Counted from the first letter of the stretch, positions 1-64,000 are shown. The stretch: 64,000 nt of DNA from an uncultured virus (IMG/VR IMGVR_UViG_3300020171_000002) (IMGVR_UViG_3300020171_000002), one strand, 5' to 3'. The notes: a model not told the origin generated them from the letters alone. Made by a program: numbers and translations.

Positions 1-1527
1 AGAATCTTTAGCAATATTTCCCACTCCTTCTGTGATGTTGCGTTTATAGGAAAGTGCAAAAAATGGCTCAATTCCGCTGTTTACGCCACCAATAATAGCA
101 ATAGACCCCGTAGGCGCAAGACTGATGCAGGCAACGTTTCTAACACCAATTTGTCTCAATTCTTCTCGATTAATATATGATTTTTCGTAAGGGCTATCAT
201 ATAAAACTTTTTCAACTACGTGAAGATCTACTTTTTCTGAATCATAATAAGCAAAAGCACCACGCTCTTTAGCTAATTGAAATGATTCTTCCCAAGCATG
301 AAAATTAATAAACCATGAAAGATATTCCGATAATTCAACCGCCTCATCTGAATCATATGGAATATTCATTTCTATTAATAAATCTGCAAAACCCATTACT
401 CCACCACCTAAACGCCTCAATGATTTTGTAACAATGTTTATTTTATCCAATGGAGCTTCTGTTACTTCTGTAACGTCATCTAAAAATCTGATTAATGTTC
501 TTACAAGTGTTTTTAATAAATCCCAATCAATTTGTTTTGTCTTTTGGTCAAATATATACAAAAGAACAATTGATGCCAAGATACAACTTTCATTAGATAA
601 TAGGGGGACTTCACCGCAGGGATTAGTTGCATAAATTAATTCTAAAAATTTTACCATATTATCTTCATTAATTCTATCAAAAAATAACTCGCCTGGATCA
701 CCCGACTCCCATGCTTGAGTTGCCATTCGCAATAATAAATCTTTCGCATTTACTGTTTTTATAACTTTGCCTGTTGCAGGAGAAATCAAGTCCCAATTAC
801 GATTTTCTTTTACCGCATTCATAAAATCATCTGTAAGTAGAACTGAAATGTTGAAATGAGTTAATTGATCGTCTAAAAGAGTTTTTTCTAAAACCTTTTC
901 GTATTTTGTGTTTTTTAATCTGCCATCAAAAGATTTTAAATTACGATCATATTCCTCCATTAATCTTGAATTTCTTACATCTAAATTAGATTTAAATCCA
1001 ATAAAACTTTCTATGTCTGGATGTGAAACAATCAAAGATCCTAATTGAGCACCTCTTCTGGATGCTTGTTGAATTACTTCTCCTGTTTGGTCAAACAGTG
1101 TCATAAAACTTAGAGCACCAGAAGCCTCACCACCAGTAGAATTAATCAACGCTCCTTTTTCTCGAATATTAGAAAAAGAATATCCTACACCTCCACCCAT
1201 AGCAAAAACTTCAGCAGCATCTTTCAAAGCCTCATATATGGAACTTCTAGAATCTTGAATAGATAAAACAAAACAGTTGGCAAGATTTTTTATTCCTGTT
1301 CCAGCATTTGCAATTATTCTTCCACCAGGAAGAATAAATAAATCATATATGACTTTATAATATTCTTCTTCGGATTCTAATATCTGTTCATCAGTTGATC
1401 CGTAATTTCTTCCTCCTTCCGCTATTTGTTTTGCGATGGTTCTACATTTTTCACTCCAAACCTTTGTTTTGTTTTTTGAATATTTTAGTGCGAAAACTTT
1501 TTTTGCCTTTTCATTAAGTTCTGCCAA
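1..1527 (-). CDS. nrdJ: Class II (B12-dependent) ribonucleotide reductase, 3' end outside window
   Basis: Manual translation: TTG start after AAGGAGG; motifs PGGRIIANAG, NCFVL, GGGVGYSFS, RRGAQ, NPCGE, APTGS, SGIEP. Confidence 0.9.
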   Translation of the reverse strand, partial: MAELNEKAKKVFALKYSKNKTKVWSEKCRTIAKQIAEGGRNYGSTDEQILESEEEYYKVIYDLFILPGGRIIANAGTGIKNLANCFVLSIQDSRSSIYEALKDAAEVFAMGGGVGYSFSNIREKGALINSTGGEASGALSFMTLFDQTGEVIQQASRRGAQLGSLIVSHPDIESFIGFKSNLDVRNSRLMEEYDRNLKSFDGRLKNTKYEKVLEKTLLDDQLTHFNISVLLTDDFMNAVKENRNWDLISPATGKVIKTVNAKDLLLRMATQAWESGDPGELFFDRINEDNMVKFLELIYATNPCGEVPLLSNESCILASIVLLYIFDQKTKQIDWDLLKTLVRTLIRFLDDVTEVTEAPLDKINIVTKSLRRLGGGVMGFADLLIEMNIPYDSDEAVELSEYLSWFINFHAWEESFQLAKERGAFAYYDSEKVDLHVVEKVLYDSPYEKSYINREELRQIGVRNVACISLAPTGSIAIIGGVNSGIEPFFALSYKRNITEGVGNIAKDS

Positions 1528-1581
1528 TCATACCTCCTTAAATAAAATAATATTAATATTAAAAAATATATGTTTCAATTA

Positions 1582-2121
1582 TCAATCAGAACGCAATTCC
1601 ATTGTTCTAGCAATTTCTATAGCATTCTTCTTTACATAGTTTAATCCTTCTTCGTTTATAATTACGATGTCAAATCTATAGTTATCTAAAGCAGTTTCAG
1701 AAGGATGTGATTTCTGTTCTTCTGTTAATCCATTATCGAACCCGTTTCTTTTAACAATAACTGAATATACCCCATAATATTCTTCTTTCAGTTTATTTAT
1801 TTCATTTGGAAATCTGCAATCTGGTACTAAGAAATAGTCAAATTCTGTTCCAAAAGCATATATAAATTCTTTAATTACATTTACCCAAATATCAGGATTA
1901 TTCTTTCTGGCTAAATCAGTTCCTACTTTTTGTAAAATAGTTCTTCCTTCTTCGTTTTTAATTCCATCCCAATTGAACTATTCTTTACAAACATATTTTA
2001 AATAATCGGCAAAATGTAAGATAACAACTCTTTTGCCACAAGATTGTAAAGTTTCCTTTACATATTTTGCGGTTGTATCTTTTCCGTGTTGTGCTTTTCC
2101 AGAAAAAGTTATTACTTTCAT
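1582..2121 (-). pseudogene. Deoxynucleoside monophosphate kinase with one in-frame TAG (1978-1980)
   Basis: Manual translation MKVITFSGKAQHGKDT..FADYLK..E*FNWDG..GRTILQKVGTD..PDCRFPNE..HPSETALD; absent from ORF track because of the stop. Confidence 0.8.
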
Positions 2122-2711
2122 TCAATGACCTCTTCTTTTTTGATTGTCTTAAAATAATCTATAATTTCTTTCCAATTATTTTTACGAACATATCTATTTT
2201 CCACTTCATCATAGTTATCTTTTTTAGAAGTATTCCAGGGTTTTTCAAATAAAATGGCTCTTTTATTTGGATCTTGAATAAATTCTTGAACATTCTCCCA
2301 TCGATCATCAATAAGGAAATCCATATTAATTAAAGACTTATCATAAGCGTGAACAAAATTTTCTCGTTTATCTAAGAAATCATGTTTTTCTAACCAATCA
2401 TATTTAGAATCCATTCTGTTACTTGCTGTAACATAAATGACTCTAAATCCCATCTTTCTTAGTTTTTTAATTCCCTTCCATGCTCCCTTTATTGGTTCAC
2501 AGTGATTATATATATTAAAGTCTGGAGTAGGATGAATATAATCATAAATTTCATCTCCACATTTTACAAAACTATCAATTTTCCATTCGGTTATAGTATT
2601 TATATCCAAATGATCATCATAATCCTCATTATACATATTAACCCAATTAGGAACTAAATTGATAACAACATCATCACAATCAACTCCAATAATTATTTCT
2701 TTTTCTGTCAT
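2118..2711 (-). CDS. 5'(3')-deoxyribonucleotidase (HAD, NT5C-like)
   Basis: GVDCDDV motif I, YVTA, LIDD. Confidence 0.85.
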   Translation of the reverse strand: MTEKEIIIGVDCDDVVINLVPNWVNMYNEDYDDHLDINTITEWKIDSFVKCGDEIYDYIHPTPDFNIYNHCEPIKGAWKGIKKLRKMGFRVIYVTASNRMDSKYDWLEKHDFLDKRENFVHAYDKSLINMDFLIDDRWENVQEFIQDPNKRAILFEKPWNTSKKDNYDEVENRYVRKNNWKEIIDYFKTIKKEEVIE

Positions 2712-3706
2712 AGTTTTTTTAAAGTTCCGTTTCCTGTTTTGATATAAGTTATTTCTTGATTGTGTAATTCGTTAATATCAGAACAATCCAAATAAGATAA
2801 ACCAGATTTAAGTCCCCATATAAATTCCTCATATATTTCTTTTAATGGTCTAATATCTTCTTGTGGTATCTGTATTACCAATCCTTCATTTGATCTTAAA
2901 TGTTTTCCCATTTCGTTTTGTAATTTATAAGAACTCATCCCATGTACAATACCTCCGTTGTTAGATTCTTTGCTTTTTCCAAATAAACTTCCTATCATTA
3001 CATAATCAGCACCAAATACAAAAGCCTTCATTGCATTTCCAGAATTTTTTATTCCACCATCAGCAATAATTTTTACATTTGGATAAAAATTTTTTATGTT
3101 AGAACAATCTTGAATTGCTGTCAAATCTGGAATTCCCACACTCGTCACCCCTCTCGTGGCACATACACTCCCCCCACCAATACCAACTCTAATAAAATCG
3201 CTTCCTGCTTGTGCCAAATGATAAGCTCCTTCATATGTAGCAACATTACCAGAAACGATCTTAAAATCCAATCCACTTTTTTTTCTGTATTCATTTAATG
3301 AAGAAACAGAATTTATTGTTCTTTGCATATGTCCTGTAGCAGTATCAATACAAATAAATTTTGCTCCATTTTCTACTGCTAATTTGACATAAACAAGTTC
3401 TTTTTTCCATTGATTGATTCCAATGGAAACACCATAGTTGCTAACTCCCCTTAGTTGTATTATGGCTTCTAATCTTTCAGCTTCCGTTGAAAAGAATCGA
3501 TGGAGTATACCAATTCCACCTAATCTGCTCAATTCTTTTATGAACGGAACATTACTAATTCCCCTCATTGGAGCAGAAAAAATAGGCATATATTTTTTAT
3601 CTGTAACAAAAATATTTACATCTTTTCTGCTATTGATGGATGATTGTTCTGGTACTAATAAAACATCATCATAGTCTAGTGGTTCTAATTCTGATTTTAT
3701 AATCAT
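2708..3706 (-). CDS. IMP dehydrogenase / GMP reductase family (no CBS domains)
   Basis: YDDVLLVP, GNVAT, RVGIGGGSVCATR, IIADGGI, GMSS. Confidence 0.9.
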   Translation of the reverse strand: MIIKSELEPLDYDDVLLVPEQSSINSRKDVNIFVTDKKYMPIFSAPMRGISNVPFIKELSRLGGIGILHRFFSTEAERLEAIIQLRGVSNYGVSIGINQWKKELVYVKLAVENGAKFICIDTATGHMQRTINSVSSLNEYRKKSGLDFKIVSGNVATYEGAYHLAQAGSDFIRVGIGGGSVCATRGVTSVGIPDLTAIQDCSNIKNFYPNVKIIADGGIKNSGNAMKAFVFGADYVMIGSLFGKSKESNNGGIVHGMSSYKLQNEMGKHLRSNEGLVIQIPQEDIRPLKEIYEEFIWGLKSGLSYLDCSDINELHNQEITYIKTGNGTLKKL

Positions 3707-3747
3707 TTATTTATATAATATCTCCTTTGTTTGGCAAATAGAATTTT

Positions 3748-3776
3748 ATTTTATCATGCAAGTTCGTTTTAGTCAA
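3748..3776 (-). promoter_or_regulatory. Sigma70-like promoter TTGACT-N17-TAAAAT
   Basis: Read from sequence upstream of the IMPDH/GMPR gene. Confidence 0.6.
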
Positions 3777-3860
3777 TGTTTGAATGTTAAAATTTTGTTT
3801 TATTCTGAATTTTTTAAGGTTTGAAATGTTAAAGAAAAGATTATGAATGTTAAAGAAAAG

Positions 3861-6200
3861 TTAAAATCCTTTCATCCAAGTGTTTCTTTCTTTTACTTTA
3901 TTGTTACTCAAACATCTATCATAGGCATAAGGTTCATATAATAATAAAACTTTTTCTTGCCCTCTCGTAAGCATGGTATATAAAAATGTTTGATCCAATA
4001 ATGTATAATGAGTATTATCAATAACTCCAATGATATATTTAGCTTGACCTCCTTGTATTTTGTGACATGTGCTTACATAAGCCAAATCCAGTTCTGATAA
4101 TTCTGATCTAGAATATTCTATTCTTTTATCTGGATAATCAACAATTAAATAATCTTGATTTACATTTCTTCCAATTTCTTTTATATATCCAATTTCTCCA
4201 TTGAACACACCTAAATCATAATTGTTCTTGATGTGCATTACTTTATTATTTAATCTAAAAGATCTTTTACCGTGTTTAATTTCATTATCTGTATTTGGAG
4301 TTAATATATTTTGAATTATTTTATTTATTTCTTCTGTTGAATTTATGCAATCTTTTTTTCTAGGAACAATTATTTGAACATTATCTAATCCAACTTCTTC
4401 AACTGATTTTAAGAATGTATTAATTGCTATTTTTCTCAGTGATTCTCTGTTGTTTCTACAAATATAATACATATCTTGAAGATCCCCATTAATAGTTTTC
4501 AATTCTTTTTTACCTTTTAATGGATCTTCACCTTTTCTAATTTTATTAGCATCACTAATAATTCCTGATCTTTCTGCTTGACGATGAACTTTAGTAAGTC
4601 TATTAATTTGAAAATTTTCTTTTGAAAGAATATCCGTTGGGAAAGAACCATATGAGAGTGGGGGGAGTTGCCCCACATCACCTATCAATATCACTTTTGT
4701 TTCTGGATTAATTGCTTCAAATAATTTTAAATATAGTCCAGAATAAATCATTGAATATTCATCAACTATTATAACGCTATATGGTAATTTATTATATCTA
4801 TTATATAAAAATTGATTTAAACCCTGTGCGCCTAATAATCGATGAATGGTCATTGCCTGAAATCCGCTTACTTCTTCTAATCTTTTGCCTGCTCTTGCAG
4901 ACAAAGCACAAGCACCAATAGAATAACCAGCTTGATCATATATGTTTAAAATGGCTCTAGTTATGCTTGTTTTCCCTGTGCCGCCTAGACCTACAATTAC
5001 ACTAAACGATTTTTTTATAACACTTAAAATTACATCCAATTGTTCTTTTGTATATTTATATCCCTGTATTTCTTCTGCGATTCTTATTCCTTCATCAATA
5101 TTGTTTTGTGTTAAATAAAGAGTTTCTTGTGCATTAAGTTCATTTACAATATCCCAAATTTCTTTCTCAACCCAATAATAGTAATGCAACCCGACCTTGT
5201 AGTCTCCATTCTCTTCATCTTTTTCTATGTGAAGAATGGTTTCATGTTGTTTTTCAGATTCAATAAATTCATTATATAAAGACTCTGCTTCAAGAATGTT
5301 TTCTTTAATTGCTGAATCTAATTCACTTAAATAAATCCAGGTATCTCCTCTTTCTTCTCCTATGTTTTTCAAGTAATCTTTGACAAATCCTTTTACTCTT
5401 TGTTCAGAAACCAACAAGTCGTCATTTATTTTCAAAGCAATAGTATCAGCAGTTTTAAATCCTATGCCATCTATTTCAGTAATAATATATGGATCGTTTA
5501 ATAATTTTTCTTTTAGTAAATATGGATTTGGTTCTTCATTGAAAAGCTGTTTGATTCTTTTTTGTGAAATACCATACGGAGATAACAATGATAAAACATC
5601 TGCCATCAAATAATTGTCTAAAATTTTATTCTTTATGATCTTCCAAGTAAATTCTTTAATTCCATTTAACTTGTTTAGATCTATTTCAGAATCGACATTA
5701 GAATTGCTTATAACCATATCAACAATATCTGGATAAACTTCCAAAAGTGTTTCTACTTGATTCTCTGTAAGAATAGACTTTAGAAATAACTTAGAATCTT
5801 CAACTGTTTTAGGTGTATCCTGTGAGATACTAATAACTTCAAAACCATAGCCCCATTTAGAATGATTAGACAACTTGGCTTTTACTTTATATGGAACATC
5901 TGAATAATCTAATCGTTGCATTTTTCCACGTAAAGTTACTTGGTAGAGAATTCTATCATCTTCTTTTGTTGAAAAGAGATTATTGTTTCTTATAGCAATT
6001 GATGTTGGCAATTCTATTTCTGAATTAAAAGTATAAACTCCCCAAGATGAATCATCTGAATAGAATCTTTCATAAGTTATAAACCCTGTAAATTCATATG
6101 TTTTATCAAAGTCTATTGGGAGATCGGATTTTTTATTATTAGAAATTATAGACAATAAATCTTCTTCTTCGTTATAATGTTTTGTTTTAAATTCTTTCAA
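3861..6200 (-). CDS. recD2: RecD2-like SF1B helicase
   Basis: HhH GIGFKTAD, Walker A GLGGTGKT, TIHRLL, VDEYSM, GDVGQLPP, HRQA. Confidence 0.9.
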   Translation of the reverse strand: MKEFKTKHYNEEEDLLSIISNNKKSDLPIDFDKTYEFTGFITYERFYSDDSSWGVYTFNSEIELPTSIAIRNNNLFSTKEDDRILYQVTLRGKMQRLDYSDVPYKVKAKLSNHSKWGYGFEVISISQDTPKTVEDSKLFLKSILTENQVETLLEVYPDIVDMVISNSNVDSEIDLNKLNGIKEFTWKIIKNKILDNYLMADVLSLLSPYGISQKRIKQLFNEEPNPYLLKEKLLNDPYIITEIDGIGFKTADTIALKINDDLLVSEQRVKGFVKDYLKNIGEERGDTWIYLSELDSAIKENILEAESLYNEFIESEKQHETILHIEKDEENGDYKVGLHYYYWVEKEIWDIVNELNAQETLYLTQNNIDEGIRIAEEIQGYKYTKEQLDVILSVIKKSFSVIVGLGGTGKTSITRAILNIYDQAGYSIGACALSARAGKRLEEVSGFQAMTIHRLLGAQGLNQFLYNRYNKLPYSVIIVDEYSMIYSGLYLKLFEAINPETKVILIGDVGQLPPLSYGSFPTDILSKENFQINRLTKVHRQAERSGIISDANKIRKGEDPLKGKKELKTINGDLQDMYYICRNNRESLRKIAINTFLKSVEEVGLDNVQIIVPRKKDCINSTEEINKIIQNILTPNTDNEIKHGKRSFRLNNKVMHIKNNYDLGVFNGEIGYIKEIGRNVNQDYLIVDYPDKRIEYSRSELSELDLAYVSTCHKIQGGQAKYIIGVIDNTHYTLLDQTFLYTMLTRGQEKVLLLYEPYAYDRCLSNNKVKERNTWMKGF

Positions 6201-6221
6201 AAATTATCTCCATTCCTGCAT

Positions 6222-8825
6222 TCATTTTATCAACTTATCGTTTTCTTTAACAATATAATACACTTCTAACCATAAGTCAAACTTATCTTCTATTTCAACC
6301 CACTTGCTTTCTTCATTTTTAGTCATAGAATTCTTTTTTGTAACTTTTTTGAATAATAAAATATCACCTTTATTTATAGGAAATTCATTATAAACTTTCT
6401 TCTTTATTTTAAATGTTTTTCTCTCTCCTGTCAAGAGATTTTGAAATTCTATTTTTGGTGAATATTTTAAATCTATTTCTAATGCTACCGCATAATTTTT
6501 GTTTACAGGAAAATTGGTTTGAATCTCATTTAGGATTTGTAGCTCATTCTTTATTTGTTCTTGAATTGAATAGTTCTTATTGGGAAGTTCATCCCATATT
6601 TTTTGTAGTTCAGGAACTCTTTTTTCTTTTGTTTTATCAGTGTGTGTTTTAGAATATCTATTTTTGCCTGAAGTGAATTCTTTATAAAATTCATGGAGTT
6701 TTTTATTTTTACCAAATTCTTCAAAGTACCTTATTTTTATTAGATCTTCAAATTTGGAAGATATGTAGGAGTTGTCTTCTGAAAATATTAGGAGGTCGAG
6801 GAATGTTTTTCCTTTAAATTCTCTATGAATAGTCAATAAGTTCTGAACTACTATCGTGCTTAGACCCTTTATCTTATTTAATTTACTTAATATTTTTTCT
6901 ATTTCTGGATCTGGTTTTTCTATTTTAATTTCGTCTTCAGAAATATCATTAATAGAAAAATCTATCTCTGTATCTTTGTTAGATTCAATGTCGTTTATAT
7001 ATTTATACGCTTCTTCTACATAAAAATCATAATCTATATTATAAGTATCAATTGGGACATTCTTATCGTAATCATTTAGAACTTTAGTTAATTGATCTAC
7101 AAATAATCCGATTGTACTGCCATCTGCTTTTCTTCTTTTTATTAGTTTTCCACCATTCTTACTAATATAAAATCTATTATTTTTTTGTAAAATTTCAATT
7201 TTATCGTCTTTGTGAAATTCCATTTGAAAATCTGTTCCTGCTTTTTGAGATATACAAAAATCTAAAACACCTTTAGATTCTTTATATGTTTCTAAAACAG
7301 GTTTTTCATTAATAAAATATTCATACATTGCTACAGCAACAATAGGATATTTGTAACCTTTTTTAATGTTTATTTCTTTTATATATCTTCCCTTTTCTTT
7401 TGTTTCATTATTTATTTTTTTAGAGATATAATTATTAACGTCAGATCTAATGTACAAAGAATAAGGAGTATATTCTAATTCAAAGTTTGTTCTTTTCTCC
7501 CATTCTTTACATATTTCATAATATTTTTTTTCTAAATCTCTTGGTATTTTACAAATTATTCCATCTGTATTAGCTGATATAGTAGGTATTCCTTCTAAAG
7601 CTAAAGATTCTATTAGTCCCAACAAATATAATTGACCAGATAGAGTAACACTAATCATGGCTTTAGCATCTTCTAACCAAAATGTATTACTGCCTAATTT
7701 CCCAAAAATAGAATTAATTGTGATTTTTAAACCATCAGCCTTAACTTTATCTCCCGTGTGTTTAGCTTCCAATCTTTCTTTAGTTATTTTATCTAATACT
7801 TTTAAAAATCCTTCATCTAAATGCGCAGGAATAATTTTCTCATTTAGTATGATATTAGGATAATAGCTTGAAACATCGCAGTCTTGAATTAGATAATTAT
7901 CATCTGTTTCAAATAATCTAGCATCATCTACACTATGCAATCCTCCAATACCTAGTTCGTATTTACATCCTGCAAATTCTATTTGTTTTTTATATCTGTA
8001 ATTAGTATCTTTACGAACAAGGGTATTTTCTATCTCCAACTTTACTTTTTTTAATTTATTTGTTTTAAATTCTATTTTATCTGATATACATTCAGATAGC
8101 ATAAATTGATCTCTTTTTGTTCGTAAATTTCTAATAGTATTTATATCTAAATTCAATTCTTTAGAATAAATTTCTTCCAATAAAACATTAGCCATTTTAC
8201 TATCACTAGCATTATTTAAATCAACTTTAAATAGTTCACCTAAATCTTTTCTTAAGTTTATTAATGGAAGTATTTTTTTATATAACTCAAAAGTAATCAG
8301 AACATCATTAAAGTTGTAATTTAATATAGTATTAACTTGTTCTTTTTTTATTAATGTATCATATTCTAAGGGAAGATCTTGTACTTTATGCCATTTTAAG
8401 TTAATGGATGTTTGTTTTAAACTTATTCCTAGTTTGTCAAAAGCAAGTATTTTCATTAAATCCAATTGATAATAAGGAAGTTCTTTTCCAGGGAATTGTA
8501 GTTCTCTAATTTCTTTATCGAATCTAAAATTATCAGAAACTAATTTACTGGATATTCTAAATATGTTAGTTAATAAATCATCTACTGACAATTCCATATT
8601 TTCAATAATATAGTATAGAATAGCACCATCATAATAAATATTATTATATCCTATTATTTGAATATTTCTGTTTAAGAAATTGAATAATTTTGTAGTATCA
8701 TTTCTGTTTTCAAATATGATAAAGGTTTCTTTTCGCTGAGTATCTATATCTAAAAATATGGAAGAAAAGAAATTAGGAAATACTTCAATATCGTAAACAT
8801 ATTTTTTTTCAAAATTGGTGATCAT
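6222..8825 (-). CDS. DNA polymerase: family-B-type exonuclease+polymerase core with a DnaE-like C-terminal extension
   Basis: YDIE, GYNNIYYD, YNFND (exo I-III); DVSSYYP, KITINSIFGK, NTDG (PolB motifs); tail LNKIKGLS..FLDLL..LIKIRYFEEFG..YSPKI. Confidence 0.85.
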   Translation of the reverse strand: MITNFEKKYVYDIEVFPNFFSSIFLDIDTQRKETFIIFENRNDTTKLFNFLNRNIQIIGYNNIYYDGAILYYIIENMELSVDDLLTNIFRISSKLVSDNFRFDKEIRELQFPGKELPYYQLDLMKILAFDKLGISLKQTSINLKWHKVQDLPLEYDTLIKKEQVNTILNYNFNDVLITFELYKKILPLINLRKDLGELFKVDLNNASDSKMANVLLEEIYSKELNLDINTIRNLRTKRDQFMLSECISDKIEFKTNKLKKVKLEIENTLVRKDTNYRYKKQIEFAGCKYELGIGGLHSVDDARLFETDDNYLIQDCDVSSYYPNIILNEKIIPAHLDEGFLKVLDKITKERLEAKHTGDKVKADGLKITINSIFGKLGSNTFWLEDAKAMISVTLSGQLYLLGLIESLALEGIPTISANTDGIICKIPRDLEKKYYEICKEWEKRTNFELEYTPYSLYIRSDVNNYISKKINNETKEKGRYIKEINIKKGYKYPIVAVAMYEYFINEKPVLETYKESKGVLDFCISQKAGTDFQMEFHKDDKIEILQKNNRFYISKNGGKLIKRRKADGSTIGLFVDQLTKVLNDYDKNVPIDTYNIDYDFYVEEAYKYINDIESNKDTEIDFSINDISEDEIKIEKPDPEIEKILSKLNKIKGLSTIVVQNLLTIHREFKGKTFLDLLIFSEDNSYISSKFEDLIKIRYFEEFGKNKKLHEFYKEFTSGKNRYSKTHTDKTKEKRVPELQKIWDELPNKNYSIQEQIKNELQILNEIQTNFPVNKNYAVALEIDLKYSPKIEFQNLLTGERKTFKIKKKVYNEFPINKGDILLFKKVTKKNSMTKNEESKWVEIEDKFDLWLEVYYIVKENDKLIK

Positions 8826-8827
8826 AT

Positions 8828-9355
8828 TTATTCTATACCATATTCTTTAAATAAATTCTTTTGTGGAGAAAATTCTTTAAAATGTTTTAATTCTAATTTT
8901 AGTCTATTAATTATTGCTTCTTCTTTTGTTTTTACTATTCTTCCATATCTTTTCCCATTATAAGTTAGATAAAAATGCCAGGTTTCATCTTCTGTTTTAC
9001 TTATTCCAATAATTCCAGAAGAATTATCAAATCTTTTTCCTGAATTTATATTATTGAATTGCCTGTTAACTAATCTTAGATTTTTATTTCTATTATCTAA
9101 TCTATTTCTATCTATATGATCTACAATTATAGAATCATCATTATGAACATCTAACAAATATCTGTGAAATAGGACATTTCTAATTCTTTCATCTTTTTTT
9201 AATCTGGCAATTCCATAATCATGATTCCCTATAGACCAAGTAAGATTCTTTACTTTATCATATTTATCTGGACTAAAATATATTATTTTTCCTTTATAAT
9301 CTGTAAGACTCATTATGGTATCACTTATAAGTTTGTATGTATTTATACCTGCCAT
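8828..9355 (-). CDS. Free-standing HNH homing endonuclease with AP2-like domain
   Basis: HRYL..VDHIDRNRLDNRNKNLR..N; SGIIGI. Confidence 0.85.
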   Translation of the reverse strand: MAGINTYKLISDTIMSLTDYKGKIIYFSPDKYDKVKNLTWSIGNHDYGIARLKKDERIRNVLFHRYLLDVHNDDSIIVDHIDRNRLDNRNKNLRLVNRQFNNINSGKRFDNSSGIIGISKTEDETWHFYLTYNGKRYGRIVKTKEEAIINRLKLELKHFKEFSPQKNLFKEYGIE

Positions 9356-9359
9356 TATA

Positions 9360-11081
9360 TTATCCCATTACTTCATAATCAACCACAATACATTGAGGAA
9401 TTCTAATTCCACCATATTCGTTAATACTTAATTTGCATATGGCATTAATCTTTAAATTTGCTCCAGACCAATCATTTTGCCTTGCTTGTAAAATAGCATC
9501 ATCTTGATTATTTTTAAATTTGATAAATTGGATTTCATTATTGTACAAGAACTTCCATGTATCTTCTGTTTTTCCCATGAGTTCAATATCGTTTGTATTT
9601 ACTGGAATGTTCCTTATTAATACCAAACTTTCTTCAATTCCATTTCCATAATAATCATATAGTTCATTCATATCTTTAATGATTTCTATGGTTAGATTTT
9701 CTATGTCAATTTCAAAATCTATATAATGAATAAATTCACCAAAATTAATATCTTTTAATTCTTCGTTTATTTTTTCAAGTGCTGGTTTTATGTTTTCTAT
9801 TTTTATACCCAATCCGAAGCTCGATGGATGCCCTTGTGCATATTCAAATAAACCCGTTTCCAATAAATAATCTTTTAGATTTTCAATTTGATTTCCATAA
9901 TTCCTAGCAGAACCAGCAAAAATATTATCTCTACCCTTTCTAATCAATAAACATGGTTTCTGATATTCTGAAGCCAGTTTCATAGCCGTTAAGCCCGTAA
10001 AACTATAATCCACTCCGTCAGCATCAACAAATAAAATCTTGTTTTTATTCCATTCATTTTTCTCAATCAAACCACGTAAATACTCCAATGACTTATCTAT
10101 TTCTCTATTCTGTTTTGCTTTCAGATTAGTAGCCAACCTAGCAACCATCTCTTGCATAGTTTCTTGAATCTCTTCTCCGCTTCGTTTCTTATATGGAAAA
10201 GTTGTTGTATCTCCAATAAACGCCTTAAACATCAATTCTTTTTCTTCTAAAGAACCTGATCTAATCAACGCATTGATCAATGGAGAAATATAAAAAGCAA
10301 CTATATTTACATTAATATTGTCTGTATTTCCAATTGAATAAGATTGTTTTTCTATGATTACTTGAATAAATTTATTTCTAATATTTTTCAAACCTTTAGT
10401 TACCAAATATCTATTTTCATATTCTAAAATCGACATAGAATCCGCAATAATAGACATAGCAACTAAATCATCAAAATCACTAGAGTCATCCCAAAATTCA
10501 GTATCTAAACTTTCTAAGAATTTTTTAGTTACTCCTGCTCCACTAAGGAACTTATTTGGATATTCTCCTAATTGGTTATTTACAACAACAGCATAAGGAT
10601 TTTCTACTTCTACCTGGTGATGATCTAAAATAATAGTTTGAATTCCTTTTTCCTGTAAAATTTTACATTCTTCAACATCGTTTGTTCCTGCATCTGGAAC
10701 TATAAGAAGATTAATTTTTGATTTTAGAATTTGTTGTAATAGATCATGAATACCGTGTTGTTTTTTGGTATGAATAAAATAAGTTAATTTGGATGAGTCA
10801 TAATTTCTTGATAGGTATTGATAGAGAATTGATGCTGAAGCGAATCCATCTGAATCGCTATCGCAAATAATTCCAATTTTTCCTTTATTCTTTATAGTTT
10901 CTAATAAAAGATTTTTAGCCTCATCTATATTTTCTAATAAGGAATAATTATGGACATTATCTTTTGTAAGCGATAAATATTCTCTAGGATTTTCAATATT
11001 CCTATTTAATAAAACAAATTCCTTAATTGTTTTATTTTCCAGTTCTTTTTCGTAATTTTTATTCAATAATTTATAATTCAT
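9360..11081 (-). CDS. recJ: RecJ-like ssDNA exonuclease (DHH)
   Basis: DSDSDG, ILDHH, LSGAGV, GSAR, QGH; start moved to the ATG at 11081, which has a GGAG RBS. Confidence 0.9.
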   Translation of the reverse strand: MNYKLLNKNYEKELENKTIKEFVLLNRNIENPREYLSLTKDNVHNYSLLENIDEAKNLLLETIKNKGKIGIICDSDSDGFASASILYQYLSRNYDSSKLTYFIHTKKQHGIHDLLQQILKSKINLLIVPDAGTNDVEECKILQEKGIQTIILDHHQVEVENPYAVVVNNQLGEYPNKFLSGAGVTKKFLESLDTEFWDDSSDFDDLVAMSIIADSMSILEYENRYLVTKGLKNIRNKFIQVIIEKQSYSIGNTDNINVNIVAFYISPLINALIRSGSLEEKELMFKAFIGDTTTFPYKKRSGEEIQETMQEMVARLATNLKAKQNREIDKSLEYLRGLIEKNEWNKNKILFVDADGVDYSFTGLTAMKLASEYQKPCLLIRKGRDNIFAGSARNYGNQIENLKDYLLETGLFEYAQGHPSSFGLGIKIENIKPALEKINEELKDINFGEFIHYIDFEIDIENLTIEIIKDMNELYDYYGNGIEESLVLIRNIPVNTNDIELMGKTEDTWKFLYNNEIQFIKFKNNQDDAILQARQNDWSGANLKINAICKLSINEYGGIRIPQCIVVDYEVMG

Positions 11082-11847
11082 TTGCTTTCTCCAATCTATC
11101 TTTACTAATTTCACAATACTCTTCTTCTTTTTCAATTCCATAACATTTACGTTTTAAATTTTTCGCAGCCAATAAGGTTGTACCTGAACCACAGGTAAAA
11201 TCAAGAATTGTGTCACCTTCATTAGTGTAGGATTTTATCAACCACTCCATTAACTCTATTGGTTTTTGAGTTGGGTGCAAATTAGTTCCCAATCCTTTTC
11301 TATTATCTGGAAAACAGGTTCTAATCGTTGTTGGAGTTCTTGTTGTTTTGTTTTCAAATGGAACTCTCTTTAATAATCCTTTTGCTCCTAGTTCGCTACT
11401 TTTTCTATGCGCCCTTTTATCTGAATAACTTTTAAACCCTTCATCATCAAATCTATTATATGATATTTTCCCTTCATTGAAAACAGCGATATTTTCATGA
11501 ACTGTTATGGGTTTATTATTTGCTTGTGCAAAATCTGTTCCTGCGTTTTTGTCCCATATAATCTCATATCTAAATATTTTTTCGTTACTACAAATTAACT
11601 TAGAAAAAAATGGATTTCTGCCAAATAAAATAATGGTGGAATTTATATTTCTTTTTAAAGCATTCAATTTATCCCACATTTCTTCAAAAGGTATAACGAC
11701 ATCCCACTTGCAGGCAGTAGTTCCATAGGGAGGATCGGTGATAATAGCATCAAACTTTAAGTTTTTTTCTATCATTTTCTGCATTGTTTCAATGGCTTCT
11801 CCGTGTAACAACGTACAATACTCATCTTTATAATATAATTTTGCCAA
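11071..11847 (-). CDS. DNA methyltransferase, N6A/N4C beta class (paralog 1)
   Basis: TDPPY, HPTQKP, DFTCGSGTT. Confidence 0.9.
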   Translation of the reverse strand: MAKLYYKDEYCTLLHGEAIETMQKMIEKNLKFDAIITDPPYGTTACKWDVVIPFEEMWDKLNALKRNINSTIILFGRNPFFSKLICSNEKIFRYEIIWDKNAGTDFAQANNKPITVHENIAVFNEGKISYNRFDDEGFKSYSDKRAHRKSSELGAKGLLKRVPFENKTTRTPTTIRTCFPDNRKGLGTNLHPTQKPIELMEWLIKSYTNEGDTILDFTCGSGTTLLAAKNLKRKCYGIEKEEEYCEISKDRLEKANEL

Positions 11848-11889
11848 AATTTTACCTCCAGTATTCTTTATTTTTCTATTCTACCATAC

Positions 11890-12909
11890 TTACTTTATTT
11901 TGTAAACATTATTTTTAACCAATGTTTCCCACACTTCTCTCCTATCACTTGGAGCTTCCTTCTCTCTCAACAAATCATCTTCATCAAAAATAGCATAAAT
12001 ATCAATTCCATCAGTAAACCTTTCAGATATTTTTTCTATTGTTTCTTTTTTTATATCTTTATCAAAACAAAAACAAATCGGAACTCCTAACCTACTTATT
12101 TTATCTATTTGTGTTTGTCCTATTTTTGTGCCACCTGTAGCAATAGAATTATAATAACCATAAGACCATAACTGTAAAACAAATTTTTCAGCCTCCCCCA
12201 CATAAACAATGCCTTGTTTTTTTATAAATGAATGAGTTTTATGATATCCAAAGAGAATTCTATTTCTAGGACATGGATATAGATATAAATATTTCTGTTC
12301 CCATTCTTCAACATGATCTTTAAATAATCTTCCTTTATAAGACACTAAATCTCCAATTTCAGAATGTATCGGGATCAAGATCCTGTTACTTTCATTATCA
12401 TAAGATAAACCAAATTCATATTGAGTCTGATAATCTATTCCATCCTTAAGAAACATTGTGTTTCCAATCACAGGATAATATTTAATTATTTCTTCAGGTA
12501 ATGGTTTTATTGGAGTATCATCTTCATCTTCTCTTTTAGAACCCGTTTTCATACTCATTAATTGTTTTGTAATCAATAACTCTTTGGGAAGTTCTTCATT
12601 AGAATCTTTATAGAAATCAACTTCCAATAAGTCACAAATCCACTTTAAGGATTCAAAAAAATTGATACCTTTATAATATTCAATTAGTGTAAATATGTCT
12701 GATGGTTCTGGCATATCTTTTGTATAATTAATTACTTTTAGATTATCTTTATAGATTGTAACAGCATTAGGATTATCAGATGGAGGAGGATTTCCACAAG
12801 TCCAATAACCTGAATTATGAAACTTGATTTTTTGACAATTCAAATTCTCTAAAATATATTCTACTTTATCATTTTCGATAATATATTTTTTTAATTCTTT
12901 GACATCCAT
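11890..12909 (-). CDS. DNA primase (TOPRIM, SPbeta YorJ-like)
   Basis: RILIPIH..GDLVSYKGR, GEAEK, FDKD; adjacent to helicase. Confidence 0.8.
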   Translation of the reverse strand: MDVKELKKYIIENDKVEYILENLNCQKIKFHNSGYWTCGNPPPSDNPNAVTIYKDNLKVINYTKDMPEPSDIFTLIEYYKGINFFESLKWICDLLEVDFYKDSNEELPKELLITKQLMSMKTGSKREDEDDTPIKPLPEEIIKYYPVIGNTMFLKDGIDYQTQYEFGLSYDNESNRILIPIHSEIGDLVSYKGRLFKDHVEEWEQKYLYLYPCPRNRILFGYHKTHSFIKKQGIVYVGEAEKFVLQLWSYGYYNSIATGGTKIGQTQIDKISRLGVPICFCFDKDIKKETIEKISERFTDGIDIYAIFDEDDLLREKEAPSDRREVWETLVKNNVYKIK

Positions 12910-12910
12910 A

Positions 12911-14437
12911 TTAGGCTCTAATAACTATTCCAACATTATCCCATATATTATAATCCAAGTCATATTCAAATATTGGATAATTTGACTTATTACCTCCCCT
13001 ATTTTTTTCGGGTTTTAACAAAAAATATTTTTTACTTAAGTCTAATGGCATTCCTTTTGAAGTTCCCCAATAATCATTAGGAAGATATTTATATTTATGA
13101 TATTCAGAGGGCATAATTCTTTTCCCTAAAAGCATATAATCCACAGGATGTTTAATTTGTTTAGCGTTAGCAATCTCATTACTACTCATATCAAAAATAT
13201 CCATATGAACTGCCTGGTCAGCTAATTGAAAAACAAACCATCCCCAAATATTTAACTCACTCATTAATTCTTTTAATTTAGTAAATGATTGTTTTACTGT
13301 CATCCAATCATCAGTCCTATAACCCTTCATGGTATCGTAGGCAACATAATCAACACCATATAAAAGCTTATGTTTTCTAATTTCAAACTCCAATGTTTGA
13401 TCAGAATAATCAGTTCCCACGTTTTTAAAAAATATAAGTTTTTCTTTTCTTCCATCAATCCATTGACCGATTTTTATTATGTTCCTGTATTCTTCAGAAT
13501 CTCTTTCTAACCTATTTAGAAAATCTTCTTCACTTTCTACATAAACATCGTCATCATTTTTTTCTCTTTGAATGAATACTCCATTTTTATCTCTGTATTT
13601 TCCAAGAACAATTTCCCCTTCCATTTTTTTCATTTTGACACCGTGCAATTCCTGGAAACATTCATTATTAACAACGGTTGTAATCAAACAAGACTTTAAA
13701 TCTTCTTCATCCATTTCGTTTGACATAAGTAAAACAGGTTTGTTTTTCACTAATGCTATATAAGCCATGAGCATAACAAGATTTCGTGTTTTTCCTTCAT
13801 TGCTAAGGAATCCAGTTAATACAGCTTTTCCCAATCTCATTCCCTTAAACATTTCATCAATAACAATCCAGGGATAGGAGAGTCCTGCTTGTGGTTTTAT
13901 CACATAGGATTTAATATCTTTTTCTGCGTTTTCGTTAAGAATAACACTTTCTTGATTAGAAAGAATAACAGTATGAATTTTATCAACCTTAGAACGCATC
14001 ATTTTAAAAATGTCTTGTGCGCTCCAAATATCAAACTTTTTATGGTTTACAAGTTTTTCAACATTATATCCACTTCTATGAAATTCTCTGACTAAAGAAT
14101 ACTTTTTTAATATGGCAAAATAATTATCAAAATCTTCTGGATCTGATAAATTCATCCAATCATCTATTGTTTTATATCCACCATATTTTTTATATAGTTG
14201 CAATCTTTTTTCATCCATTATCATGAATGAATTTACTTTTGTTTCATTTATTTTTTGAGATATTGTTTGATATATTATTTCAAAACAATCATATAAAAAT
14301 TTCGATACTTCTCCTGCAAAGTCATACTTTGATTTAATTGATGATCCAAATGAAATGTACAATTCTGGATTTTTATAAAAAGTTCCAACTAACGCTATTT
14401 CATTTGGAATATTTTCTAAGTCGCTTTGTTCTATCAA
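12911..14437 (-). CDS. Replicative DnaB-like helicase (YorI-like)
   Basis: Walker A SNEGKT, SNEM, YDTMK, FQL, KNRGG. Confidence 0.85.
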   Translation of the reverse strand: MIEQSDLENIPNEIALVGTFYKNPELYISFGSSIKSKYDFAGEVSKFLYDCFEIIYQTISQKINETKVNSFMIMDEKRLQLYKKYGGYKTIDDWMNLSDPEDFDNYFAILKKYSLVREFHRSGYNVEKLVNHKKFDIWSAQDIFKMMRSKVDKIHTVILSNQESVILNENAEKDIKSYVIKPQAGLSYPWIVIDEMFKGMRLGKAVLTGFLSNEGKTRNLVMLMAYIALVKNKPVLLMSNEMDEEDLKSCLITTVVNNECFQELHGVKMKKMEGEIVLGKYRDKNGVFIQREKNDDDVYVESEEDFLNRLERDSEEYRNIIKIGQWIDGRKEKLIFFKNVGTDYSDQTLEFEIRKHKLLYGVDYVAYDTMKGYRTDDWMTVKQSFTKLKELMSELNIWGWFVFQLADQAVHMDIFDMSSNEIANAKQIKHPVDYMLLGKRIMPSEYHKYKYLPNDYWGTSKGMPLDLSKKYFLLKPEKNRGGNKSNYPIFEYDLDYNIWDNVGIVIRA

Positions 14438-14439
14438 TT

Positions 14440-15084
14440 TTAAATCTCCTCCAAATATTCAGATAAGTCTTTATTGTTGTTTGTAATATTTTGTTCGATT
14501 CCCATAGAATTTCTAAAATTATTTGTTGGTTGTGAAGATTCTATGGATTGCATTATTTCTATTTGTTGTTCCTCCTGTTTTCTCTTCCATTCATAATAGC
14601 TACTTGATTTATTTATTATAACACTTAAGTCATAGTTGAGTCTACTTTCTGGACTTAATTTTTTTCCTTTATTGATATTGTTAATATTAATTTGTTCTAA
14701 GTTATGCCATTGTCTTTTAAACATATCCAGAATATCTTCTGGAGGAATTTTCGTATTAATATCTTTCCAACTTCCATTGTGTATATCAGCTAACTTTTGA
14801 TATATGTAAGTTGGAATTACTATTAAATTATATTTTCTTTGTAACCATAAATATAAATGATTCTTATTAATTATTTCATTTATAAAATCTTTATTTTCTT
14901 TTATCAGTTGATCTGCTAAATCTTCTGCTTCTTGCTGAGTTGGAGTATTACGTTTCTTGCTTGTTTCTTTCTCTATAAAACAATCATAGTGATAATATTT
15001 TTTACTTTGAAGAACTGTTTTTAGCTCTTTTTCTAATTCGATATTTTCTTTACACAATCCACACTTCCGAGTGGTGATAATCAT
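14440..15084 (-). CDS. Replication-module protein with N-terminal Zn finger
   Basis: CGLC..HYDC; directly upstream of the helicase. Confidence 0.5.
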   Translation of the reverse strand: MIITTRKCGLCKENIELEKELKTVLQSKKYYHYDCFIEKETSKKRNTPTQQEAEDLADQLIKENKDFINEIINKNHLYLWLQRKYNLIVIPTYIYQKLADIHNGSWKDINTKIPPEDILDMFKRQWHNLEQININNINKGKKLSPESRLNYDLSVIINKSSSYYEWKRKQEEQQIEIMQSIESSQPTNNFRNSMGIEQNITNNNKDLSEYLEEI

Positions 15085-15124
15085 TTTACCTCCCGAAGTT
15101 ATTATTTTTATCTTTTTGTTTTTT

Positions 15125-15871
15125 TTATTCTAAAGAATTTTTGATCCTATTTACCGTAATTTCACAATACTTTTCTTCTTTTTCAATTCCATAACATTTA
15201 CGTTTTAAATTTTTTGCAGCTAACAAAGTCGTTCCCGATCCGCAAGTGAAGTCTAGAATTGTATCTCCTTCATTTGTATAAGTTTTTATTAAATATTCCA
15301 TAAGCAATATTGGTTTTTGTGTTGGATGTTTAGTTTTTTTATCTCTATTGAATTTTAAAATATTTAATGGATATTTTTCATAACGAATTTCTTTATTCCC
15401 AATAAATACTTGATCCTTATAGGTATTGCTTGAATTTCCACCACTTGATTTTATTGGTTTATCTGTTTTTATCATTTGGGGATTATAAGTTGGTTGATTT
15501 TTATAAAATATGGAAATATTTTCCGTACATTGTCCAAATTGATTTTTTAAAAATAAAAAATTTGTTGCTTGTTCTTTTTCCCATATTAATTCATAACGGT
15601 ATTCTTTTATATTTGAAACATTTAATAAAGACGTAAAAGGATTTTTTCCAAACAAACAAATTGCTGAATTATTTTTTCTGATAGAAAAAATAAATTTCCA
15701 CATATCTTCAAAGGGAATAATTACGTCCCATTTACATTGAGTTGTTCCATACGGAGGATCGGTAATAATAGCATCAAATTTTATTTTTTTTTCTATCATT
15801 CTCTGCATTGTTTCAATGGCTTCTCCGTGAAGTAAGGTACAATATTCATCTTCATAATATAATTTAATCAA
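15125..15871 (-). CDS. DNA methyltransferase, N6A/N4C beta class (paralog 2)
   Basis: TDPPY, HPTQKP, DFTCGSGTT; ends nearly identical to 11071-11847. Confidence 0.9.
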   Translation of the reverse strand: MIKLYYEDEYCTLLHGEAIETMQRMIEKKIKFDAIITDPPYGTTQCKWDVIIPFEDMWKFIFSIRKNNSAICLFGKNPFTSLLNVSNIKEYRYELIWEKEQATNFLFLKNQFGQCTENISIFYKNQPTYNPQMIKTDKPIKSSGGNSSNTYKDQVFIGNKEIRYEKYPLNILKFNRDKKTKHPTQKPILLMEYLIKTYTNEGDTILDFTCGSGTTLLAAKNLKRKCYGIEKEEKYCEITVNRIKNSLE

Positions 15872-15902
15872 AATTTTACCTCTTTATTTATCTTTTTGTT
15901 TT

Positions 15903-15938
15903 AAAATAGGGAAGAATTTTATTCTTCTTCCCTATTTT
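15903..15938. terminator. Intrinsic terminator-like hairpin
   Basis: AAAATAGGGAAGAA / TTCTTCCCTATTTT 14-bp inverted repeat. Confidence 0.65.
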
Positions 15939-16073
15939 ACTGAATTCTACCAATAATACACCTATAAAGTTATCTACCAATAATATACCATTAAAAACGC
16001 CCTAAATCGCCTAAAACCTGCCTCTAACAGCCTTCTAAAACCAATAAAATGAACATTTTATTTTTTATTCAAA

Positions 16074-18170
16074 TTAATCGTCTGAAGAAACAATTTTCAA
16101 GAATAATTTCAATTGTTCCAGATCTTCAATCTCTTTAAACCTTAGAGGCAATCCAGCTTCTTTTAGTTGTTCTCCTTTTTCACGTGCTGTCTCAGAATCT
16201 AATGCTTCTTTCATTTCCTGAATCTTTTTGTGGTAATCTTCAACAGTTTCTAATCCTTCAAAATTTGCCTTTTTAGCTTCAGTAAATTTCTGAGCTTGTT
16301 CTTGACGTACTGTTTCCTCTTGTTTCTTTTTCTTATCTAATTCTTTTTTCGTTAGTGGCTTTGTATAAGTTCCTTTTGCGCCTTGTTCAAAAGCACTAAT
16401 GTAATCACGTGCAGTCATGGGAACACGTTCTGGCATATCTTTGAAACGACTTCCTGCATCTACAAATCCATTGGGGCGAAAATAAATGTATCGTGTAGTT
16501 GATTCTAACGAATTATCTTTTACGTTTCTTTCGATATAACAAGAGGCGATAATATCTGCTTTATCTGTGAATAATGCATCATAATCAAATTCGAGATTAG
16601 AAGTTAATTGTTGATAACTTTCTTCCTGTCCCTTTTCCTTAATGTCACGAACCTTCGTATGTCCAACGAAAAACCAAGTATAACCTGCGTTTTCAACTTC
16701 CTTGATTTTGTCATTAATCAATTTACGAAGCATTTTCTTTCCTGCTCCATATCCACCTAAAGCAGCATTGATAGAAGTAGCTTTTTCGCCTTTTCGTTGA
16801 TAATGAATTTTCAACACCTTTTCTTCTGCGATAGCAATTAGTTCATCAACAGTATCAATTGCAATAATCTTGAATTCATTATCTGCTTTATTCAATACTA
16901 AGTCATCAACAATATCACAAAAATCTTCCCATGTTTGAGCTTCCATAGCATACAAATTATCTAATGCTTTGAAACCAGTTTCATTACCTGGAGCAATCAT
17001 TAATCCATATTTTGGATCTCCATAATATTCAACAATTAAATCTCGAAACAGTGTAGAATTGTGTGTAACAATAAATTCATCTGTAAGATATAATTCAGAT
17101 TCATCATCTACTTTAATACAGACACATTCTTCGTCTCCAACATAAGAAATATCAGAAATGAAACGAGTCAAATTAGGATTATGATTGTGAAACTTCGGTA
17201 GATGTTTTTTTGATGTAACTGGAATAAAATCGTTGGCTCTAATAACCATATAAAACGATTCTTTTCCTATCCTATGATCTTCGTGAATTGAAGCAAGTCC
17301 TCCTAAAGATTGAACCAGCCATTTTATATCTTCTGCTAACTGATAAGATTTTGTTGAATATCTAATTCCACCAGTTTCACTTACATGACCATCTGTATCC
17401 ATTAATCCTTGTAATAATTTTAATCTAATATCATATGAATTCTGTAAATATATTGTTGGAATAAATTTATCTGGAGATTTTAAACCTAATAGACCTAATT
17501 CATTTAAAATAGTTCTAATTGGATTTCGATATTCTCCTTCTGGTTTTTTAATTACATAGGCACAATTATTTTCAGAACTTCTTTTAAATCCACATCCATA
17601 TTTTTCAAAAACAATTTCCTCAATTTTTTCTAAAACATCTTCTTCGGTATTAGAAAATCCAACAACTTTGTTGCAAATGTAACCATCTCCTAATAATAAT
17701 CCTAATAAATAAGGATCTAGTGGAATTTCTTGTTCATCAAATTCGACAGAAGCCGCAATTGGAATTTCAAATTTTGGATGACGATAACCATTTTTATCTA
17801 AAGAAAAATAATCTTCTTTGATTTGATTCAAGGTTAAAGTTCTAGCAAATCCTTTTCCTAGAATCTTCATCTTATGAGTTCTTACTGTCCATAAGTGTTC
17901 ATCGGAACATCGAGTTTTACTTCCATCAGAGAATGTAACTTCATAAACAGGTTTTGTTCCTTGTGGAAAAATCCCGATTATTTTAGTTTTGCTTCCATCT
18001 ACTGTAAAAACAGTATCTCCAACTTGCAAACTCCCAATTGCAACTTCTCCATCGGGAGTTTGAACTGATGAATATAAGGGTTGGGCTTTACCTACCTTTT
18101 TAGTTCCACGTAAATAATGTCGAAAACTTTCTAATGCAACCTTTGGCTCATTTAAAACATATTTCATCAA
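16074..18170 (-). CDS. AAA_24/Sak4-like P-loop ATPase (YorG-like) interrupted by an intein
   Basis: Spliced Walker A GTKKVGK|ST, Walker B IAIDTVD, GYGAG, AGSRF. Confidence 0.8.
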   Translation of the reverse strand: MMKYVLNEPKVALESFRHYLRGTKKVGKAQPLYSSVQTPDGEVAIGSLQVGDTVFTVDGSKTKIIGIFPQGTKPVYEVTFSDGSKTRCSDEHLWTVRTHKMKILGKGFARTLTLNQIKEDYFSLDKNGYRHPKFEIPIAASVEFDEQEIPLDPYLLGLLLGDGYICNKVVGFSNTEEDVLEKIEEIVFEKYGCGFKRSSENNCAYVIKKPEGEYRNPIRTILNELGLLGLKSPDKFIPTIYLQNSYDIRLKLLQGLMDTDGHVSETGGIRYSTKSYQLAEDIKWLVQSLGGLASIHEDHRIGKESFYMVIRANDFIPVTSKKHLPKFHNHNPNLTRFISDISYVGDEECVCIKVDDESELYLTDEFIVTHNSTLFRDLIVEYYGDPKYGLMIAPGNETGFKALDNLYAMEAQTWEDFCDIVDDLVLNKADNEFKIIAIDTVDELIAIAEEKVLKIHYQRKGEKATSINAALGGYGAGKKMLRKLINDKIKEVENAGYTWFFVGHTKVRDIKEKGQEESYQQLTSNLEFDYDALFTDKADIIASCYIERNVKDNSLESTTRYIYFRPNGFVDAGSRFKDMPERVPMTARDYISAFEQGAKGTYTKPLTKKELDKKKKQEETVRQEQAQKFTEAKKANFEGLETVEDYHKKIQEMKEALDSETAREKGEQLKEAGLPLRFKEIEDLEQLKLFLKIVSSDD
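17058..18086 (-). mobile_element. Class 3 intein (343 aa) with LAGLIDADG homing endonuclease
   Basis: Starts AQPLYS, ends FIVTHN before Ser; EHLW, CVCIKVD; LLGLLLGDG and LQGLMDTDG. Confidence 0.9.
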
Positions 18171-18177
18171 TCACTCC

Positions 18178-18393
18178 TTAGTCTTCAAAATCATAGTTTT
18201 CTAAAATATCCCGAACAGCATTACGAATATCTGAAGGATCATAATGTAGCTTTCTTAAAAGTTCAGCAAAAGTTTCTGTAATCATTTGAATATCTTCAAT
18301 TTCAGTATCCGGTAAATTTTTTCTGTCTAACTTTACTGTTACATTGCTGAGTTCATCAACTGCACTCATCTTTACGGTTTTCAATTCTCTCAT
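18178..18393 (-). CDS. Hypothetical protein
   Basis: ORF with AGGAG RBS. Confidence 0.6.
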   Translation of the reverse strand: MRELKTVKMSAVDELSNVTVKLDRKNLPDTEIEDIQMITETFAELLRKLHYDPSDIRNAVRDILENYDFED

Positions 18394-18412
18394 AAAATCT
18401 CCTGTTTTATTT

Positions 18413-18440
18413 TAGGTGGAATATATTTCAATTCCACCTA
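18413..18440. terminator. Hairpin / terminator
   Basis: TAGGTGGAAT / ATTCCACCTA 10-bp inverted repeat. Confidence 0.6.
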
Positions 18441-18453
18441 TTTTTAATAATAA

Positions 18454-19506
18454 TTACCAGCCAGTTTCTTCCTCATCTTCGATAGGAGTAGTGTCACCCC
18501 ATTCGGTAGTTCCAGTAGTAGAAGTATTCTGTGTTTTGAACCCTTCTTTTTCTGATTGTGCTTTCTTCATTGCTTGAAGTGCGTTATCCATTTTGGCTTC
18601 ACTATAATCTTCACGATTCATAGATTTGGGATCTGCACCTGTAATAACAAATAATTTTTTATAAGGGGAACGAACAGATTCCATAGTATTACTTGAACCC
18701 CAAACATCTTCAGATGCAACTTCTTCTTTATTGCGTTCAGTTTCCAAATTGCCCCATGTTTTAATGAATGTATAGGGTTTCAATGTTTTGAAATTCTTTC
18801 CCAATGCAGAATCTCGAATGAAGAATTCAGATTGTTCAATGGAGTTATAATTTACAATACTTCCATGAACATTTGCGCCAAGAATTTCCTCACCATCTTT
18901 CACCATTTCCATATCCATAAAGACAAATGTTTGAGTAAAATCTGATTGAACTTCAAAATCTTCTTCTTCAAAATCAACATCTTTACATAAGGAAATTTGG
19001 TTAGGAACAAGTTTAACACTTCGTTGTAGTTCACCATTATTGTTGTTGAAACTAGAATATTCTAATTTCCCACGAACAAATACTGACATTCCATCTTTTA
19101 AGTGTTCGTTGATATATCCACAGGCATCAAAAGGAACAAGATTTTTTTTATCGTTTACATCATTCCCTTTTTCGTCTTTGGTTTTTTCAAGACCTAAGTT
19201 CATTCCGATTAAACGATATCCTTCTTTTCGGAAAGAATTACGAGATTTCCAATCCTGACTAATCGTTTTCTTATCGTCTTTTGAGTAGAAATATACTTTT
19301 TCTTGAGTCATTCCATTGATCGATAAATAATGAACCCAATCCTTTGAAACCTGAACACCGAAATTGATCATGCGAAATGGTCTACCATTTTTATCGTTCT
19401 TTTCCTGATAAAAAGTTGGTTTTGCCACTCCAGTAATCACACCCTTTAAGGCAAATGATCCATCGGTTTGTTCTAAATCACCAAAACTTTCGTGCGTTTT
19501 TGCCAT
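18454..19506 (-). CDS. Probable ssDNA-binding protein
   Basis: OB-like VFVRGKLEY, acidic tail ending in W, position in replication module. Confidence 0.55.
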   Translation of the reverse strand: MAKTHESFGDLEQTDGSFALKGVITGVAKPTFYQEKNDKNGRPFRMINFGVQVSKDWVHYLSINGMTQEKVYFYSKDDKKTISQDWKSRNSFRKEGYRLIGMNLGLEKTKDEKGNDVNDKKNLVPFDACGYINEHLKDGMSVFVRGKLEYSSFNNNNGELQRSVKLVPNQISLCKDVDFEEEDFEVQSDFTQTFVFMDMEMVKDGEEILGANVHGSIVNYNSIEQSEFFIRDSALGKNFKTLKPYTFIKTWGNLETERNKEEVASEDVWGSSNTMESVRSPYKKLFVITGADPKSMNREDYSEAKMDNALQAMKKAQSEKEGFKTQNTSTTGTTEWGDTTPIEDEEETGW

Positions 19507-19594
19507 GCAATTTCTCCTTTAATTTAATAAAATTTTTAATAATAAGTAAACTTAATAAAACAATAATTTTATTTATTATGTCAAATCATCCTCC

Positions 19595-20584
19595 TTATTC
19601 ATTATTAAAAATAATTCTTGAACCATATTTGTCAAACCTAAACGGGACATGTTTAACTCGTAACATATGATGTTTCATAAATCTAAGCAGATTTTCTTTA
19701 CTTTCATAATCCTTTGTAAAAAATAATAAAAATCCATTTCCTCCAGCACCTAAAAGTTTACCACCACTTGATCCATTTTGCAAGGCTTTTTCATAAACAT
19801 GATCAATCTCAGCATTACTAACATTAGAGGCAAGAGTCTTTTTTAATCTCCATGATTCATCTAACATTTCACCAATTGGATAAACATTTCCCTTAGATAA
19901 TTCATCATAAGCACTATCACAAATATTATACATTTGTCTTAGTGTATCATTATTTTTTTCAATATTCCTGCTTTGTTCTAATAATATATCCGAAGAATTT
20001 CTTTGACCTCCAAAATAAAACAACGTTAAAGAATTTTCTAATTGATCAATTGTGCTTTCTTTGAATTTATATATAAAATTATACGGCTTCTGATATTGAA
20101 AACTAAAATGTATATTCTGAAAACCACCTTTAGCAACAATGATTTGATCTTGATATCCAATAGGTTTATTTAATCTATTTACTTCAATATTTATAGCCCA
20201 ATCAATCAAATGAGAAACATCAAATTCTGTATTAGAATATGTTGCTAAAGCATTCAACATTCCTACAAGAATAGAACTACTTGTTGCTAATCCTACCCCA
20301 CCTGGAACATCTGAGATTGTCGACATTTCTATTCCAGAAACACTAAACATTTTAATAACTTCTCTTGCTAGTTCATGATCCAATTCAAAAACATAATTTA
20401 CAAGTTCAGTTTTAGAGTATCCCAATCTGATTCTTTCATCAAAAGGTCTTTTATTTAAAATTACATAAGTATACTTGTCAATGGTAGTTGATAAAACTTG
20501 ACCAGGATTGTCTTTGAAATAATCTGGAAAATCTGTTCCACCACCAAAGAGGCTTATTCTAAGTGGAGTTTTTGCTATAATCAA
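19595..20584 (-). CDS. hddA: GHMP kinase, D-glycero-alpha-D-manno-heptose-7-phosphate kinase-like
   Basis: PLRISLFGGGTD, PGGVGLATSS, IGYQDQ, GGKLLGAGGNG. Confidence 0.85.
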   Translation of the reverse strand: MIIAKTPLRISLFGGGTDFPDYFKDNPGQVLSTTIDKYTYVILNKRPFDERIRLGYSKTELVNYVFELDHELAREVIKMFSVSGIEMSTISDVPGGVGLATSSSILVGMLNALATYSNTEFDVSHLIDWAINIEVNRLNKPIGYQDQIIVAKGGFQNIHFSFQYQKPYNFIYKFKESTIDQLENSLTLFYFGGQRNSSDILLEQSRNIEKNNDTLRQMYNICDSAYDELSKGNVYPIGEMLDESWRLKKTLASNVSNAEIDHVYEKALQNGSSGGKLLGAGGNGFLLFFTKDYESKENLLRFMKHHMLRVKHVPFRFDKYGSRIIFNNE

Positions 20585-20610
20585 TTTATTCTCCTTTTTT
20601 ATATAAGATT

Positions 20611-20639
20611 AGTTTACTACGTTTGAAGAAAAAAGTCAA
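20611..20639 (-). promoter_or_regulatory. Promoter TTGACT-N17-TAAACT
   Basis: Read from sequence. Confidence 0.55.
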
Positions 20640-20653
20640 GGATTTAATCTAAT

Positions 20654-21181
20654 CTAAATTGATTTTGATAATTCATCAACCAAATAATGTAAAATCAAAG
20701 AATGAAAACCTTCTCCAACATAAATATTACTTGTTTGAATGTTTATATTTAAGTTAGATTTTTCTCTTAATTCTCCACCATCGTTGCCCGTAAAACTTAA
20801 AACAGGTAATTTTTTAATATATCGAACATAATCTGCTGATCTAATTATATTTTCAGAATTGCCAGAAAAACTAATTGCTACAAATAAAAATCTTTCTTTT
20901 ATTCTATCTAATTGTTGAACAAAAACATCTTCGTGTCCAAGGTCGTTAGATATTGCAGAATATAATCCCCAATTATCATTGAGCGATTTAGCGTTTGCAT
21001 AACAGGCTTTTGTTAAATCCTGTACAAAATGACTTCCTGTATAACCTGATCCACCATTACCAGCAACAACAATTAAAATATTGTTTTTTATACAATATTC
21101 TAGTCCTTTGAGTGCTTTATCAATTGGATCACAATCAATTGCTAATGTAAAGTTCTTTTGCGAATATTCATGAAAATTCAT
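20654..21181 (-). CDS. gmhA: Phosphoheptose isomerase (SIS domain)
   Basis: GNGGS, SAISND, ISFSGNSENI, TGNDGG. Confidence 0.85.
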   Translation of the reverse strand: MNFHEYSQKNFTLAIDCDPIDKALKGLEYCIKNNILIVVAGNGGSGYTGSHFVQDLTKACYANAKSLNDNWGLYSAISNDLGHEDVFVQQLDRIKERFLFVAISFSGNSENIIRSADYVRYIKKLPVLSFTGNDGGELREKSNLNINIQTSNIYVGEGFHSLILHYLVDELSKSI

Positions 21182-21186
21182 TTGTT

Positions 21187-21636
21187 TTACCTCATTTCCA
21201 ATATAGTTTTTCCGTGATGTTCAACGGAGTTAATTGGTTTTATAAACTGTATAATTGTTTTTATAATTATTTCTATCTTTTCTACAAAAGGCTGAGAAAC
21301 AGATTGATGTTCGCTCTTATAATCAGATGAATAATAAGCCATAGGGACTTGTACAGGAGTAGGGTAAATGGGATCGGAAGGTATGGGAACGGGATATCCA
21401 CCAATTTCAATAGGCTCAGGAGCAGGATAGCCGTTGTTTTCCGTAGGCATTGGAATAGGATATCCTTCAATTGTAGGTGTAACAATGGGATAACCCCAAT
21501 CAAATGTAGGAGATGGTTCTGCACCATATACCACAGTTATATCTTTTGACATCATTATTATACTAAAAACAAAAATTGAAACAAAAAATATTATTCCACC
21601 AATAAACAATAAAAATCTTACATTAGATGCTTTCAT
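21187..21636 (-). CDS. Membrane-anchored Pro/Thr-rich protein with GYP repeats
   Basis: N-terminal hydrophobic helix; GYPxxxPT-type repeats. Confidence 0.65.
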   Translation of the reverse strand: MKASNVRFLLFIGGIIFFVSIFVFSIIMMSKDITVVYGAEPSPTFDWGYPIVTPTIEGYPIPMPTENNGYPAPEPIEIGGYPVPIPSDPIYPTPVQVPMAYYSSDYKSEHQSVSQPFVEKIEIIIKTIIQFIKPINSVEHHGKTILEMR

Positions 21637-21646
21637 TTTTTCTCCT

Positions 21647-22447
21647 TTATATATTGATTTCAAAATTATGTTTTACTCCTACTATCATATCATAATGTCT
21701 TTCTTTTAGCAACTGCATGTTTTTTTGTTCAGACCAATGAACAAAATTACTTACCTCAATACTTTTTCTTGTTCCACCCCATTCTAAGGGAGAATTATAC
21801 TCTATTAAATAAGATCCGCATAGATAACCTTTTTCTTTATAGGCACGTAAAAACAAGTCGGTATCATCCTGGCAAATTGGAGCAAAATCTTCATCTAAGT
21901 AATTTAACTCTTTTAATTTTTCATGATTAAATAAAATGGGAGCACGATTAATGATATCACGGACATAAAATTTATTTCTTTCCTTTAAGAAAGGAAATTT
22001 AGCGTCTCTTCCAGCTAAATCTCCAAATTCAATTTCTTCTTTAGTGTTTAAATATACATTAGCTGAATCTCTTCCCGTAACCCCTAAAAGATTATTCATT
22101 TTTAAAAATGGTTTCATTAATCTTTGATCAAAGTCTTTTTCTATAATTTCTATATCATCTTGAATATTGATAATCCAGGGATATACAGACTGTTTGAATC
22201 CAATATTACAAGATTTTACCTCAAAGATATTTGGAGTAACAAAAACTTTTACATCAAATCTATTGTTTTTATTGTTTTCTTCTAAAAACTGTATGGTTTT
22301 TGATTGAGTATTGTCGGTACATCCATCTAAAATTATAATTAATTCTTTAACATTCTCTGAAGAATTTTTATAAATTCCTGTTAGAATTCTATCAATAATT
22401 GATTCTTGATTGTGTACAGGCATTACAATAGATATGTCTTGATCCAT
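21647..22447 (-). CDS. Glycosyltransferase family 2
   Basis: ISIVMPVHN, DGCTD, QDD, DDTD. Confidence 0.85.
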   Translation of the reverse strand: MDQDISIVMPVHNQESIIDRILTGIYKNSSENVKELIIILDGCTDNTQSKTIQFLEENNKNNRFDVKVFVTPNIFEVKSCNIGFKQSVYPWIINIQDDIEIIEKDFDQRLMKPFLKMNNLLGVTGRDSANVYLNTKEEIEFGDLAGRDAKFPFLKERNKFYVRDIINRAPILFNHEKLKELNYLDEDFAPICQDDTDLFLRAYKEKGYLCGSYLIEYNSPLEWGGTRKSIEVSNFVHWSEQKNMQLLKERHYDMIVGVKHNFEINI

Positions 22448-22448
22448 A

Positions 22449-23075
22449 TTACGCTTTCTCAAAAACAATTACCGATTTATAGAAATGATATGAATAAATA
22501 TCCCTAATTGGAATAGGCATTAAATTTCTTAATTGATAAAAGTTTCCATTTGTATTTCCTAAAAGTGGAAGTTGTTGATTGAAAACTAAATTTAAAGCCC
22601 AATTATATATTACATCTTTTCCTTCGGTATATTTTTGTTCAAAATTACAATGGGTATCTTCGATAAAATATAAACCACCTCTTACTAAATGAGAAAACCC
22701 TAAATTGAATGTTTCAATTTGACTTTGGGGTTTGTGATCGCCATCATCTATAATAACATCAAATCCATAAGGAATATTAGCCCATGATTCATGCTTAGTT
22801 GAATCACCTTTATGAATTGTTAAATTTGGAGCAGAAATTTGAGGACTATTCCAGACTTCAATGTGTTCTTTATCAAAATATTCCATAATGTGAATATTAG
22901 AATCAGGAAGTGCCTCTGACCACATTAAAGCTGAAGCACCAGATCCTAATCCAATTTCTAATAAATTATTAATGTTTCTACCAGACAATAATTCTTCATA
23001 CATTTTTACATAATTATGATCTTGTTCTCGTTTATCTGTTCCATATTTGTTTGCTAAATCATATAATGTTTTCAA
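22449..23075 (-). CDS. SAM-dependent methyltransferase (sugar O-methyltransferase-like)
   Basis: GTDK..HNY, LLEIGLGSG, IIDDGDH, GGLYFIED. Confidence 0.8.
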   Translation of the reverse strand: MKTLYDLANKYGTDKREQDHNYVKMYEELLSGRNINNLLEIGLGSGASALMWSEALPDSNIHIMEYFDKEHIEVWNSPQISAPNLTIHKGDSTKHESWANIPYGFDVIIDDGDHKPQSQIETFNLGFSHLVRGGLYFIEDTHCNFEQKYTEGKDVIYNWALNLVFNQQLPLLGNTNGNFYQLRNLMPIPIRDIYSYHFYKSVIVFEKA

Positions 23076-23084
23076 TAAGTTCTC

Positions 23085-23834
23085 CTATTTAAAATTAGTA
23101 TATTTATGTTTATTCTCTAATCCTGTCATACCTTGTTCAAAATAATTATAAACAATATATCCATGAGGAGCAGGGCTAACATATTCCATTCCAATACCTT
23201 TCAATCCATATTTATAAAATAAATTTGTAAGAATGGATTGGTCTGTACGATGATCAATGAAACCAGGATCATTTTCTTCTTTTGGATTTCTATCTTTTAG
23301 AATTGCATCAGGAGTAAGACACCACTGCAACCATTCTTCAAGTAGCGCAATATTCTTTTCATTCTTTACTAGGGCAATTGTACCTGCTTCCAATTGTTTT
23401 TGATTATAATAAAACGGATCATCACAACCCATTATTTGCTGACATTTTTTAGTAGTCCAATCACCATGTCTATAATAATTAATGTTAAAGAATGCTCCAT
23501 CTAATTCTGTTTTTACTAGATGTTCAACCCAATTATAAAATCCATCATTATAAACATAATCTGTTACATCTAAATAAAACAACAAATCTCCATCTTTAAT
23601 GTGAGGCATTGTTTGTAACATGAGAAATGCCTTCCAGGAACAATAACCGTGACCAGTATTTGAGTTTTCTAAAATATATCTGGCATTTGGTAAATCATAA
23701 AATTTCGCATCTTCTAACCATTTATCATTGTAGTTAAATATAGTCTTAAAATGTTTTTCCATTAATTCATTTTGGTGAATCATCACCATTTCATACTGTG
23801 TACCTTTAGCAAACAAACATAAATATTTATCCAA
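23085..23834 (-). CDS. Putative GT-A-fold glycosyltransferase-like protein
   Basis: GYCSWKA, LFYLD, HRTDQSILT; glycan-island context. Confidence 0.6.
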   Translation of the reverse strand: MDKYLCLFAKGTQYEMVMIHQNELMEKHFKTIFNYNDKWLEDAKFYDLPNARYILENSNTGHGYCSWKAFLMLQTMPHIKDGDLLFYLDVTDYVYNDGFYNWVEHLVKTELDGAFFNINYYRHGDWTTKKCQQIMGCDDPFYYNQKQLEAGTIALVKNEKNIALLEEWLQWCLTPDAILKDRNPKEENDPGFIDHRTDQSILTNLFYKYGLKGIGMEYVSPAPHGYIVYNYFEQGMTGLENKHKYTNFK

Positions 23835-23838
23835 TTAA

Positions 23839-24144
23839 TTAATCCTCCAAATCTTCGTTAAAATTTTTAAATTTAATTAACATGTATAGTCCTAGTTTTT
23901 GTAAAAGATTTTCTAAAATCCCAAATGTAATATTTTCACAATCACCATCTTCTATCTTTTTTAATTTCCTCAATGGAATTTTATATTTTTTAGCAAATCC
24001 TTTTTGAGTTAATTTTTGATTTTTTCTAGCACGATAAACTGCAATTGATATATCTACATGATAATATATTTTCTTATATTCAACATTAAATTCTGGATCT
24101 TTTAATGCTTCTTTAAGTGCTTCTTCGTGTGAAATTAATTTCAT
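23839..24144 (-). CDS. XRE-family HTH protein (antitoxin-like)
   Basis: ARKNQKLTQKGFA..IEDG. Confidence 0.7.
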   Translation of the reverse strand: MKLISHEEALKEALKDPEFNVEYKKIYYHVDISIAVYRARKNQKLTQKGFAKKYKIPLRKLKKIEDGDCENITFGILENLLQKLGLYMLIKFKNFNEDLED

Positions 24145-24171
24145 ATTATCCCTTTAAATAAAACCTAGATT

Positions 24172-24474
24172 TTATTCCTGATCTTTCAAATATTTTTCAC
24201 GAATAAACCCAATCATAGCTTCACCAGCCATTTTCAACCAGGGAAATGAGACATCCTTATTCAGACTCCAATTGATGAATTTGTCATGCATCCAATTAAA
24301 GGCTCTTTCTTCTTGTGTAAGACCTTCCCAAACCAGACTACGTTCTTTCCAGGTATCACCCCAACGTTCATTGTCTTTATAAATTTGATTTTCTAATTCT
24401 ATAAAAAATTCAGGCAAATATTCTGGAAGAGACTTATTCAATATTTCAAAATTTTTATTGTCAGACATTTTCAA
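24172..24474 (-). CDS. Hypothetical protein
   Basis: ORF in operon. Confidence 0.55.
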   Translation of the reverse strand: MKMSDNKNFEILNKSLPEYLPEFFIELENQIYKDNERWGDTWKERSLVWEGLTQEERAFNWMHDKFINWSLNKDVSFPWLKMAGEAMIGFIREKYLKDQE

Positions 24475-24483
24475 TCCTTTCTC

Positions 24484-24777
24484 TTAGTCAAATGACATAA
24501 CGTCAATCCAACTTAAAATTTCTTCTAAATTATTTTCAATAATTGCCATTATAACACAAATAATTTTTATTTCGTCAAATCCTAAGCGAGCTTCTGAACC
24601 ACCATATCCTTCAAAATCAATATATGGATGATAATTATAATTGTATTTATTTAAGTAAATTCCAATTTCTTTTTCAAACAGGTAAAAGGCTATTTCGTCA
24701 TCATATAGTTTAATTGATATGTTTTTATCTTCACCCATTACGTCTCGTATTTCTTTGATAATTTTTTTCATTCCCAT
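24484..24777 (-). CDS. Hypothetical protein
   Basis: ORF with RBS. Confidence 0.55.
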   Translation of the reverse strand: MGMKKIIKEIRDVMGEDKNISIKLYDDEIAFYLFEKEIGIYLNKYNYNYHPYIDFEGYGGSEARLGFDEIKIICVIMAIIENNLEEILSWIDVMSFD

Positions 24778-24810
24778 AATTTATTTTCTCCTTTCAGCTA
24801 AATAAAAACA

Positions 24811-25701
24811 TTAAGATAAAATAGATTGATTTCTCATTGCTTCTGATACACGATTTTTATGTATGTGAGCATAAATTCTTTGAGTTGTTTGAATATCAGA
24901 ATGACCTAAACTTTCCTGAGCAGTTTTCATATTTTCACCATTACTCAATAAATTTGTTGCAAAAGTATGTCTGGTAGAATGGACGTGCAGTTCTTCAATT
25001 CTTTCTTTTGGAAATCCAGCACGTTCTAAAATAGAGTTGAATTTATATCTAATTCCTTCACCAGAAAACTTTTTTCCCCAATTAGACACGAATAAATATT
25101 CATTATCGGGATGTTTTTTGATTCTTTGCTTTAAGTATTTGACTAAATACACTAAAACATCATCTGGAATATAAATATCTCTTGTTTTACCACGTTTTAC
25201 AATTACATTATGAATCGTATATCCATCTAATTGATCTAATTTTATGTTGATCAATTCTGTTCTTCTCAATCCAGTTGTAAAATAAATTCCAAACATTGCA
25301 AATTCTTCATTGGTTTTACAATTTTGAAAAAAACTTTTTACCTCTTCTTCGCTAAAGAAAGTCCTATTGATTTCATTTGCTTTTAAGTTTTTTACTTTAA
25401 CCAAAGGAGATTTTTCAATTTTTTCTTCACCGACTAACCAGTTAAAAAAAACTTTTAAAAACAAGAAATAAGTATTGATTGAATTATGAGAAAGTCCCTG
25501 GTTTTTTAGATGTTGTTGATATTCCCTTCCTTTTAACGCTGAAATATAAAATAAATCTTCATTAGATTGAATATTTAAAAAGTCGAAAAATCTATCAATA
25601 GCACTCAGATAACTCTGAATTGTTTTTTCATCTTTATCTAAAGACAAAACCAATGAATATTCTTTGACAAAATTTAAGTGATTATATTTTGATGTATACA
25701 T
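24811..25701 (-). CDS. XerC/D-like tyrosine recombinase
   Basis: SAM-like N-domain; catalytic R (TGLRRTE), K, HSTRH, LGHS, Y (TQRIY) all present. Confidence 0.9.
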   Translation of the reverse strand: MYTSKYNHLNFVKEYSLVLSLDKDEKTIQSYLSAIDRFFDFLNIQSNEDLFYISALKGREYQQHLKNQGLSHNSINTYFLFLKVFFNWLVGEEKIEKSPLVKVKNLKANEINRTFFSEEEVKSFFQNCKTNEEFAMFGIYFTTGLRRTELINIKLDQLDGYTIHNVIVKRGKTRDIYIPDDVLVYLVKYLKQRIKKHPDNEYLFVSNWGKKFSGEGIRYKFNSILERAGFPKERIEELHVHSTRHTFATNLLSNGENMKTAQESLGHSDIQTTQRIYAHIHKNRVSEAMRNQSILS

Positions 25702-25730
25702 TTTATCTCCTTTTTTCTTTATTTATAATG

Positions 25731-25759
25731 ATTTTATCAGAAAGAATATCCATTGTCAA
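25731..25759 (-). promoter_or_regulatory. Promoter TTGACA-N17-TAAAAT upstream of the recombinase
   Basis: Read from sequence. Confidence 0.65.
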
Positions 25760-25775
25760 GTACCAATTTTTATAA

Positions 25776-26996
25776 TTATAATTCTCTGTTTGCCAACTCT
25801 TTAGCAATTTTTTTATATGTTTCAACCATATAGTCAACCCCATTCATATAGTCCCATGTTAAGGCATATTCAAACGGCTTCCCGTTCATTAGTTCTTTTT
25901 CAGATTCATAATTATTTAAGATATATAAAAGTTTTTCTTGCCAGTTTGTAACAGAATTTTTTATAAAACTTCCAAGACCTCCAATATGAAACAATTCTTT
26001 ATATGCTTCTCCGTAAGATGCAACAAAAGGAGTTTTTGTTAACATAAATTCTATTGGTTTAATCATTGATCGATATTGATCATATTCTCCTTCCAATGGA
26101 GCAATGCCAATATCAAATAAACTTGACATGAGTCTACCCCAATCTTCATTTTTCACATATGGCTGAAATAATTTTTTGTCATCTGGAATTTTTATTAAAG
26201 GCAATAACCTTTGATCACCAACAATTAAAAGTTTTATGTCATTTCTATCATTAATGACCTTTTCTAACGCCTGAATTACACCACTATCTTTAAAGGATTG
26301 AAGATGTGATAAACTACCTCCCCAACCTATTATTTTAAAATCTCTTTCTGTTTTTGGTATATGAATATAATTTTGTGTAACAAAATAATTAGGCATATAA
26401 TATGTTGGAGACAAGTGTTTATATTTTTTCATCATATACCTACTTGGCATAATTTGAGCATATACCATTTTTAATCCCATTTTGAATTGCCATAATGGAT
26501 GAGGATAACCTATTCTTTTTAATCTTTCTTTAACTTCTTTTACTGTTTCATTTTTAAATTTATAGTATTTATCTGAATAAACATATGATCTAAGTTCTTT
26601 AATATAATCAATTTTTTCAATATCTACTTCACCTTTATTCCAAAAAGAATAAGAAGCATTTGTTTCTTCAATTCCTTCATAATAATCATCATAATTAGCA
26701 ATAACAATCTTTCCTCTAACAATCCAATATGCAATTCTAGTTAAAACATCTCCAAAAAAATTTCTTTCTATTACAATAATATCTGTTTGTGATAAAGCAT
26801 TATTGGCTTCAACTGTGTTTTGCTCAAATAGATGAACAGGAATTAAGGAAACGTGATGACCTGCATTTTTTAATGCTAAATATGGGATAACACAACGATA
26901 AATTGAAGTATTTAATTCGCCTGGTTTATCAGCATAGACAAATGCAAGTTTTAATGGGTTTTGTTCATTATGTTGGCTATCTTTTAACTCTTCCAA
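25776..26996 (-). CDS. GT-B fold (GT4-like) glycosyltransferase
   Basis: YRCVIP, NYDD, IGWGGSLSH, DIGIAPL, SMIKPIEF. Confidence 0.8.
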   Translation of the reverse strand: MEELKDSQHNEQNPLKLAFVYADKPGELNTSIYRCVIPYLALKNAGHHVSLIPVHLFEQNTVEANNALSQTDIIVIERNFFGDVLTRIAYWIVRGKIVIANYDDYYEGIEETNASYSFWNKGEVDIEKIDYIKELRSYVYSDKYYKFKNETVKEVKERLKRIGYPHPLWQFKMGLKMVYAQIMPSRYMMKKYKHLSPTYYMPNYFVTQNYIHIPKTERDFKIIGWGGSLSHLQSFKDSGVIQALEKVINDRNDIKLLIVGDQRLLPLIKIPDDKKLFQPYVKNEDWGRLMSSLFDIGIAPLEGEYDQYRSMIKPIEFMLTKTPFVASYGEAYKELFHIGGLGSFIKNSVTNWQEKLLYILNNYESEKELMNGKPFEYALTWDYMNGVDYMVETYKKIAKELANREL

Positions 26997-27190
26997 GGGG
27001 AATTCTCCTCATCACCTTTTACTTTTTTAGTAAATCCTTTTCCTTTATAATGAATAGAATTTAAATTATATTTTCTGTGAACATTTTTAGATCTACAATT
27101 AGGACAAATTTGATTATTGCTGATCACAAATGGCTGAGAATTAATCTCAAAATATTTTCCACACTCGTCACAAGCAAAACTATAAATCAT
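26984..27190 (-). CDS. FmdB-family zinc-ribbon protein
   Basis: YSFACDECG..CPNC..YKGKGF. Confidence 0.75.
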   Translation of the reverse strand: MIYSFACDECGKYFEINSQPFVISNNQICPNCRSKNVHRKYNLNSIHYKGKGFTKKVKGDEENSPWKS

Positions 27191-27407
27191 AATTATTTCT
27201 TTCGCTATAATATTCCCTATAACATCTTTTACAAACTGGATCTCCGTTGATAAACTGTCCATCCAATAAGTCTACCATATTAAAACAATTTTCAGTTGTA
27301 CATTTTACCATTGTGGATTCATTCATTAGTTTTTCTTGGAGTTCATCTTCGGTAGAAACATTAAAATCTTTTAGTAATTGTTTAATATCTGTTCTATTTT
27401 TTTTCAT
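27180..27407 (-). CDS. Small Cys-containing hypothetical protein
   Basis: ORF overlapping both neighbours. Confidence 0.5.
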   Translation of the reverse strand: MKKNRTDIKQLLKDFNVSTEDELQEKLMNESTMVKCTTENCFNMVDLLDGQFINGDPVCKRCYREYYSERNNYDL

Positions 27408-28687
27408 TCTTGTTCCTCCTTTGTTTCATATTCGCAGTATTGAATTTTAAAAAGTGGCTTAAGTCCTCTTTGAGTTAATACATTGTTCATAGCTTCAGCA
27501 ACCCAAATTTGATTTTTTGCATATTGAAAATATTTTTTATAAATTTCAGGAAGAGGAGTTGTAAAATCTCTACTGCTAGACATAGTTGATCCATCTTCTC
27601 TCCAAGTATGCCAAACTAAAGGAACTGGATAATGATAAAAATCATATTTTAAAGAAAGTTCAAGATTCATTAAATAATCTTCATAAACTTTTACAGTTTC
27701 ATCAAATGGTGGAACATTGTTAAAACATTCTCGATTTATCATAAAACAATTTACTGGCGATATATTCATAACTAACAACAAATCTTTATTAAAATCATGT
27801 GAATAAGGAATATCTCTCCAAAAATTTTCATATTGTCCATCATTATTTTTTCTTTGATGAATTCTTACTGAATCGCAATAGACAATTTTGAATTCTGATT
27901 TTTTATTTTCTAATAAATCAATCATGCTTTCAAGAAACGTGGGATAAATTCCATCATCAGAATCAATAAAAGATATATATTTTCCTTGAGAATTCTTTAT
28001 ACCATGATTTCTAGCAGATGCCAATCCTCCATTTTCTTTTATAAATAATTTTATTCTTTTATCATTAAATAAATCAACTACTTCTTTTGCTTCTTCTCTT
28101 CCTCCATCTTGGACAACTATAATTTCAAAATTAATGTAGATAGAATTTAATATTGATTCAATACACTTGATTAAAAAATTATTTCTATTATATGTTGGAA
28201 CAATGATAGAAATCAAAGGAGTTGGGAAATTTAAATATGCAAATTCTCCAAAATATGCAAGTGCTTTTTTATCATAATCTTTTGCTGCTTCTTCGGGTGT
28301 CAATCGTGAGCTAATATATTCAGTCTTTCCATTATATGTTATGGTTGCTATATATCGATTCCCGTCTTTTCTAACTCCTTTATAACCTATTTTGTTGTTT
28401 GTATAAGGAGTTTTATTAAAATTATTTTGTTGATGGGTAGCTAATCTGAGATTGTTTTTTCTATTATCCAAGCCATTACCGTTGATATGATCTATTTTAT
28501 TTTCTTTTTTTGCATCCATAATTAACCTGTGCATATATCCAACTTTAGAATTTCTAGCATAAATTTTTTTAGACTTAGGAGAAGAATTTTCGTTCCATTT
28601 ATATTTAGAAATTTTTTCAAAATCTTTTTCATCTACTATGGCATAATTTCCGTTTTTAAAAAATACTTTTAAAGACCTTTCTTCCAC
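27404..28687 (-). CDS. HNH-AP2 endonuclease fused to GT2 glycosyltransferase
   Basis: DHINGNGLDN..N and YKGV..EAAKDYD..FGEFAYLNF run in frame into PLISIIVPTYNR..FIDSDD..YED. Confidence 0.85.
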   Translation of the reverse strand: MEERSLKVFFKNGNYAIVDEKDFEKISKYKWNENSSPKSKKIYARNSKVGYMHRLIMDAKKENKIDHINGNGLDNRKNNLRLATHQQNNFNKTPYTNNKIGYKGVRKDGNRYIATITYNGKTEYISSRLTPEEAAKDYDKKALAYFGEFAYLNFPTPLISIIVPTYNRNNFLIKCIESILNSIYINFEIIVVQDGGREEAKEVVDLFNDKRIKLFIKENGGLASARNHGIKNSQGKYISFIDSDDGIYPTFLESMIDLLENKKSEFKIVYCDSVRIHQRKNNDGQYENFWRDIPYSHDFNKDLLLVMNISPVNCFMINRECFNNVPPFDETVKVYEDYLMNLELSLKYDFYHYPVPLVWHTWREDGSTMSSSRDFTTPLPEIYKKYFQYAKNQIWVAEAMNNVLTQRGLKPLFKIQYCEYETKEEQE

Positions 28688-29511
28688 TCATTCCACCACC
28701 TTTCATTTTCAGATTTCGATAAAGACATAAAGTTTTCGGGAACATCTTGCAAAATTCTATTGGCTTCTAATTGAAATTGATCAGGATAAAGTTCAGGATA
28801 TTTTTTTATAAAATAAGCATAAAATAATTTTTGTGCTTCAGCAGTAAACCCCGAATGAATAGCTGAGTCTTCATGTACATAATAATTAAATAAAACTTCG
28901 GGAACTAGTTTTCCATACCAGCCTTTTCTGCCTAGACGAATAGTCATTTCATAATCTTCGAGATAAGACCAATTTTCAAGATTAAATCCTCCGGCTTCAA
29001 TAAACGCCTTTTTTCTAATAAGACTGCAATAAGAAATGAAATTTCCAACATTGATTAATTTATAAAAATTATATTCAGGTTGTGAAAATACTTTATTTTC
29101 TGATCCAAAGTATCTTGTATTAACATAGGCAAATCCAATTTGAGGATTTTCCCGTAATGTTTTTACTGTTTTTGTTAAAAAAAGTTCTTCGATATTATCA
29201 TCAGGATCTAAAAATAAAATAAATTCTCCCTGGCTTTTGTTTACTCCTTCATTTCTTGTTAGGGTTAGTCCTAGATTTTTATTGTTTCTATGAATAATAA
29301 TGTTGGTTTTTGTATTTTCTGAATGTTGATTTACGACATCTAACATCTTTTTATATTCTTCTTCTTTGCTATAATCATCTACAATAATAATTTCAAATTT
29401 TTTATATTTTTGTTTTAGAATACTCTCTAAACATTGATTAGTATAGTTGCTATAATTATAGTGTGGAACAATAATGGAAACCAGGTTCTTTTTATAATGC
29501 ATATTTTTCAT
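28669..29511 (-). CDS. Glycosyltransferase family 2
   Basis: VSIIVPHYN, VDD, FLDPDD, EDYE. Confidence 0.9.
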   Translation of the reverse strand: MKNMHYKKNLVSIIVPHYNYSNYTNQCLESILKQKYKKFEIIIVDDYSKEEEYKKMLDVVNQHSENTKTNIIIHRNNKNLGLTLTRNEGVNKSQGEFILFLDPDDNIEELFLTKTVKTLRENPQIGFAYVNTRYFGSENKVFSQPEYNFYKLINVGNFISYCSLIRKKAFIEAGGFNLENWSYLEDYEMTIRLGRKGWYGKLVPEVLFNYYVHEDSAIHSGFTAEAQKLFYAYFIKKYPELYPDQFQLEANRILQDVPENFMSLSKSENERWWNEWKKGL

Positions 29512-30418
29512 ACTCCTCTAATGTGTATAGTGCTACTTCTTGATGACATCCGTTGCTTACAAATCCATTAAACCTCTCTGAATCAATTCTAAAGCCATTT
29601 TTATACATTGTAAGCATTGATTCTTGAGAAAACATATTCATATTATTAGATCTATTATTTAAAGCCACATTCTGTACTTTATTCATTGGAGCACAAAAAG
29701 CAACACTTTTATAATACGACAATAGTTTTGGCTTACTATAAAATTGCCACAGGTTAGCATATAGTTGTGACTCTAATTCATTAGGATTTTTATATATTGA
29801 ATTTTCTAGTAGATAACGAATATCTTTCAGTCGATAAATACTTGAACTAACCTCTAAGGGGTATTTGAAATCTAATTGTGATGTAATCCAATCAAAGGCA
29901 AGAACATAAAAATCAACTTCTGGAAGAAATCCTTTATTCATAATTTCAAATATAGAAGAAAAATTTATAACATAGTTATGTCCAACAGATTTTGGAATTT
30001 CCTGTTCTTTTTTTAATGGATAACAATTTTTTGTATTTTTCCCTAATCTTAAACTAAATCCAATTGCATCAATATTATATTCTAATAAACTCTTTATTTG
30101 TGATAAATCAAATGGTCTAGTAAATATATTATCATCCACAAGGAACATGATATACTCATAGTTTTTAATAAAGTTGACAAAAGACATTTTGAATGATGGA
30201 AATTTTTTTTCATAAATAAACTTAATATTATTTCTTCCTTTTTTCCCTTGCTCTTTTATGAGTTCATTATATGATTTTCCATATTCTTGATCATAATTAT
30301 ACACAACATAAATATCAGTAGTGTTTGGTTGCATACAATGTAGATAAAAACTATTTAATAGTAAGTCTAATTGTAATGGTCTGTTTTTTGAGAAGATTAG
30401 TGTTGTGATATTATTCAT
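29492..30418 (-). CDS. Putative GT-A glycosyltransferase
   Basis: IFSKNRPLQL, FLVDD, FSLRLG. Confidence 0.65.
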   Translation of the reverse strand: MNNITTLIFSKNRPLQLDLLLNSFYLHCMQPNTTDIYVVYNYDQEYGKSYNELIKEQGKKGRNNIKFIYEKKFPSFKMSFVNFIKNYEYIMFLVDDNIFTRPFDLSQIKSLLEYNIDAIGFSLRLGKNTKNCYPLKKEQEIPKSVGHNYVINFSSIFEIMNKGFLPEVDFYVLAFDWITSQLDFKYPLEVSSSIYRLKDIRYLLENSIYKNPNELESQLYANLWQFYSKPKLLSYYKSVAFCAPMNKVQNVALNNRSNNMNMFSQESMLTMYKNGFRIDSERFNGFVSNGCHQEVALYTLEEYEKYAL

Positions 30419-31109
30419 GTTTCCATCCTAATTTTTCTAATCTATTTTTTGTTGCAATAAATCTATTTTTATCATATTCTATTCCAACATAGTTTCTATT
30501 ATTTAAGAAACTCCATTCTGCAAGAACCCCTGTTCCCATAAAATTATCAACAATAAAATCTTCTTCATTCGAATAAGCATCCATTATTCTTTGCATAAGA
30601 GCTAAAGGTTTTTGCCACTTAAAAAGTTTTCCTGTTTCTGGATCTTTAATTCTTTCTTTACTGGTAGTTGTTAAACAAATATCTGACCAAAAAGCTGTAG
30701 ATGTTTTTGTTTGCCTTCCACTAGGATTTAATTTTTTATTCATAGTGGCTTTAGGAACTTGAATTTTGTCTGAATTAAAAACATTATGATTACCCTTTGA
30801 AAATACAACAATATCATCAAAACATTGATGCATTCTGTCCTTCGGGTGGTTTCCCCATTCGTTTTTCCAAACAATATGATTTACAAAATTTGCTCCAATA
30901 TTGTATTTCATAAAATATCCAAATTCAAAAAGCGAATGAAAATCTGTCATAGCAATAAAAAATCTGCCTGGTTTTACATATTCCCAATATTTTTCTACCC
31001 ATTGAAAGTTAGTATCTTCGTAAATATAGTCTGAAAAAATAATATCTACAGATTCTTTTTCTAGTTGAACATTCATATTGTCTTCGTTTATAATTTTAAC
31101 TTTGTGCAT
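30411..31109 (-). CDS. DNA methyltransferase, beta class, atypical motif IV
   Basis: QKP, DNFMGTG, GIEYD; SDYIY in place of DPPY. Confidence 0.75.
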   Translation of the reverse strand: MHKVKIINEDNMNVQLEKESVDIIFSDYIYEDTNFQWVEKYWEYVKPGRFFIAMTDFHSLFEFGYFMKYNIGANFVNHIVWKNEWGNHPKDRMHQCFDDIVVFSKGNHNVFNSDKIQVPKATMNKKLNPSGRQTKTSTAFWSDICLTTTSKERIKDPETGKLFKWQKPLALMQRIMDAYSNEEDFIVDNFMGTGVLAEWSFLNNRNYVGIEYDKNRFIATKNRLEKLGWKHE

Positions 31110-31165
31110 TCATTTCCTTTCCAATAAAACCAATAATTTATTTGTTTTTTATAAAAAACAATTTG

Positions 31166-32383
31166 TTAAATATTAATTCTAACTGGATGTAAACCGCATC
31201 CTCTATCCTGTTGCTCGAAAGCGTTCGGGAATACTTTTTTAATTATTTGATATGATCCATTTAGATCAGCGTTAATTTTAATTCCATCATTACTTATAAA
31301 TAAACCTCTTTTCTTTCTTCTAGCTCTATCATAGTTTTCTTTTATCGGTAATTCGTTGTCTAAGAAACTTGTTCCAGAAGTATAAGACTCTTCTGTTTCT
31401 ATAAAGTTTATTCCTTGGTTTTCACATTTGTATTTTAATTTTGATATAAATTTTTGATAAGGGATATATTCAAAATTTTGATTATTTTTCTTACCCATTT
31501 TAGAAAGTTGTTTCCATCCATCATTTTTACCAATAACTATTGTATCAATATCATTTTGTAAGCAATAGTCAATTATGTGTTTACTTGAGCAATGCATAAA
31601 ATAATCTATTTTTCTTTGATGTTTATCGGTTATGTTTTGTAATCTATTGCACCATTTTGATTCTATTTCTTTTTGAATTTTAGATTTTAATTTATTATAG
31701 TTTTGATTCATAGATTTAATTATTCTACCATTAATAATAATTGATTGTAAACCGATATTATTTGATATAGTTGCAAAATTATTAATTCCAAGATCAATAC
31801 CTATAATATTTTTATTTTCTAATGAATTTTTTATTCCTTCAGTTTCATATATGACTTCCATATAATAACATGCTCCAATAGGAATAAAACGAATTTGCAT
31901 TAATTTACCTTGAACTTTTGTTTTTATACCTCTAAATTTATTAAGTGGTTTCCAAGAAAAATATATTTCTCCATTTATTATTTTGCATTGAATATTTTTT
32001 ATCATTAATATAGATCGTCCATTTTTATTCTTATATTTTGGCAAAGAAGGTTTTCCTAAATATCCAAATGCTTTCTTTTTAGACCAATTTTTAATTCCTA
32101 TAAAAAAAGATTTCCAATTTTTATCCAAAAGAGTCAAAGTGTTTTGGCTTGCCTGAGAACCTAACTCATAATAAATCAAATTGTCTCTCATCATTCTATC
32201 TAATTCATAGTATCTTATCCATTTTCTATTGTTAATAAATTCCTGTCTGACAATATAATTTGCAGCATTATAAAGATTTTTTGCTTGAAAACAATAGTAA
32301 TCTATCGTTTTCCACATTGGGTTTGATTTTTTAATTAAATGTCTTTCAGATCTTAATATAATCAAATATATAACTCCTTTCAA
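31166..32383 (-). mobile_element. tnpB: TnpB (IS200/IS605, IS1341-type), no TnpA nearby
   Basis: KNLYN, GIDLGINN, EESYTS, INADLNG. Confidence 0.9.
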
Positions 32384-32397
32384 TAAAATAAAATATT

Positions 32398-33351
32398 TTA
32401 TTTAATATTTTCTTTCATCCAATCAACAACCCACATACAACCCTGAGATAAAGTAATTTCTGGTTGCCACCAGGTATATTTTCTAAATTTTTCAGCATCC
32501 AAAAACGTTCTATAAACCTCCCCTTTTCGTTCTGGTTTATTGATAGGGTTCTTTTTATATCCGGTAATAACTTTTAATGTTTCATAAACCAAATCAATTG
32601 TAGTTCCTTGTCCCCATCCTAAATTATAAATCCCTGAAGGTATATTATTACTCTCTAATGCCATTAAATTAGCTCTAGCAATATCTTTTACATAAACAAA
32701 ATCCCTACTTTGCAAACCATTCCCATAAATAATTACTTCTTTATTTTTTAACATTTGTTTTGCAAAAATAGATATTACACCTGCCTCAGTTGAAGGATCT
32801 TGTCTTTCTCCATAAATATTAGGATAGCGAAAAGAAATATAGTCCAATCCATATTGATCATGATAAAAACTTAAATAATGTTCTACGGTATGTTTTGAAA
32901 TACCATAAGGTGAAATTGGATTTACAGGATGGTTTTCATCACAGGGAACATAACATGGATTTCCATAAGCTGTTCCACCAGAACCAGCATAAATAAACTT
33001 TACAATCTTAAACTCTTTAGACAGTTCTAGTAAGTTTAAAGTTCCAACAACATTTACTAAAACATCTGAAACAGGATCACTCATAGATTTTATTACTGTG
33101 GCTTGTGCTGCATGATGAATCACATAATCAGGACGAGTTTCTTCAAATACATCTTGTAATATTGTTTTAGAAGAAATATCACAAAGATAAAAATCTGCTT
33201 TCTTGTTTATATTTTCTAATTTTCCTGAACTTAAATCATCTACTACAATTACATCATAATCGTTTTCAATTAGCATATCGACAATGTGTGATCCAATAAA
33301 TCCTGCTCCTCCTGTTACCAAAACTTTATTTAATCCTTTTTTTACTTCCAT
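32398..33351 (-). CDS. NAD-dependent epimerase/dehydratase (GalE-like)
   Basis: VTGGAGFIGSH, YGISK, RYPNIYG, RDFVYV. Confidence 0.9.
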   Translation of the reverse strand: MEVKKGLNKVLVTGGAGFIGSHIVDMLIENDYDVIVVDDLSSGKLENINKKADFYLCDISSKTILQDVFEETRPDYVIHHAAQATVIKSMSDPVSDVLVNVVGTLNLLELSKEFKIVKFIYAGSGGTAYGNPCYVPCDENHPVNPISPYGISKHTVEHYLSFYHDQYGLDYISFRYPNIYGERQDPSTEAGVISIFAKQMLKNKEVIIYGNGLQSRDFVYVKDIARANLMALESNNIPSGIYNLGWGQGTTIDLVYETLKVITGYKKNPINKPERKGEVYRTFLDAEKFRKYTWWQPEITLSQGCMWVVDWMKENIK

Positions 33352-33385
33352 ATACCTCCTAATAAAAACAAAATTCATTATTTAA

Positions 33386-33604
33386 TTATTTATATTCCAA
33401 ATTTTTTAATTGATTTTGTAATTTAATTAACTTTTTTTTAGTATCATCTACTTTATTTTTAAAATATATAATGGCATCTTTGGATTTTGTGCCACCCATA
33501 TTATCATAAAATCCAAGACAAATATTTAATGACAATTCAGCATCATATAGATTTTTTTCTTCTTTGGTAATTGATTCAATTAAAATGTCTTTAAGATTTG
33601 TCAT
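33386..33604 (-). CDS. Hypothetical protein
   Basis: ORF with AGGAG RBS. Confidence 0.55.
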   Translation of the reverse strand: MTNLKDILIESITKEEKNLYDAELSLNICLGFYDNMGGTKSKDAIIYFKNKVDDTKKKLIKLQNQLKNLEYK

Positions 33605-33646
33605 TGTTCTCCTTTTCTTATTATAAACAAAAATATGCGCTTAAAC

Positions 33647-33675
33647 ATTTTAACTTATTAATTGATAAATGTCAA
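33647..33675 (-). promoter_or_regulatory. Promoter TTGACA-N17-TAAAAT facing the glycan island
   Basis: Read from sequence. Confidence 0.65.
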
Positions 33676-34005
33676 TTATTTTTCCAATAATAATTTTTTT
33701 ACATAACCGGACAACTCATTGTTTACTTTAATAATAATATATGCTGGAGAATTTACTTTATCCTCATTATCATTATTAAATCCTGGTAAGATAATAATAT
33801 TTCTACTTTCTCCCATTGTTTCCATAATTTTCAAAAATGGATTCAATGCTTGAGGATATAGAACAAATCCTCCAAAATCTTCAATATTATATTTATAATC
33901 AATTCCTAGATTCATATAGAATCTAACGGCTTCTCCAACATTTGTTTTAAAATTATTCTTATAACACAAATCGTAATTAATTCTTATTTCCATTACCTTT
34001 ACCAT
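33676..34005 (-). CDS. Hypothetical protein inside the inverted repeat
   Basis: ORF with GAAAGG RBS. Confidence 0.55.
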   Translation of the reverse strand: MVKVMEIRINYDLCYKNNFKTNVGEAVRFYMNLGIDYKYNIEDFGGFVLYPQALNPFLKIMETMGESRNIIILPGFNNDNEDKVNSPAYIIIKVNNELSGYVKKLLLEK

Positions 34006-34086
34006 AACCTTTCTTATTTTTATTTTTTTTTATTGTTTAAGCGCATATATTTAATTTAAATAAAACTAAAATTTCATTTATTTTTA

Positions 34087-34359
34087 TTATAATTTTTTAT
34101 CCTTTCCATACATCATTATATGTTGTCTAGCTAGGGCAATCTCAAGCTGTTTTTTCCAAACTTCCCAATTAGTTTCTTTTCCCTTTCTCTCGGCAATCAT
34201 AAAAGCAGAACGTAGCAAATCGTTGCACTCTTTAATTTCATATATTAGGCGTTCGAGATCGTCCAATATTCCAAGTGCAATTTGACCAGATACGGTAGCT
34301 TTATCATTACCAATAACTTTCCTTGCTCCATCCATCCATTCTTTAGTAAAATCTTTCAT
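34087..34359 (-). CDS. Hypothetical protein
   Basis: ORF in operon. Confidence 0.55.
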   Translation of the reverse strand: MKDFTKEWMDGARKVIGNDKATVSGQIALGILDDLERLIYEIKECNDLLRSAFMIAERKGKETNWEVWKKQLEIALARQHIMMYGKDKKL

Positions 34360-34565
34360 AATATACCTTTCTTTTCTTTCATCATTCGATCATGCACAGC
34401 GCGCAGAGCATTTCCTATTTCTTCTGGACTTTTTTGTGGTTGATTTACATAAGTTAATTTTCCGCTACTTAATTTTAAATATCCTTCGTAACCCTCTGCT
34501 AATGCGCAAATATATTCCAGATCATCTTGCGATATATATCCATTTTTAGTTTCTTCCATTCTCAT
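34356..34565 (-). CDS. Hypothetical protein
   Basis: ORF in operon. Confidence 0.5.
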   Translation of the reverse strand: MRMEETKNGYISQDDLEYICALAEGYEGYLKLSSGKLTYVNQPQKSPEEIGNALRAVHDRMMKEKKGIL

Positions 34566-34567
34566 CC

Positions 34568-34792
34568 TTATAACTTAAACATTTTTCTTGCTTTTATATC
34601 AAAATTTGGATTATCACCCCGAATAGATAATTCTTCATAATATTTTTCTATTGCCCTATTACCATCTAATATCGCTTGCTCTTTTGATTTTACAAATTGT
34701 GTCATAACGTAGTGGGGGTGATGACTTATGCATCTCCATCCTCTTCTTGTGTGCTGGATTATATATTCTTTATTTTTAATTTCGTAATTCAT
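34568..34792 (-). CDS. Hypothetical protein
   Basis: ORF in operon. Confidence 0.5.
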   Translation of the reverse strand: MNYEIKNKEYIIQHTRRGWRCISHHPHYVMTQFVKSKEQAILDGNRAIEKYYEELSIRGDNPNFDIKARKMFKL

Positions 34793-34994
34793 TTTTGGTT
34801 AGTTCCTGCATTTGGTAAAGAAGAATTTTATCTAATTTCTTTTTTGATATATTGTCCTTATCCCTATATCTACATGATATTACAGGCGTAGTTTCTCCTA
34901 ATTTAAAAATATAATATCCGCACATATTAAATTTCTTTGAAAAAAATATTGTTGCCTCATATGGGTAAAACAATCTTGCATTTTTTAAATTCAT
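34776..34994 (-). CDS. Hypothetical protein
   Basis: ORF in operon. Confidence 0.5.
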   Translation of the reverse strand: MNLKNARLFYPYEATIFFSKKFNMCGYYIFKLGETTPVISCRYRDKDNISKKKLDKILLYQMQELTKNELRN

Positions 34995-35133
34995 TTTATT
35001 TACTCACAAAAAAATTATAGGAAAATTCTTTGTCCCAATCATCTGTAGGATTTGATTTTGATTCAAATCCAACAACTGTAACAATATGAAAAAAGTCAGT
35101 CATATTTTATTTTCTCCTAATAAAACCATCATT

Positions 35134-35823
35134 TTATTGTATATATTTAAAAAGTTTTTCAACTCTTGGAATTAAATTATTATTTTTATTTCTCATATCT
35201 GTTCTTGTTGGGATCTCTAACACACATTCAAAGTCATTAGGAGCAACATATTCTGAAATAAAAACAATATTGTTTTTCGACCATTTTCTCATTGTTTTCC
35301 AAAATAATTCATGATCGAATGATTCATTAGAATATTTAGTTGTTCCCACATATGGAGGATCACAATAAATAATATAATTTATAGGAGCAAAACACAAATA
35401 ATTTCCACAAAAAAATTCAACATTTTTAATTTTTGGAAGTTGATTGATCAAAGAATTAGAAGCAGTAAAAGCAAAATCTTCTTTTTTTCTTTTATCTCTT
35501 GCGTATCCTCCAAAAAACTTTCCTCCAAAAGAACATCCAAATCCGACAAATCCTGCAAGAGCTAAATCTTCTTCCTTATTGTTTTTAATATAATTATATT
35601 CTTCTTCAGAAACACTTTTAGGTGGAATCCATCCATTTTGTAAAGAATTATACATGGAGATTAAATATTTATTAATGTCTGAAGCAATTCTAGTATGTTT
35701 GCTCACTTTTTCCAAAACAGAACCTCCTCCCACAAATGGTTCATAATAATAATTTCCAGGAATGTCATTTATAACTTCTGCTATATATTTAGATATTTTT
35801 TGTTTACCGCCAAAATACTGCAA
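35134..35823 (-). CDS. D12-class (Dam-like) DNA adenine methyltransferase
   Basis: YFGGK, EPFVGGGS, YCDPPY, FISEY. Confidence 0.9.
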   Translation of the reverse strand: MQYFGGKQKISKYIAEVINDIPGNYYYEPFVGGGSVLEKVSKHTRIASDINKYLISMYNSLQNGWIPPKSVSEEEYNYIKNNKEEDLALAGFVGFGCSFGGKFFGGYARDKRKKEDFAFTASNSLINQLPKIKNVEFFCGNYLCFAPINYIIYCDPPYVGTTKYSNESFDHELFWKTMRKWSKNNIVFISEYVAPNDFECVLEIPTRTDMRNKNNNLIPRVEKLFKYIQ

Positions 35824-35859
35824 ACTAACCTCCTAATAAAATACAAAATTTATTGGTTT

Positions 35860-36099
35860 TCATAAATTTTTACGAATAATCCATTTATCAAAATTTTTCA
35901 TTTTTTGATATTGTACCATAAATTTTTCAAAACCTAATCCTAAAATTTTATTTGAGTTATATTTTGATTTTTTTATTTTTATAGAAGTCGAAATATAATC
36001 TAATAAATTTTCTAAAGGTTCATCCGTCCAGTTTTCTATCATTATTTTTTTTACATCAGAATCAGGAAATTTAAATATCATTTTCTTGTTCCTTTTCAA
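35860..36099 (-). CDS. Hypothetical protein
   Basis: ORF in operon. Confidence 0.45.
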   Translation of the reverse strand: MKRNKKMIFKFPDSDVKKIMIENWTDEPLENLLDYISTSIKIKKSKYNSNKILGLGFEKFMVQYQKMKNFDKWIIRKNL

Positions 36100-36988
36100 A
36101 TTCCATAATTACTTTTCCAATAAATTTTGCAACTGGAACAGCAACAGCATTTCCTATTTGTTTATATCTTGTAGTATTTGATTGTCCTGCCGTCCAATTA
36201 TCAGGAAACCCTAATGCTCTTTCACATTCCAAAGGAGTTAATTTTCTATAACTTTCTGGTCTTGGTCGTTTAAAACCATTGTCCGTTGTGAGTGATTGTC
36301 CACCCCTTTCCAATATGACGAATCCAGGGTCGTTGCGAAGGAAACAGTTCGCCAACCTTTTCCAGTCTGAAATACTGCTAAAACCTTGTTCGATTCTTCT
36401 AGCCATGATGATAACACGGGGGCGTCTGGCTGGTAAATTGAACGCTGCTGCGTCAATAACAAACCCGATCCCCACATAATTAAGTTCTGTGAATCCTTCC
36501 ACAATTGCCCTGAAATCATCTCCATTTCTTCCATTTCGCAATCTTCCTGTATTTTCGACAATTGCCCATTTGGGTTGTAACTCATCAATGATTCTTTTAT
36601 ATTCAAACCATAATCCTGATCTTTCACCATTTATTCCTTTCGCTCCCCATCTATCTCTTCCTGCGGATATATCTTGACATGGAAAACCGCCTACTAAAAT
36701 ATCAATTGGATATTCATCCAGCATTTCATCAGCACCGGAACATTCACAATCTCCAAATTCCATTTCACATCTAGGACATAAAAATTCATCTTCATCAATT
36801 TGTTCACAGTCATATAATCTTCGAGCCATTTTTGTTACATCTCTAAATTTTTTTATTTCGGGATAATGTTTATCGAGCACTGAAACAGCATTATCGTCAA
36901 TCTCGCATTGAAAAGAACATTCTAATCCAGCTTGTTCAAATCCTAAATCAAATCCACCAATACCAGAAAATAAACTACCAAAATTCAT
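36071..36988 (-). CDS. DNA cytosine-5 methyltransferase
   Basis: LFSGIGG, GGFPCQD, VEN, ECERALGFP, QIGNAV. Confidence 0.9.
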   Translation of the reverse strand: MNFGSLFSGIGGFDLGFEQAGLECSFQCEIDDNAVSVLDKHYPEIKKFRDVTKMARRLYDCEQIDEDEFLCPRCEMEFGDCECSGADEMLDEYPIDILVGGFPCQDISAGRDRWGAKGINGERSGLWFEYKRIIDELQPKWAIVENTGRLRNGRNGDDFRAIVEGFTELNYVGIGFVIDAAAFNLPARRPRVIIMARRIEQGFSSISDWKRLANCFLRNDPGFVILERGGQSLTTDNGFKRPRPESYRKLTPLECERALGFPDNWTAGQSNTTRYKQIGNAVAVPVAKFIGKVIMEFEKEQENDI

Positions 36989-37395
36989 TCATTCTCCTCA
37001 TTATTTATCTGATTATCATCTGTAAAAGTAGATTGTGTATCATCATTTTTATCTAAAGTTACAGTATCGGTTGAAGACCAAGTGCTTGTAATATTTGTAT
37101 TATTACAATACCAGCATTCAAAAACACTTGGAGAGAATATCCTATTACATTTAGGACAAACCCAACCTTGATTACCAGAAATAAATATGTTACTCAAATC
37201 TCTGTTTAAAGTATATTTATTTTCATTACAAGTACAGTAGGGTTCTAACCCTTTAGTAAATCCATTTGGTGGAACATCTCCAACATAAATATAGGGTTTT
37301 CCACATTTATTACAAAGACCATTATAAGACCATCCATCACTATCGGTTTTGTATAACATTCTTCCCTCCATAAATTTCTTTAAATAATTCATCAT
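36985..37395 (-). CDS. Zn-finger hypothetical protein
   Basis: CNKC, GWVCPKC..CWYC. Confidence 0.55.
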   Translation of the reverse strand: MMNYLKKFMEGRMLYKTDSDGWSYNGLCNKCGKPYIYVGDVPPNGFTKGLEPYCTCNENKYTLNRDLSNIFISGNQGWVCPKCNRIFSPSVFECWYCNNTNITSTWSSTDTVTLDKNDDTQSTFTDDNQINNEENE

Positions 37396-37639
37396 GTAAT
37401 TTATTTACTTCTCGAACATTTTCAATGTTGCCTTTTTCTAAAATTAGGTCATATAATTTTTTGCCTAACTCATAATATAACTTTACTTCTTTTAAATGGG
37501 TTTCTCCATACATGCAGTCTTTATTTTTTGAAACAGCTTTTCTTAAGCATAAAAACGGTGAACAGCAATCAGTTTCTCCACATGCTCCACAGGATACGCA
37601 ATAAGGATCATCTATATCAAGTTCTTCATCTTCGTTCAT
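37340..37639 (-). CDS. Cys-rich hypothetical protein
   Basis: YCVSCGACGETDCCSP; start moved to the ATG at 37639. Confidence 0.55.
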   Translation of the reverse strand: MNEDEELDIDDPYCVSCGACGETDCCSPFLCLRKAVSKNKDCMYGETHLKEVKLYYELGKKLYDLILEKGNIENVREVNKLHDELFKEIYGGKNVIQNR

Positions 37640-38084
37640 TCTTATGTCCCTTATCCCATCTTTCCCAACATACATGTTTATTAGAAAAATATTGACAACT
37701 TGAAAAAGCACCAGGAAAAAAACATTCATCCCAATTAGGTTTTTTGCTATAATTGGCAAATTGAAACCACCATGCAGGACAAGTGTATTCTCTCATTTCA
37801 GATCCAACAGGAAATTCTTGACCTTTACACCATTCAAGATAAGAAAGACCACCCATATCATAAACAGTTTTTCCTATCATAATTCCAGGATTAACTTCTA
37901 ACACCTTATTGACAGAAGAAATTTCTTTTCCCTGAAATTCTTCATATTCAACTTTTTTATGTCTTTTTCCTGTTCCTTTACATGCGTTACAAACAATTCC
38001 ATAATCACTGTTTCGCTCAAGGAATCCAACATAGACTCCAGTTCCCTTACATTCTTGACATTTTTCAACCCATTCAATTTTCAT
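37626..38084 (-). CDS. Protein with DnaJ-type CxxCxGxG zinc finger
   Basis: CQECKGTG, CNACKGTG. Confidence 0.6.
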   Translation of the reverse strand: MKIEWVEKCQECKGTGVYVGFLERNSDYGIVCNACKGTGKRHKKVEYEEFQGKEISSVNKVLEVNPGIMIGKTVYDMGGLSYLEWCKGQEFPVGSEMREYTCPAWWFQFANYSKKPNWDECFFPGAFSSCQYFSNKHVCWERWDKGHKNERR

Positions 38085-38095
38085 TTTGATTTCCT

Positions 38096-38503
38096 TTACT
38101 CTTTTATATAGGCATCAACAACCGTGCCAAAAGGTACAATAGCATCTTTTCTTAGCATATCAACCCAATAAGCATCACCTTCTACTATGATTGCTCCACC
38201 TCTATCTCGGCAAGTATATTCTCGTCCAAATATGACAATAGTAGTACCAAAGCTAAGCTCACTAGGGCAAGCAATAGTATTGTTTGAGTCGTAGTAATCT
38301 TGCCACCTTTCTCCATTAGCCATTTTTGAAACGCATTCACCATTGACAAATCTAGCACAATTAACTCCTCCCAAAGCAGGGTCATAATGACTTACTTTTA
38401 TTTTAATTGGTTTTAAATCATCGCTAATTTCAGGGACAGAGGGAGCTTCTGTAGGAGCAGTCCTAACTGAAACTATTCCATCCTCTGCCCTTATGGAAAA
38501 ACC
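38096..38503 (-). CDS. 3D-domain (cell-wall lytic/MltA-like) module, probably reached by -1 frameshift
   Basis: KVSHYDP..IACP..FGT..CRDRGGAI..VDML; frame open back to 38512 with no ATG/GTG/TTG start before the domain. Confidence 0.7.
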   Translation of the reverse strand, partial: GFSIRAEDGIVSVRTAPTEAPSVPEISDDLKPIKIKVSHYDPALGGVNCARFVNGECVSKMANGERWQDYYDSNNTIACPSELSFGTTIVIFGREYTCRDRGGAIIVEGDAYWVDMLRKDAIVPFGTVVDAYIKE

Positions 38504-38730
38504 GTTTGGCTTTTATTAAGAACAACATCAGCATTAATAACAAAATCTAATCTACCATCACCATCTACATCAATAAAGTGTTCCTGAAAGGTAGTAATAG
38601 TTAATAACGGTCTACCATCTTGAAAATGGTCTACTAACATCCACCCACCACCCACCATTGCTAGAAGCCATAGTGCAATGAGTCCAGCAATAATCGCCTT
38701 AGTTTTTTTATCTGATTCTTTTGTTGTCAT
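38491..38730 (-). CDS. Small membrane protein with DxDGDG Ca-binding-like motif
   Basis: Hydrophobic helix AIIAGLIALWLLAMVGGGWML; DVDGDGRLD; AGGAG RBS. Confidence 0.7.
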   Translation of the reverse strand: MTTKESDKKTKAIIAGLIALWLLAMVGGGWMLVDHFQDGRPLLTITTFQEHFIDVDGDGRLDFVINADVVLNKSQTVFP

Positions 38731-38780
38731 ATTTTCTCCTTTATAGTTTTTTATTTTTTTCCAATAAAAGCATGATTTTA

Positions 38781-39164
38781 TTACAGTTTTACGCCCTTTT
38801 TAGATAGGTTATCTAAACATTCAGCCAAATATGCCTCATCATGCTCAGAATACACCGGAAAACGCTTTAAATAGACCTGCAAAGAGGCTATGTCTTCTCC
38901 GTTATAACTATCATAACCCAAAGTTTTACCTCGATAATTATATTGTTTCCATTCTGGATCAACCTCATATCCTCTGTGTTCCATTTCTGCCATTACTCGC
39001 ATGTGATAAGCAACTAATTTTAAATATGGATTTGCAAATACATAATCAACGGTTAAATGTTTCTTTCCCCATCCATTTCCACGTAGGGCACAAACTTCTC
39101 TGTGAAGCCCTAGGATCTGTTGTCTTGGTAATTTTTCTAATAAACTTTCATGCCATAATCTCAT
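38781..39164 (-). CDS. Pyrimidine dimer DNA glycosylase-like (TIGR02328-type)
   Basis: MRLWH..LP.QQILG.HRE.CALRG.GWGKKH. Confidence 0.85.
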   Translation of the reverse strand: MRLWHESLLEKLPRQQILGLHREVCALRGNGWGKKHLTVDYVFANPYLKLVAYHMRVMAEMEHRGYEVDPEWKQYNYRGKTLGYDSYNGEDIASLQVYLKRFPVYSEHDEAYLAECLDNLSKKGVKL

Positions 39165-39180
39165 AATATTATCTCCTTTT

Positions 39181-39429
39181 CTATTTTTTAACTCTTTGAA
39201 ATCCTAATTCTTCAATTGCTGTTTTATATTCATATAACCGATCTTCCATATTCTGACCATTATCTAAAGCTTCTCTTGCTAATTTATGAATATCATTCAT
39301 TTTATCTATAAGATAATCAAAATTGTCTTCTGCATATTCTTCTGAGAATTTCATTCTACAACATTCTTCTGTAATGTCCAGTATGTTCGTATGCCGATCA
39401 CAAATTGTTTTATTGTTTTTGTTGATCAT
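39181..39429 (-). CDS. Hypothetical protein
   Basis: ORF downstream of a promoter. Confidence 0.5.
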   Translation of the reverse strand: MINKNNKTICDRHTNILDITEECCRMKFSEEYAEDNFDYLIDKMNDIHKLAREALDNGQNMEDRLYEYKTAIEELGFQRVKK

Positions 39430-39469
39430 AATAAAATCTCGCTTTCATTTGTATTTTTTTGATAATAAG

Positions 39470-39498
39470 ATTTTAACATTAAGATAAGATAAAGTCAA
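39470..39498 (-). promoter_or_regulatory. Promoter TTGACT-N17-TAAAAT
   Basis: Read from sequence. Confidence 0.6.
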
Positions 39499-39508
39499 TA
39501 GGCAATTT

Positions 39509-39760
39509 TCATTTTTCTACCATCCATTGATCCCAATCTTCAACAATTTTCTTAATTGTTTTTCTATACGCAACATTCTCAGATCCAATAAATTCTAAAA
39601 TATTAACTGCCAAAGACAAATTCTCGATTGCCTGTTTTAAAATTTCTGGATTTTTTTGTACTTTTTTTAGTACAATACTTGTTGATGATTTTTTATTCAA
39701 TATTTTACTCCTTTTATTTTTTCGTATAGTTTTATGTTCTTTACTCGGCTTCTCTATCAA
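39509..39760 (-). CDS. Hypothetical protein
   Basis: ORF in operon. Confidence 0.5.
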   Translation of the reverse strand: MIEKPSKEHKTIRKNKRSKILNKKSSTSIVLKKVQKNPEILKQAIENLSLAVNILEFIGSENVAYRKTIKKIVEDWDQWMVEK

Positions 39761-40043
39761 TCCTGGACTTACAACAACAATCTAAATTTCTTTGAATTCT
39801 TTCTTTTTGATCTTCTGGATAATCAGCCAAACATTCAATAAGATCGTTTATTATTTTTATTGTTGTTTTTCTATCAAACCATAAAGTTAATGCAGTATGA
39901 ATGGGTTTATCTTTTTCAAGAATTGATATATTAATTGACCCAAAAGGATTGTGATCTACGGATATAGAATATTGTAACCAATCTTCGTCAATATCATAAT
40001 GCTCTGTTTTATATTTAAAAAATTTTTCTATATAATCTAACAT
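39741..40043 (-). CDS. Hypothetical protein
   Basis: ORF with AGGAG RBS. Confidence 0.55.
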   Translation of the reverse strand: MLDYIEKFFKYKTEHYDIDEDWLQYSISVDHNPFGSINISILEKDKPIHTALTLWFDRKTTIKIINDLIECLADYPEDQKERIQRNLDCCCKSRIDREAE

Positions 40044-40070
40044 ATTGCTCCTAATAAAATAATCATTTCA

Positions 40071-40319
40071 TTATAATTTTTTCCATTCTTGATTTATCTT
40101 ACGAATTATTATCGATAATGCTCTTTTCAAACTAATGCTATGTTCATTCCAATATTCTTGAAATTCTTTTTTTCGTATTGATTCATCTATCCAATATTGC
40201 GCCTCTTCTTCAATATCACGTGCTTCTTCATATGGGGTTCTATAATGTGCGGACTTCCAAAACACTAAAAACAAAAACATTAATACAATATAAATTAATA
40301 AACCAATTAAATAAATCAT
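40071..40319 (-). CDS. Small membrane protein
   Basis: N-terminal hydrophobic helix. Confidence 0.5.
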   Translation of the reverse strand: MIYLIGLLIYIVLMFLFLVFWKSAHYRTPYEEARDIEEEAQYWIDESIRKKEFQEYWNEHSISLKRALSIIIRKINQEWKKL

Positions 40320-40576
40320 TTATTTTGCCTTTCATATTCATCTTTTAAATTAACCACTTGATGAAATCTCCAATAAATTGGATAATCTTGATTGGTAAGA
40401 AAATATATTTCTTCATCTCCAAATTCGTCAAAATAATAAACATAAAGATCTTCATTCTCTTTTATAACAATTCTATTAAACATTGTTACATTACTTCTAT
40501 CGCTTACATCAATTTTATCTCCAGAATTAGGAAACTCATTATTTGAGGTGCAATAGACACAATTTATATTTTTCAT
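40316..40576 (-). CDS. Hypothetical protein
   Basis: ORF in operon. Confidence 0.5.
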   Translation of the reverse strand: MKNINCVYCTSNNEFPNSGDKIDVSDRSNVTMFNRIVIKENEDLYVYYFDEFGDEEIYFLTNQDYPIYWRFHQVVNLKDEYERQNK

Positions 40577-40884
40577 TTTGCAACCTCTATGTCGACATCT
40601 CTTTCTATTCTTGGATTACAAGTCAATCCAAAATAAATTGCAAAAGCAAATCCACTCAAAAAGATAAGAATTGTTGGAGATAATATCAACCACCAGGATA
40701 TTTCAAATAATTTTACCAGCTTGCCTACAATAACAGTTCCTTGAACTATTACGTAAATATAGAATCCGTTCCAAAATGTTTCTCTGATCATGGTTGCTCC
40801 TTTAAAGATAGTTATTCTTATTATGACAACCGCTATTATTCTCTGGATAAAAGAAATCCAATAATTTTTTTCCACCAGTTCCAA
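40573..40884 (-). CDS. Small membrane protein (start uncertain)
   Basis: KL..ISWWLILSP hydrophobic motif. Confidence 0.5.
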   Translation of the reverse strand: MELVEKNYWISFIQRIIAVVIIRITIFKGATMIRETFWNGFYIYVIVQGTVIVGKLVKLFEISWWLILSPTILIFLSGFAFAIYFGLTCNPRIERDVDIEVAK

Positions 40885-41149
40885 ATTGAAAAATCTGATT
40901 ACGTATTGTGTTCATTTCTGCAATTCCGGCACTCCAATACCTATGATCATCTGACATTTCAAATGTCCAATCGTGATTTCTTAAATTATCAGAAAGTTTT
41001 AATACTCCTGGCATCAATTGAGGATCACAGATAATTGTAAAATCATCTTCTTGAGCCTCAAGATTACTGGTTAATAAAATATATTTTTCTTCTTCAGAAT
41101 GAACCGCTGATCTGGATTTATAAATTTTTATTTCTGTATGCTCTTCCAT
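40802..41149 (-). CDS. Hypothetical protein
   Basis: ORF with AGGAG RBS. Confidence 0.55.
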   Translation of the reverse strand: MEEHTEIKIYKSRSAVHSEEEKYILLTSNLEAQEDDFTIICDPQLMPGVLKLSDNLRNHDWTFEMSDDHRYWSAGIAEMNTIRNQIFQFGTGGKKLLDFFYPENNSGCHNKNNYL

Positions 41150-41202
41150 TTTTTTCTCCTTTTTTCTTATAAAATAACAATTTTATTGTATTATACAACT
41201 TT

Positions 41203-42516
41203 TTAATTTTTAGTCAAGTAGTTTATTAAATCATCTTTATTGTTTTCAACAATTCCATCAATAACAATTTCTAATAATTTCTTTAGTGTAAAACCAATTT
41301 CTTCTCTCTTTAAACCTAATTCCATCATATCATATCCATTTACTGCCAAGTCTTTAATTTGAAAACAACTTTCTTCTTGAATAATTTCACTAATAATTTT
41401 TAAAAAACTTAAGACCTCATTCATTCTTTGATCAAAAAAATCAGGATTTTGAGCAGATATATCTCCAATCTTTACATAACATAGTAGTACAAGCAATTCT
41501 TGTCCTATATTATTTAACATTCTTTTAACATATTTCTTTTCAGGAATAAAATCAATGTCGTGATATTTTATTAATGTTAGAACATCTTCCCTGGTTTTAT
41601 TATCATATTTATATTCTCTTAGAAATTTCTGTGCTTTTGTAACAGAGAATTTTGCATGATGTTTGAAGTGATCAACTCCATTTTCATCACTTGTTCTTGT
41701 TTCTGCTTTTCCAAGATCATGTAAAAATAAAGCCAAATGAACTCTTAAATCTTTTTTGCCAGAATACAATACAGATATAAGACTATGATTGCCAGCATCA
41801 TAAATGTGATAAGGATTGTTTTGTTCTACATCAAATAATTTCAAAAAATCAGGACATATATATTTCATTAATCTGGAATAAAAAATTAAATCTAAACCAA
41901 AATCATTCATTATTATTTGATTAAACTCATCTCTAATACGTTCTTTTGCAACATTAGACAATAAATGAGCATTATTTTCAATAGCATGAAATGTTTCTGA
42001 TTCTATTGCGAATCCATATTTAGAAGCAAACCTAATAATTCTTAACATTCTTAACGCATCTTCAGTAATTCTCTCATTAGGATTTCCAACACAACGAATT
42101 ATTTTATTTTTAATATCTTCAATGCCACCATAAGGATCAATAATTTCAAATCCATTACTTGCCATAGCATTAATTGTAATATCTCTCCTAGAAAGATCAT
42201 CTAATAAAGAAGTAGTATATTCAACAGAATCAGGATGTCTACCATCCGAATACTTTCCATCTTTTCTAAAAGTTGTAATTTCATAAGGAATATCATCAAT
42301 TATAATCGTAATAGTACCATGTTGAATTCCTGTTAAAATAATACGATCATTATCAAAAATCTTCATAATTTGATCTGGAATGGCTGAAGTAGTAATATCA
42401 TAATCTTTTGGAGCATCATTCATAACCATATCACGAACTGCACCGCCACACAGATAGGCTTCAAATCCAAAATCATTTATTTTTTTGATAATTTTTTCTG
42501 CATTTTTTATCATCAT
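41203..42516 (-). CDS. cca: CCA tRNA nucleotidyltransferase (class II) with HD domain
   Basis: GGAVRD, DYDITT, DLSRRDITINAMA, EDALRMLR, ERI, LHDLGK. Confidence 0.9.
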   Translation of the reverse strand: MMIKNAEKIIKKINDFGFEAYLCGGAVRDMVMNDAPKDYDITTSAIPDQIMKIFDNDRIILTGIQHGTITIIIDDIPYEITTFRKDGKYSDGRHPDSVEYTTSLLDDLSRRDITINAMASNGFEIIDPYGGIEDIKNKIIRCVGNPNERITEDALRMLRIIRFASKYGFAIESETFHAIENNAHLLSNVAKERIRDEFNQIIMNDFGLDLIFYSRLMKYICPDFLKLFDVEQNNPYHIYDAGNHSLISVLYSGKKDLRVHLALFLHDLGKAETRTSDENGVDHFKHHAKFSVTKAQKFLREYKYDNKTREDVLTLIKYHDIDFIPEKKYVKRMLNNIGQELLVLLCYVKIGDISAQNPDFFDQRMNEVLSFLKIISEIIQEESCFQIKDLAVNGYDMMELGLKREEIGFTLKKLLEIVIDGIVENNKDDLINYLTKN

Positions 42517-43425
42517 TTATATTCCTATACATTCAAAATATAATTTTGTTAATTCTGAAATATTTGCTCCAAATTGAAGATGAGATTCATTGTACCATAT
42601 ATCAAATTTCTTTTCAAATTCTTCTGCTTTTTCAATAACTTCATCATATGTGTATAATCCATTTTTAATAGCAAGAATCTCTTCAGCATTAGGAAGTGGA
42701 AAAGTTATTTTTCCTGTTTTTAAAAGTTCTTCTCCTTCAGTAAGCAATCTAAAAAGATGACTAGCGTGTTTACAGTCAAATTGGTATTTTTCTTCTAATT
42801 TTCTTCTTTTAGGATTTCTGTTTTTTATCCATTCTTGATAATGATCCCAACCATTTTTAGCTTCTCTATATAATCTTTCTTTTTGAATTTCTTCAACATA
42901 TTCATCTTTAAAATATGATGAATTAATTGCTTTAGCATCTACAAGAGCCTGAAAACTAATTTCGGGGGTATCTGTGAGTCCAAAATCATTTCTATGTGGT
43001 TTTTTATCTGGAGGATTTATAAACCATTGTCTATGCCTCTTAATGGCGTTTAACTGACTAAATGCATATCCCGTAAAAGTAAATTTTGCTTTTTTGGAAA
43101 TAAATAAATTTCTATTTTCTAAAATAAGATTCCAGGTAGGAGTAGATAAAAGAATATTGCTTTCTGGAACAAATAATAATTCTACAATATTAGGATTAGA
43201 ATCAGCACAAATCTTAAAAAATTTAGGTAAACTATAAATTGCCCTGTCTTCTTCTTCAAATCCGCTATCTTTCTGATCAAAACTCATGAATGGATGTAAA
43301 AGTATTTCCATAGGAGGAATACAAACTCCTCTATAATCATAATCTGATTCAGGAGTAGCTGTTCCGTAAAGCCTACTTCCAGTTATACATTCAAATATTT
43401 TGGCTTTTTCAACATCAAAATTCAT
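42517..43425 (-). CDS. Pol-beta-superfamily nucleotidyltransferase (YcgL-like)
   Basis: GSRLYG..SDYDYRG, NPNIVELL, KHASHLFRL. Confidence 0.85.
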   Translation of the reverse strand: MNFDVEKAKIFECITGSRLYGTATPESDYDYRGVCIPPMEILLHPFMSFDQKDSGFEEEDRAIYSLPKFFKICADSNPNIVELLFVPESNILLSTPTWNLILENRNLFISKKAKFTFTGYAFSQLNAIKRHRQWFINPPDKKPHRNDFGLTDTPEISFQALVDAKAINSSYFKDEYVEEIQKERLYREAKNGWDHYQEWIKNRNPKRRKLEEKYQFDCKHASHLFRLLTEGEELLKTGKITFPLPNAEEILAIKNGLYTYDEVIEKAEEFEKKFDIWYNESHLQFGANISELTKLYFECIGI

Positions 43426-43458
43426 AATTTCTCCTAATAAAACAACGATTTTATTTAA

Positions 43459-43767
43459 TTAATCCCACCAGGTCATAGAATGATCTCTAATAATTTCAAA
43501 GGCTTCTTTTAGTTTATTTATTTCTTCAGCATCATCTAATAAGAACCCTTCCATATCAACAAATTCCTGTAAAATATCCCTAGCTTTGATCATTGTTGAT
43601 TTTCTTTGATCCTCTTCTACGCTCCACCATTTTTCATAATTTTCAATCATCAGAGTCAATTTAAAAGCAATGATTTCATATAAAAAACAATAGTCCCAAT
43701 GTTTATTATTCCATAAAACAGGAATCCAACGAATTAAATTTTTAATATTCCATAACAAATTTTTCAT
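43459..43767 (-). CDS. Hypothetical phage protein
   Basis: W.P.LW..WD..WWD pattern. Confidence 0.55.
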   Translation of the reverse strand: MKNLLWNIKNLIRWIPVLWNNKHWDYCFLYEIIAFKLTLMIENYEKWWSVEEDQRKSTMIKARDILQEFVDMEGFLLDDAEEINKLKEAFEIIRDHSMTWWD

Positions 43768-43795
43768 TATCTAAAATCCTTTCTGTGTAATAACA

Positions 43796-44050
43796 TTACA
43801 TCAAACGACCAAATGCCATTGGTGGAATTTTTAATGATTTAATCAATTCAACCATACAAGCATCACACAAATCAAAATCCAATTCTAATCCATCAAATTC
43901 AGATCCATATCCAAATGTAATTTCAAAAGATTGATAATTATGAAATTCTGGATTGTATTCTTCAGTGTTTTCAGTTTCTTTTCCGCATTTATTACAAGCA
44001 ACCGCTCTTACTACTTCTGACATAATTGTTTTTTGAATAAGTTTTTTCAT
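43796..44050 (-). CDS. Zn-finger hypothetical protein
   Basis: CNKCG..FGYGS.FD..DLCDAC. Confidence 0.6.
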   Translation of the reverse strand: MKKLIQKTIMSEVVRAVACNKCGKETENTEEYNPEFHNYQSFEITFGYGSEFDGLELDFDLCDACMVELIKSLKIPPMAFGRLM

Positions 44051-44116
44051 AATTCTCCTAATAAAATATTTCTTTTATTTAATCTTTCTAATTTGTATAT
44101 TTTTTTTAATATTTTT

Positions 44117-44407
44117 TTATTTTTTCAAATCAATTTTTTGTTCTAATTCCTGAATATCTTTCTTCAATTGATCGTTTTCTTTTTTATATTTTTCAACCCT
44201 ATTTGGCATAGCATGTAATGATTCTGGAAAGCCTAAAGCATCTTTTAGTTTATCAGCCCATTGTGCAGCTTGATCGCAAAGAGTCATTGACTTACCCCAT
44301 GATGCCACATGTTGTATTTTTTTTGAATCATCATATGCATAAACAACAACAATTGAATAATCATATTTTTTCCCAATTTCTTTCAATACTTGAATAGGCA
44401 ATCTCAT
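44117..44407 (-). CDS. Hypothetical protein
   Basis: ORF with RBS. Confidence 0.55.
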   Translation of the reverse strand: MRLPIQVLKEIGKKYDYSIVVVYAYDDSKKIQHVASWGKSMTLCDQAAQWADKLKDALGFPESLHAMPNRVEKYKKENDQLKKDIQELEQKIDLKK

Positions 44408-44598
44408 AAAGCCTCCTGTGGATGTAGAAAACGAATTCTTTCAATAGCAACATGAATAATTTCACCATACGCAGTTTCAATCACAGCATTTTTATAATCC
44501 GGCGTGAAGGCAACAAAAACGCCCTGTTTATCTTCACCAATTCCATATTCATCACCTCTGTAATTTTTATCAAATTTTTTATATATTACCTGTCTCAT
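44404..44598 (-). CDS. Hypothetical protein
   Basis: ORF in operon. Confidence 0.5.
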   Translation of the reverse strand: MRQVIYKKFDKNYRGDEYGIGEDKQGVFVAFTPDYKNAVIETAYGEIIHVAIERIRFLHPQEAL

Positions 44599-44601
44599 TT
44601 T

Positions 44602-44823
44602 TTATTTTTCTCCTTCATCTTCAATTTGATAAACTGTAACACTCCAACTAAAACACAATTTTGCACCACATTTAGGACATGCATATGGTTCATCATCATA
44701 TACACCAATCATAAACGTCCAGGGTTCAAATTTTGCACCGCAAACACATTGCGTTATTGGTAATAGTTCATCATCGTTACCATCAAATCTTACTTGATCT
44801 GTTACATCAATTTTTTTGATCAT
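44602..44823 (-). CDS. Zn-ribbon hypothetical protein
   Basis: CVCG..CPKCG. Confidence 0.55.
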   Translation of the reverse strand: MIKKIDVTDQVRFDGNDDELLPITQCVCGAKFEPWTFMIGVYDDEPYACPKCGAKLCFSWSVTVYQIEDEGEK

Positions 44824-44852
44824 AATTTTCTCCTAATAAAATCATCGTTTTA

Positions 44853-45950
44853 TTATACATCATTTTTCAAAAGAAAGTCAGGATTAATAACCTTAAAACT
44901 AATATTGTTTTCATAATTTCTCATTACCAGTCCTTCTCTTAGTGTGTCTAACAATACACTCTTTCCTTTTGCGTAATTAACCATTTCTTGCATAGTTGGA
45001 AGTAAAGAAAAATCTTCTTCTAAAATGGGAACAAATTTAATACCAACTTCGTCTAAGATTTCTTTTGCCATTGCACCGTAAAAATTTTTTCCATCAACAA
45101 TTAAATTGAACGCATATAAATCATATCCTCTAATTTGATATTTATTTCCTTGAATTCCTTGTCCTAAAATTTCTCCTTGAAGAACTATGGTTTTATCAAA
45201 TGGAATTTGTAATAATTTTTCTTTTAACCCTGCATATTTGGCAACCGTCCAATAAGAACTGTTATTTGGTTTATTCAATCTTAAATTTCTACTGCAAACT
45301 CCAAATTCTATATTGTTGCGAGAAAAAAATTTCTTATTTCTTACAAGAAAAACAGTTAAAGATTGTCCATCAACTTTTTCTGTAACAATAAATTTTAGAT
45401 CTTTCCAATGATAATAATAATTTGGAAATAATTGAATTCTATCTTCATCTGTTTTTTTAATCCAATTAGGAAATCCTTCCCTTTTCTTTGGGAACAATTT
45501 TCTATACCATTTTTGTTTATTCAACCATCTTTCTAATTTACTTTTCTTAATATTTCTTTCTCGTTCTTCCTGTTCAGCTTGCGGATCATGTTTTGTAACA
45601 TTTAATATTTTAGTTACATCATCTCCCTCTTTCCATTTTTTTTCTGGAAGAATAGACAAAGGCATTACTAATCCTTGACTAATTTGTTTTCTTAATTTAA
45701 TAGTTTTTACTTTAAATTTTCTATCTTTCATAAATTCAAAGATAGGCAAATTTGGAAGAATTGAATCAATTTCAAAATAAACTACCAAATCTCCAACATT
45801 AAAATTATCTTTTTTAGCAACAACGCATTGCCAACCTAAAACTGTAGCAACTTCAATTCTATCTGCACCTTCAATGGGAGAAATTTCTAATATTTTTTGA
45901 ACACTTGCTAATTTTCTATCTGTCATATTGATTTTCCTTTCTGTTATCAA
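44853..45950 (-). CDS. RNA ligase, Rnl2/DRB0094 family with N-terminal OB-like domain
   Basis: I.PIEGADRIE, KTDEDRIQ, TEKVDG, LQGEILG, REGLV, SFKVIN. Confidence 0.9.
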   Translation of the reverse strand: MITERKINMTDRKLASVQKILEISPIEGADRIEVATVLGWQCVVAKKDNFNVGDLVVYFEIDSILPNLPIFEFMKDRKFKVKTIKLRKQISQGLVMPLSILPEKKWKEGDDVTKILNVTKHDPQAEQEERERNIKKSKLERWLNKQKWYRKLFPKKREGFPNWIKKTDEDRIQLFPNYYYHWKDLKFIVTEKVDGQSLTVFLVRNKKFFSRNNIEFGVCSRNLRLNKPNNSSYWTVAKYAGLKEKLLQIPFDKTIVLQGEILGQGIQGNKYQIRGYDLYAFNLIVDGKNFYGAMAKEILDEVGIKFVPILEEDFSLLPTMQEMVNYAKGKSVLLDTLREGLVMRNYENNISFKVINPDFLLKNDV

Positions 45951-46177
45951 TACAATAAAATTTCCGTTTTATCAGGTAATGAATTTTCAATTTCAATATT
46001 ACTAATTGAGGCATTCCATCTTACAGTCTCTCCATCATCATCTTGAAACTCTTGAGGAAGTCCCATAATACAATCTCCTCTCCATTCTAACCTAATTAAT
46101 TGTAAATATTCAATCAACTGATCGATTGTCATTTCGCTGTTATCATCATCTTTTTTATCATAAAATATAATTCTCAT
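45947..46177 (-). CDS. Hypothetical protein
   Basis: ORF in operon. Confidence 0.5.
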   Translation of the reverse strand: MRIIFYDKKDDDNSEMTIDQLIEYLQLIRLEWRGDCIMGLPQEFQDDDGETVRWNASISNIEIENSLPDKTEILLY

Positions 46178-46470
46178 TGTTCTTGCCTTTCTTCAGTATA
46201 AACAACATCTACAGGAAAAATTTCATAATTTTCTTGTAGGTTTTTTGCTACTTTTTTAAATTGTTGTTTAACAGAATCTTCATTCAAATAAACATAAAAA
46301 CCAGGAACATCTTTACTACCAACAGCTTGTTTAGTTTTCTTATCTCTAATAATGAATCCTTGATAGCGAATTCTTGGGATTAAAGAATTTTTTAAAATTG
46401 CTACTTTAAGTTCTTGTAGTTCTCTCATTAGTTGTTTGTTTGTATTATTCCGAAATGGATTGAATTTCAT
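46174..46470 (-). CDS. Hypothetical protein
   Basis: ORF with RBS. Confidence 0.5.
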   Translation of the reverse strand: MKFNPFRNNTNKQLMRELQELKVAILKNSLIPRIRYQGFIIRDKKTKQAVGSKDVPGFYVYLNEDSVKQQFKKVAKNLQENYEIFPVDVVYTEERQEQ

Positions 46471-46490
46471 TTTTTCTATTTTCCTTTCTG

Positions 46491-47276
46491 TTATCTCATT
46501 ATATTTTGTTCAATTTTAAAATTTGATAAATCTGATTCTCTAATTGTAAAAACAATATTTCCATTTTTACCAGTATGCAATCTCCATTTATCTTTATCAA
46601 AAGAAGGAAGATAACCCATATTCCATAATTGGTTAAGAGATTCAATTTCAACAGGATGTTTAATATTAAAAAATGATTCTAAATATCCAATTACAGCATT
46701 TAACATAGAATCCCACGTCTTATTACTACTTCCTTTGACAGCAAATATCAAATGCCAAATCTCTATAAACAAAGAACGTCTTAAATGATCATAAATTGAA
46801 TCCTTTACTGGACTTCCCACTTGATCTATTAAACGATGATCAACATTTCTTCTTACTGAATTTTGTGAAGAACTCCAATGTTTCAACAACATAATGACAT
46901 CATCATCAATGTATCTTTTATTTTCAGATAAATCAGTTAAAGGATTTACTATGTCTTTTATAATCAAAGGTTCAATAACTTTACTAAAATCTAAATTTCT
47001 AACCCAGTCTTCAGCTTGAATTCTATCATCAACATCAGAATTAATTTTATCAATTTCAAAAAATTTTGTCAATGGGTTATATTCATACTTATTACAAACA
47101 TCTTCATTGAGATAATAATAACTACAAATTGAAGAATGGGAATCATGTGTATAACTATCGGGAGTCAGGCGTCCATTTCCCAAATCTTTTTTTCTATATT
47201 CCCAATCAAAATAAAATCGTTTACCGCTGTTATTACCTGTTCCTGGTTCTGTTACAAAGCTAAAAAATTGACACAT
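46491..47276 (-). CDS. Hypothetical phage protein
   Basis: 261 aa ORF, MCQFFS..DSHS start. Confidence 0.6.
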   Translation of the reverse strand: MCQFFSFVTEPGTGNNSGKRFYFDWEYRKKDLGNGRLTPDSYTHDSHSSICSYYYLNEDVCNKYEYNPLTKFFEIDKINSDVDDRIQAEDWVRNLDFSKVIEPLIIKDIVNPLTDLSENKRYIDDDVIMLLKHWSSSQNSVRRNVDHRLIDQVGSPVKDSIYDHLRRSLFIEIWHLIFAVKGSSNKTWDSMLNAVIGYLESFFNIKHPVEIESLNQLWNMGYLPSFDKDKWRLHTGKNGNIVFTIRESDLSNFKIEQNIMR

Positions 47277-47405
47277 TCTATTTTACCTTTCTGTTATTTT
47301 ACTTTTTCTTCATTCCACTAATTATCATTCCAAACAACATCAATAAAAACGCTCCAAGCACACTTGTCATAAATTATAATCTCCTTTTCTAATAAAAAAT
47401 ACATT

Positions 47406-47948
47406 TTATTTGTTTTCTCTTAAAAAAACTATTTTTGGTCTTAGATTTTTTGTATCCCATACTCTTTTACCACTCCAACTATCAGTTCCTTTTCCTTCAA
47501 TTCTTTTACATGTAAAACCTTTTGTTATTCCAATTTCAATCCATCCATCTCTTTTATATATTTCACCTGTTCTTGGAAGTTCTACAAGAGATTCAAAAAA
47601 CAAAACATTATCTCCATATTTATTTTTCCAATCGTTTGATATTTTTTTTCTAAATTCAGATAGAACAAATTGAGCAAAATTTCTTTTAGGATATTCATTA
47701 TTTATTTTTTCAACATGATAAAAAATATTATTTACAATGTTATTTAAATTAGTGTCTCCAACATATTTTTCTCTATTTGGAAGATGTAAAGTAGCTGAAC
47801 CACCTACAATTGATCCATAATATTTGTTATCCCATAAAATAGCATAACAAATATTTCTTCCCACAAATCCTTTAGGTTGACTATAGTGATTTTTCATATT
47901 TTCCAAAATTCTACTGTCTGTTCTTTTAATTTTTTCTAATAATAACAT
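47406..47948 (-). CDS. Mom/DUF4338-like GNAT-fold protein (possible DNA modification)
   Basis: NHYS..GR.ICY..FESLV..GEIYKRDGW.EIG.TKG. Confidence 0.55.
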   Translation of the reverse strand: MLLLEKIKRTDSRILENMKNHYSQPKGFVGRNICYAILWDNKYYGSIVGGSATLHLPNREKYVGDTNLNNIVNNIFYHVEKINNEYPKRNFAQFVLSEFRKKISNDWKNKYGDNVLFFESLVELPRTGEIYKRDGWIEIGITKGFTCKRIEGKGTDSWSGKRVWDTKNLRPKIVFLRENK

Positions 47949-48130
47949 TGTTTTTTCCTAATAAAATGTCTATTTTATTTTGTTATTTATTTTGTTATTG
48001 CTGTTATTTTTAAATTCTTCTTTTGTTTTTTTAATCATTCTTTGATATGTCCACAATCCAGGTCTTTCTTTTTTTATTCTATCTTTCATAAAGAAACGTA
48101 CATAAATATTTGGATGTTCTTCAAGTTTCA

Positions 48131-48358
48131 TTATTTCAATTCACCAGTTATTATATCATAATTTTCGATATTCATTACATATCGATTTTTTCTAACAGGA
48201 TAAGAATAATCAGGAATCATCAACAAATAACCTTCTTTTATAGCCTTTCTAAGCAATTTTCTATCCTTAAGTGTTATTTGTCCTATATCTGTTATACCCT
48301 CGTTAAAAGCCATTAAAACAATCTTTGGTTGGGTTTCTATGGTTAGATTTTTAGTCAT
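48131..48358 (-). CDS. Hypothetical protein
   Basis: ORF with RBS. Confidence 0.5.
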   Translation of the reverse strand: MTKNLTIETQPKIVLMAFNEGITDIGQITLKDRKLLRKAIKEGYLLMIPDYSYPVRKNRYVMNIENYDIITGELK

Positions 48359-48429
48359 ACTTATTTCCTCATTCTAATAAAATTTATCTTTTATTATTTG
48401 TTTCCAATAAAAATATCATTTTATTGTAT

Positions 48430-48738
48430 TTAAAATTCCTTGAATGTATCATCAACAAATCCAATTTCCAATAATTTAACTTTCATTTCTTCTTTAGTTA
48501 AACTCTTGTTATTGTTTTCAGCAAGCACTTTCAAAAAATCTTGTCCACATTGATATAAAGCCAACCAGGAATCTTCAAAAGCCTCAAGCTTAGGAATTAG
48601 ATTACTACAATGTAAATCATACCACTTAATACTAAAATCTGCTTGAATTTCTGTTTCTGCATTCCAATATTCAATCCATAGTTCATTCCTAGAAGGGGAT
48701 TCTTTCCATCTTAGTTCAGCATCCACAAAACTCCACAT
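48430..48738 (-). CDS. Hypothetical protein
   Basis: ORF with RBS. Confidence 0.55.
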   Translation of the reverse strand: MWSFVDAELRWKESPSRNELWIEYWNAETEIQADFSIKWYDLHCSNLIPKLEAFEDSWLALYQCGQDFLKVLAENNNKSLTKEEMKVKLLEIGFVDDTFKEF

Positions 48739-48782
48739 GTTATTTATCCTTTCTGTTGTTTTCTAATTATACAATAAAACTT

Positions 48783-49202
48783 TTATTTTATTAGGTCTTC
48801 TTGTTCATATGTAAAAACGCCATTTTCATCAAAATTATCTGATATTTCAAACCCTTCAGGACTTCCTAATAATTCTAATTCTTTAAAAAGTTTTTCATAA
48901 TCAAGAGTCTGAATATTCATTCTCAGTGGACATTTACTCCACTTATCAAAACAATCAATATTGTCTGCTGTGATATGACCATTCAGACTTCTGTAACTTT
49001 GTTTATTAGGCGTACAAAACCCTCCATTAATTCCCATTCCTGTAAATCTCCAAAATACAAAATCTATTTTATTGGTATTTCTTATCGATTTTTTTAAAAT
49101 TTTATATTCATAAACGATTTTCTTTTCTACTTTATATCCACGTTGTTTTAATTCTTTCGCTAATTTTTTATAATTTCCAGGATGTCTTTTTCTGTTATTC
49201 AT
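48783..49202 (-). CDS. Hypothetical protein
   Basis: ORF in operon. Confidence 0.55.
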   Translation of the reverse strand: MNNRKRHPGNYKKLAKELKQRGYKVEKKIVYEYKILKKSIRNTNKIDFVFWRFTGMGINGGFCTPNKQSYRSLNGHITADNIDCFDKWSKCPLRMNIQTLDYEKLFKELELLGSPEGFEISDNFDENGVFTYEQEDLIK

Positions 49203-49208
49203 TTTTTA

Positions 49209-49514
49209 TTATCCTTCCTGTACAATATCATAATCAGTAAATCTTGGTTCAAAAAAGTCTTTTAATTTTCCTGTTTTTCTATCCATATGATTCATTATTC
49301 CAAAGATGTCATGATAGAAATTCGAGTCATCAGCATATAGCCAATCTTCTAATCTTAATTTATCATTTTCATAATGGGTTGCTTGAATATCCATTATTAA
49401 ATCAATGTGAGAAAATTTTGGATAAATTGATTGTACTTTTTCAATGGCACGTTTAGTAATTTTTCCTATTAATAATTCATCTTCTAATGGTAAATCCCAA
49501 TTAATTTTTGTCAT
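49209..49514 (-). CDS. Hypothetical phage protein
   Basis: MDIQATH..NFYHDIFGI.NH.DR.TG.L..F.PRF. Confidence 0.6.
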   Translation of the reverse strand: MTKINWDLPLEDELLIGKITKRAIEKVQSIYPKFSHIDLIMDIQATHYENDKLRLEDWLYADDSNFYHDIFGIMNHMDRKTGKLKDFFEPRFTDYDIVQEG

Positions 49515-49562
49515 TTTTATAATCCTTTCTGTTATATCAATTATAATAAAATAAACTTTTTA

Positions 49563-49988
49563 TTAGTATTCTAAATCTTCACCGTTTTCATTTTCATAAG
49601 AAGTATCTATTTCAATATCTCCAAAATGAAATTTTCCATTTTCTTCCCATACCTGGAATGATCTTTTAAAATTATGTTTCACTCCACCATTCATACTATC
49701 ACCATCACAACATTCCATTGACATAATTCCAATTAATCCAGCATCCACACCATACTCATTACCCTTGTTGTCGTAATATTCACCATCACCATATTTTGTT
49801 TTATAAGCAAAGCATAATTGATCATTATATTTAAATAATCCACTTTGCCAATTGGAAGGAAATTTTTCTAATTCTAAACCAAAACAACCTGTACTATCAA
49901 TCAAATCGCTCCAATTTTCATCTTTTACTGCATAGCAAGGATCACCGATCCAATAATCACCAGGCTTTAAAAAATGTTTTTCAGTCAT
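49563..49988 (-). CDS. DUF4241-like hypothetical protein
   Basis: YWIGDPCY, T.YGDGEY, VDAGLIG. Confidence 0.6.
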   Translation of the reverse strand: MTEKHFLKPGDYWIGDPCYAVKDENWSDLIDSTGCFGLELEKFPSNWQSGLFKYNDQLCFAYKTKYGDGEYYDNKGNEYGVDAGLIGIMSMECCDGDSMNGGVKHNFKRSFQVWEENGKFHFGDIEIDTSYENENGEDLEY

Positions 49989-49989
49989 T

Positions 49990-50376
49990 TTATTCCTCCT
50001 CATTATAAAATTTGTTATTATCTAAAATTTCTTGATTGATTTCATTAATGGCATTTAGAATATCACCTTCTGTTTTTATTTCTACACCATATTCGCCTAA
50101 TTCATATAAATCTGTTTGACCACCTTCTAAGTTATCCCAATCAATAACGGTAAAATCAGTGTTCTCAGAAGTTGACCAAATATCCTGTACTAAACCACCA
50201 TTTACATCAATTAAAACTTGTTCTTTTTTTCTATTGATTGTTATTTCAACATTGGTATTACATCCAAATAAAATATCCATTCTGTTATTTAATTTATTCC
50301 AATCTGTTATGATTATTCCTGATCCAATTAAACTTCTCAATAAATCACTTACTTTAGTTTTCGGATTACTTGTCAT
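49990..50376 (-). CDS. Hypothetical protein
   Basis: ORF with RBS. Confidence 0.55.
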   Translation of the reverse strand: MTSNPKTKVSDLLRSLIGSGIIITDWNKLNNRMDILFGCNTNVEITINRKKEQVLIDVNGGLVQDIWSTSENTDFTVIDWDNLEGGQTDLYELGEYGVEIKTEGDILNAINEINQEILDNNKFYNEEE

Positions 50377-50394
50377 TTTTATTTTTCCTTTCTG

Positions 50395-50658
50395 TTAGTT
50401 ATAAAAATTAGCACAATTTTGATGATCAAAGAGTATAATCAAAGTGTTATCTTCTGATTTATATTCCCATCCAACAAGTTCAAGATTGCTGTCGATAAGT
50501 TCATTAACAAAATGATAGTTATTCATAGAAAAATAAAATTCAATATTTTTCATTATATAAAGATCAGAAATTTTATCTTCAATGGTACTAAAATTTATTA
50601 TTGTTTGTTTATCGTTCATATATTTTATTGGCGTATATCTCAAGTTGATTACAGTCAT
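50395..50658 (-). CDS. Hypothetical protein
   Basis: ORF downstream of a promoter. Confidence 0.5.
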   Translation of the reverse strand: MTVINLRYTPIKYMNDKQTIINFSTIEDKISDLYIMKNIEFYFSMNNYHFVNELIDSNLELVGWEYKSEDNTLIILFDHQNCANFYN

Positions 50659-50683
50659 TATTTTGTTATCTCCTTTATTATTG

Positions 50684-50711
50684 ATTATAGCGACTAATTT
50701 TCAAATTACAA
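50684..50711 (-). promoter_or_regulatory. Promoter TTGTAA-N16-TATAAT
   Basis: Member of the 16-nt-spacer family. Confidence 0.6.
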
Positions 50712-50730
50712 TAGGCAATTTTCTATTTAA

Positions 50731-50946
50731 TTAATTCCAATATTTTAATGCTTGAATTTCATTTATTTTAATTATAGTTATTGATTCTTCCATTTCATCA
50801 GCTATCCATAAAAATCCTTCTTTATCTTTTGTAAAAAGATTTATAAAATTATTGAAAGCATCAGAAGTTATTCTTCTTTCTATTTGAATTCCACCTTTCA
50901 TATAAAAAATACATTTAATTCTCTTTTCATTTTTGTTATTCATCAT
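50731..50946 (-). CDS. Hypothetical protein
   Basis: ORF with RBS. Confidence 0.5.
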   Translation of the reverse strand: MMNNKNEKRIKCIFYMKGGIQIERRITSDAFNNFINLFTKDKEGFLWIADEMEESITIIKINEIQALKYWN

Positions 50947-50986
50947 ATATCCTTTCTAATAAAATAGATTTTTTATTGGTTGACTG

Positions 50987-51547
50987 TTATTCAATAATTT
51001 CATAATTTCTTTTTTCTTCCTGGAAAATATTCTTAAGGATATCGTCCCTTCCTTCCTGTGAAATAAAGTTTAATTTATATCCATCAATAATGAAACAAAT
51101 TGTCTTTACAGTAAAACTTCCTTTTCTATAAAGATAATTATTTAAATTTCTTAATGTTTTTTGTTTGTCTAATTTTGTAGTGTCAATTACTCTTGAATGT
51201 TTTACTGTCATTTCATAATTTTCATCAATGGATATTTCAACCATTTCATTCTTATCATGCAATTTAAGGGATTCTAACAGTTGTTTTACTGGTATAATGG
51301 CATAAAACGCATCATGACCATTGAAAATCTTTGAATTAGCTGTTAAATAGGTTTTAAAATTTTTGTTATCCTTATCATCAACGAATAATCCATCAGTTTT
51401 ATATAAACAAATTCTTTTGTTGGTTTCTTCCAATGGACTGTACTCAAATAATAAATAATTTTTTACTGAATCCTGTCTACCATGAGACTTGATTTCTTTT
51501 TCTAATTTTGTTATTGCATTTATTAATTGAAAGTTATGAATATACAT
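50987..51547 (-). CDS. Hypothetical protein
   Basis: 186 aa ORF. Confidence 0.55.
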   Translation of the reverse strand: MYIHNFQLINAITKLEKEIKSHGRQDSVKNYLLFEYSPLEETNKRICLYKTDGLFVDDKDNKNFKTYLTANSKIFNGHDAFYAIIPVKQLLESLKLHDKNEMVEISIDENYEMTVKHSRVIDTTKLDKQKTLRNLNNYLYRKGSFTVKTICFIIDGYKLNFISQEGRDDILKNIFQEEKRNYEIIE

Positions 51548-51564
51548 TTTCCTATTCCTTTCTG

Positions 51565-51747
51565 TTATCTTTTCTGATATCCCAATGATCTTAATTCTTT
51601 AATTTTGTTATTCAATTTTTTTATATTTGAAAAAATATAAATTCCGAAAAATGGACTACCATCTTTATGCGTTTGAATTCCATCATGAAAATTTAAGAGA
51701 TATTTTACTTTTCCAACATTATTTTGAATATAAAATGTTTTATCCAT
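51565..51747 (-). CDS. Hypothetical protein
   Basis: ORF with GAGG RBS. Confidence 0.55.
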   Translation of the reverse strand: MDKTFYIQNNVGKVKYLLNFHDGIQTHKDGSPFFGIYIFSNIKKLNNKIKELRSLGYQKR

Positions 51748-52294
51748 TGTTTACCTCTTTTACAAATTTAATATCTGATTGTATATGTTTAAATGTATGA
51801 TCGGATCGTATAGGCATAACTGTTGCAACATAAGTTCCAGAAGGCATATTATTAGAACGTAATACAATTTGAATGGGTCTATCGTTAGTAATTAAATTAA
51901 TATCAACTTGATCAAATCCATTAATGGCACTACACAAAAATGTAGGATTTATACTGATAAAAGTTTGAGCATCTGTTATTGGTTTATCATAATCAGTAAG
52001 AATAACAGAAATATCAGGAAAAGTAACATCATCAATCTTTATAAGTGCAATAGATTTTTTTGTTATAGTAACAGGTTGCCAAATTCCATCAGGAAGTTCG
52101 GCATGCAAAGGTTGATTGAGTTTAGCAACTACTAATTTAAATCCATCGGTAGCTTCAAAAACTGTTCCATTATTTTTAATATGAATACCAGTCCAGGATT
52201 CTCTCATTTTATCTGTAGACACGTTATTTTTCAGCCATTTAAGAAGATTATACATCTCATTTGTTACATCCAAAGTTTGAAATATTGTAGCCAT
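51740..52294 (-). CDS. Truncated beta-clamp (DnaN)-like protein
   Basis: STDKMRESWTGIH, ATDGFKL, FPD, INPTFL, VMPIR. Confidence 0.65.
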   Translation of the reverse strand: MATIFQTLDVTNEMYNLLKWLKNNVSTDKMRESWTGIHIKNNGTVFEATDGFKLVVAKLNQPLHAELPDGIWQPVTITKKSIALIKIDDVTFPDISVILTDYDKPITDAQTFISINPTFLCSAINGFDQVDINLITNDRPIQIVLRSNNMPSGTYVATVMPIRSDHTFKHIQSDIKFVKEVNNG

Positions 52295-52336
52295 TTTTTT
52301 TAATTCCTTTCTGTTATTTCTAATAAAACAATCTTT

Positions 52337-52678
52337 TTATTGGTTTGATAAATCCCATAAATCAATATAATCAGATAATACTAATTTTTTACAATCTTCA
52401 GGTAAATCATCAAACTTAATCTTTTTACCTAAATGAGAATAAGCTGGTCTATCAATGGGATAATCAGAATAACCATATTGACCAAATCCTTGAGGATGAT
52501 AAGGATTACTATTCATTGATAAATCTATAAAATCACCATTGGTTTTATGAGTATATCTACCAGTGAAAACTACAGTATATCTATCTATTGTTAAACCTTG
52601 ATTATCATAACATCTAATATATCTTGGTTTTCCTTCAGGTAATAAACTGTCATATCTTTCTTGTTGTTTTTTATTCAT
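52337..52678 (-). CDS. Hypothetical phage protein
   Basis: YDN.G.T.DRYTVV..HLGKKI.F.DLP. Confidence 0.6.
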   Translation of the reverse strand: MNKKQQERYDSLLPEGKPRYIRCYDNQGLTIDRYTVVFTGRYTHKTNGDFIDLSMNSNPYHPQGFGQYGYSDYPIDRPAYSHLGKKIKFDDLPEDCKKLVLSDYIDLWDLSNQ

Positions 52679-52728
52679 TTTAGTGTCTCCTATTTTTATT
52701 TCTGTTATTGTTATTTATTTCTACTTTT

Positions 52729-52756
52729 ATTATAACAAGTTTTTTGTTATTTACAA
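52729..52756 (-). promoter_or_regulatory. Promoter TTGTAA-N16-TATAAT
   Basis: Member of the 16-nt-spacer family. Confidence 0.6.
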
Positions 52757-52767
52757 TAGCCAATTTT

Positions 52768-53025
52768 TTATTTTCTTACTACATATGGAGAATGACCATA
52801 TAATAATTTATAAACTGTTTCAAATCCTCTGTTATTGGTTGGTATAAATAAGAATCGATTAGATTCTTTTTTATCCATTTCACCATATACATCGCTTGAA
52901 AATCTATTAAATCCTCCAATATATTTATATTCATCGATAAACTTATAGTAAGATTTAATACTACTCATTTTTACTGTTATTTTTCTTCTGTTATCATCTT
53001 CGCCATAAAAAAATACTTTGATCAT
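52768..53025 (-). CDS. Hypothetical protein
   Basis: ORF; start moved to the ATG after GAGG. Confidence 0.5.
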   Translation of the reverse strand: MIKVFFYGEDDNRRKITVKMSSIKSYYKFIDEYKYIGGFNRFSSDVYGEMDKKESNRFLFIPTNNRGFETVYKLLYGHSPYVVRK

Positions 53026-53039
53026 TTTGTTATTCCTCT

Positions 53040-53399
53040 CTATCTTACTTCCCATTGAAAATCATCATAACCAGGTAATTTATTAATACAAATATCCCTA
53101 ATATCATCTAAAATCTTTCTTGCGTTTGATCTTTTCCATGTGTTATGTTCACAGGATTGATAATCAAGACAATTGATTGCCTTTAATACTTGAATAGGAT
53201 TAATGTTTCTTACCTGTTCAAAAATATATTTATATGGTTGATTAGATTCATTATATCGATAATTAACACTTTTAAAATTTTCATCAACTAAGGTTTGACC
53301 AGTTTTATTTAAAAATTCTTTAGTGAATAACGGATTATCGTTATATAAAACTGTTACGATATAATCAATATGTTTTTTGTTTACAATAAATGCGCTCAT
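53040..53399 (-). CDS. Hypothetical phage protein
   Basis: MSAFIV..HI..EN..SVNYRY..CLDYQSCE; AGGAG RBS. Confidence 0.6.
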   Translation of the reverse strand: MSAFIVNKKHIDYIVTVLYNDNPLFTKEFLNKTGQTLVDENFKSVNYRYNESNQPYKYIFEQVRNINPIQVLKAINCLDYQSCEHNTWKRSNARKILDDIRDICINKLPGYDDFQWEVR

Positions 53400-53442
53400 T
53401 TTAAAAATCTCCTTTTTGTTTTCTGTTATTGTTATTTTAATT

Positions 53443-53688
53443 TTAATATCTTTTTCCACATTCAGTTAATTTAATTTCATAAGCTTTTTTTCCTAATTCA
53501 AAATATATAAATCCTGTTTCTTTATTTTCAGTCCAGGTAACAAATTGATTTTTAATTTTGCTTTTTGGAAAAGTAGGATATTTATTATCTTCTAAATCAG
53601 CTAAACCAGCAATTTCATCATATAACATGTCAATTAAATCTTTTGGCGTTATTTTGTTGATTCCTTTTTTCAATTCTTTATTGGTCAT
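53443..53688 (-). CDS. Hypothetical protein
   Basis: ORF with RBS. Confidence 0.5.
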   Translation of the reverse strand: MTNKELKKGINKITPKDLIDMLYDEIAGLADLEDNKYPTFPKSKIKNQFVTWTENKETGFIYFELGKKAYEIKLTECGKRY

Positions 53689-53743
53689 TCTGTTATTCCT
53701 TTTTTCCTGATAAAATTAACCTTTTATTGGTTTTATGTTTCTG

Positions 53744-53965
53744 TTATGATAGAATTGATTTAATTTCTTTTCTGTGTAGGATTACACTAACAAGAATATC
53801 TGTTTCATCAATGGTATGTTCTACTTCAAAAAGTTTTTCTCCATTATGATCAAAAATATCTCTTACAATTCCTTTTCTTATATCGCCATAAAATTTTCCT
53901 TCAGGTTTATTAAAATATCGATATAATATTTCACTTCCAATTTTTAAGGTTTTTCTTGTTTTCAT
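53744..53965 (-). CDS. Hypothetical protein
   Basis: ORF with RBS. Confidence 0.5.
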   Translation of the reverse strand: MKTRKTLKIGSEILYRYFNKPEGKFYGDIRKGIVRDIFDHNGEKLFEVEHTIDETDILVSVILHRKEIKSILS

Positions 53966-53982
53966 TCTGTTATTATCCTTTT

Positions 53983-54315
53983 CTAATTTGCTTGACCGTA
54001 TCTTAATATTTGAGATTTTACAGCATGATCAAAAACTTCTATTCTCGATCCAACATTATCTACATTAAACCAATTATGAATTTTTTCATAACATTCTTTT
54101 TTACTATCAACATATGAAATAAATCCCATACCAGTATCAAATTCTGATATTTGCCATGCAGGATTTTTGGCATTATTTTTTATTGACAACCAGGTTTTAT
54201 GTACTAAAAATTTATATCCCATATATTCATAAAGATAAGCAGGAATTTTTTCCAAATTAGAAATATCACCATTTTTTTTGTTATGAATTCTTATATTGTA
54301 ATAATTTGTTTTCAT
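53983..54315 (-). CDS. Hypothetical protein
   Basis: ORF with RBS. Confidence 0.5.
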   Translation of the reverse strand: MKTNYYNIRIHNKKNGDISNLEKIPAYLYEYMGYKFLVHKTWLSIKNNAKNPAWQISEFDTGMGFISYVDSKKECYEKIHNWFNVDNVGSRIEVFDHAVKSQILRYGQAN

Positions 54316-54608
54316 TCTGTTATTTCCTTTTCTAATTTATTTAATTTTTCAATAGCATGATTTAATTTATTTAAAGATTTTTTAATTCTTTCTAATTCTT
54401 TTTTATATGGATAATAATTTCCCAATTGTTTTAATGATTTTTCTAATTTATCAATTTTTTCGATATATAGATTTTTCAATTCTTCAGGTTTATTAATTTT
54501 CCAAATATCTTTTGGCGTTTCTATTCCTCGAATAATATTATCATCTTTATCTAAGTAAAAATTCTGATATTTTTTGTTATAAAATTCTAATTCCCATTTG
54601 TCTAACAT
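54312..54608 (-). CDS. Hypothetical protein
   Basis: ORF with RBS. Confidence 0.5.
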   Translation of the reverse strand: MLDKWELEFYNKKYQNFYLDKDDNIIRGIETPKDIWKINKPEELKNLYIEKIDKLEKSLKQLGNYYPYKKELERIKKSLNKLNHAIEKLNKLEKEITE

Positions 54609-54661
54609 TTTATTTTTCCTTTTTTCTGATAAAATTTTGATTTTATTTTTTTGATCTGTTA

Positions 54662-55045
54662 TTATATTTCAATTTCTTGTCGTAAAGCATAATCAAAAAT
54701 TTCATATAAATAATCTTTAATTTCTCTCTTGTTTCTTCCAGTAATCCATAAAGAAAAATCATTATATAAATCAGGAATAACAGTTAATTTATAATCAATC
54801 CATCCATCATACATACCGCAATCATCCATAAAGTGAAAAGAAAAATTGAAAATTAATTTGTTAGGTTTAGATTTTTCAAAATCTAATTCAATTCCTGCAT
54901 CGATTCCACTTCCTGAAGGAAGTTGATCAACCAGTTTATTTAATTTTTCTTCATGCTTATCTTTCCAGGTAATATTATTTGTTTCAATACATCTTTGGTA
55001 TGCTTGCAATGTTCCTGCAATATGTTTATATAATTTGTTATTCAT
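54662..55045 (-). CDS. Hypothetical phage protein
   Basis: LPSGSGID..FHFMD..G.YDGW. Confidence 0.6.
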   Translation of the reverse strand: MNNKLYKHIAGTLQAYQRCIETNNITWKDKHEEKLNKLVDQLPSGSGIDAGIELDFEKSKPNKLIFNFSFHFMDDCGMYDGWIDYKLTVIPDLYNDFSLWITGRNKREIKDYLYEIFDYALRQEIEI

Positions 55046-55094
55046 TTTTTAATCTCCTATTTTTTTTATTTAAATATTTTTTATTTCTATACTG

Positions 55095-55122
55095 ATTATA
55101 GCAATTTATAAATAAATGTCAA
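55095..55122 (-). promoter_or_regulatory. Promoter TTGACA-N16-TATAAT
   Basis: Consensus hexamers. Confidence 0.75.
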
Positions 55123-55323
55123 TAGATTTTGATACAATGATACAATCGTTAACAATCTGTTAACATTCCAATTCCAGGTAATAATTATTAAATAAAATAC
55201 TGTTTTCATTGGTTTTTTATTGTTCATTTTTAGCCATTTTCAGCGTTTTTAAATTATGATCTGTTATTTTATATCTGTTATTATGTAAAGTGTTTTATTG
55301 TGCTTTAAATTGTGCTTAAAATA

Positions 55324-55362
55324 GAATATGGCATATTTTTTTTGATTTTATATGCCATATTC
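55324..55362. terminator. Hairpin / terminator
   Basis: GAATATGGCATAT / ATATGCCATATTC 13-bp inverted repeat. Confidence 0.6.
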
Positions 55363-55403
55363 GAGGGAGGAGAAGAAAATGTTTAATTATTTTTTGTTAT
55401 TTT

Positions 55404-55781
55404 TTAACATGCTAATCTTGTTATTTTGTCAATGTCATTAACTTGAATATTATTATATTTAATACAATCAGGACAAATTGAATCAACATTAAAGCCAACA
55501 TGATGATCAAATTTTAATAATATTGTATTATGTAACATTGAATTATTATAATAATTTGTTTTAAAATTATATGTCAAAAATAATCTTACAATTTGATTAG
55601 ATTCTGTAGGTTGCGCAGAATAATTATTCCAGGAATCTTTAACAAATTTTAAACCTGTATTTTCTTCAATGTGATTTAATGCTATTGGATTAAAATTATT
55701 TGTTAAAATTTTAATTTTTGGCAAATTGATTGTATATTGTTTATTGTTTCCATTATATAAATTTAATTTTTCTTCAGCCAT
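55404..55781 (-). CDS. Hypothetical protein
   Basis: ORF with GGAG RBS. Confidence 0.55.
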   Translation of the reverse strand: MAEEKLNLYNGNNKQYTINLPKIKILTNNFNPIALNHIEENTGLKFVKDSWNNYSAQPTESNQIVRLFLTYNFKTNYYNNSMLHNTILLKFDHHVGFNVDSICPDCIKYNNIQVNDIDKITRLAC

Positions 55782-55798
55782 TTTATTTTCTCCAATTG

Positions 55799-55984
55799 TT
55801 ATTTTATTCTATCATTTTGTTTTTTAATATTTTTAATTAATTCCAATGCTTCCCTTAAATCAGGATGATTTATGTTTCCAATTCCCAAATTTCTAATCAA
55901 CCAATTAAAATCATTTTTTCTTAATTCTGGAATATTCATAGTATTTAATATTTCTTTTAATCTTAATTCTTCCCATGTTTCCAT
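55799..55984 (-). CDS. Hypothetical protein
   Basis: ORF with RBS. Confidence 0.5.
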   Translation of the reverse strand: METWEELRLKEILNTMNIPELRKNDFNWLIRNLGIGNINHPDLREALELIKNIKKQNDRIK

Positions 55985-55996
55985 TTTGTTTATTCC

Positions 55997-56028
55997 TTAT
56001 CTGTTATCTGTTATCTGTTATCTGTTAT
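55997..56028. repeat. Tandem repeat (TTATCTG) x4.5
   Basis: Read from sequence. Confidence 0.9.
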
Positions 56029-56481
56029 GCTTAGGAAAATTATATATATTCTTTTTCCAGGTATTTTGTTTTTTAATTTCATATTGTATTATTTTATTTT
56101 TAATAATTTCAATAATTATAATATAAAAAATACCAATAAATACCATTATAGCCACAAAAAATCCTGAAGTATCCATTTTTAATTTTCCTTTTCTTGTAAT
56201 AATAAGATATAAGTTAATAATTTTTTATTTTCTTTTTCCTTGCGATTCTTTTTTAATTCTTTCGTTTCTTTTTTTGTTTTCATTTTTTTAATCCTTTTTT
56301 ATTTTAGATTATATTATTTTTAATCAACAATTGCAATATAAAAAAATAACCATTTATAAGCTGGAGGATTTGATTTTAATGTTAATCTTTTCGGTAAAAT
56401 ATAATTATAAATTTTGTTGTTGTGCATCCTATGTATACCAATTTTAATTTTTTTCATGATTTATTATTCCTTATTTTCTAA

Positions 56482-56682
56482 TTATGGTTTGTTATTATCA
56501 TTATTAATTTTAAGATTATTTAAGCATATTGGACAAATATCATCATATTTTTTAACGTCATTGTATGATTGTTTAAAATAAGCTTGATTTAATTCTTTTT
56601 CAGATAATCTACAAAATGATTTAAAGGTTTTTTGATCTTCCAGGTGGATTATAATATTAATTTTATTATTGTTATCATTCAT
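56482..56682 (-). CDS. Hypothetical protein
   Basis: ORF with RBS. Confidence 0.45.
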   Translation of the reverse strand: MNDNNNKINIIIHLEDQKTFKSFCRLSEKELNQAYFKQSYNDVKKYDDICPICLNNLKINNDNNKP

Positions 56683-56696
56683 TTTTTAATTCCTTT

Positions 56697-56930
56697 TTAA
56701 TTGTAAAATCCTACTTCATTAATATTAAGATAATAACAAGCTTGCAAATTATTATCAGTTATAAAATTTTCTTTTCCTTCAATTTCAATTTGAAATTTTA
56801 TAAAGTGATTAATTTTAACTTTTTTGTTATCAATAGTATATAAATTTTCATTGTCAATATAGTCAAGTACATTATTATTATATGGATTAAAATTAATTTG
56901 TTGAAATGTTTTTTTCTTATTTTCTATCAT
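56697..56930 (-). CDS. Hypothetical protein
   Basis: ORF with RBS. Confidence 0.45.
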   Translation of the reverse strand: MIENKKKTFQQINFNPYNNNVLDYIDNENLYTIDNKKVKINHFIKFQIEIEGKENFITDNNLQACYYLNINEVGFYN

Positions 56931-56985
56931 GATATAATTCCTTTTTTTTGATCTGTTATTTGTTTATTTATTTTATTTTCTGATC

Positions 56986-57023
56986 ATTGGCATTATAAAA
57001 ATTATTATAATCATAATGCCAAT
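56986..57023. terminator. Hairpin / terminator
   Basis: ATTGGCATTAT / ATAATGCCAAT 11-bp inverted repeat. Confidence 0.55.
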
Positions 57024-57046
57024 AATCAACTAATAAAATATAATTT

Positions 57047-57649
57047 TTATTGTCTCATGTTATATTGTTCTTTTATTTCATTTTCAAATTTTCCATAATC
57101 AACCAGGAATTTATTAACATACTTCCCAAAATATCTATTATTAACTTTCATAATGCAAGCGTGAATTTTAAAATCTTTGGCTTCCATAATTAGAAAATGT
57201 TTTCCGTTAAATTTCATAGGCGGTAAGCATTCAAGCTGATCATAATAATTCGATTCTGAAATTTCAACCCATAAATTTATTTTATTGTTAAAATTATAAT
57301 CCAGGCTATACTCTCCAGTATATAACCATAAATTGTTAAAATCACGTTGTAATTGATTTTTAAGATGATCTTCCATTGTTAAAGGTTTTTCAGGAAGTAT
57401 TAAAAATTCCTGAAAATCAATTAAAAATGGTTTTTGTGATTCTAAAAATTCCTTCATGTCATTTTCATTTTTAAAAAATTCATTCCAAAAATTAAAACCA
57501 GAATTTTTATATTTAAAATATAACATATGAGTTTTAATTTCATTATTGATCATGATATATTTTTTATCAAGTATAAACATAAATTCAATAGTAGAATTTT
57601 TTGGCAATAAATCTTTATTTTTTAATTCCTGAATTGTTATTGTTTTCAT
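57047..57649 (-). CDS. Hypothetical protein
   Basis: 200 aa ORF; W.EISE..Y..LECLPP. Confidence 0.55.
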   Translation of the reverse strand: MKTITIQELKNKDLLPKNSTIEFMFILDKKYIMINNEIKTHMLYFKYKNSGFNFWNEFFKNENDMKEFLESQKPFLIDFQEFLILPEKPLTMEDHLKNQLQRDFNNLWLYTGEYSLDYNFNNKINLWVEISESNYYDQLECLPPMKFNGKHFLIMEAKDFKIHACIMKVNNRYFGKYVNKFLVDYGKFENEIKEQYNMRQ

Positions 57650-57695
57650 TTTGTTATTTTCCTTATTTGATCATTATTTTCTGTTATTAAAAATT

Positions 57696-57989
57696 TTATC
57701 GATTTTTAAAATAATTTTCTTCATACCAGGATGGATAAATTTCTTTATTTTTAATCTGCACAAAATAATTATTTTTGTTATAATATGGTTTTCTACCGCA
57801 GATATTAATATTTTTTTGATCTGTTCGATTCCTTGCGTTGTCTTCCACTATTCGAGCGTCTTTTAAGGATTCACATTCGAAAACAAGTTTATTAATTTTA
57901 TTTTCTGATCTTCCCCAATTACTCATAAATTTGTCAGTCATTGTTACCCAAAATTTAATTTTTTGTTCATTTGTTATTTGTTCAGTCAT
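57696..57989 (-). CDS. Hypothetical phage protein
   Basis: VTMTDKFMS.WG. Confidence 0.6.
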   Translation of the reverse strand: MTEQITNEQKIKFWVTMTDKFMSNWGRSENKINKLVFECESLKDARIVEDNARNRTDQKNINICGRKPYYNKNNYFVQIKNKEIYPSWYEENYFKNR

Positions 57990-58053
57990 TTTATTTTATC
58001 CTTTTTTTATTTTCTGTTATTTGAAAATTATTTTCTGTTATTTCTATAATTCC

Positions 58054-58081
58054 AGTATAGCGATTTTTTTTCAATTGTCAA
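58054..58081 (-). promoter_or_regulatory. Promoter TTGACA-N16-TATACT
   Basis: Member of the 16-nt-spacer family. Confidence 0.7.
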
Positions 58082-58123
58082 TAGATTTTGATACAATGAT
58101 ATAATTGTTAACAATTGGATTTT

Positions 58124-58315
58124 TTAATATCCTATATAGGGATTGCATCCTTTAATTTTTTCAGGTTTTTCCCTTATAATTGCATTTTTAGAATTTAAAT
58201 AAATTTTATCAATTTCAAATTCTTTAATACAATTTTCCAACATGCCAGTATATAAAATAATAAAATTTTCCCAATTATTTTTATATACAATTTCATATAT
58301 TTTTTGATTTTCCAT
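58124..58315 (-). CDS. Hypothetical protein
   Basis: ORF with RBS. Confidence 0.45.
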   Translation of the reverse strand: MENQKIYEIVYKNNWENFIILYTGMLENCIKEFEIDKIYLNSKNAIIREKPEKIKGCNPYIGY

Positions 58316-58373
58316 TTTTTAATTTTCCTTATAAAATTCTAATTTTATTTGTTCAATCTGTTATTAAATAATT

Positions 58374-58688
58374 TTAATTTTGTTTTTTAATTGACGTGAT
58401 TCCAGTTAATTTTCTGAATTCCTTTAAATCTTTTTTGTTTTCAATAATAATACTTAATGCTTTATATTTATTTTTTGACCAAATATGTATATTATATTGA
58501 TTATAAAAATTTTCATATGTTGCATTCAAAAAATTATTTTCCTTAATTGAATTTTGAATTAATCCAATTTTAAGACCGTTTTCATAATCTTTTAAATTTT
58601 CATCATTCCAGGATGGCTTTAAATAAGTATATCCATATAAACCGTCATTAATACCATGATTAAATATTTCAAAATTTTTGTATAACAT
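58374..58688 (-). CDS. Hypothetical protein
   Basis: ORF with RBS. Confidence 0.5.
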   Translation of the reverse strand: MLYKNFEIFNHGINDGLYGYTYLKPSWNDENLKDYENGLKIGLIQNSIKENNFLNATYENFYNQYNIHIWSKNKYKALSIIIENKKDLKEFRKLTGITSIKKQN

Positions 58689-58719
58689 GATTCTAATTCC
58701 TTTATAATTTTATTTTTTT

Positions 58720-58923
58720 TTATTCTGAATAATACCAGTTTTCAAAATCCCATTTTGACCAGGAATTCATTAATATTTTTTTTGTTCGTGAAAAAAAATT
58801 CATTTGTTCGAATAATTCAATTTTAATGAATTCAGTTAAGTTTAAATTTTCAATATGTTTATATAGCATGGCTTCAGGAGCGAGGTTTATTAATTCTTTT
58901 TTGGTATGTTTTTTTAATGGCAT
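58720..58923 (-). CDS. Hypothetical protein
   Basis: Start moved to the ATG after GGAG. Confidence 0.5.
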   Translation of the reverse strand: MPLKKHTKKELINLAPEAMLYKHIENLNLTEFIKIELFEQMNFFSRTKKILMNSWSKWDFENWYYSE

Positions 58924-59445
58924 GATTTTTGTCTCCAATTTTTTAAAGTTTAATACGATATAAAAATCATAACAGAAAAAAAATAAAATACAAGTATTAA
59001 TTTTTATCAATTTTTATTATCAATTTTTTTTGATCATTGCAACAATAAAAAAATAATATTTTATAGAAAATATTAATTTTTAATCATCTCCAGGAATTAC
59101 AGCAAAAAAATAAAATTATTTTTTAAATTTTACACGTGAAAATTATTAAAATATAATAATATTTTCTAGAAAAAACTATATTAAAAAAGATAAAAAATCG
59201 CTGTAAATCGTTATTTTTGGCTTTAAAATGGATTTTTAAAGTTAAGGTATAAAGTGACCTATATTCTGTTAAATCGCTTGAAAGTGCCTTATTTTGGTTG
59301 TAAATTTGTTCTAATTTTAGATGGTATTATAAGTAAAATTTATTATAAAATGATTTATTGATAATAAAATTTTATAGTTAAAAATTGTATAAAATTTTAT
59401 CAATTTTTTAATTTTTATCAATTTATACCAATTTTTTAAAATCTA

Positions 59446-59473
59446 TTGTATTTTATTTTTTTGTTGTTATAAT
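59446..59473 (+). promoter_or_regulatory. Promoter TTGTAT-N16-TATAAT
   Basis: Member of the 16-nt-spacer family. Confidence 0.6.
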
Positions 59474-59529
59474 CAGAATAGTTATTAAATTAAAAAAAAA
59501 TAAAAAATAAAAAATAAAGGATTAAAAAA

Positions 59530-60066
59530 ATGAATCAATCAATTTTAATAAAAATAATAGAACAACAAATTAAAGACGTTTTAGAAATTGGGAATGCTAA
59601 ATTGCCAGTTAATATTAATTTTGATCAAATTGAAATAAAATATAATCTTAAAGGATTGACGGCTGGTAAAGCACAAAATTTAAAAAATGGGAAATATAGA
59701 TTATGGTTTAATTTAATCATTATGAATGACAATTTATTAGAATTCGAAAGAACAATAATTCATGAAATAGCCCATTTATACCAATATGATTTATATAAAA
59801 ATAGTTATATAAAATCACATGGTAAAGAATTCCATAAAATTAATAAAATTTTAGGTAACATTAATTCTACACGTTGTCATAATTACAATGTAGAATCGAT
59901 TAAGGAATTAAGAAAACCAAAATTAAAATTTATTTATACTTGTTCATGTAATAAAAATTTTAAATTATCGATTAACTTACACAACAAAATTAATAAAGGT
60001 CAAAATAGAATTTGCAGAAATTGTAGAAAAAAAATTGTATATACAGGTCAAACAATTTTAGAATAA
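59530..60066 (+). CDS. sprT: SprT-like zinc metalloprotease
   Basis: AGKA, HEIAH, HGKEF, C-terminal CxC..CxxC. Confidence 0.85.
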   Translation: MNQSILIKIIEQQIKDVLEIGNAKLPVNINFDQIEIKYNLKGLTAGKAQNLKNGKYRLWFNLIIMNDNLLEFERTIIHEIAHLYQYDLYKNSYIKSHGKEFHKINKILGNINSTRCHNYNVESIKELRKPKLKFIYTCSCNKNFKLSINLHNKINKGQNRICRNCRKKIVYTGQTILE

Positions 60067-60120
60067 ATAAAATAAAAAAATTCAAAAAATAAAAAAAATT
60101 AGAATTGGAGAAAAAATAAA

Positions 60121-60420
60121 ATGAAAATCACAAAATTTAAAAATTATTCTTTTTTACCTGGAGAGATTGAATCGGTATTAAAAAATTTAATTGGAGAAAA
60201 TTATCATACAATTTTTAAAAATAAATATTGGTTATTAGAATGTAAATTAATTGATAATTACAGTCTAAAATTAACTTGTTTATATGGATATAATACAGGA
60301 TTAACAGAAAATATTATTATTTATAAAGATAATCCTGGAATTGGATTAGATGGTATTTTAAGAATTCCCGAATATATTAAAAATAAAATTTATGAATTTG
60401 AATTTTTATTAAAAAATTGA
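60121..60420 (+). CDS. Hypothetical protein
   Basis: ORF with GGAG RBS. Confidence 0.55.
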   Translation: MKITKFKNYSFLPGEIESVLKNLIGENYHTIFKNKYWLLECKLIDNYSLKLTCLYGYNTGLTENIIIYKDNPGIGLDGILRIPEYIKNKIYEFEFLLKN

Positions 60421-60423
60421 CTA

Positions 60424-60451
60424 TTGACAAATAATTTTTAATTCCTATAAT
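60424..60451 (+). promoter_or_regulatory. Promoter TTGACA-N16-TATAAT
   Basis: Consensus hexamers. Confidence 0.75.
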
Positions 60452-60507
60452 CAGTATAGTTATTAAATTAAATAAAAAAAATTAGAAAATTGGAGAAAAT
60501 AAAAAAT

Positions 60508-60675
60508 ATGGAAATTTTAAATAATTTTGGCTTAATTGGAGATTTTATAGAATTGATCATAAAAATAATTGATGGTATAAATCCAATAATTATGATCATT
60601 TTGTTATTTGTTGTTTTTTTGGTTATTATGTTTAATAATTCAATAATTACTAAAAAATCAGCATACCGATATTAA
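60508..60675 (+). CDS. Small membrane protein
   Basis: ATG after GGAG; hydrophobic helix. Confidence 0.5.
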   Translation: MEILNNFGLIGDFIELIIKIIDGINPIIMIILLFVVFLVIMFNNSIITKKSAYRY

Positions 60676-60743
60676 AATTAAATTTTATGATATAATCAGA
60701 AAATAATCAGAAAATAAAAAAAATTAGAATTGGAGAAAATAAA

Positions 60744-60989
60744 ATGACAACAAAAAAATATAATAATGGATTGTATAAAACAACATCAAAAAAACAAGAC
60801 AATAAATTAACTGAACTATGGATGTTATTCAATCCCATTAATTCAAGTACAAATTTTGATCAAAAATCAGGAATAGTTATTTATACGTTTGCTTTAAGTG
60901 ATGATCAAAAAAATTTGTCATATAAAATTTTTGAAATTAACTGGACGGGTAGAATTTTATCAGTAACAACAAAAAAAGATTTATATTAA
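60744..60989 (+). CDS. Hypothetical protein
   Basis: ORF with GGAG RBS. Confidence 0.55.
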   Translation: MTTKKYNNGLYKTTSKKQDNKLTELWMLFNPINSSTNFDQKSGIVIYTFALSDDQKNLSYKIFEINWTGRILSVTTKKDLY

Positions 60990-61360
60990 AAATTAAAAAA
61001 AATAATAAAAAATTTATAGAATTTTAATTCCTGGAATTGGAGAAAAAATTAAAATGTTAAATTATATCGTAAATCAAATAAATAAGATTATTGTCAATCA
61101 ATTTGATCAAAAAATCCAAAAATCCGAAAGTGTAAAAATTAAATTAAAATCATCCATTGGAGAGACAAATTATTTAAATATCAATCAAAACCAATTGGAT
61201 CAAATTATTAAAATTTTTGAAAATAATTAAAAAATAATAAATCTGGAGAAAAAAAATAAAAATATGAAAAAATAATCAGGAATTCAGGAAAATAAAAAAA
61301 TAATAAAAATTTCAAAAAATAATAAAAAATTGAAATTTTTATTATTTTTAAAATTGAGTA

Positions 61361-61388
61361 TTGACAATTTGATTTTAATCCCTATAAT
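61361..61388 (+). promoter_or_regulatory. Promoter TTGACA-N16-TATAAT
   Basis: Consensus hexamers. Confidence 0.75.
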
Positions 61389-61433
61389 CTATATTATCGA
61401 TTAAATCAAAATAAAAAAATTGGAGATTATAAA

Positions 61434-62015
61434 ATGAAAACAATTCAAATTAAATCAGTTAATCATAATTTTGGAGAGATTAGTTATACAGAAAAAAATT
61501 TTATTGGATTATTTATATCTCAAGATTTAGAAAATAATCAGATTAATTATTCTGATGGTAAAGAAAATTATCAGATTAAAATTAATGATTATAGATTATA
61601 TTCAAGCGATGATTTTCGGTTAGATAATTATCAAGTGACTGAAATTAAAGAGACTGAAATTTTATTTTTTGATAATGATTTAAATTTTTCTGTTAGAATT
61701 CATAAAAATTATAATTTTTTCATTATCAGGAATTTTAAGAATCTTGTAAAGATAGATAATGAAAAATTGGTTTATAGTTTATTATGCAATTCTAAAAATT
61801 TTGGTTTTGAGTATACTCAAAATATTTTAAATTTATTGGTTTACAATGGCAATTCAAGCTTTAAATTATCTTTAAAAAATCAAGTTGTAACATGGTTTAA
61901 TAATTGGATTAATGGAATTGTAAATAAATATAATAAACCACTATCTGAAAAACAATATACAGGATTGACGAAATACAATCCTGAAAATAGAAAATACTTA
62001 AATTATGCTTATTAG
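61434..62015 (+). CDS. Hypothetical protein
   Basis: 193 aa ORF with GGAG RBS; LSEKQ motif. Confidence 0.6.
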   Translation: MKTIQIKSVNHNFGEISYTEKNFIGLFISQDLENNQINYSDGKENYQIKINDYRLYSSDDFRLDNYQVTEIKETEILFFDNDLNFSVRIHKNYNFFIIRNFKNLVKIDNEKLVYSLLCNSKNFGFEYTQNILNLLVYNGNSSFKLSLKNQVVTWFNNWINGIVNKYNKPLSEKQYTGLTKYNPENRKYLNYAY

Positions 62016-62051
62016 AAAAATTTTAGAATAAAAAAATAAAAAATTAGAATT

Positions 62052-62090
62052 AATAAAATCCTGGAGAAAATAATCAGGATTTTATTTTTT
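62052..62090 (+). terminator. Intrinsic terminator
   Basis: AATAAAATCCTG / CAGGATTTTATT stem followed by a T run. Confidence 0.65.
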
Positions 62091-62130
62091 TATTTGTTGG
62101 TTTATTGGTTTATTTGTTGGATTGTAGGAT

Positions 62131-62166
62131 TGATTGATAGTGATTGATAGTGATTGATAGTGATTG
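62131..62166. repeat. Tandem repeat (TGATTGATAG) x3.6
   Basis: Read from sequence. Confidence 0.9.
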
Positions 62167-62206
62167 TATTTTGTTGGATGGTAGGAATTGATTAGATATC
62201 AAATAG

Positions 62207-62263
62207 TTAAGTTAAGTTAATGATTAAGTTAAGTTAATGATTAAGTTAAGTTAATGATTAAGT
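62207..62263. repeat. Tandem repeat (TTAAGTTAAGTTAATGA) x3.3
   Basis: Read from sequence. Confidence 0.9.
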
Positions 62264-62310
62264 GGGTTTAAGATTTATAATACTTCAGCATAAAATCCCA
62301 TGTTATGCGA

Positions 62311-62345
62311 ATATATCACGTTGTGATATATCACGTTGTGATATA
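62311..62345. repeat. Duplicated palindrome (ATATATCACGTTGTG) x2 + ATATA
   Basis: Read from sequence. Confidence 0.9.
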
Positions 62346-63058
62346 CTTTTAATGCTATAATCTCCAATAATCAATCATCATTTAAGCCATTCTAAGGCGA
62401 TTCTATAACCAATAGGTCATTATATATCATATCACTATATAAATCGCTTATTATCCTTTAAAATATCGTTAGAATGGATTGTATAGTATATTACAATGAT
62501 ATATAGTCAACGTATAGCACAACAACAAGAGACAACAAGAGACAAGAGACAAGCGATTCCAGGCAATCAATCAAGCTTATTTGATCCATTGATACCACTA
62601 TGCCATAGAATCGCCTTAAAATGGCTTAAAATGGCTTTAAATGTTGTCATAATGTATATATTATGACAAGTTATTGACGCCTATGGCATGGCATAACATA
62701 GAATAAGACCGCCATACTTTACATGAATTAATAGAAAGAATGTTCGAAAACCAGGGTAGGCACATCACATCACACACCCTACAAAACCCCCATCCAAAAC
62801 ACTCAACAAAATTAATCCAAAACAATCAAAAACCCCCTCAACTCCCTCACCAAACTTCACAATAAAAACAATCCAAAACTCACAACAACTCCACAAAAAC
62901 CCAAATCAAACCTACACAAAACCACTAACAAAAATCATCACATAAAACAATACAAACCAAAAAACTATAAAAAATCTATCAAAAAACCAATAACACACCT
63001 AAATTATCCAACTCAATTAAATTTTCAAAAACAACAAGCTATCTAAAACAACAAAACA

Positions 63059-63349
63059 TTAAAAACAACTATAAAACTTTCCATTAAAAAAAGGTACGCT
63101 AATCACATTAATCTTACTCCCCCTATATTTCAAATTCTTACTATAAACAGTATAAACCTTACCACCAATAACCTTCTCTCCCTTAACCATATAATCTTTT
63201 CTTGAAATTATAAAATTAAAATCCCAAAAATATAAAGAAAATATAAAATCTAATCTTCCAGAATTAAACAAAACAACAAAAAATATTTCTCTACCCTTTT
63301 TATCTGCTTTAGTAAATCTGAAATATGGTTTTGAAAATAGATTTTTCAT
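63059..63349 (-). CDS. Hypothetical protein
   Basis: ORF overlapping the upstream gene by ATGA. Confidence 0.5.
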   Translation of the reverse strand: MKNLFSKPYFRFTKADKKGREIFFVVLFNSGRLDFIFSLYFWDFNFIISRKDYMVKGEKVIGGKVYTVYSKNLKYRGSKINVISVPFFNGKFYSCF

Positions 63350-63651
63350 ATTTTACCCTGTTCCTCAATCCAATCCCAATTTCTATAATCCCAATCCATA
63401 TCCAAAATCTTATTTTCACTCACAACACTATAAGATTTTATTACAATCCAATCATCTTCCCAACCACTTTTCCATTCACCTGATTCATCTATTTTTCCTT
63501 CTTCTCTTTTCAATCTTAAAACTTTACCTACAACAGCATACTCTACAGGAATCCAACTAACATCAAGAATACTTATATTTCCAGATCTCTTACGCAGTAA
63601 ACATTGTTGATACATTTGCTCTTGTTTCTTGCTAATATTTTTATCTCCCAC
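63346..63651 (-). CDS. Hypothetical protein
   Basis: GTG start after AGGAGG. Confidence 0.55.
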   Translation of the reverse strand: MGDKNISKKQEQMYQQCLLRKRSGNISILDVSWIPVEYAVVGKVLRLKREEGKIDESGEWKSGWEDDWIVIKSYSVVSENKILDMDWDYRNWDWIEEQGKI

Positions 63652-63686
63652 ATTACACCTCCTATATACCTAAATTAACTCTATTT

Positions 63687-63962
63687 CTAAATTAACTCTT
63701 CTTCACTACAGCCAATAACTTCATATTCAGTAATATTGAATCCTAATTCAGCATTGATCAATACTTTTACATCAATCCTTCCTCTGGCTCTTCTGGCATA
63801 GTATTTCCAGCATTCATAACAAAAGTCTAAATTATTACCACTACTATCCTTTACCTTTACTTCAGAAAGAGTAGTAAATTTATTTTGATCTATATAAAAC
63901 TTACCAGGAATGATTCCTCCACAACTATCACACTTAATTATTTTTACATTTATTTCACTCAT
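63687..63962 (-). CDS. Zn-finger hypothetical protein
   Basis: CDSCG..DFCYEC; AGGAG RBS. Confidence 0.55.
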   Translation of the reverse strand: MSEINVKIIKCDSCGGIIPGKFYIDQNKFTTLSEVKVKDSSGNNLDFCYECWKYYARRARGRIDVKVLINAELGFNITEYEVIGCSEEELI

Positions 63963-64000
63963 TTATCAATCTCCTATTCTTCTTATTCTATGATCACTAA

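Follow-up and report, generated by a model that had tools for sequence, protein, structure and literature searches.

The window, as we call the whole 64,000-nucleotide stretch of uncultured virus DNA analyzed here, carries many copies of the palindrome AATAAAA-N6-TTTTATT, most of them at gene boundaries. From their pattern of variation, these sites are very probably double-stranded DNA docking sites for a two-fold symmetric protein pair. Our preferred reading, which we put forward tentatively, is that they are heterospecific core sites of the phage's own Xer-like tyrosine recombinase, each pairing only with its own allele. A stoperator-like operator system is a close rival to this reading.

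The window contains 19 perfect copies of the motif compared to 0.05 expected from 100 dinucleotide shuffles (shuffle maximum 1), and 13 copies with one mismatch. A scan of spacings from 0 to 20 placed the 19 perfect copies at N6 and 0–2 at each other length, and the reversed order TTTTATT-Nx-AATAAAA was found 0–2 times in the window, without enrichment. The relaxed core ATRAAA-N6-TTTYAT gives exactly 28 sites. The genes are on the minus strand. Of the 32 sites carrying no more than one mismatch, 27 fall between genes or at the edge of a gene, where the palindrome usually follows the upstream stop codon and precedes the next ribosome-binding site. The left arm includes a TAA stop at 24157, 35119, 47391, 52322, and 57032, and the ribosome-binding site follows the arm directly (TTTTATT-AGGAG) at 35119, 35835, 40053, 43436, 44060, and 44835. 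An earlier note on this DNA had listed 17 perfect and 11 one-mismatch copies with all-different spacers, and had estimated less than one perfect copy by chance. Every listed coordinate was recovered, no two spacers in the window are alike, and the shuffles bear out the estimate. The excess of N6 that the note proposed as a check is present, and its five stop codons and six ribosome-binding sites are all where it placed them. Two further one-mismatch copies were found at 6355 and 49054, both intragenic. The note was wrong in finding no clear copy in 1–16 kb; perfect copies lie at 2248 and 10030, both within genes. The sites are distributed as follows.

2248..2267, perfect copy within the NT5C-like gene, coding N-K-x-x-I-L-F; conserved, though with another spacer, in the close relative G002
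10030..10049, perfect copy within the RecJ-like gene; kept in G002, with an AATGAAA variant in G005
16043..16062, perfect site, spacer tgttca (sense strand), 11 nt past the stop of gene 16074-18170; the orthologous site in G002 (54580) has an identical spacer
19554..19573, perfect site, spacer ttattg, upstream of the SSB-like gene 18454-19506
24157..24176, perfect site that includes the TAA of 24172-24474; the HTH gene 23839-24144 starts 12 nt after it
31123..31142, one-mismatch site (AATAAAT), immediately beyond the right end of the TnpB unit
34059..35138, site pair 34059 (AATGAAA, spacer ttttag) and 35119 (perfect, spacer tgatgg) with ~1 kb of small ORFs between; in G002 these spacers are 33 nt apart in reversed order
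35835..41187, sites 35835, 38763, 39430, 40053, and 41168
43436..58349, densest stretch, in the early small-gene region, with sites 43436, 44060, 44835, 45954, 47391, 47960, 48376, 48406, 48773, 49545, 50958, 52322, 53709, 54628, 55191, 57032, and 58330

The core ATRAAA-N6-TTTYAT is common to at least five diverged lineages of AT-rich groundwater phages of ~110–140 kb, at 19–69 copies per record. Six records contain 28, 37, 69, 29, 50, and 19 copies, compared to 0–5 at other spacings from N2 to N12, and the motif-free relative G004 contains 0 copies. The DNA polymerases of the motif-bearing lineages are only ~30% identical. Many of the sites occupy short intergenic gaps, and the operons that carry them include early, replication, and late ones, on both strands.

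In a set of 147 intergenic sites carrying no more than one mismatch, internal changes are nearly all at position 4 of the arms, with A to G in the left arm (14 times) and T to C in the right arm (9 times). Information content is ~0 beyond the 7 bp of the arm except for a weak C at position −2. These data define the half-site as (A)ATRAAA and the gap as exactly 6 bp. Neither covariation between the arms nor an excess of complementarity at flanking or loop-closing positions was found. Variation that is mirror-symmetric and position-specific without covariation points to a two-fold symmetric protein bound to duplex DNA.

The earlier note had also raised the idea of weak RNA hairpins for processing. 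In the form considered here, a 7-bp A-U stem just 5′ of the ribosome-binding site would act in termination, processing, stability, or translation. Every intergenic site is in the sense transcript directly ahead of the Shine-Dalgarno sequence, the internal mismatches in the window alone are A to G in the 5′ arm and give G.U pairs, and GC-rich classical terminators in 40–60 kb are at chance level (3 compared to 3.4 expected). Nevertheless, the hairpin idea is largely contradicted by the pair counts and folding energies, and we judge it very improbable. With the outer bases freed, the position 4 pair of the intergenic sites is A-T in 132, A.C in 32, G.T in 25, and G-C in 2. The A.C-forming TTTCATT variant is as common as the G.U-forming variant and the compensated pair is rare, meaning that pairing at position 4 is not kept by compensatory or wobble change as in a structured RNA. 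Change is tolerated only at position 4, although A to G elsewhere would also yield G.U. The hairpin is weak (−0.56 kcal/mol at 37 °C, reaching −3.5 at 15 °C), no fold forms in the TTTCATT variants, and the stem is not followed by the U-tract of a terminator. Finally, the stem is fixed across genomes of 27–39% G+C while the loops vary, the reverse of structural RNA, and conserved copies also occur inside genes.

The six-base spacers were analyzed over 232 sites, some of them orthologous to each other, with two imperfect null models; on this basis, identical spacer pairs within a genome in either orientation number 0, where column shuffles predict 7.0 (P 0.0005) and the rate between genomes predicts 6.1 (Fisher P 0.007), within-genome pairs at most one mismatch apart number 60 compared to 91–105 expected, and self-complementary spacers number 0 of 232 compared to 6.0 expected (P 0.0025). 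Watson-Crick pairing of the first with the last spacer base is found 27 times compared to 44 expected. Between the window and G002, 14 of 17 flank-matched site pairs have identical spacers (84/84 bases). Over all 17 pairs, 93/102 spacer bases are identical compared to 380/460 in the adjoining homologous flanks (P 0.035). The same-spacer pairs of the two genomes (n = 18) are collinear, and one or both flanks have been replaced in 10 of the 18. Being unique within each genome, never palindromic, and kept between orthologous sites, the spacers exhibit behavior that fits recombinase overlap regions. Their uniqueness could partly reflect avoidance of 20-bp repeats usable by ordinary homologous recombination, and the missing palindromic spacers could reflect avoidance of cruciforms cut by the phage's RuvC-like resolvase.

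The candidate binders encoded in the window are listed below.

24811-25701, minus strand, Xer-like tyrosine recombinase of 296 aa with a complete catalytic R-K-H-R-H-Y set
23839-24144, minus strand, small XRE-type HTH protein of 101 aa, the alternative candidate

The earlier note had described the recombinase as intact, and an alignment among eight phage copies and XerA (5hxy) agrees, with catalytic residues complete in 5/5 early-type and 3/3 late-type copies. The gene has its own sigma-70-like promoter and homologues in G002, G005, G009, and G008. It is a core gene in every motif-bearing lineage with enough sequence, and its product is among the ~12 proteins common to these diverged lineages. 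Homologues (30–35% identity) are also found in the motif-free contigs L134/L135 and L140–L142, and no alternative multi-copy palindrome was found in these contigs. Because homologues occur where neither the motif nor a substitute is present, co-variation of recombinase and site is unsupported. The link between the two is circumstantial.

If the sites belong to the recombinase, one monomer would occupy each arm, and strand exchange would take place within an overlap region formed by the six central bases. Because each overlap is different and non-palindromic, a site would react with no other site of the same genome, and the gene deletions or inversions arising from such reactions would be avoided. 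The permitted partner would be the identical site on a sister or co-infecting genome. The consequence would be frequent, precise crossovers at gene boundaries that could either reassort gene blocks among related phages or join and circularize genome copies, leaving the genes undamaged.

The evidence counted for recombinase sites comprises the strict N6, the duplex symmetry, the uniqueness, asymmetry, and conservation of the spacers, the intact recombinase gene, and the phage-derived contig ends, 4 of 14 of which start at most 6 nt from a site (7 contigs from two MAG bins). Xer sites are described in the cited passages as inverted arms around a 6-bp central region (PMC5357621). The phage sites share with Xer/dif and Cre/lox the inverted arms and a centre of invariant length, which in dif is likewise 6 bp (PMC5357621); tyrosine-recombinase core sites have a gap of 6–8 bp. 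They also share an asymmetric centre, the feature that in core sites sets partner compatibility, and the phage encodes an intact Xer-like enzyme with the R-K-H-R-H/W-Y catalytic set. Engineered heterospecific lox and FRT sites serve in cassette exchange; such lox sites differ in the spacer alone and react only with an identical partner. In contrast to Xer/dif and Cre/lox, there are 19–69 sites per record and not one or a few per replicon, the arms are ~7 bp compared to 11–13 bp, and the sites are scattered across gene boundaries, not located beside the enzyme gene or at a terminus. The recombinase reading is weakened by the ~7 bp conserved per arm compared to the 11-bp Xer arms, and by the presence of dozens of sites with neither breakpoint enrichment nor joints in four runs, as detailed below. 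To our knowledge, 30–70 sites per genome are without precedent for a recombinase.

The earlier note had favored an integron-like model in which the recombinase excises or inserts single RBS-plus-ORF units between neighboring sites. The layout of inverted arms around a 6-bp spacer on which it drew has gained support, whereas the single-gene mechanism is unsupported, and we consider it highly improbable. Many RBS-plus-ORF units are indeed bounded by sites, the recombinase is intact, and two sites that are neighbors in G002 have 1 kb of small ORFs between them in the window. Like integron attC, the sites mark the 3′ ends of gene units arrayed in a single direction and may include stop codons. However, single-gene excision requires different sites to react, and the unique spacers, with similar ones depleted per genome, look selected against that. 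The attC sites are imperfect palindromes of 57–141 nt recognized as folded single strands with extrahelical bases, whereas the phage site is 20 bp in all, with perfect arms and symmetric variation of the duplex type. The sites are not long imperfect palindromes with R″-L″/L′-R′ boxes and show no covariation, and recognition appears to be at the duplex level. No attI or cassette-promoter platform was found beside the recombinase gene, which is in mid-array with its own promoter only and no adjoining site.

Gene gain and loss relative to G002 gives 13 broken and 4 kept site boundaries compared to 33 broken and 24 kept site-free boundaries, and within 38–59 kb the corresponding counts are 10/3 and 18/7; the spacing between genes is tight, so any gene-boundary junction necessarily falls at a site edge. 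Turnover breakpoints between the window and G002 are thus not enriched at site boundaries over other gene boundaries, contrary to what the single-gene model led the earlier note to look for. The junctions that it proposed to search for did not appear either: the contigs of four metagenome runs resolved no clean site-to-site or allelic-exchange joints and contained no circular joints. TnpB is the sole mobile gene seen in two places, and its left junction is away from any site.

The same comparisons bear on the idea that the sites are passive linkers, regulatory or neutral repeats whose short homology lets ordinary recombination shuffle modules. In the cited passages, the PeSLs of T4-type phages are repeated promoter-plus-terminator cassettes that mediate module shuffling in this way (PMC2839356, PMC4122927), and the phage sites resemble them as intergenic repeats that cluster among accessory early genes of small size, at the borders of exchanged modules. 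Identity islands at sites separate replaced genes, and a 53-bp block around 52322 is conserved while both adjacent genes differ. PeSLs as described there combine a sigma-70 early promoter with a real terminator stem-loop and recombine by mutual homology to give mini-circles. In contrast, the across-site alignment found no conserved promoter upstream of the sites, their stem is neither stable nor a terminator, and their spacers keep copies from matching. The common sequence is just 7+7 bp, interrupted by spacers that are unique, and homologous recombination would not be efficient over so short a length. The lack of breakpoint enrichment also counts against passive linkers, and one mapped insertion, that of gene 54312-54608, took place through a repeat of the ribosome-binding region and not through the palindrome. 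We regard this explanation as improbable.

The close rival is a stoperator-style multi-operator system, in which a dimeric phage repressor or silencer on intergenic palindromes genome-wide would block transcription, and we rate it as possible though unlikely. The binder could be a small HTH protein or a recombinase-fold protein that solely binds DNA, and such a system could serve either to silence a prophage or to shut early genes off in a temporal program. Operators were among the alternatives in the earlier note, and the symmetry and distribution of the sites keep this one strong, but a conserved repressor was not found. Mirror-symmetric duplex half-sites at strict spacing are expected of a dimeric repressor, and a temperate or plasmid-prophage life style is suggested by the presence of two integrase-family genes in each genome. 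The distribution resembles that of the L5 stoperators and of SPbeta MrpR on SPBRE (PMC9283540, PMC10516654). In the cited passages, L5 has more than 20 13-mers in promoters and short intergenic spaces, and the cluster A stoperators (L5 gp71) are, like the phage sites, dozens of short motif copies in short intergenic gaps genome-wide (PMC9283540). As described there, stoperators are asymmetric, monomer-bound, and oriented with transcription, whereas the phage sites are palindromes with a site-specific variable 6-bp centre. MrpR (YopR) is a tyrosine-recombinase-fold protein on a repeated intergenic element of a large phage, a likeness in which the binder here is a candidate; in the part of the account cited, MrpR has lost its catalytic residues and has a 15-bp motif with 9 peaks, whereas here the residues are all kept and the copies are far more numerous (PMC10516654). 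The predicted start point of one strong promoter (TTGACT-16-TATAAT) falls within site 41168, but just 1 of 6 strong minus-strand promoters is at a site, and the main divergent early control region (59.0–59.5 kb) has no site at up to one mismatch. A lineage-wide repressor was not found, and homologues of the HTH protein were detected only in G002. Operators do not predict unique, never-palindromic spacers conserved between orthologues; L5, P1, and phiC31 tolerate many near-identical operator copies.

Taken at genome scale, recombinase sites would amount to a natural multi-site heterospecific system of 30–70 sites per genome, each with its own 6-bp overlap address, in which allelic copies alone recombine. 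We hold this extended claim to be doubtful, and we know of no natural system of this kind. If it is true, co-infecting relatives could cross over precisely at gene boundaries without any need for homology, and recombinase-mediated cassette exchange would have a natural counterpart. Equally, the recombinase could use the sites to circularize circularly permuted genomes or to form concatemers of them, regardless of which stretch is terminally redundant.

The palindrome AATAAAA-N6-TTTTATT occurs in 19 perfect copies in the window compared to 0.05 expected from dinucleotide shuffles. The earlier note had listed 17 perfect and 11 one-mismatch copies; all were recovered (17/17 and 11/11), among 19 perfect and 13 one-mismatch copies. 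Its statement that positions 1–16 kb hold no clear copy did not stand, and perfect copies lie at 2248 and 10030, both within genes. The spacer-length check that it proposed, run over N0–N20, gave 19 copies at N6 and 0–2 elsewhere, and the spacing scan of the reversed arm arrangement gave 0–2 copies in the window. The genes of 1–59 kb are on the minus strand, and the layout on that strand is the upstream stop codon, the palindrome, an AGGAG-like ribosome-binding site, and the start codon. The note's description of this arrangement was borne out: the TAA of the upstream gene is often within the left arm, and AGGAG or a similar ribosome-binding site follows the palindrome. The position is intergenic or at a gene edge for 27 of the 32 window sites with at most one mismatch. 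Promoters were considered and rejected because the ribosome-binding site directly after the palindrome leaves no room for a leader; a conserved upstream element is also missing.

The window comes from a large AT-rich phage and represents its early and replication part. Among its genes are those for ribonucleotide reductase, a RecD-like helicase, DNA polymerase, RecJ, primase and helicase, for several DNA methyltransferases and sugar modification, and for TnpB and an Xer-like recombinase; about 15 kb of small genes of no assigned function come after these. Features of the window are as follows.

8828–9355 and 27404–28687, minus strand: HNH endonuclease domains, one free-standing, with the DNA polymerase gene and the RecJ gene on its two sides, and one at the N terminus of a family-2 glycosyltransferase, to which it is fused
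16074–18170, minus strand: AAA_24 (Sak4-like) protein, 698 amino acids, with a LAGLIDADG domain at residues 249–310
24811–25701, minus strand: Xer-like recombinase
31123–32383, minus strand: stretch of the TnpB (IS605 OrfB-type) gene
59010–59530: divergent gap, 18% G+C, with the early genes running leftward on one side and a block running rightward (59530–62015) on the other

The AAA_24 homologues in the relatives G005 and G009 have 357–370 amino acids, and the LAGLIDADG stretch is probably an intein insertion. The HNH endonucleases are likely homing elements.

Phage database searches found no close relative of the window, and the sole stretch matching jumbo phages was 120 nt of the RNA ligase gene. 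Window DNA was found in groundwater metagenomes, with no RNA run among those listed. G002 is a 112 kb, 93%-complete relative with siphovirus-type structural genes in which no phage RNA polymerase was recognized. Perfect motif copies number 27 in G002, 12 in G005 (138 kb), and 6 in G009 (131 kb), and the motif is also present in the fragments G006, G007, and G008. Two more distant records hold 9 and 6 copies. The motif is absent from G004, a 207-kb phage with a 45% identical RNA ligase. A relaxed core with the outermost bases free and R/Y at position 4 (ATRAAA-N6-TTTYAT) gave 28, 37, 69, 29, 50, and 19 copies in six records, where N6 is the sole enriched spacing, and 0 in G004. The motif-bearing lineages range from 27% to 39% G+C, and the DNA polymerases of the window and G009 are about 30% identical, yet all these lineages share one arm sequence. 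Across lineages, operons of three kinds (early, replication, and late) carry sites, and both strands are represented. These data firmly establish the sites as genuine, specific to N6, and common to the family. A collection scan for the motif plus AGGA, which served only to pick contigs from the same sampling campaigns, returned 80 loci, nearly all single matches in unrelated AT-rich contigs.

Other control elements were noticed alongside the sites. In the gap at 59010–59530, which is probably the main early control region, several sequences match sigma-70-like promoters, and palindromic sites with at most one mismatch are absent. A second motif, ATAACAG(A), has 38 minus-strand and 6 plus-strand copies, where 6.6 are expected on either strand; 37 of the minus-strand copies, spanning 45265–58364, are within the early small-gene region. 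The copies lie in 5' leaders, beside the ribosome-binding site or between it and the ATG, often as ATAACAGAAAGGA, and four are in tandem at 56007–56034 before the gene starting at 55984. The same strand bias is found in G002 (35 versus 7, all at 12.4–25.6 kb). A possible role of ATAACAG(A) is as a signal on early mRNA, either for processing or for control of translation. Paired GC-rich palindromes, CCCC(C)-ATATAT/ACATAT-GGGG(G), about 25 nt apart, occur in G002 (74257 and 86666), the head of G001 (locus L010, 3389), and G006 (6091). They adjoin late-region AT-rich sites upstream of the endolysin gene and the RuvC/second-recombinase operon, and may act in late control or as a second recombinase site.

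The earlier note reported that all spacers differ, and this extends to every genome: no spacer is repeated within any of them in either orientation. Identical within-genome pairs number 0 compared to 7.0 expected in a column-shuffle model (P 0.0005) and 6.1 expected from the between-genome rate (Fisher P 0.007), and pairs with at most one mismatch are depleted (60 versus 91–105). Self-complementary spacers are also missing (0 of 232 versus 6.0 expected, P 0.0025). The first spacer base prefers T and the last A, yet Watson–Crick pairing between them occurs 27 times compared to 44 expected. As judged from these statistics, the spacers are more structured than a passive gap. Flank-matched site pairs between the window and G002 have identical spacers in 14 of 17 cases (84/84 bases), and the remaining three differ by 2, 5, and 2 bases. 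Spacer identity is 93/102 compared to 380/460 in the adjoining homologous 20-nt flanks (P 0.035). The 18 same-spacer pairs of the window and G002 are collinear, and one or both neighboring sequences have been replaced in 10 of them. In these alignments the sites outlast the surrounding genes. Spacer conservation is judged strong and short of absolute because close variants in two MAG contigs carry one and two spacer substitutions. The spacers ttttag and tgatgg are 33 nt apart in G002 (38511 and 38544); in the window (34059 and 35119) their order is reversed and the distance is 1 kb, a stretch that holds four or five small ORFs. The shared sequence is the sites alone.

The note had offered weak RNA hairpins as one explanation. 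In the window alone, every internal mismatch is an A to G change within the 5' arm and would give a G·U pair in the transcript, a pattern suggestive of an RNA hairpin. The wider site set reversed this picture, and the G·U-wobble idea was dropped because A·C variants are equally numerous in other lineages. In 147 intergenic sites, nearly all arm-internal variation falls at position 4, with mirror symmetry between the arms: A to G occurs 14 times in the left arm and T to C 9 times in the right. With the outer bases free, the position-4 pair in intergenic sites is A-T in 132, A·C in 32, G·T in 25, and G-C in 2. Paired RNA or single-stranded DNA would favor G-C and G·U, disfavor A·C, and tolerate G·U at other positions too. 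The flanking positions of the sites have no excess complementarity, and the hairpin energy is −0.56 kcal/mol at 37 °C and −3.5 at 15 °C, with TTTCATT variants unfolded. The stem sequence is fixed and the loops are free across diverged genomes, and there are conserved copies within genes; together with the position-4 pattern, these properties are the basis for reading the sites as duplex. They argue firmly for recognition of a duplex whose two half-sites, (A)ATRAAA, are equivalent and of which usually at most one is in the G form. From this dimer signature it is very probable that a symmetric protein recognizes the sites in double-stranded DNA.

The proposal that single genes are inserted or excised between sites, as in integrons, would need different sites to recombine, which is what unique spacers seem built to prevent. 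Homology blocks often stop at site edges, and by our own count 4 of the 14 ends of seven MAG contigs of phage origin begin no more than 6 nt from a site. Boundary junctions necessarily abut sites because the intergenic gaps are so tight. The breakpoint comparison suggested in the note did not favor the proposal: gene adjacency relative to G002 is broken/kept at 13/4 boundaries with a site and 33/24 without one (10/3 and 18/7 within 38–59 kb), so gene turnover is not commoner at sites. The mapped insertion of gene 54312–54608 used a repeat in the ribosome-binding region, not the palindrome. A search of contigs from four metagenome DNA runs over 38400–58399, where the note had suggested reads, gave no clean site-to-site joint, only short-sided joints in low-complexity sequence. 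One replacement joint in one run begins at the edge of site 40053 and is not counted as evidence.

The TnpB gene is mobile within this phage family. Loci L124 and L125, from two relatives, carry an 85%-identical copy in a leader matching window 39454–39482. In both places the right end of the unit is 8–11 nt before a palindromic site following an A-run, and the left end is away from any site. A TnpB protein search for the host led to two 4-kb contigs, both of them phage fragments, in bins assigned to Patescibacteria and Deferribacterales. The 8 and 5 perfect sites in these two bins mostly have phage spacers, so the bins yield no host and no sign of a host-wide motif.

The following proteins were considered as candidate binders. 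The recombinase at 24811–25701 aligns with XerA and XerC/D and has all of the catalytic residues (Arg, Lys, His, Arg, His, Tyr). It has homologues in G002, G005, G009, and G008 and is one of roughly a dozen proteins common to these lineages. A second paralogue lies in the late region of each fuller genome, and the catalytic set is kept in 8 of 8 copies. A recombinase-guided search found homologues at 24–35% identity in other viral contigs, whose loci (6–21 kb) are free of the motif and of other multi-copy N6 palindromes, so co-variation of enzyme and site was not seen. A small helix-turn-helix protein adjoining site 24157 has a homologue in G002 only. The family of G002 45719–46033 (104–153 amino acids; counterparts in G005, G007, G008, and G009) has a conserved core, W-x-D-G-x-K...E-x-G...K-K-x-F-G, and is usually encoded near the recombinase gene. 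Its sole family match is phrog_9910, of no assigned function. Present in all five lineages, it was considered as the binder and dropped; it is absent from the window and the preceding 12 kb and has no known fold family.

We tentatively rank first, as possible rather than probable, the model in which the sites are heterospecific sites of the Xer-like recombinase with the spacer as the overlap region. Each site would pair solely with its own allele on another genome copy, and the outcome would be precise crossovers at gene boundaries or the joining of genome copies. Binding and exchange are putative and the arms are short. To our knowledge, the copy number has no precedent for recombinase core sites. 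The recombinase model predicts unique, asymmetric, and conserved spacers and a 6-bp center, as described for Xer sites (PMC5357621), and the phages encode a conserved, intact enzyme. A stoperator-like multi-operator system ranks only slightly behind it as the other possible model. Its precedent is good: L5 is described as having more than twenty stoperator sites in promoters and short intergenic spaces (PMC9283540), and SPbeta as having a recombinase-fold repressor on a repeated element (PMC10516654). Unique, asymmetric, conserved spacers are not predicted by operators, no conserved repressor was found, and the probable main early control region has no sites. The PeSLs of T4-type phages, described as intergenic repeats that border swapped early genes (PMC2839356, PMC4122927), are the nearest described case. 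Their structure differs from that of the present sites in every respect. RNA, PeSL-like, and integron-like readings are each very improbable.

Repeated protein-binding motifs between phage genes are already known as stoperators, the SPBRE element of SPbeta, and PeSLs. What is distinctive here is the fixed palindromic arms with a center that differs at each site yet is conserved across relatives. Fixed arms with differing centers are a laboratory design for mutually exclusive recombination sites. If the phage recombinase acts at these sites, they would be a built-in mechanism for gene-boundary crossovers, would explain how blocks of accessory genes are exchanged between diverged phages with the genes unbroken, and would offer a set of orthogonal recombination sites ready for use. 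If the protein is a silencer instead, this uncultured groundwater phage family would have, in these sites, a palindromic stoperator-like regulon of a new kind.
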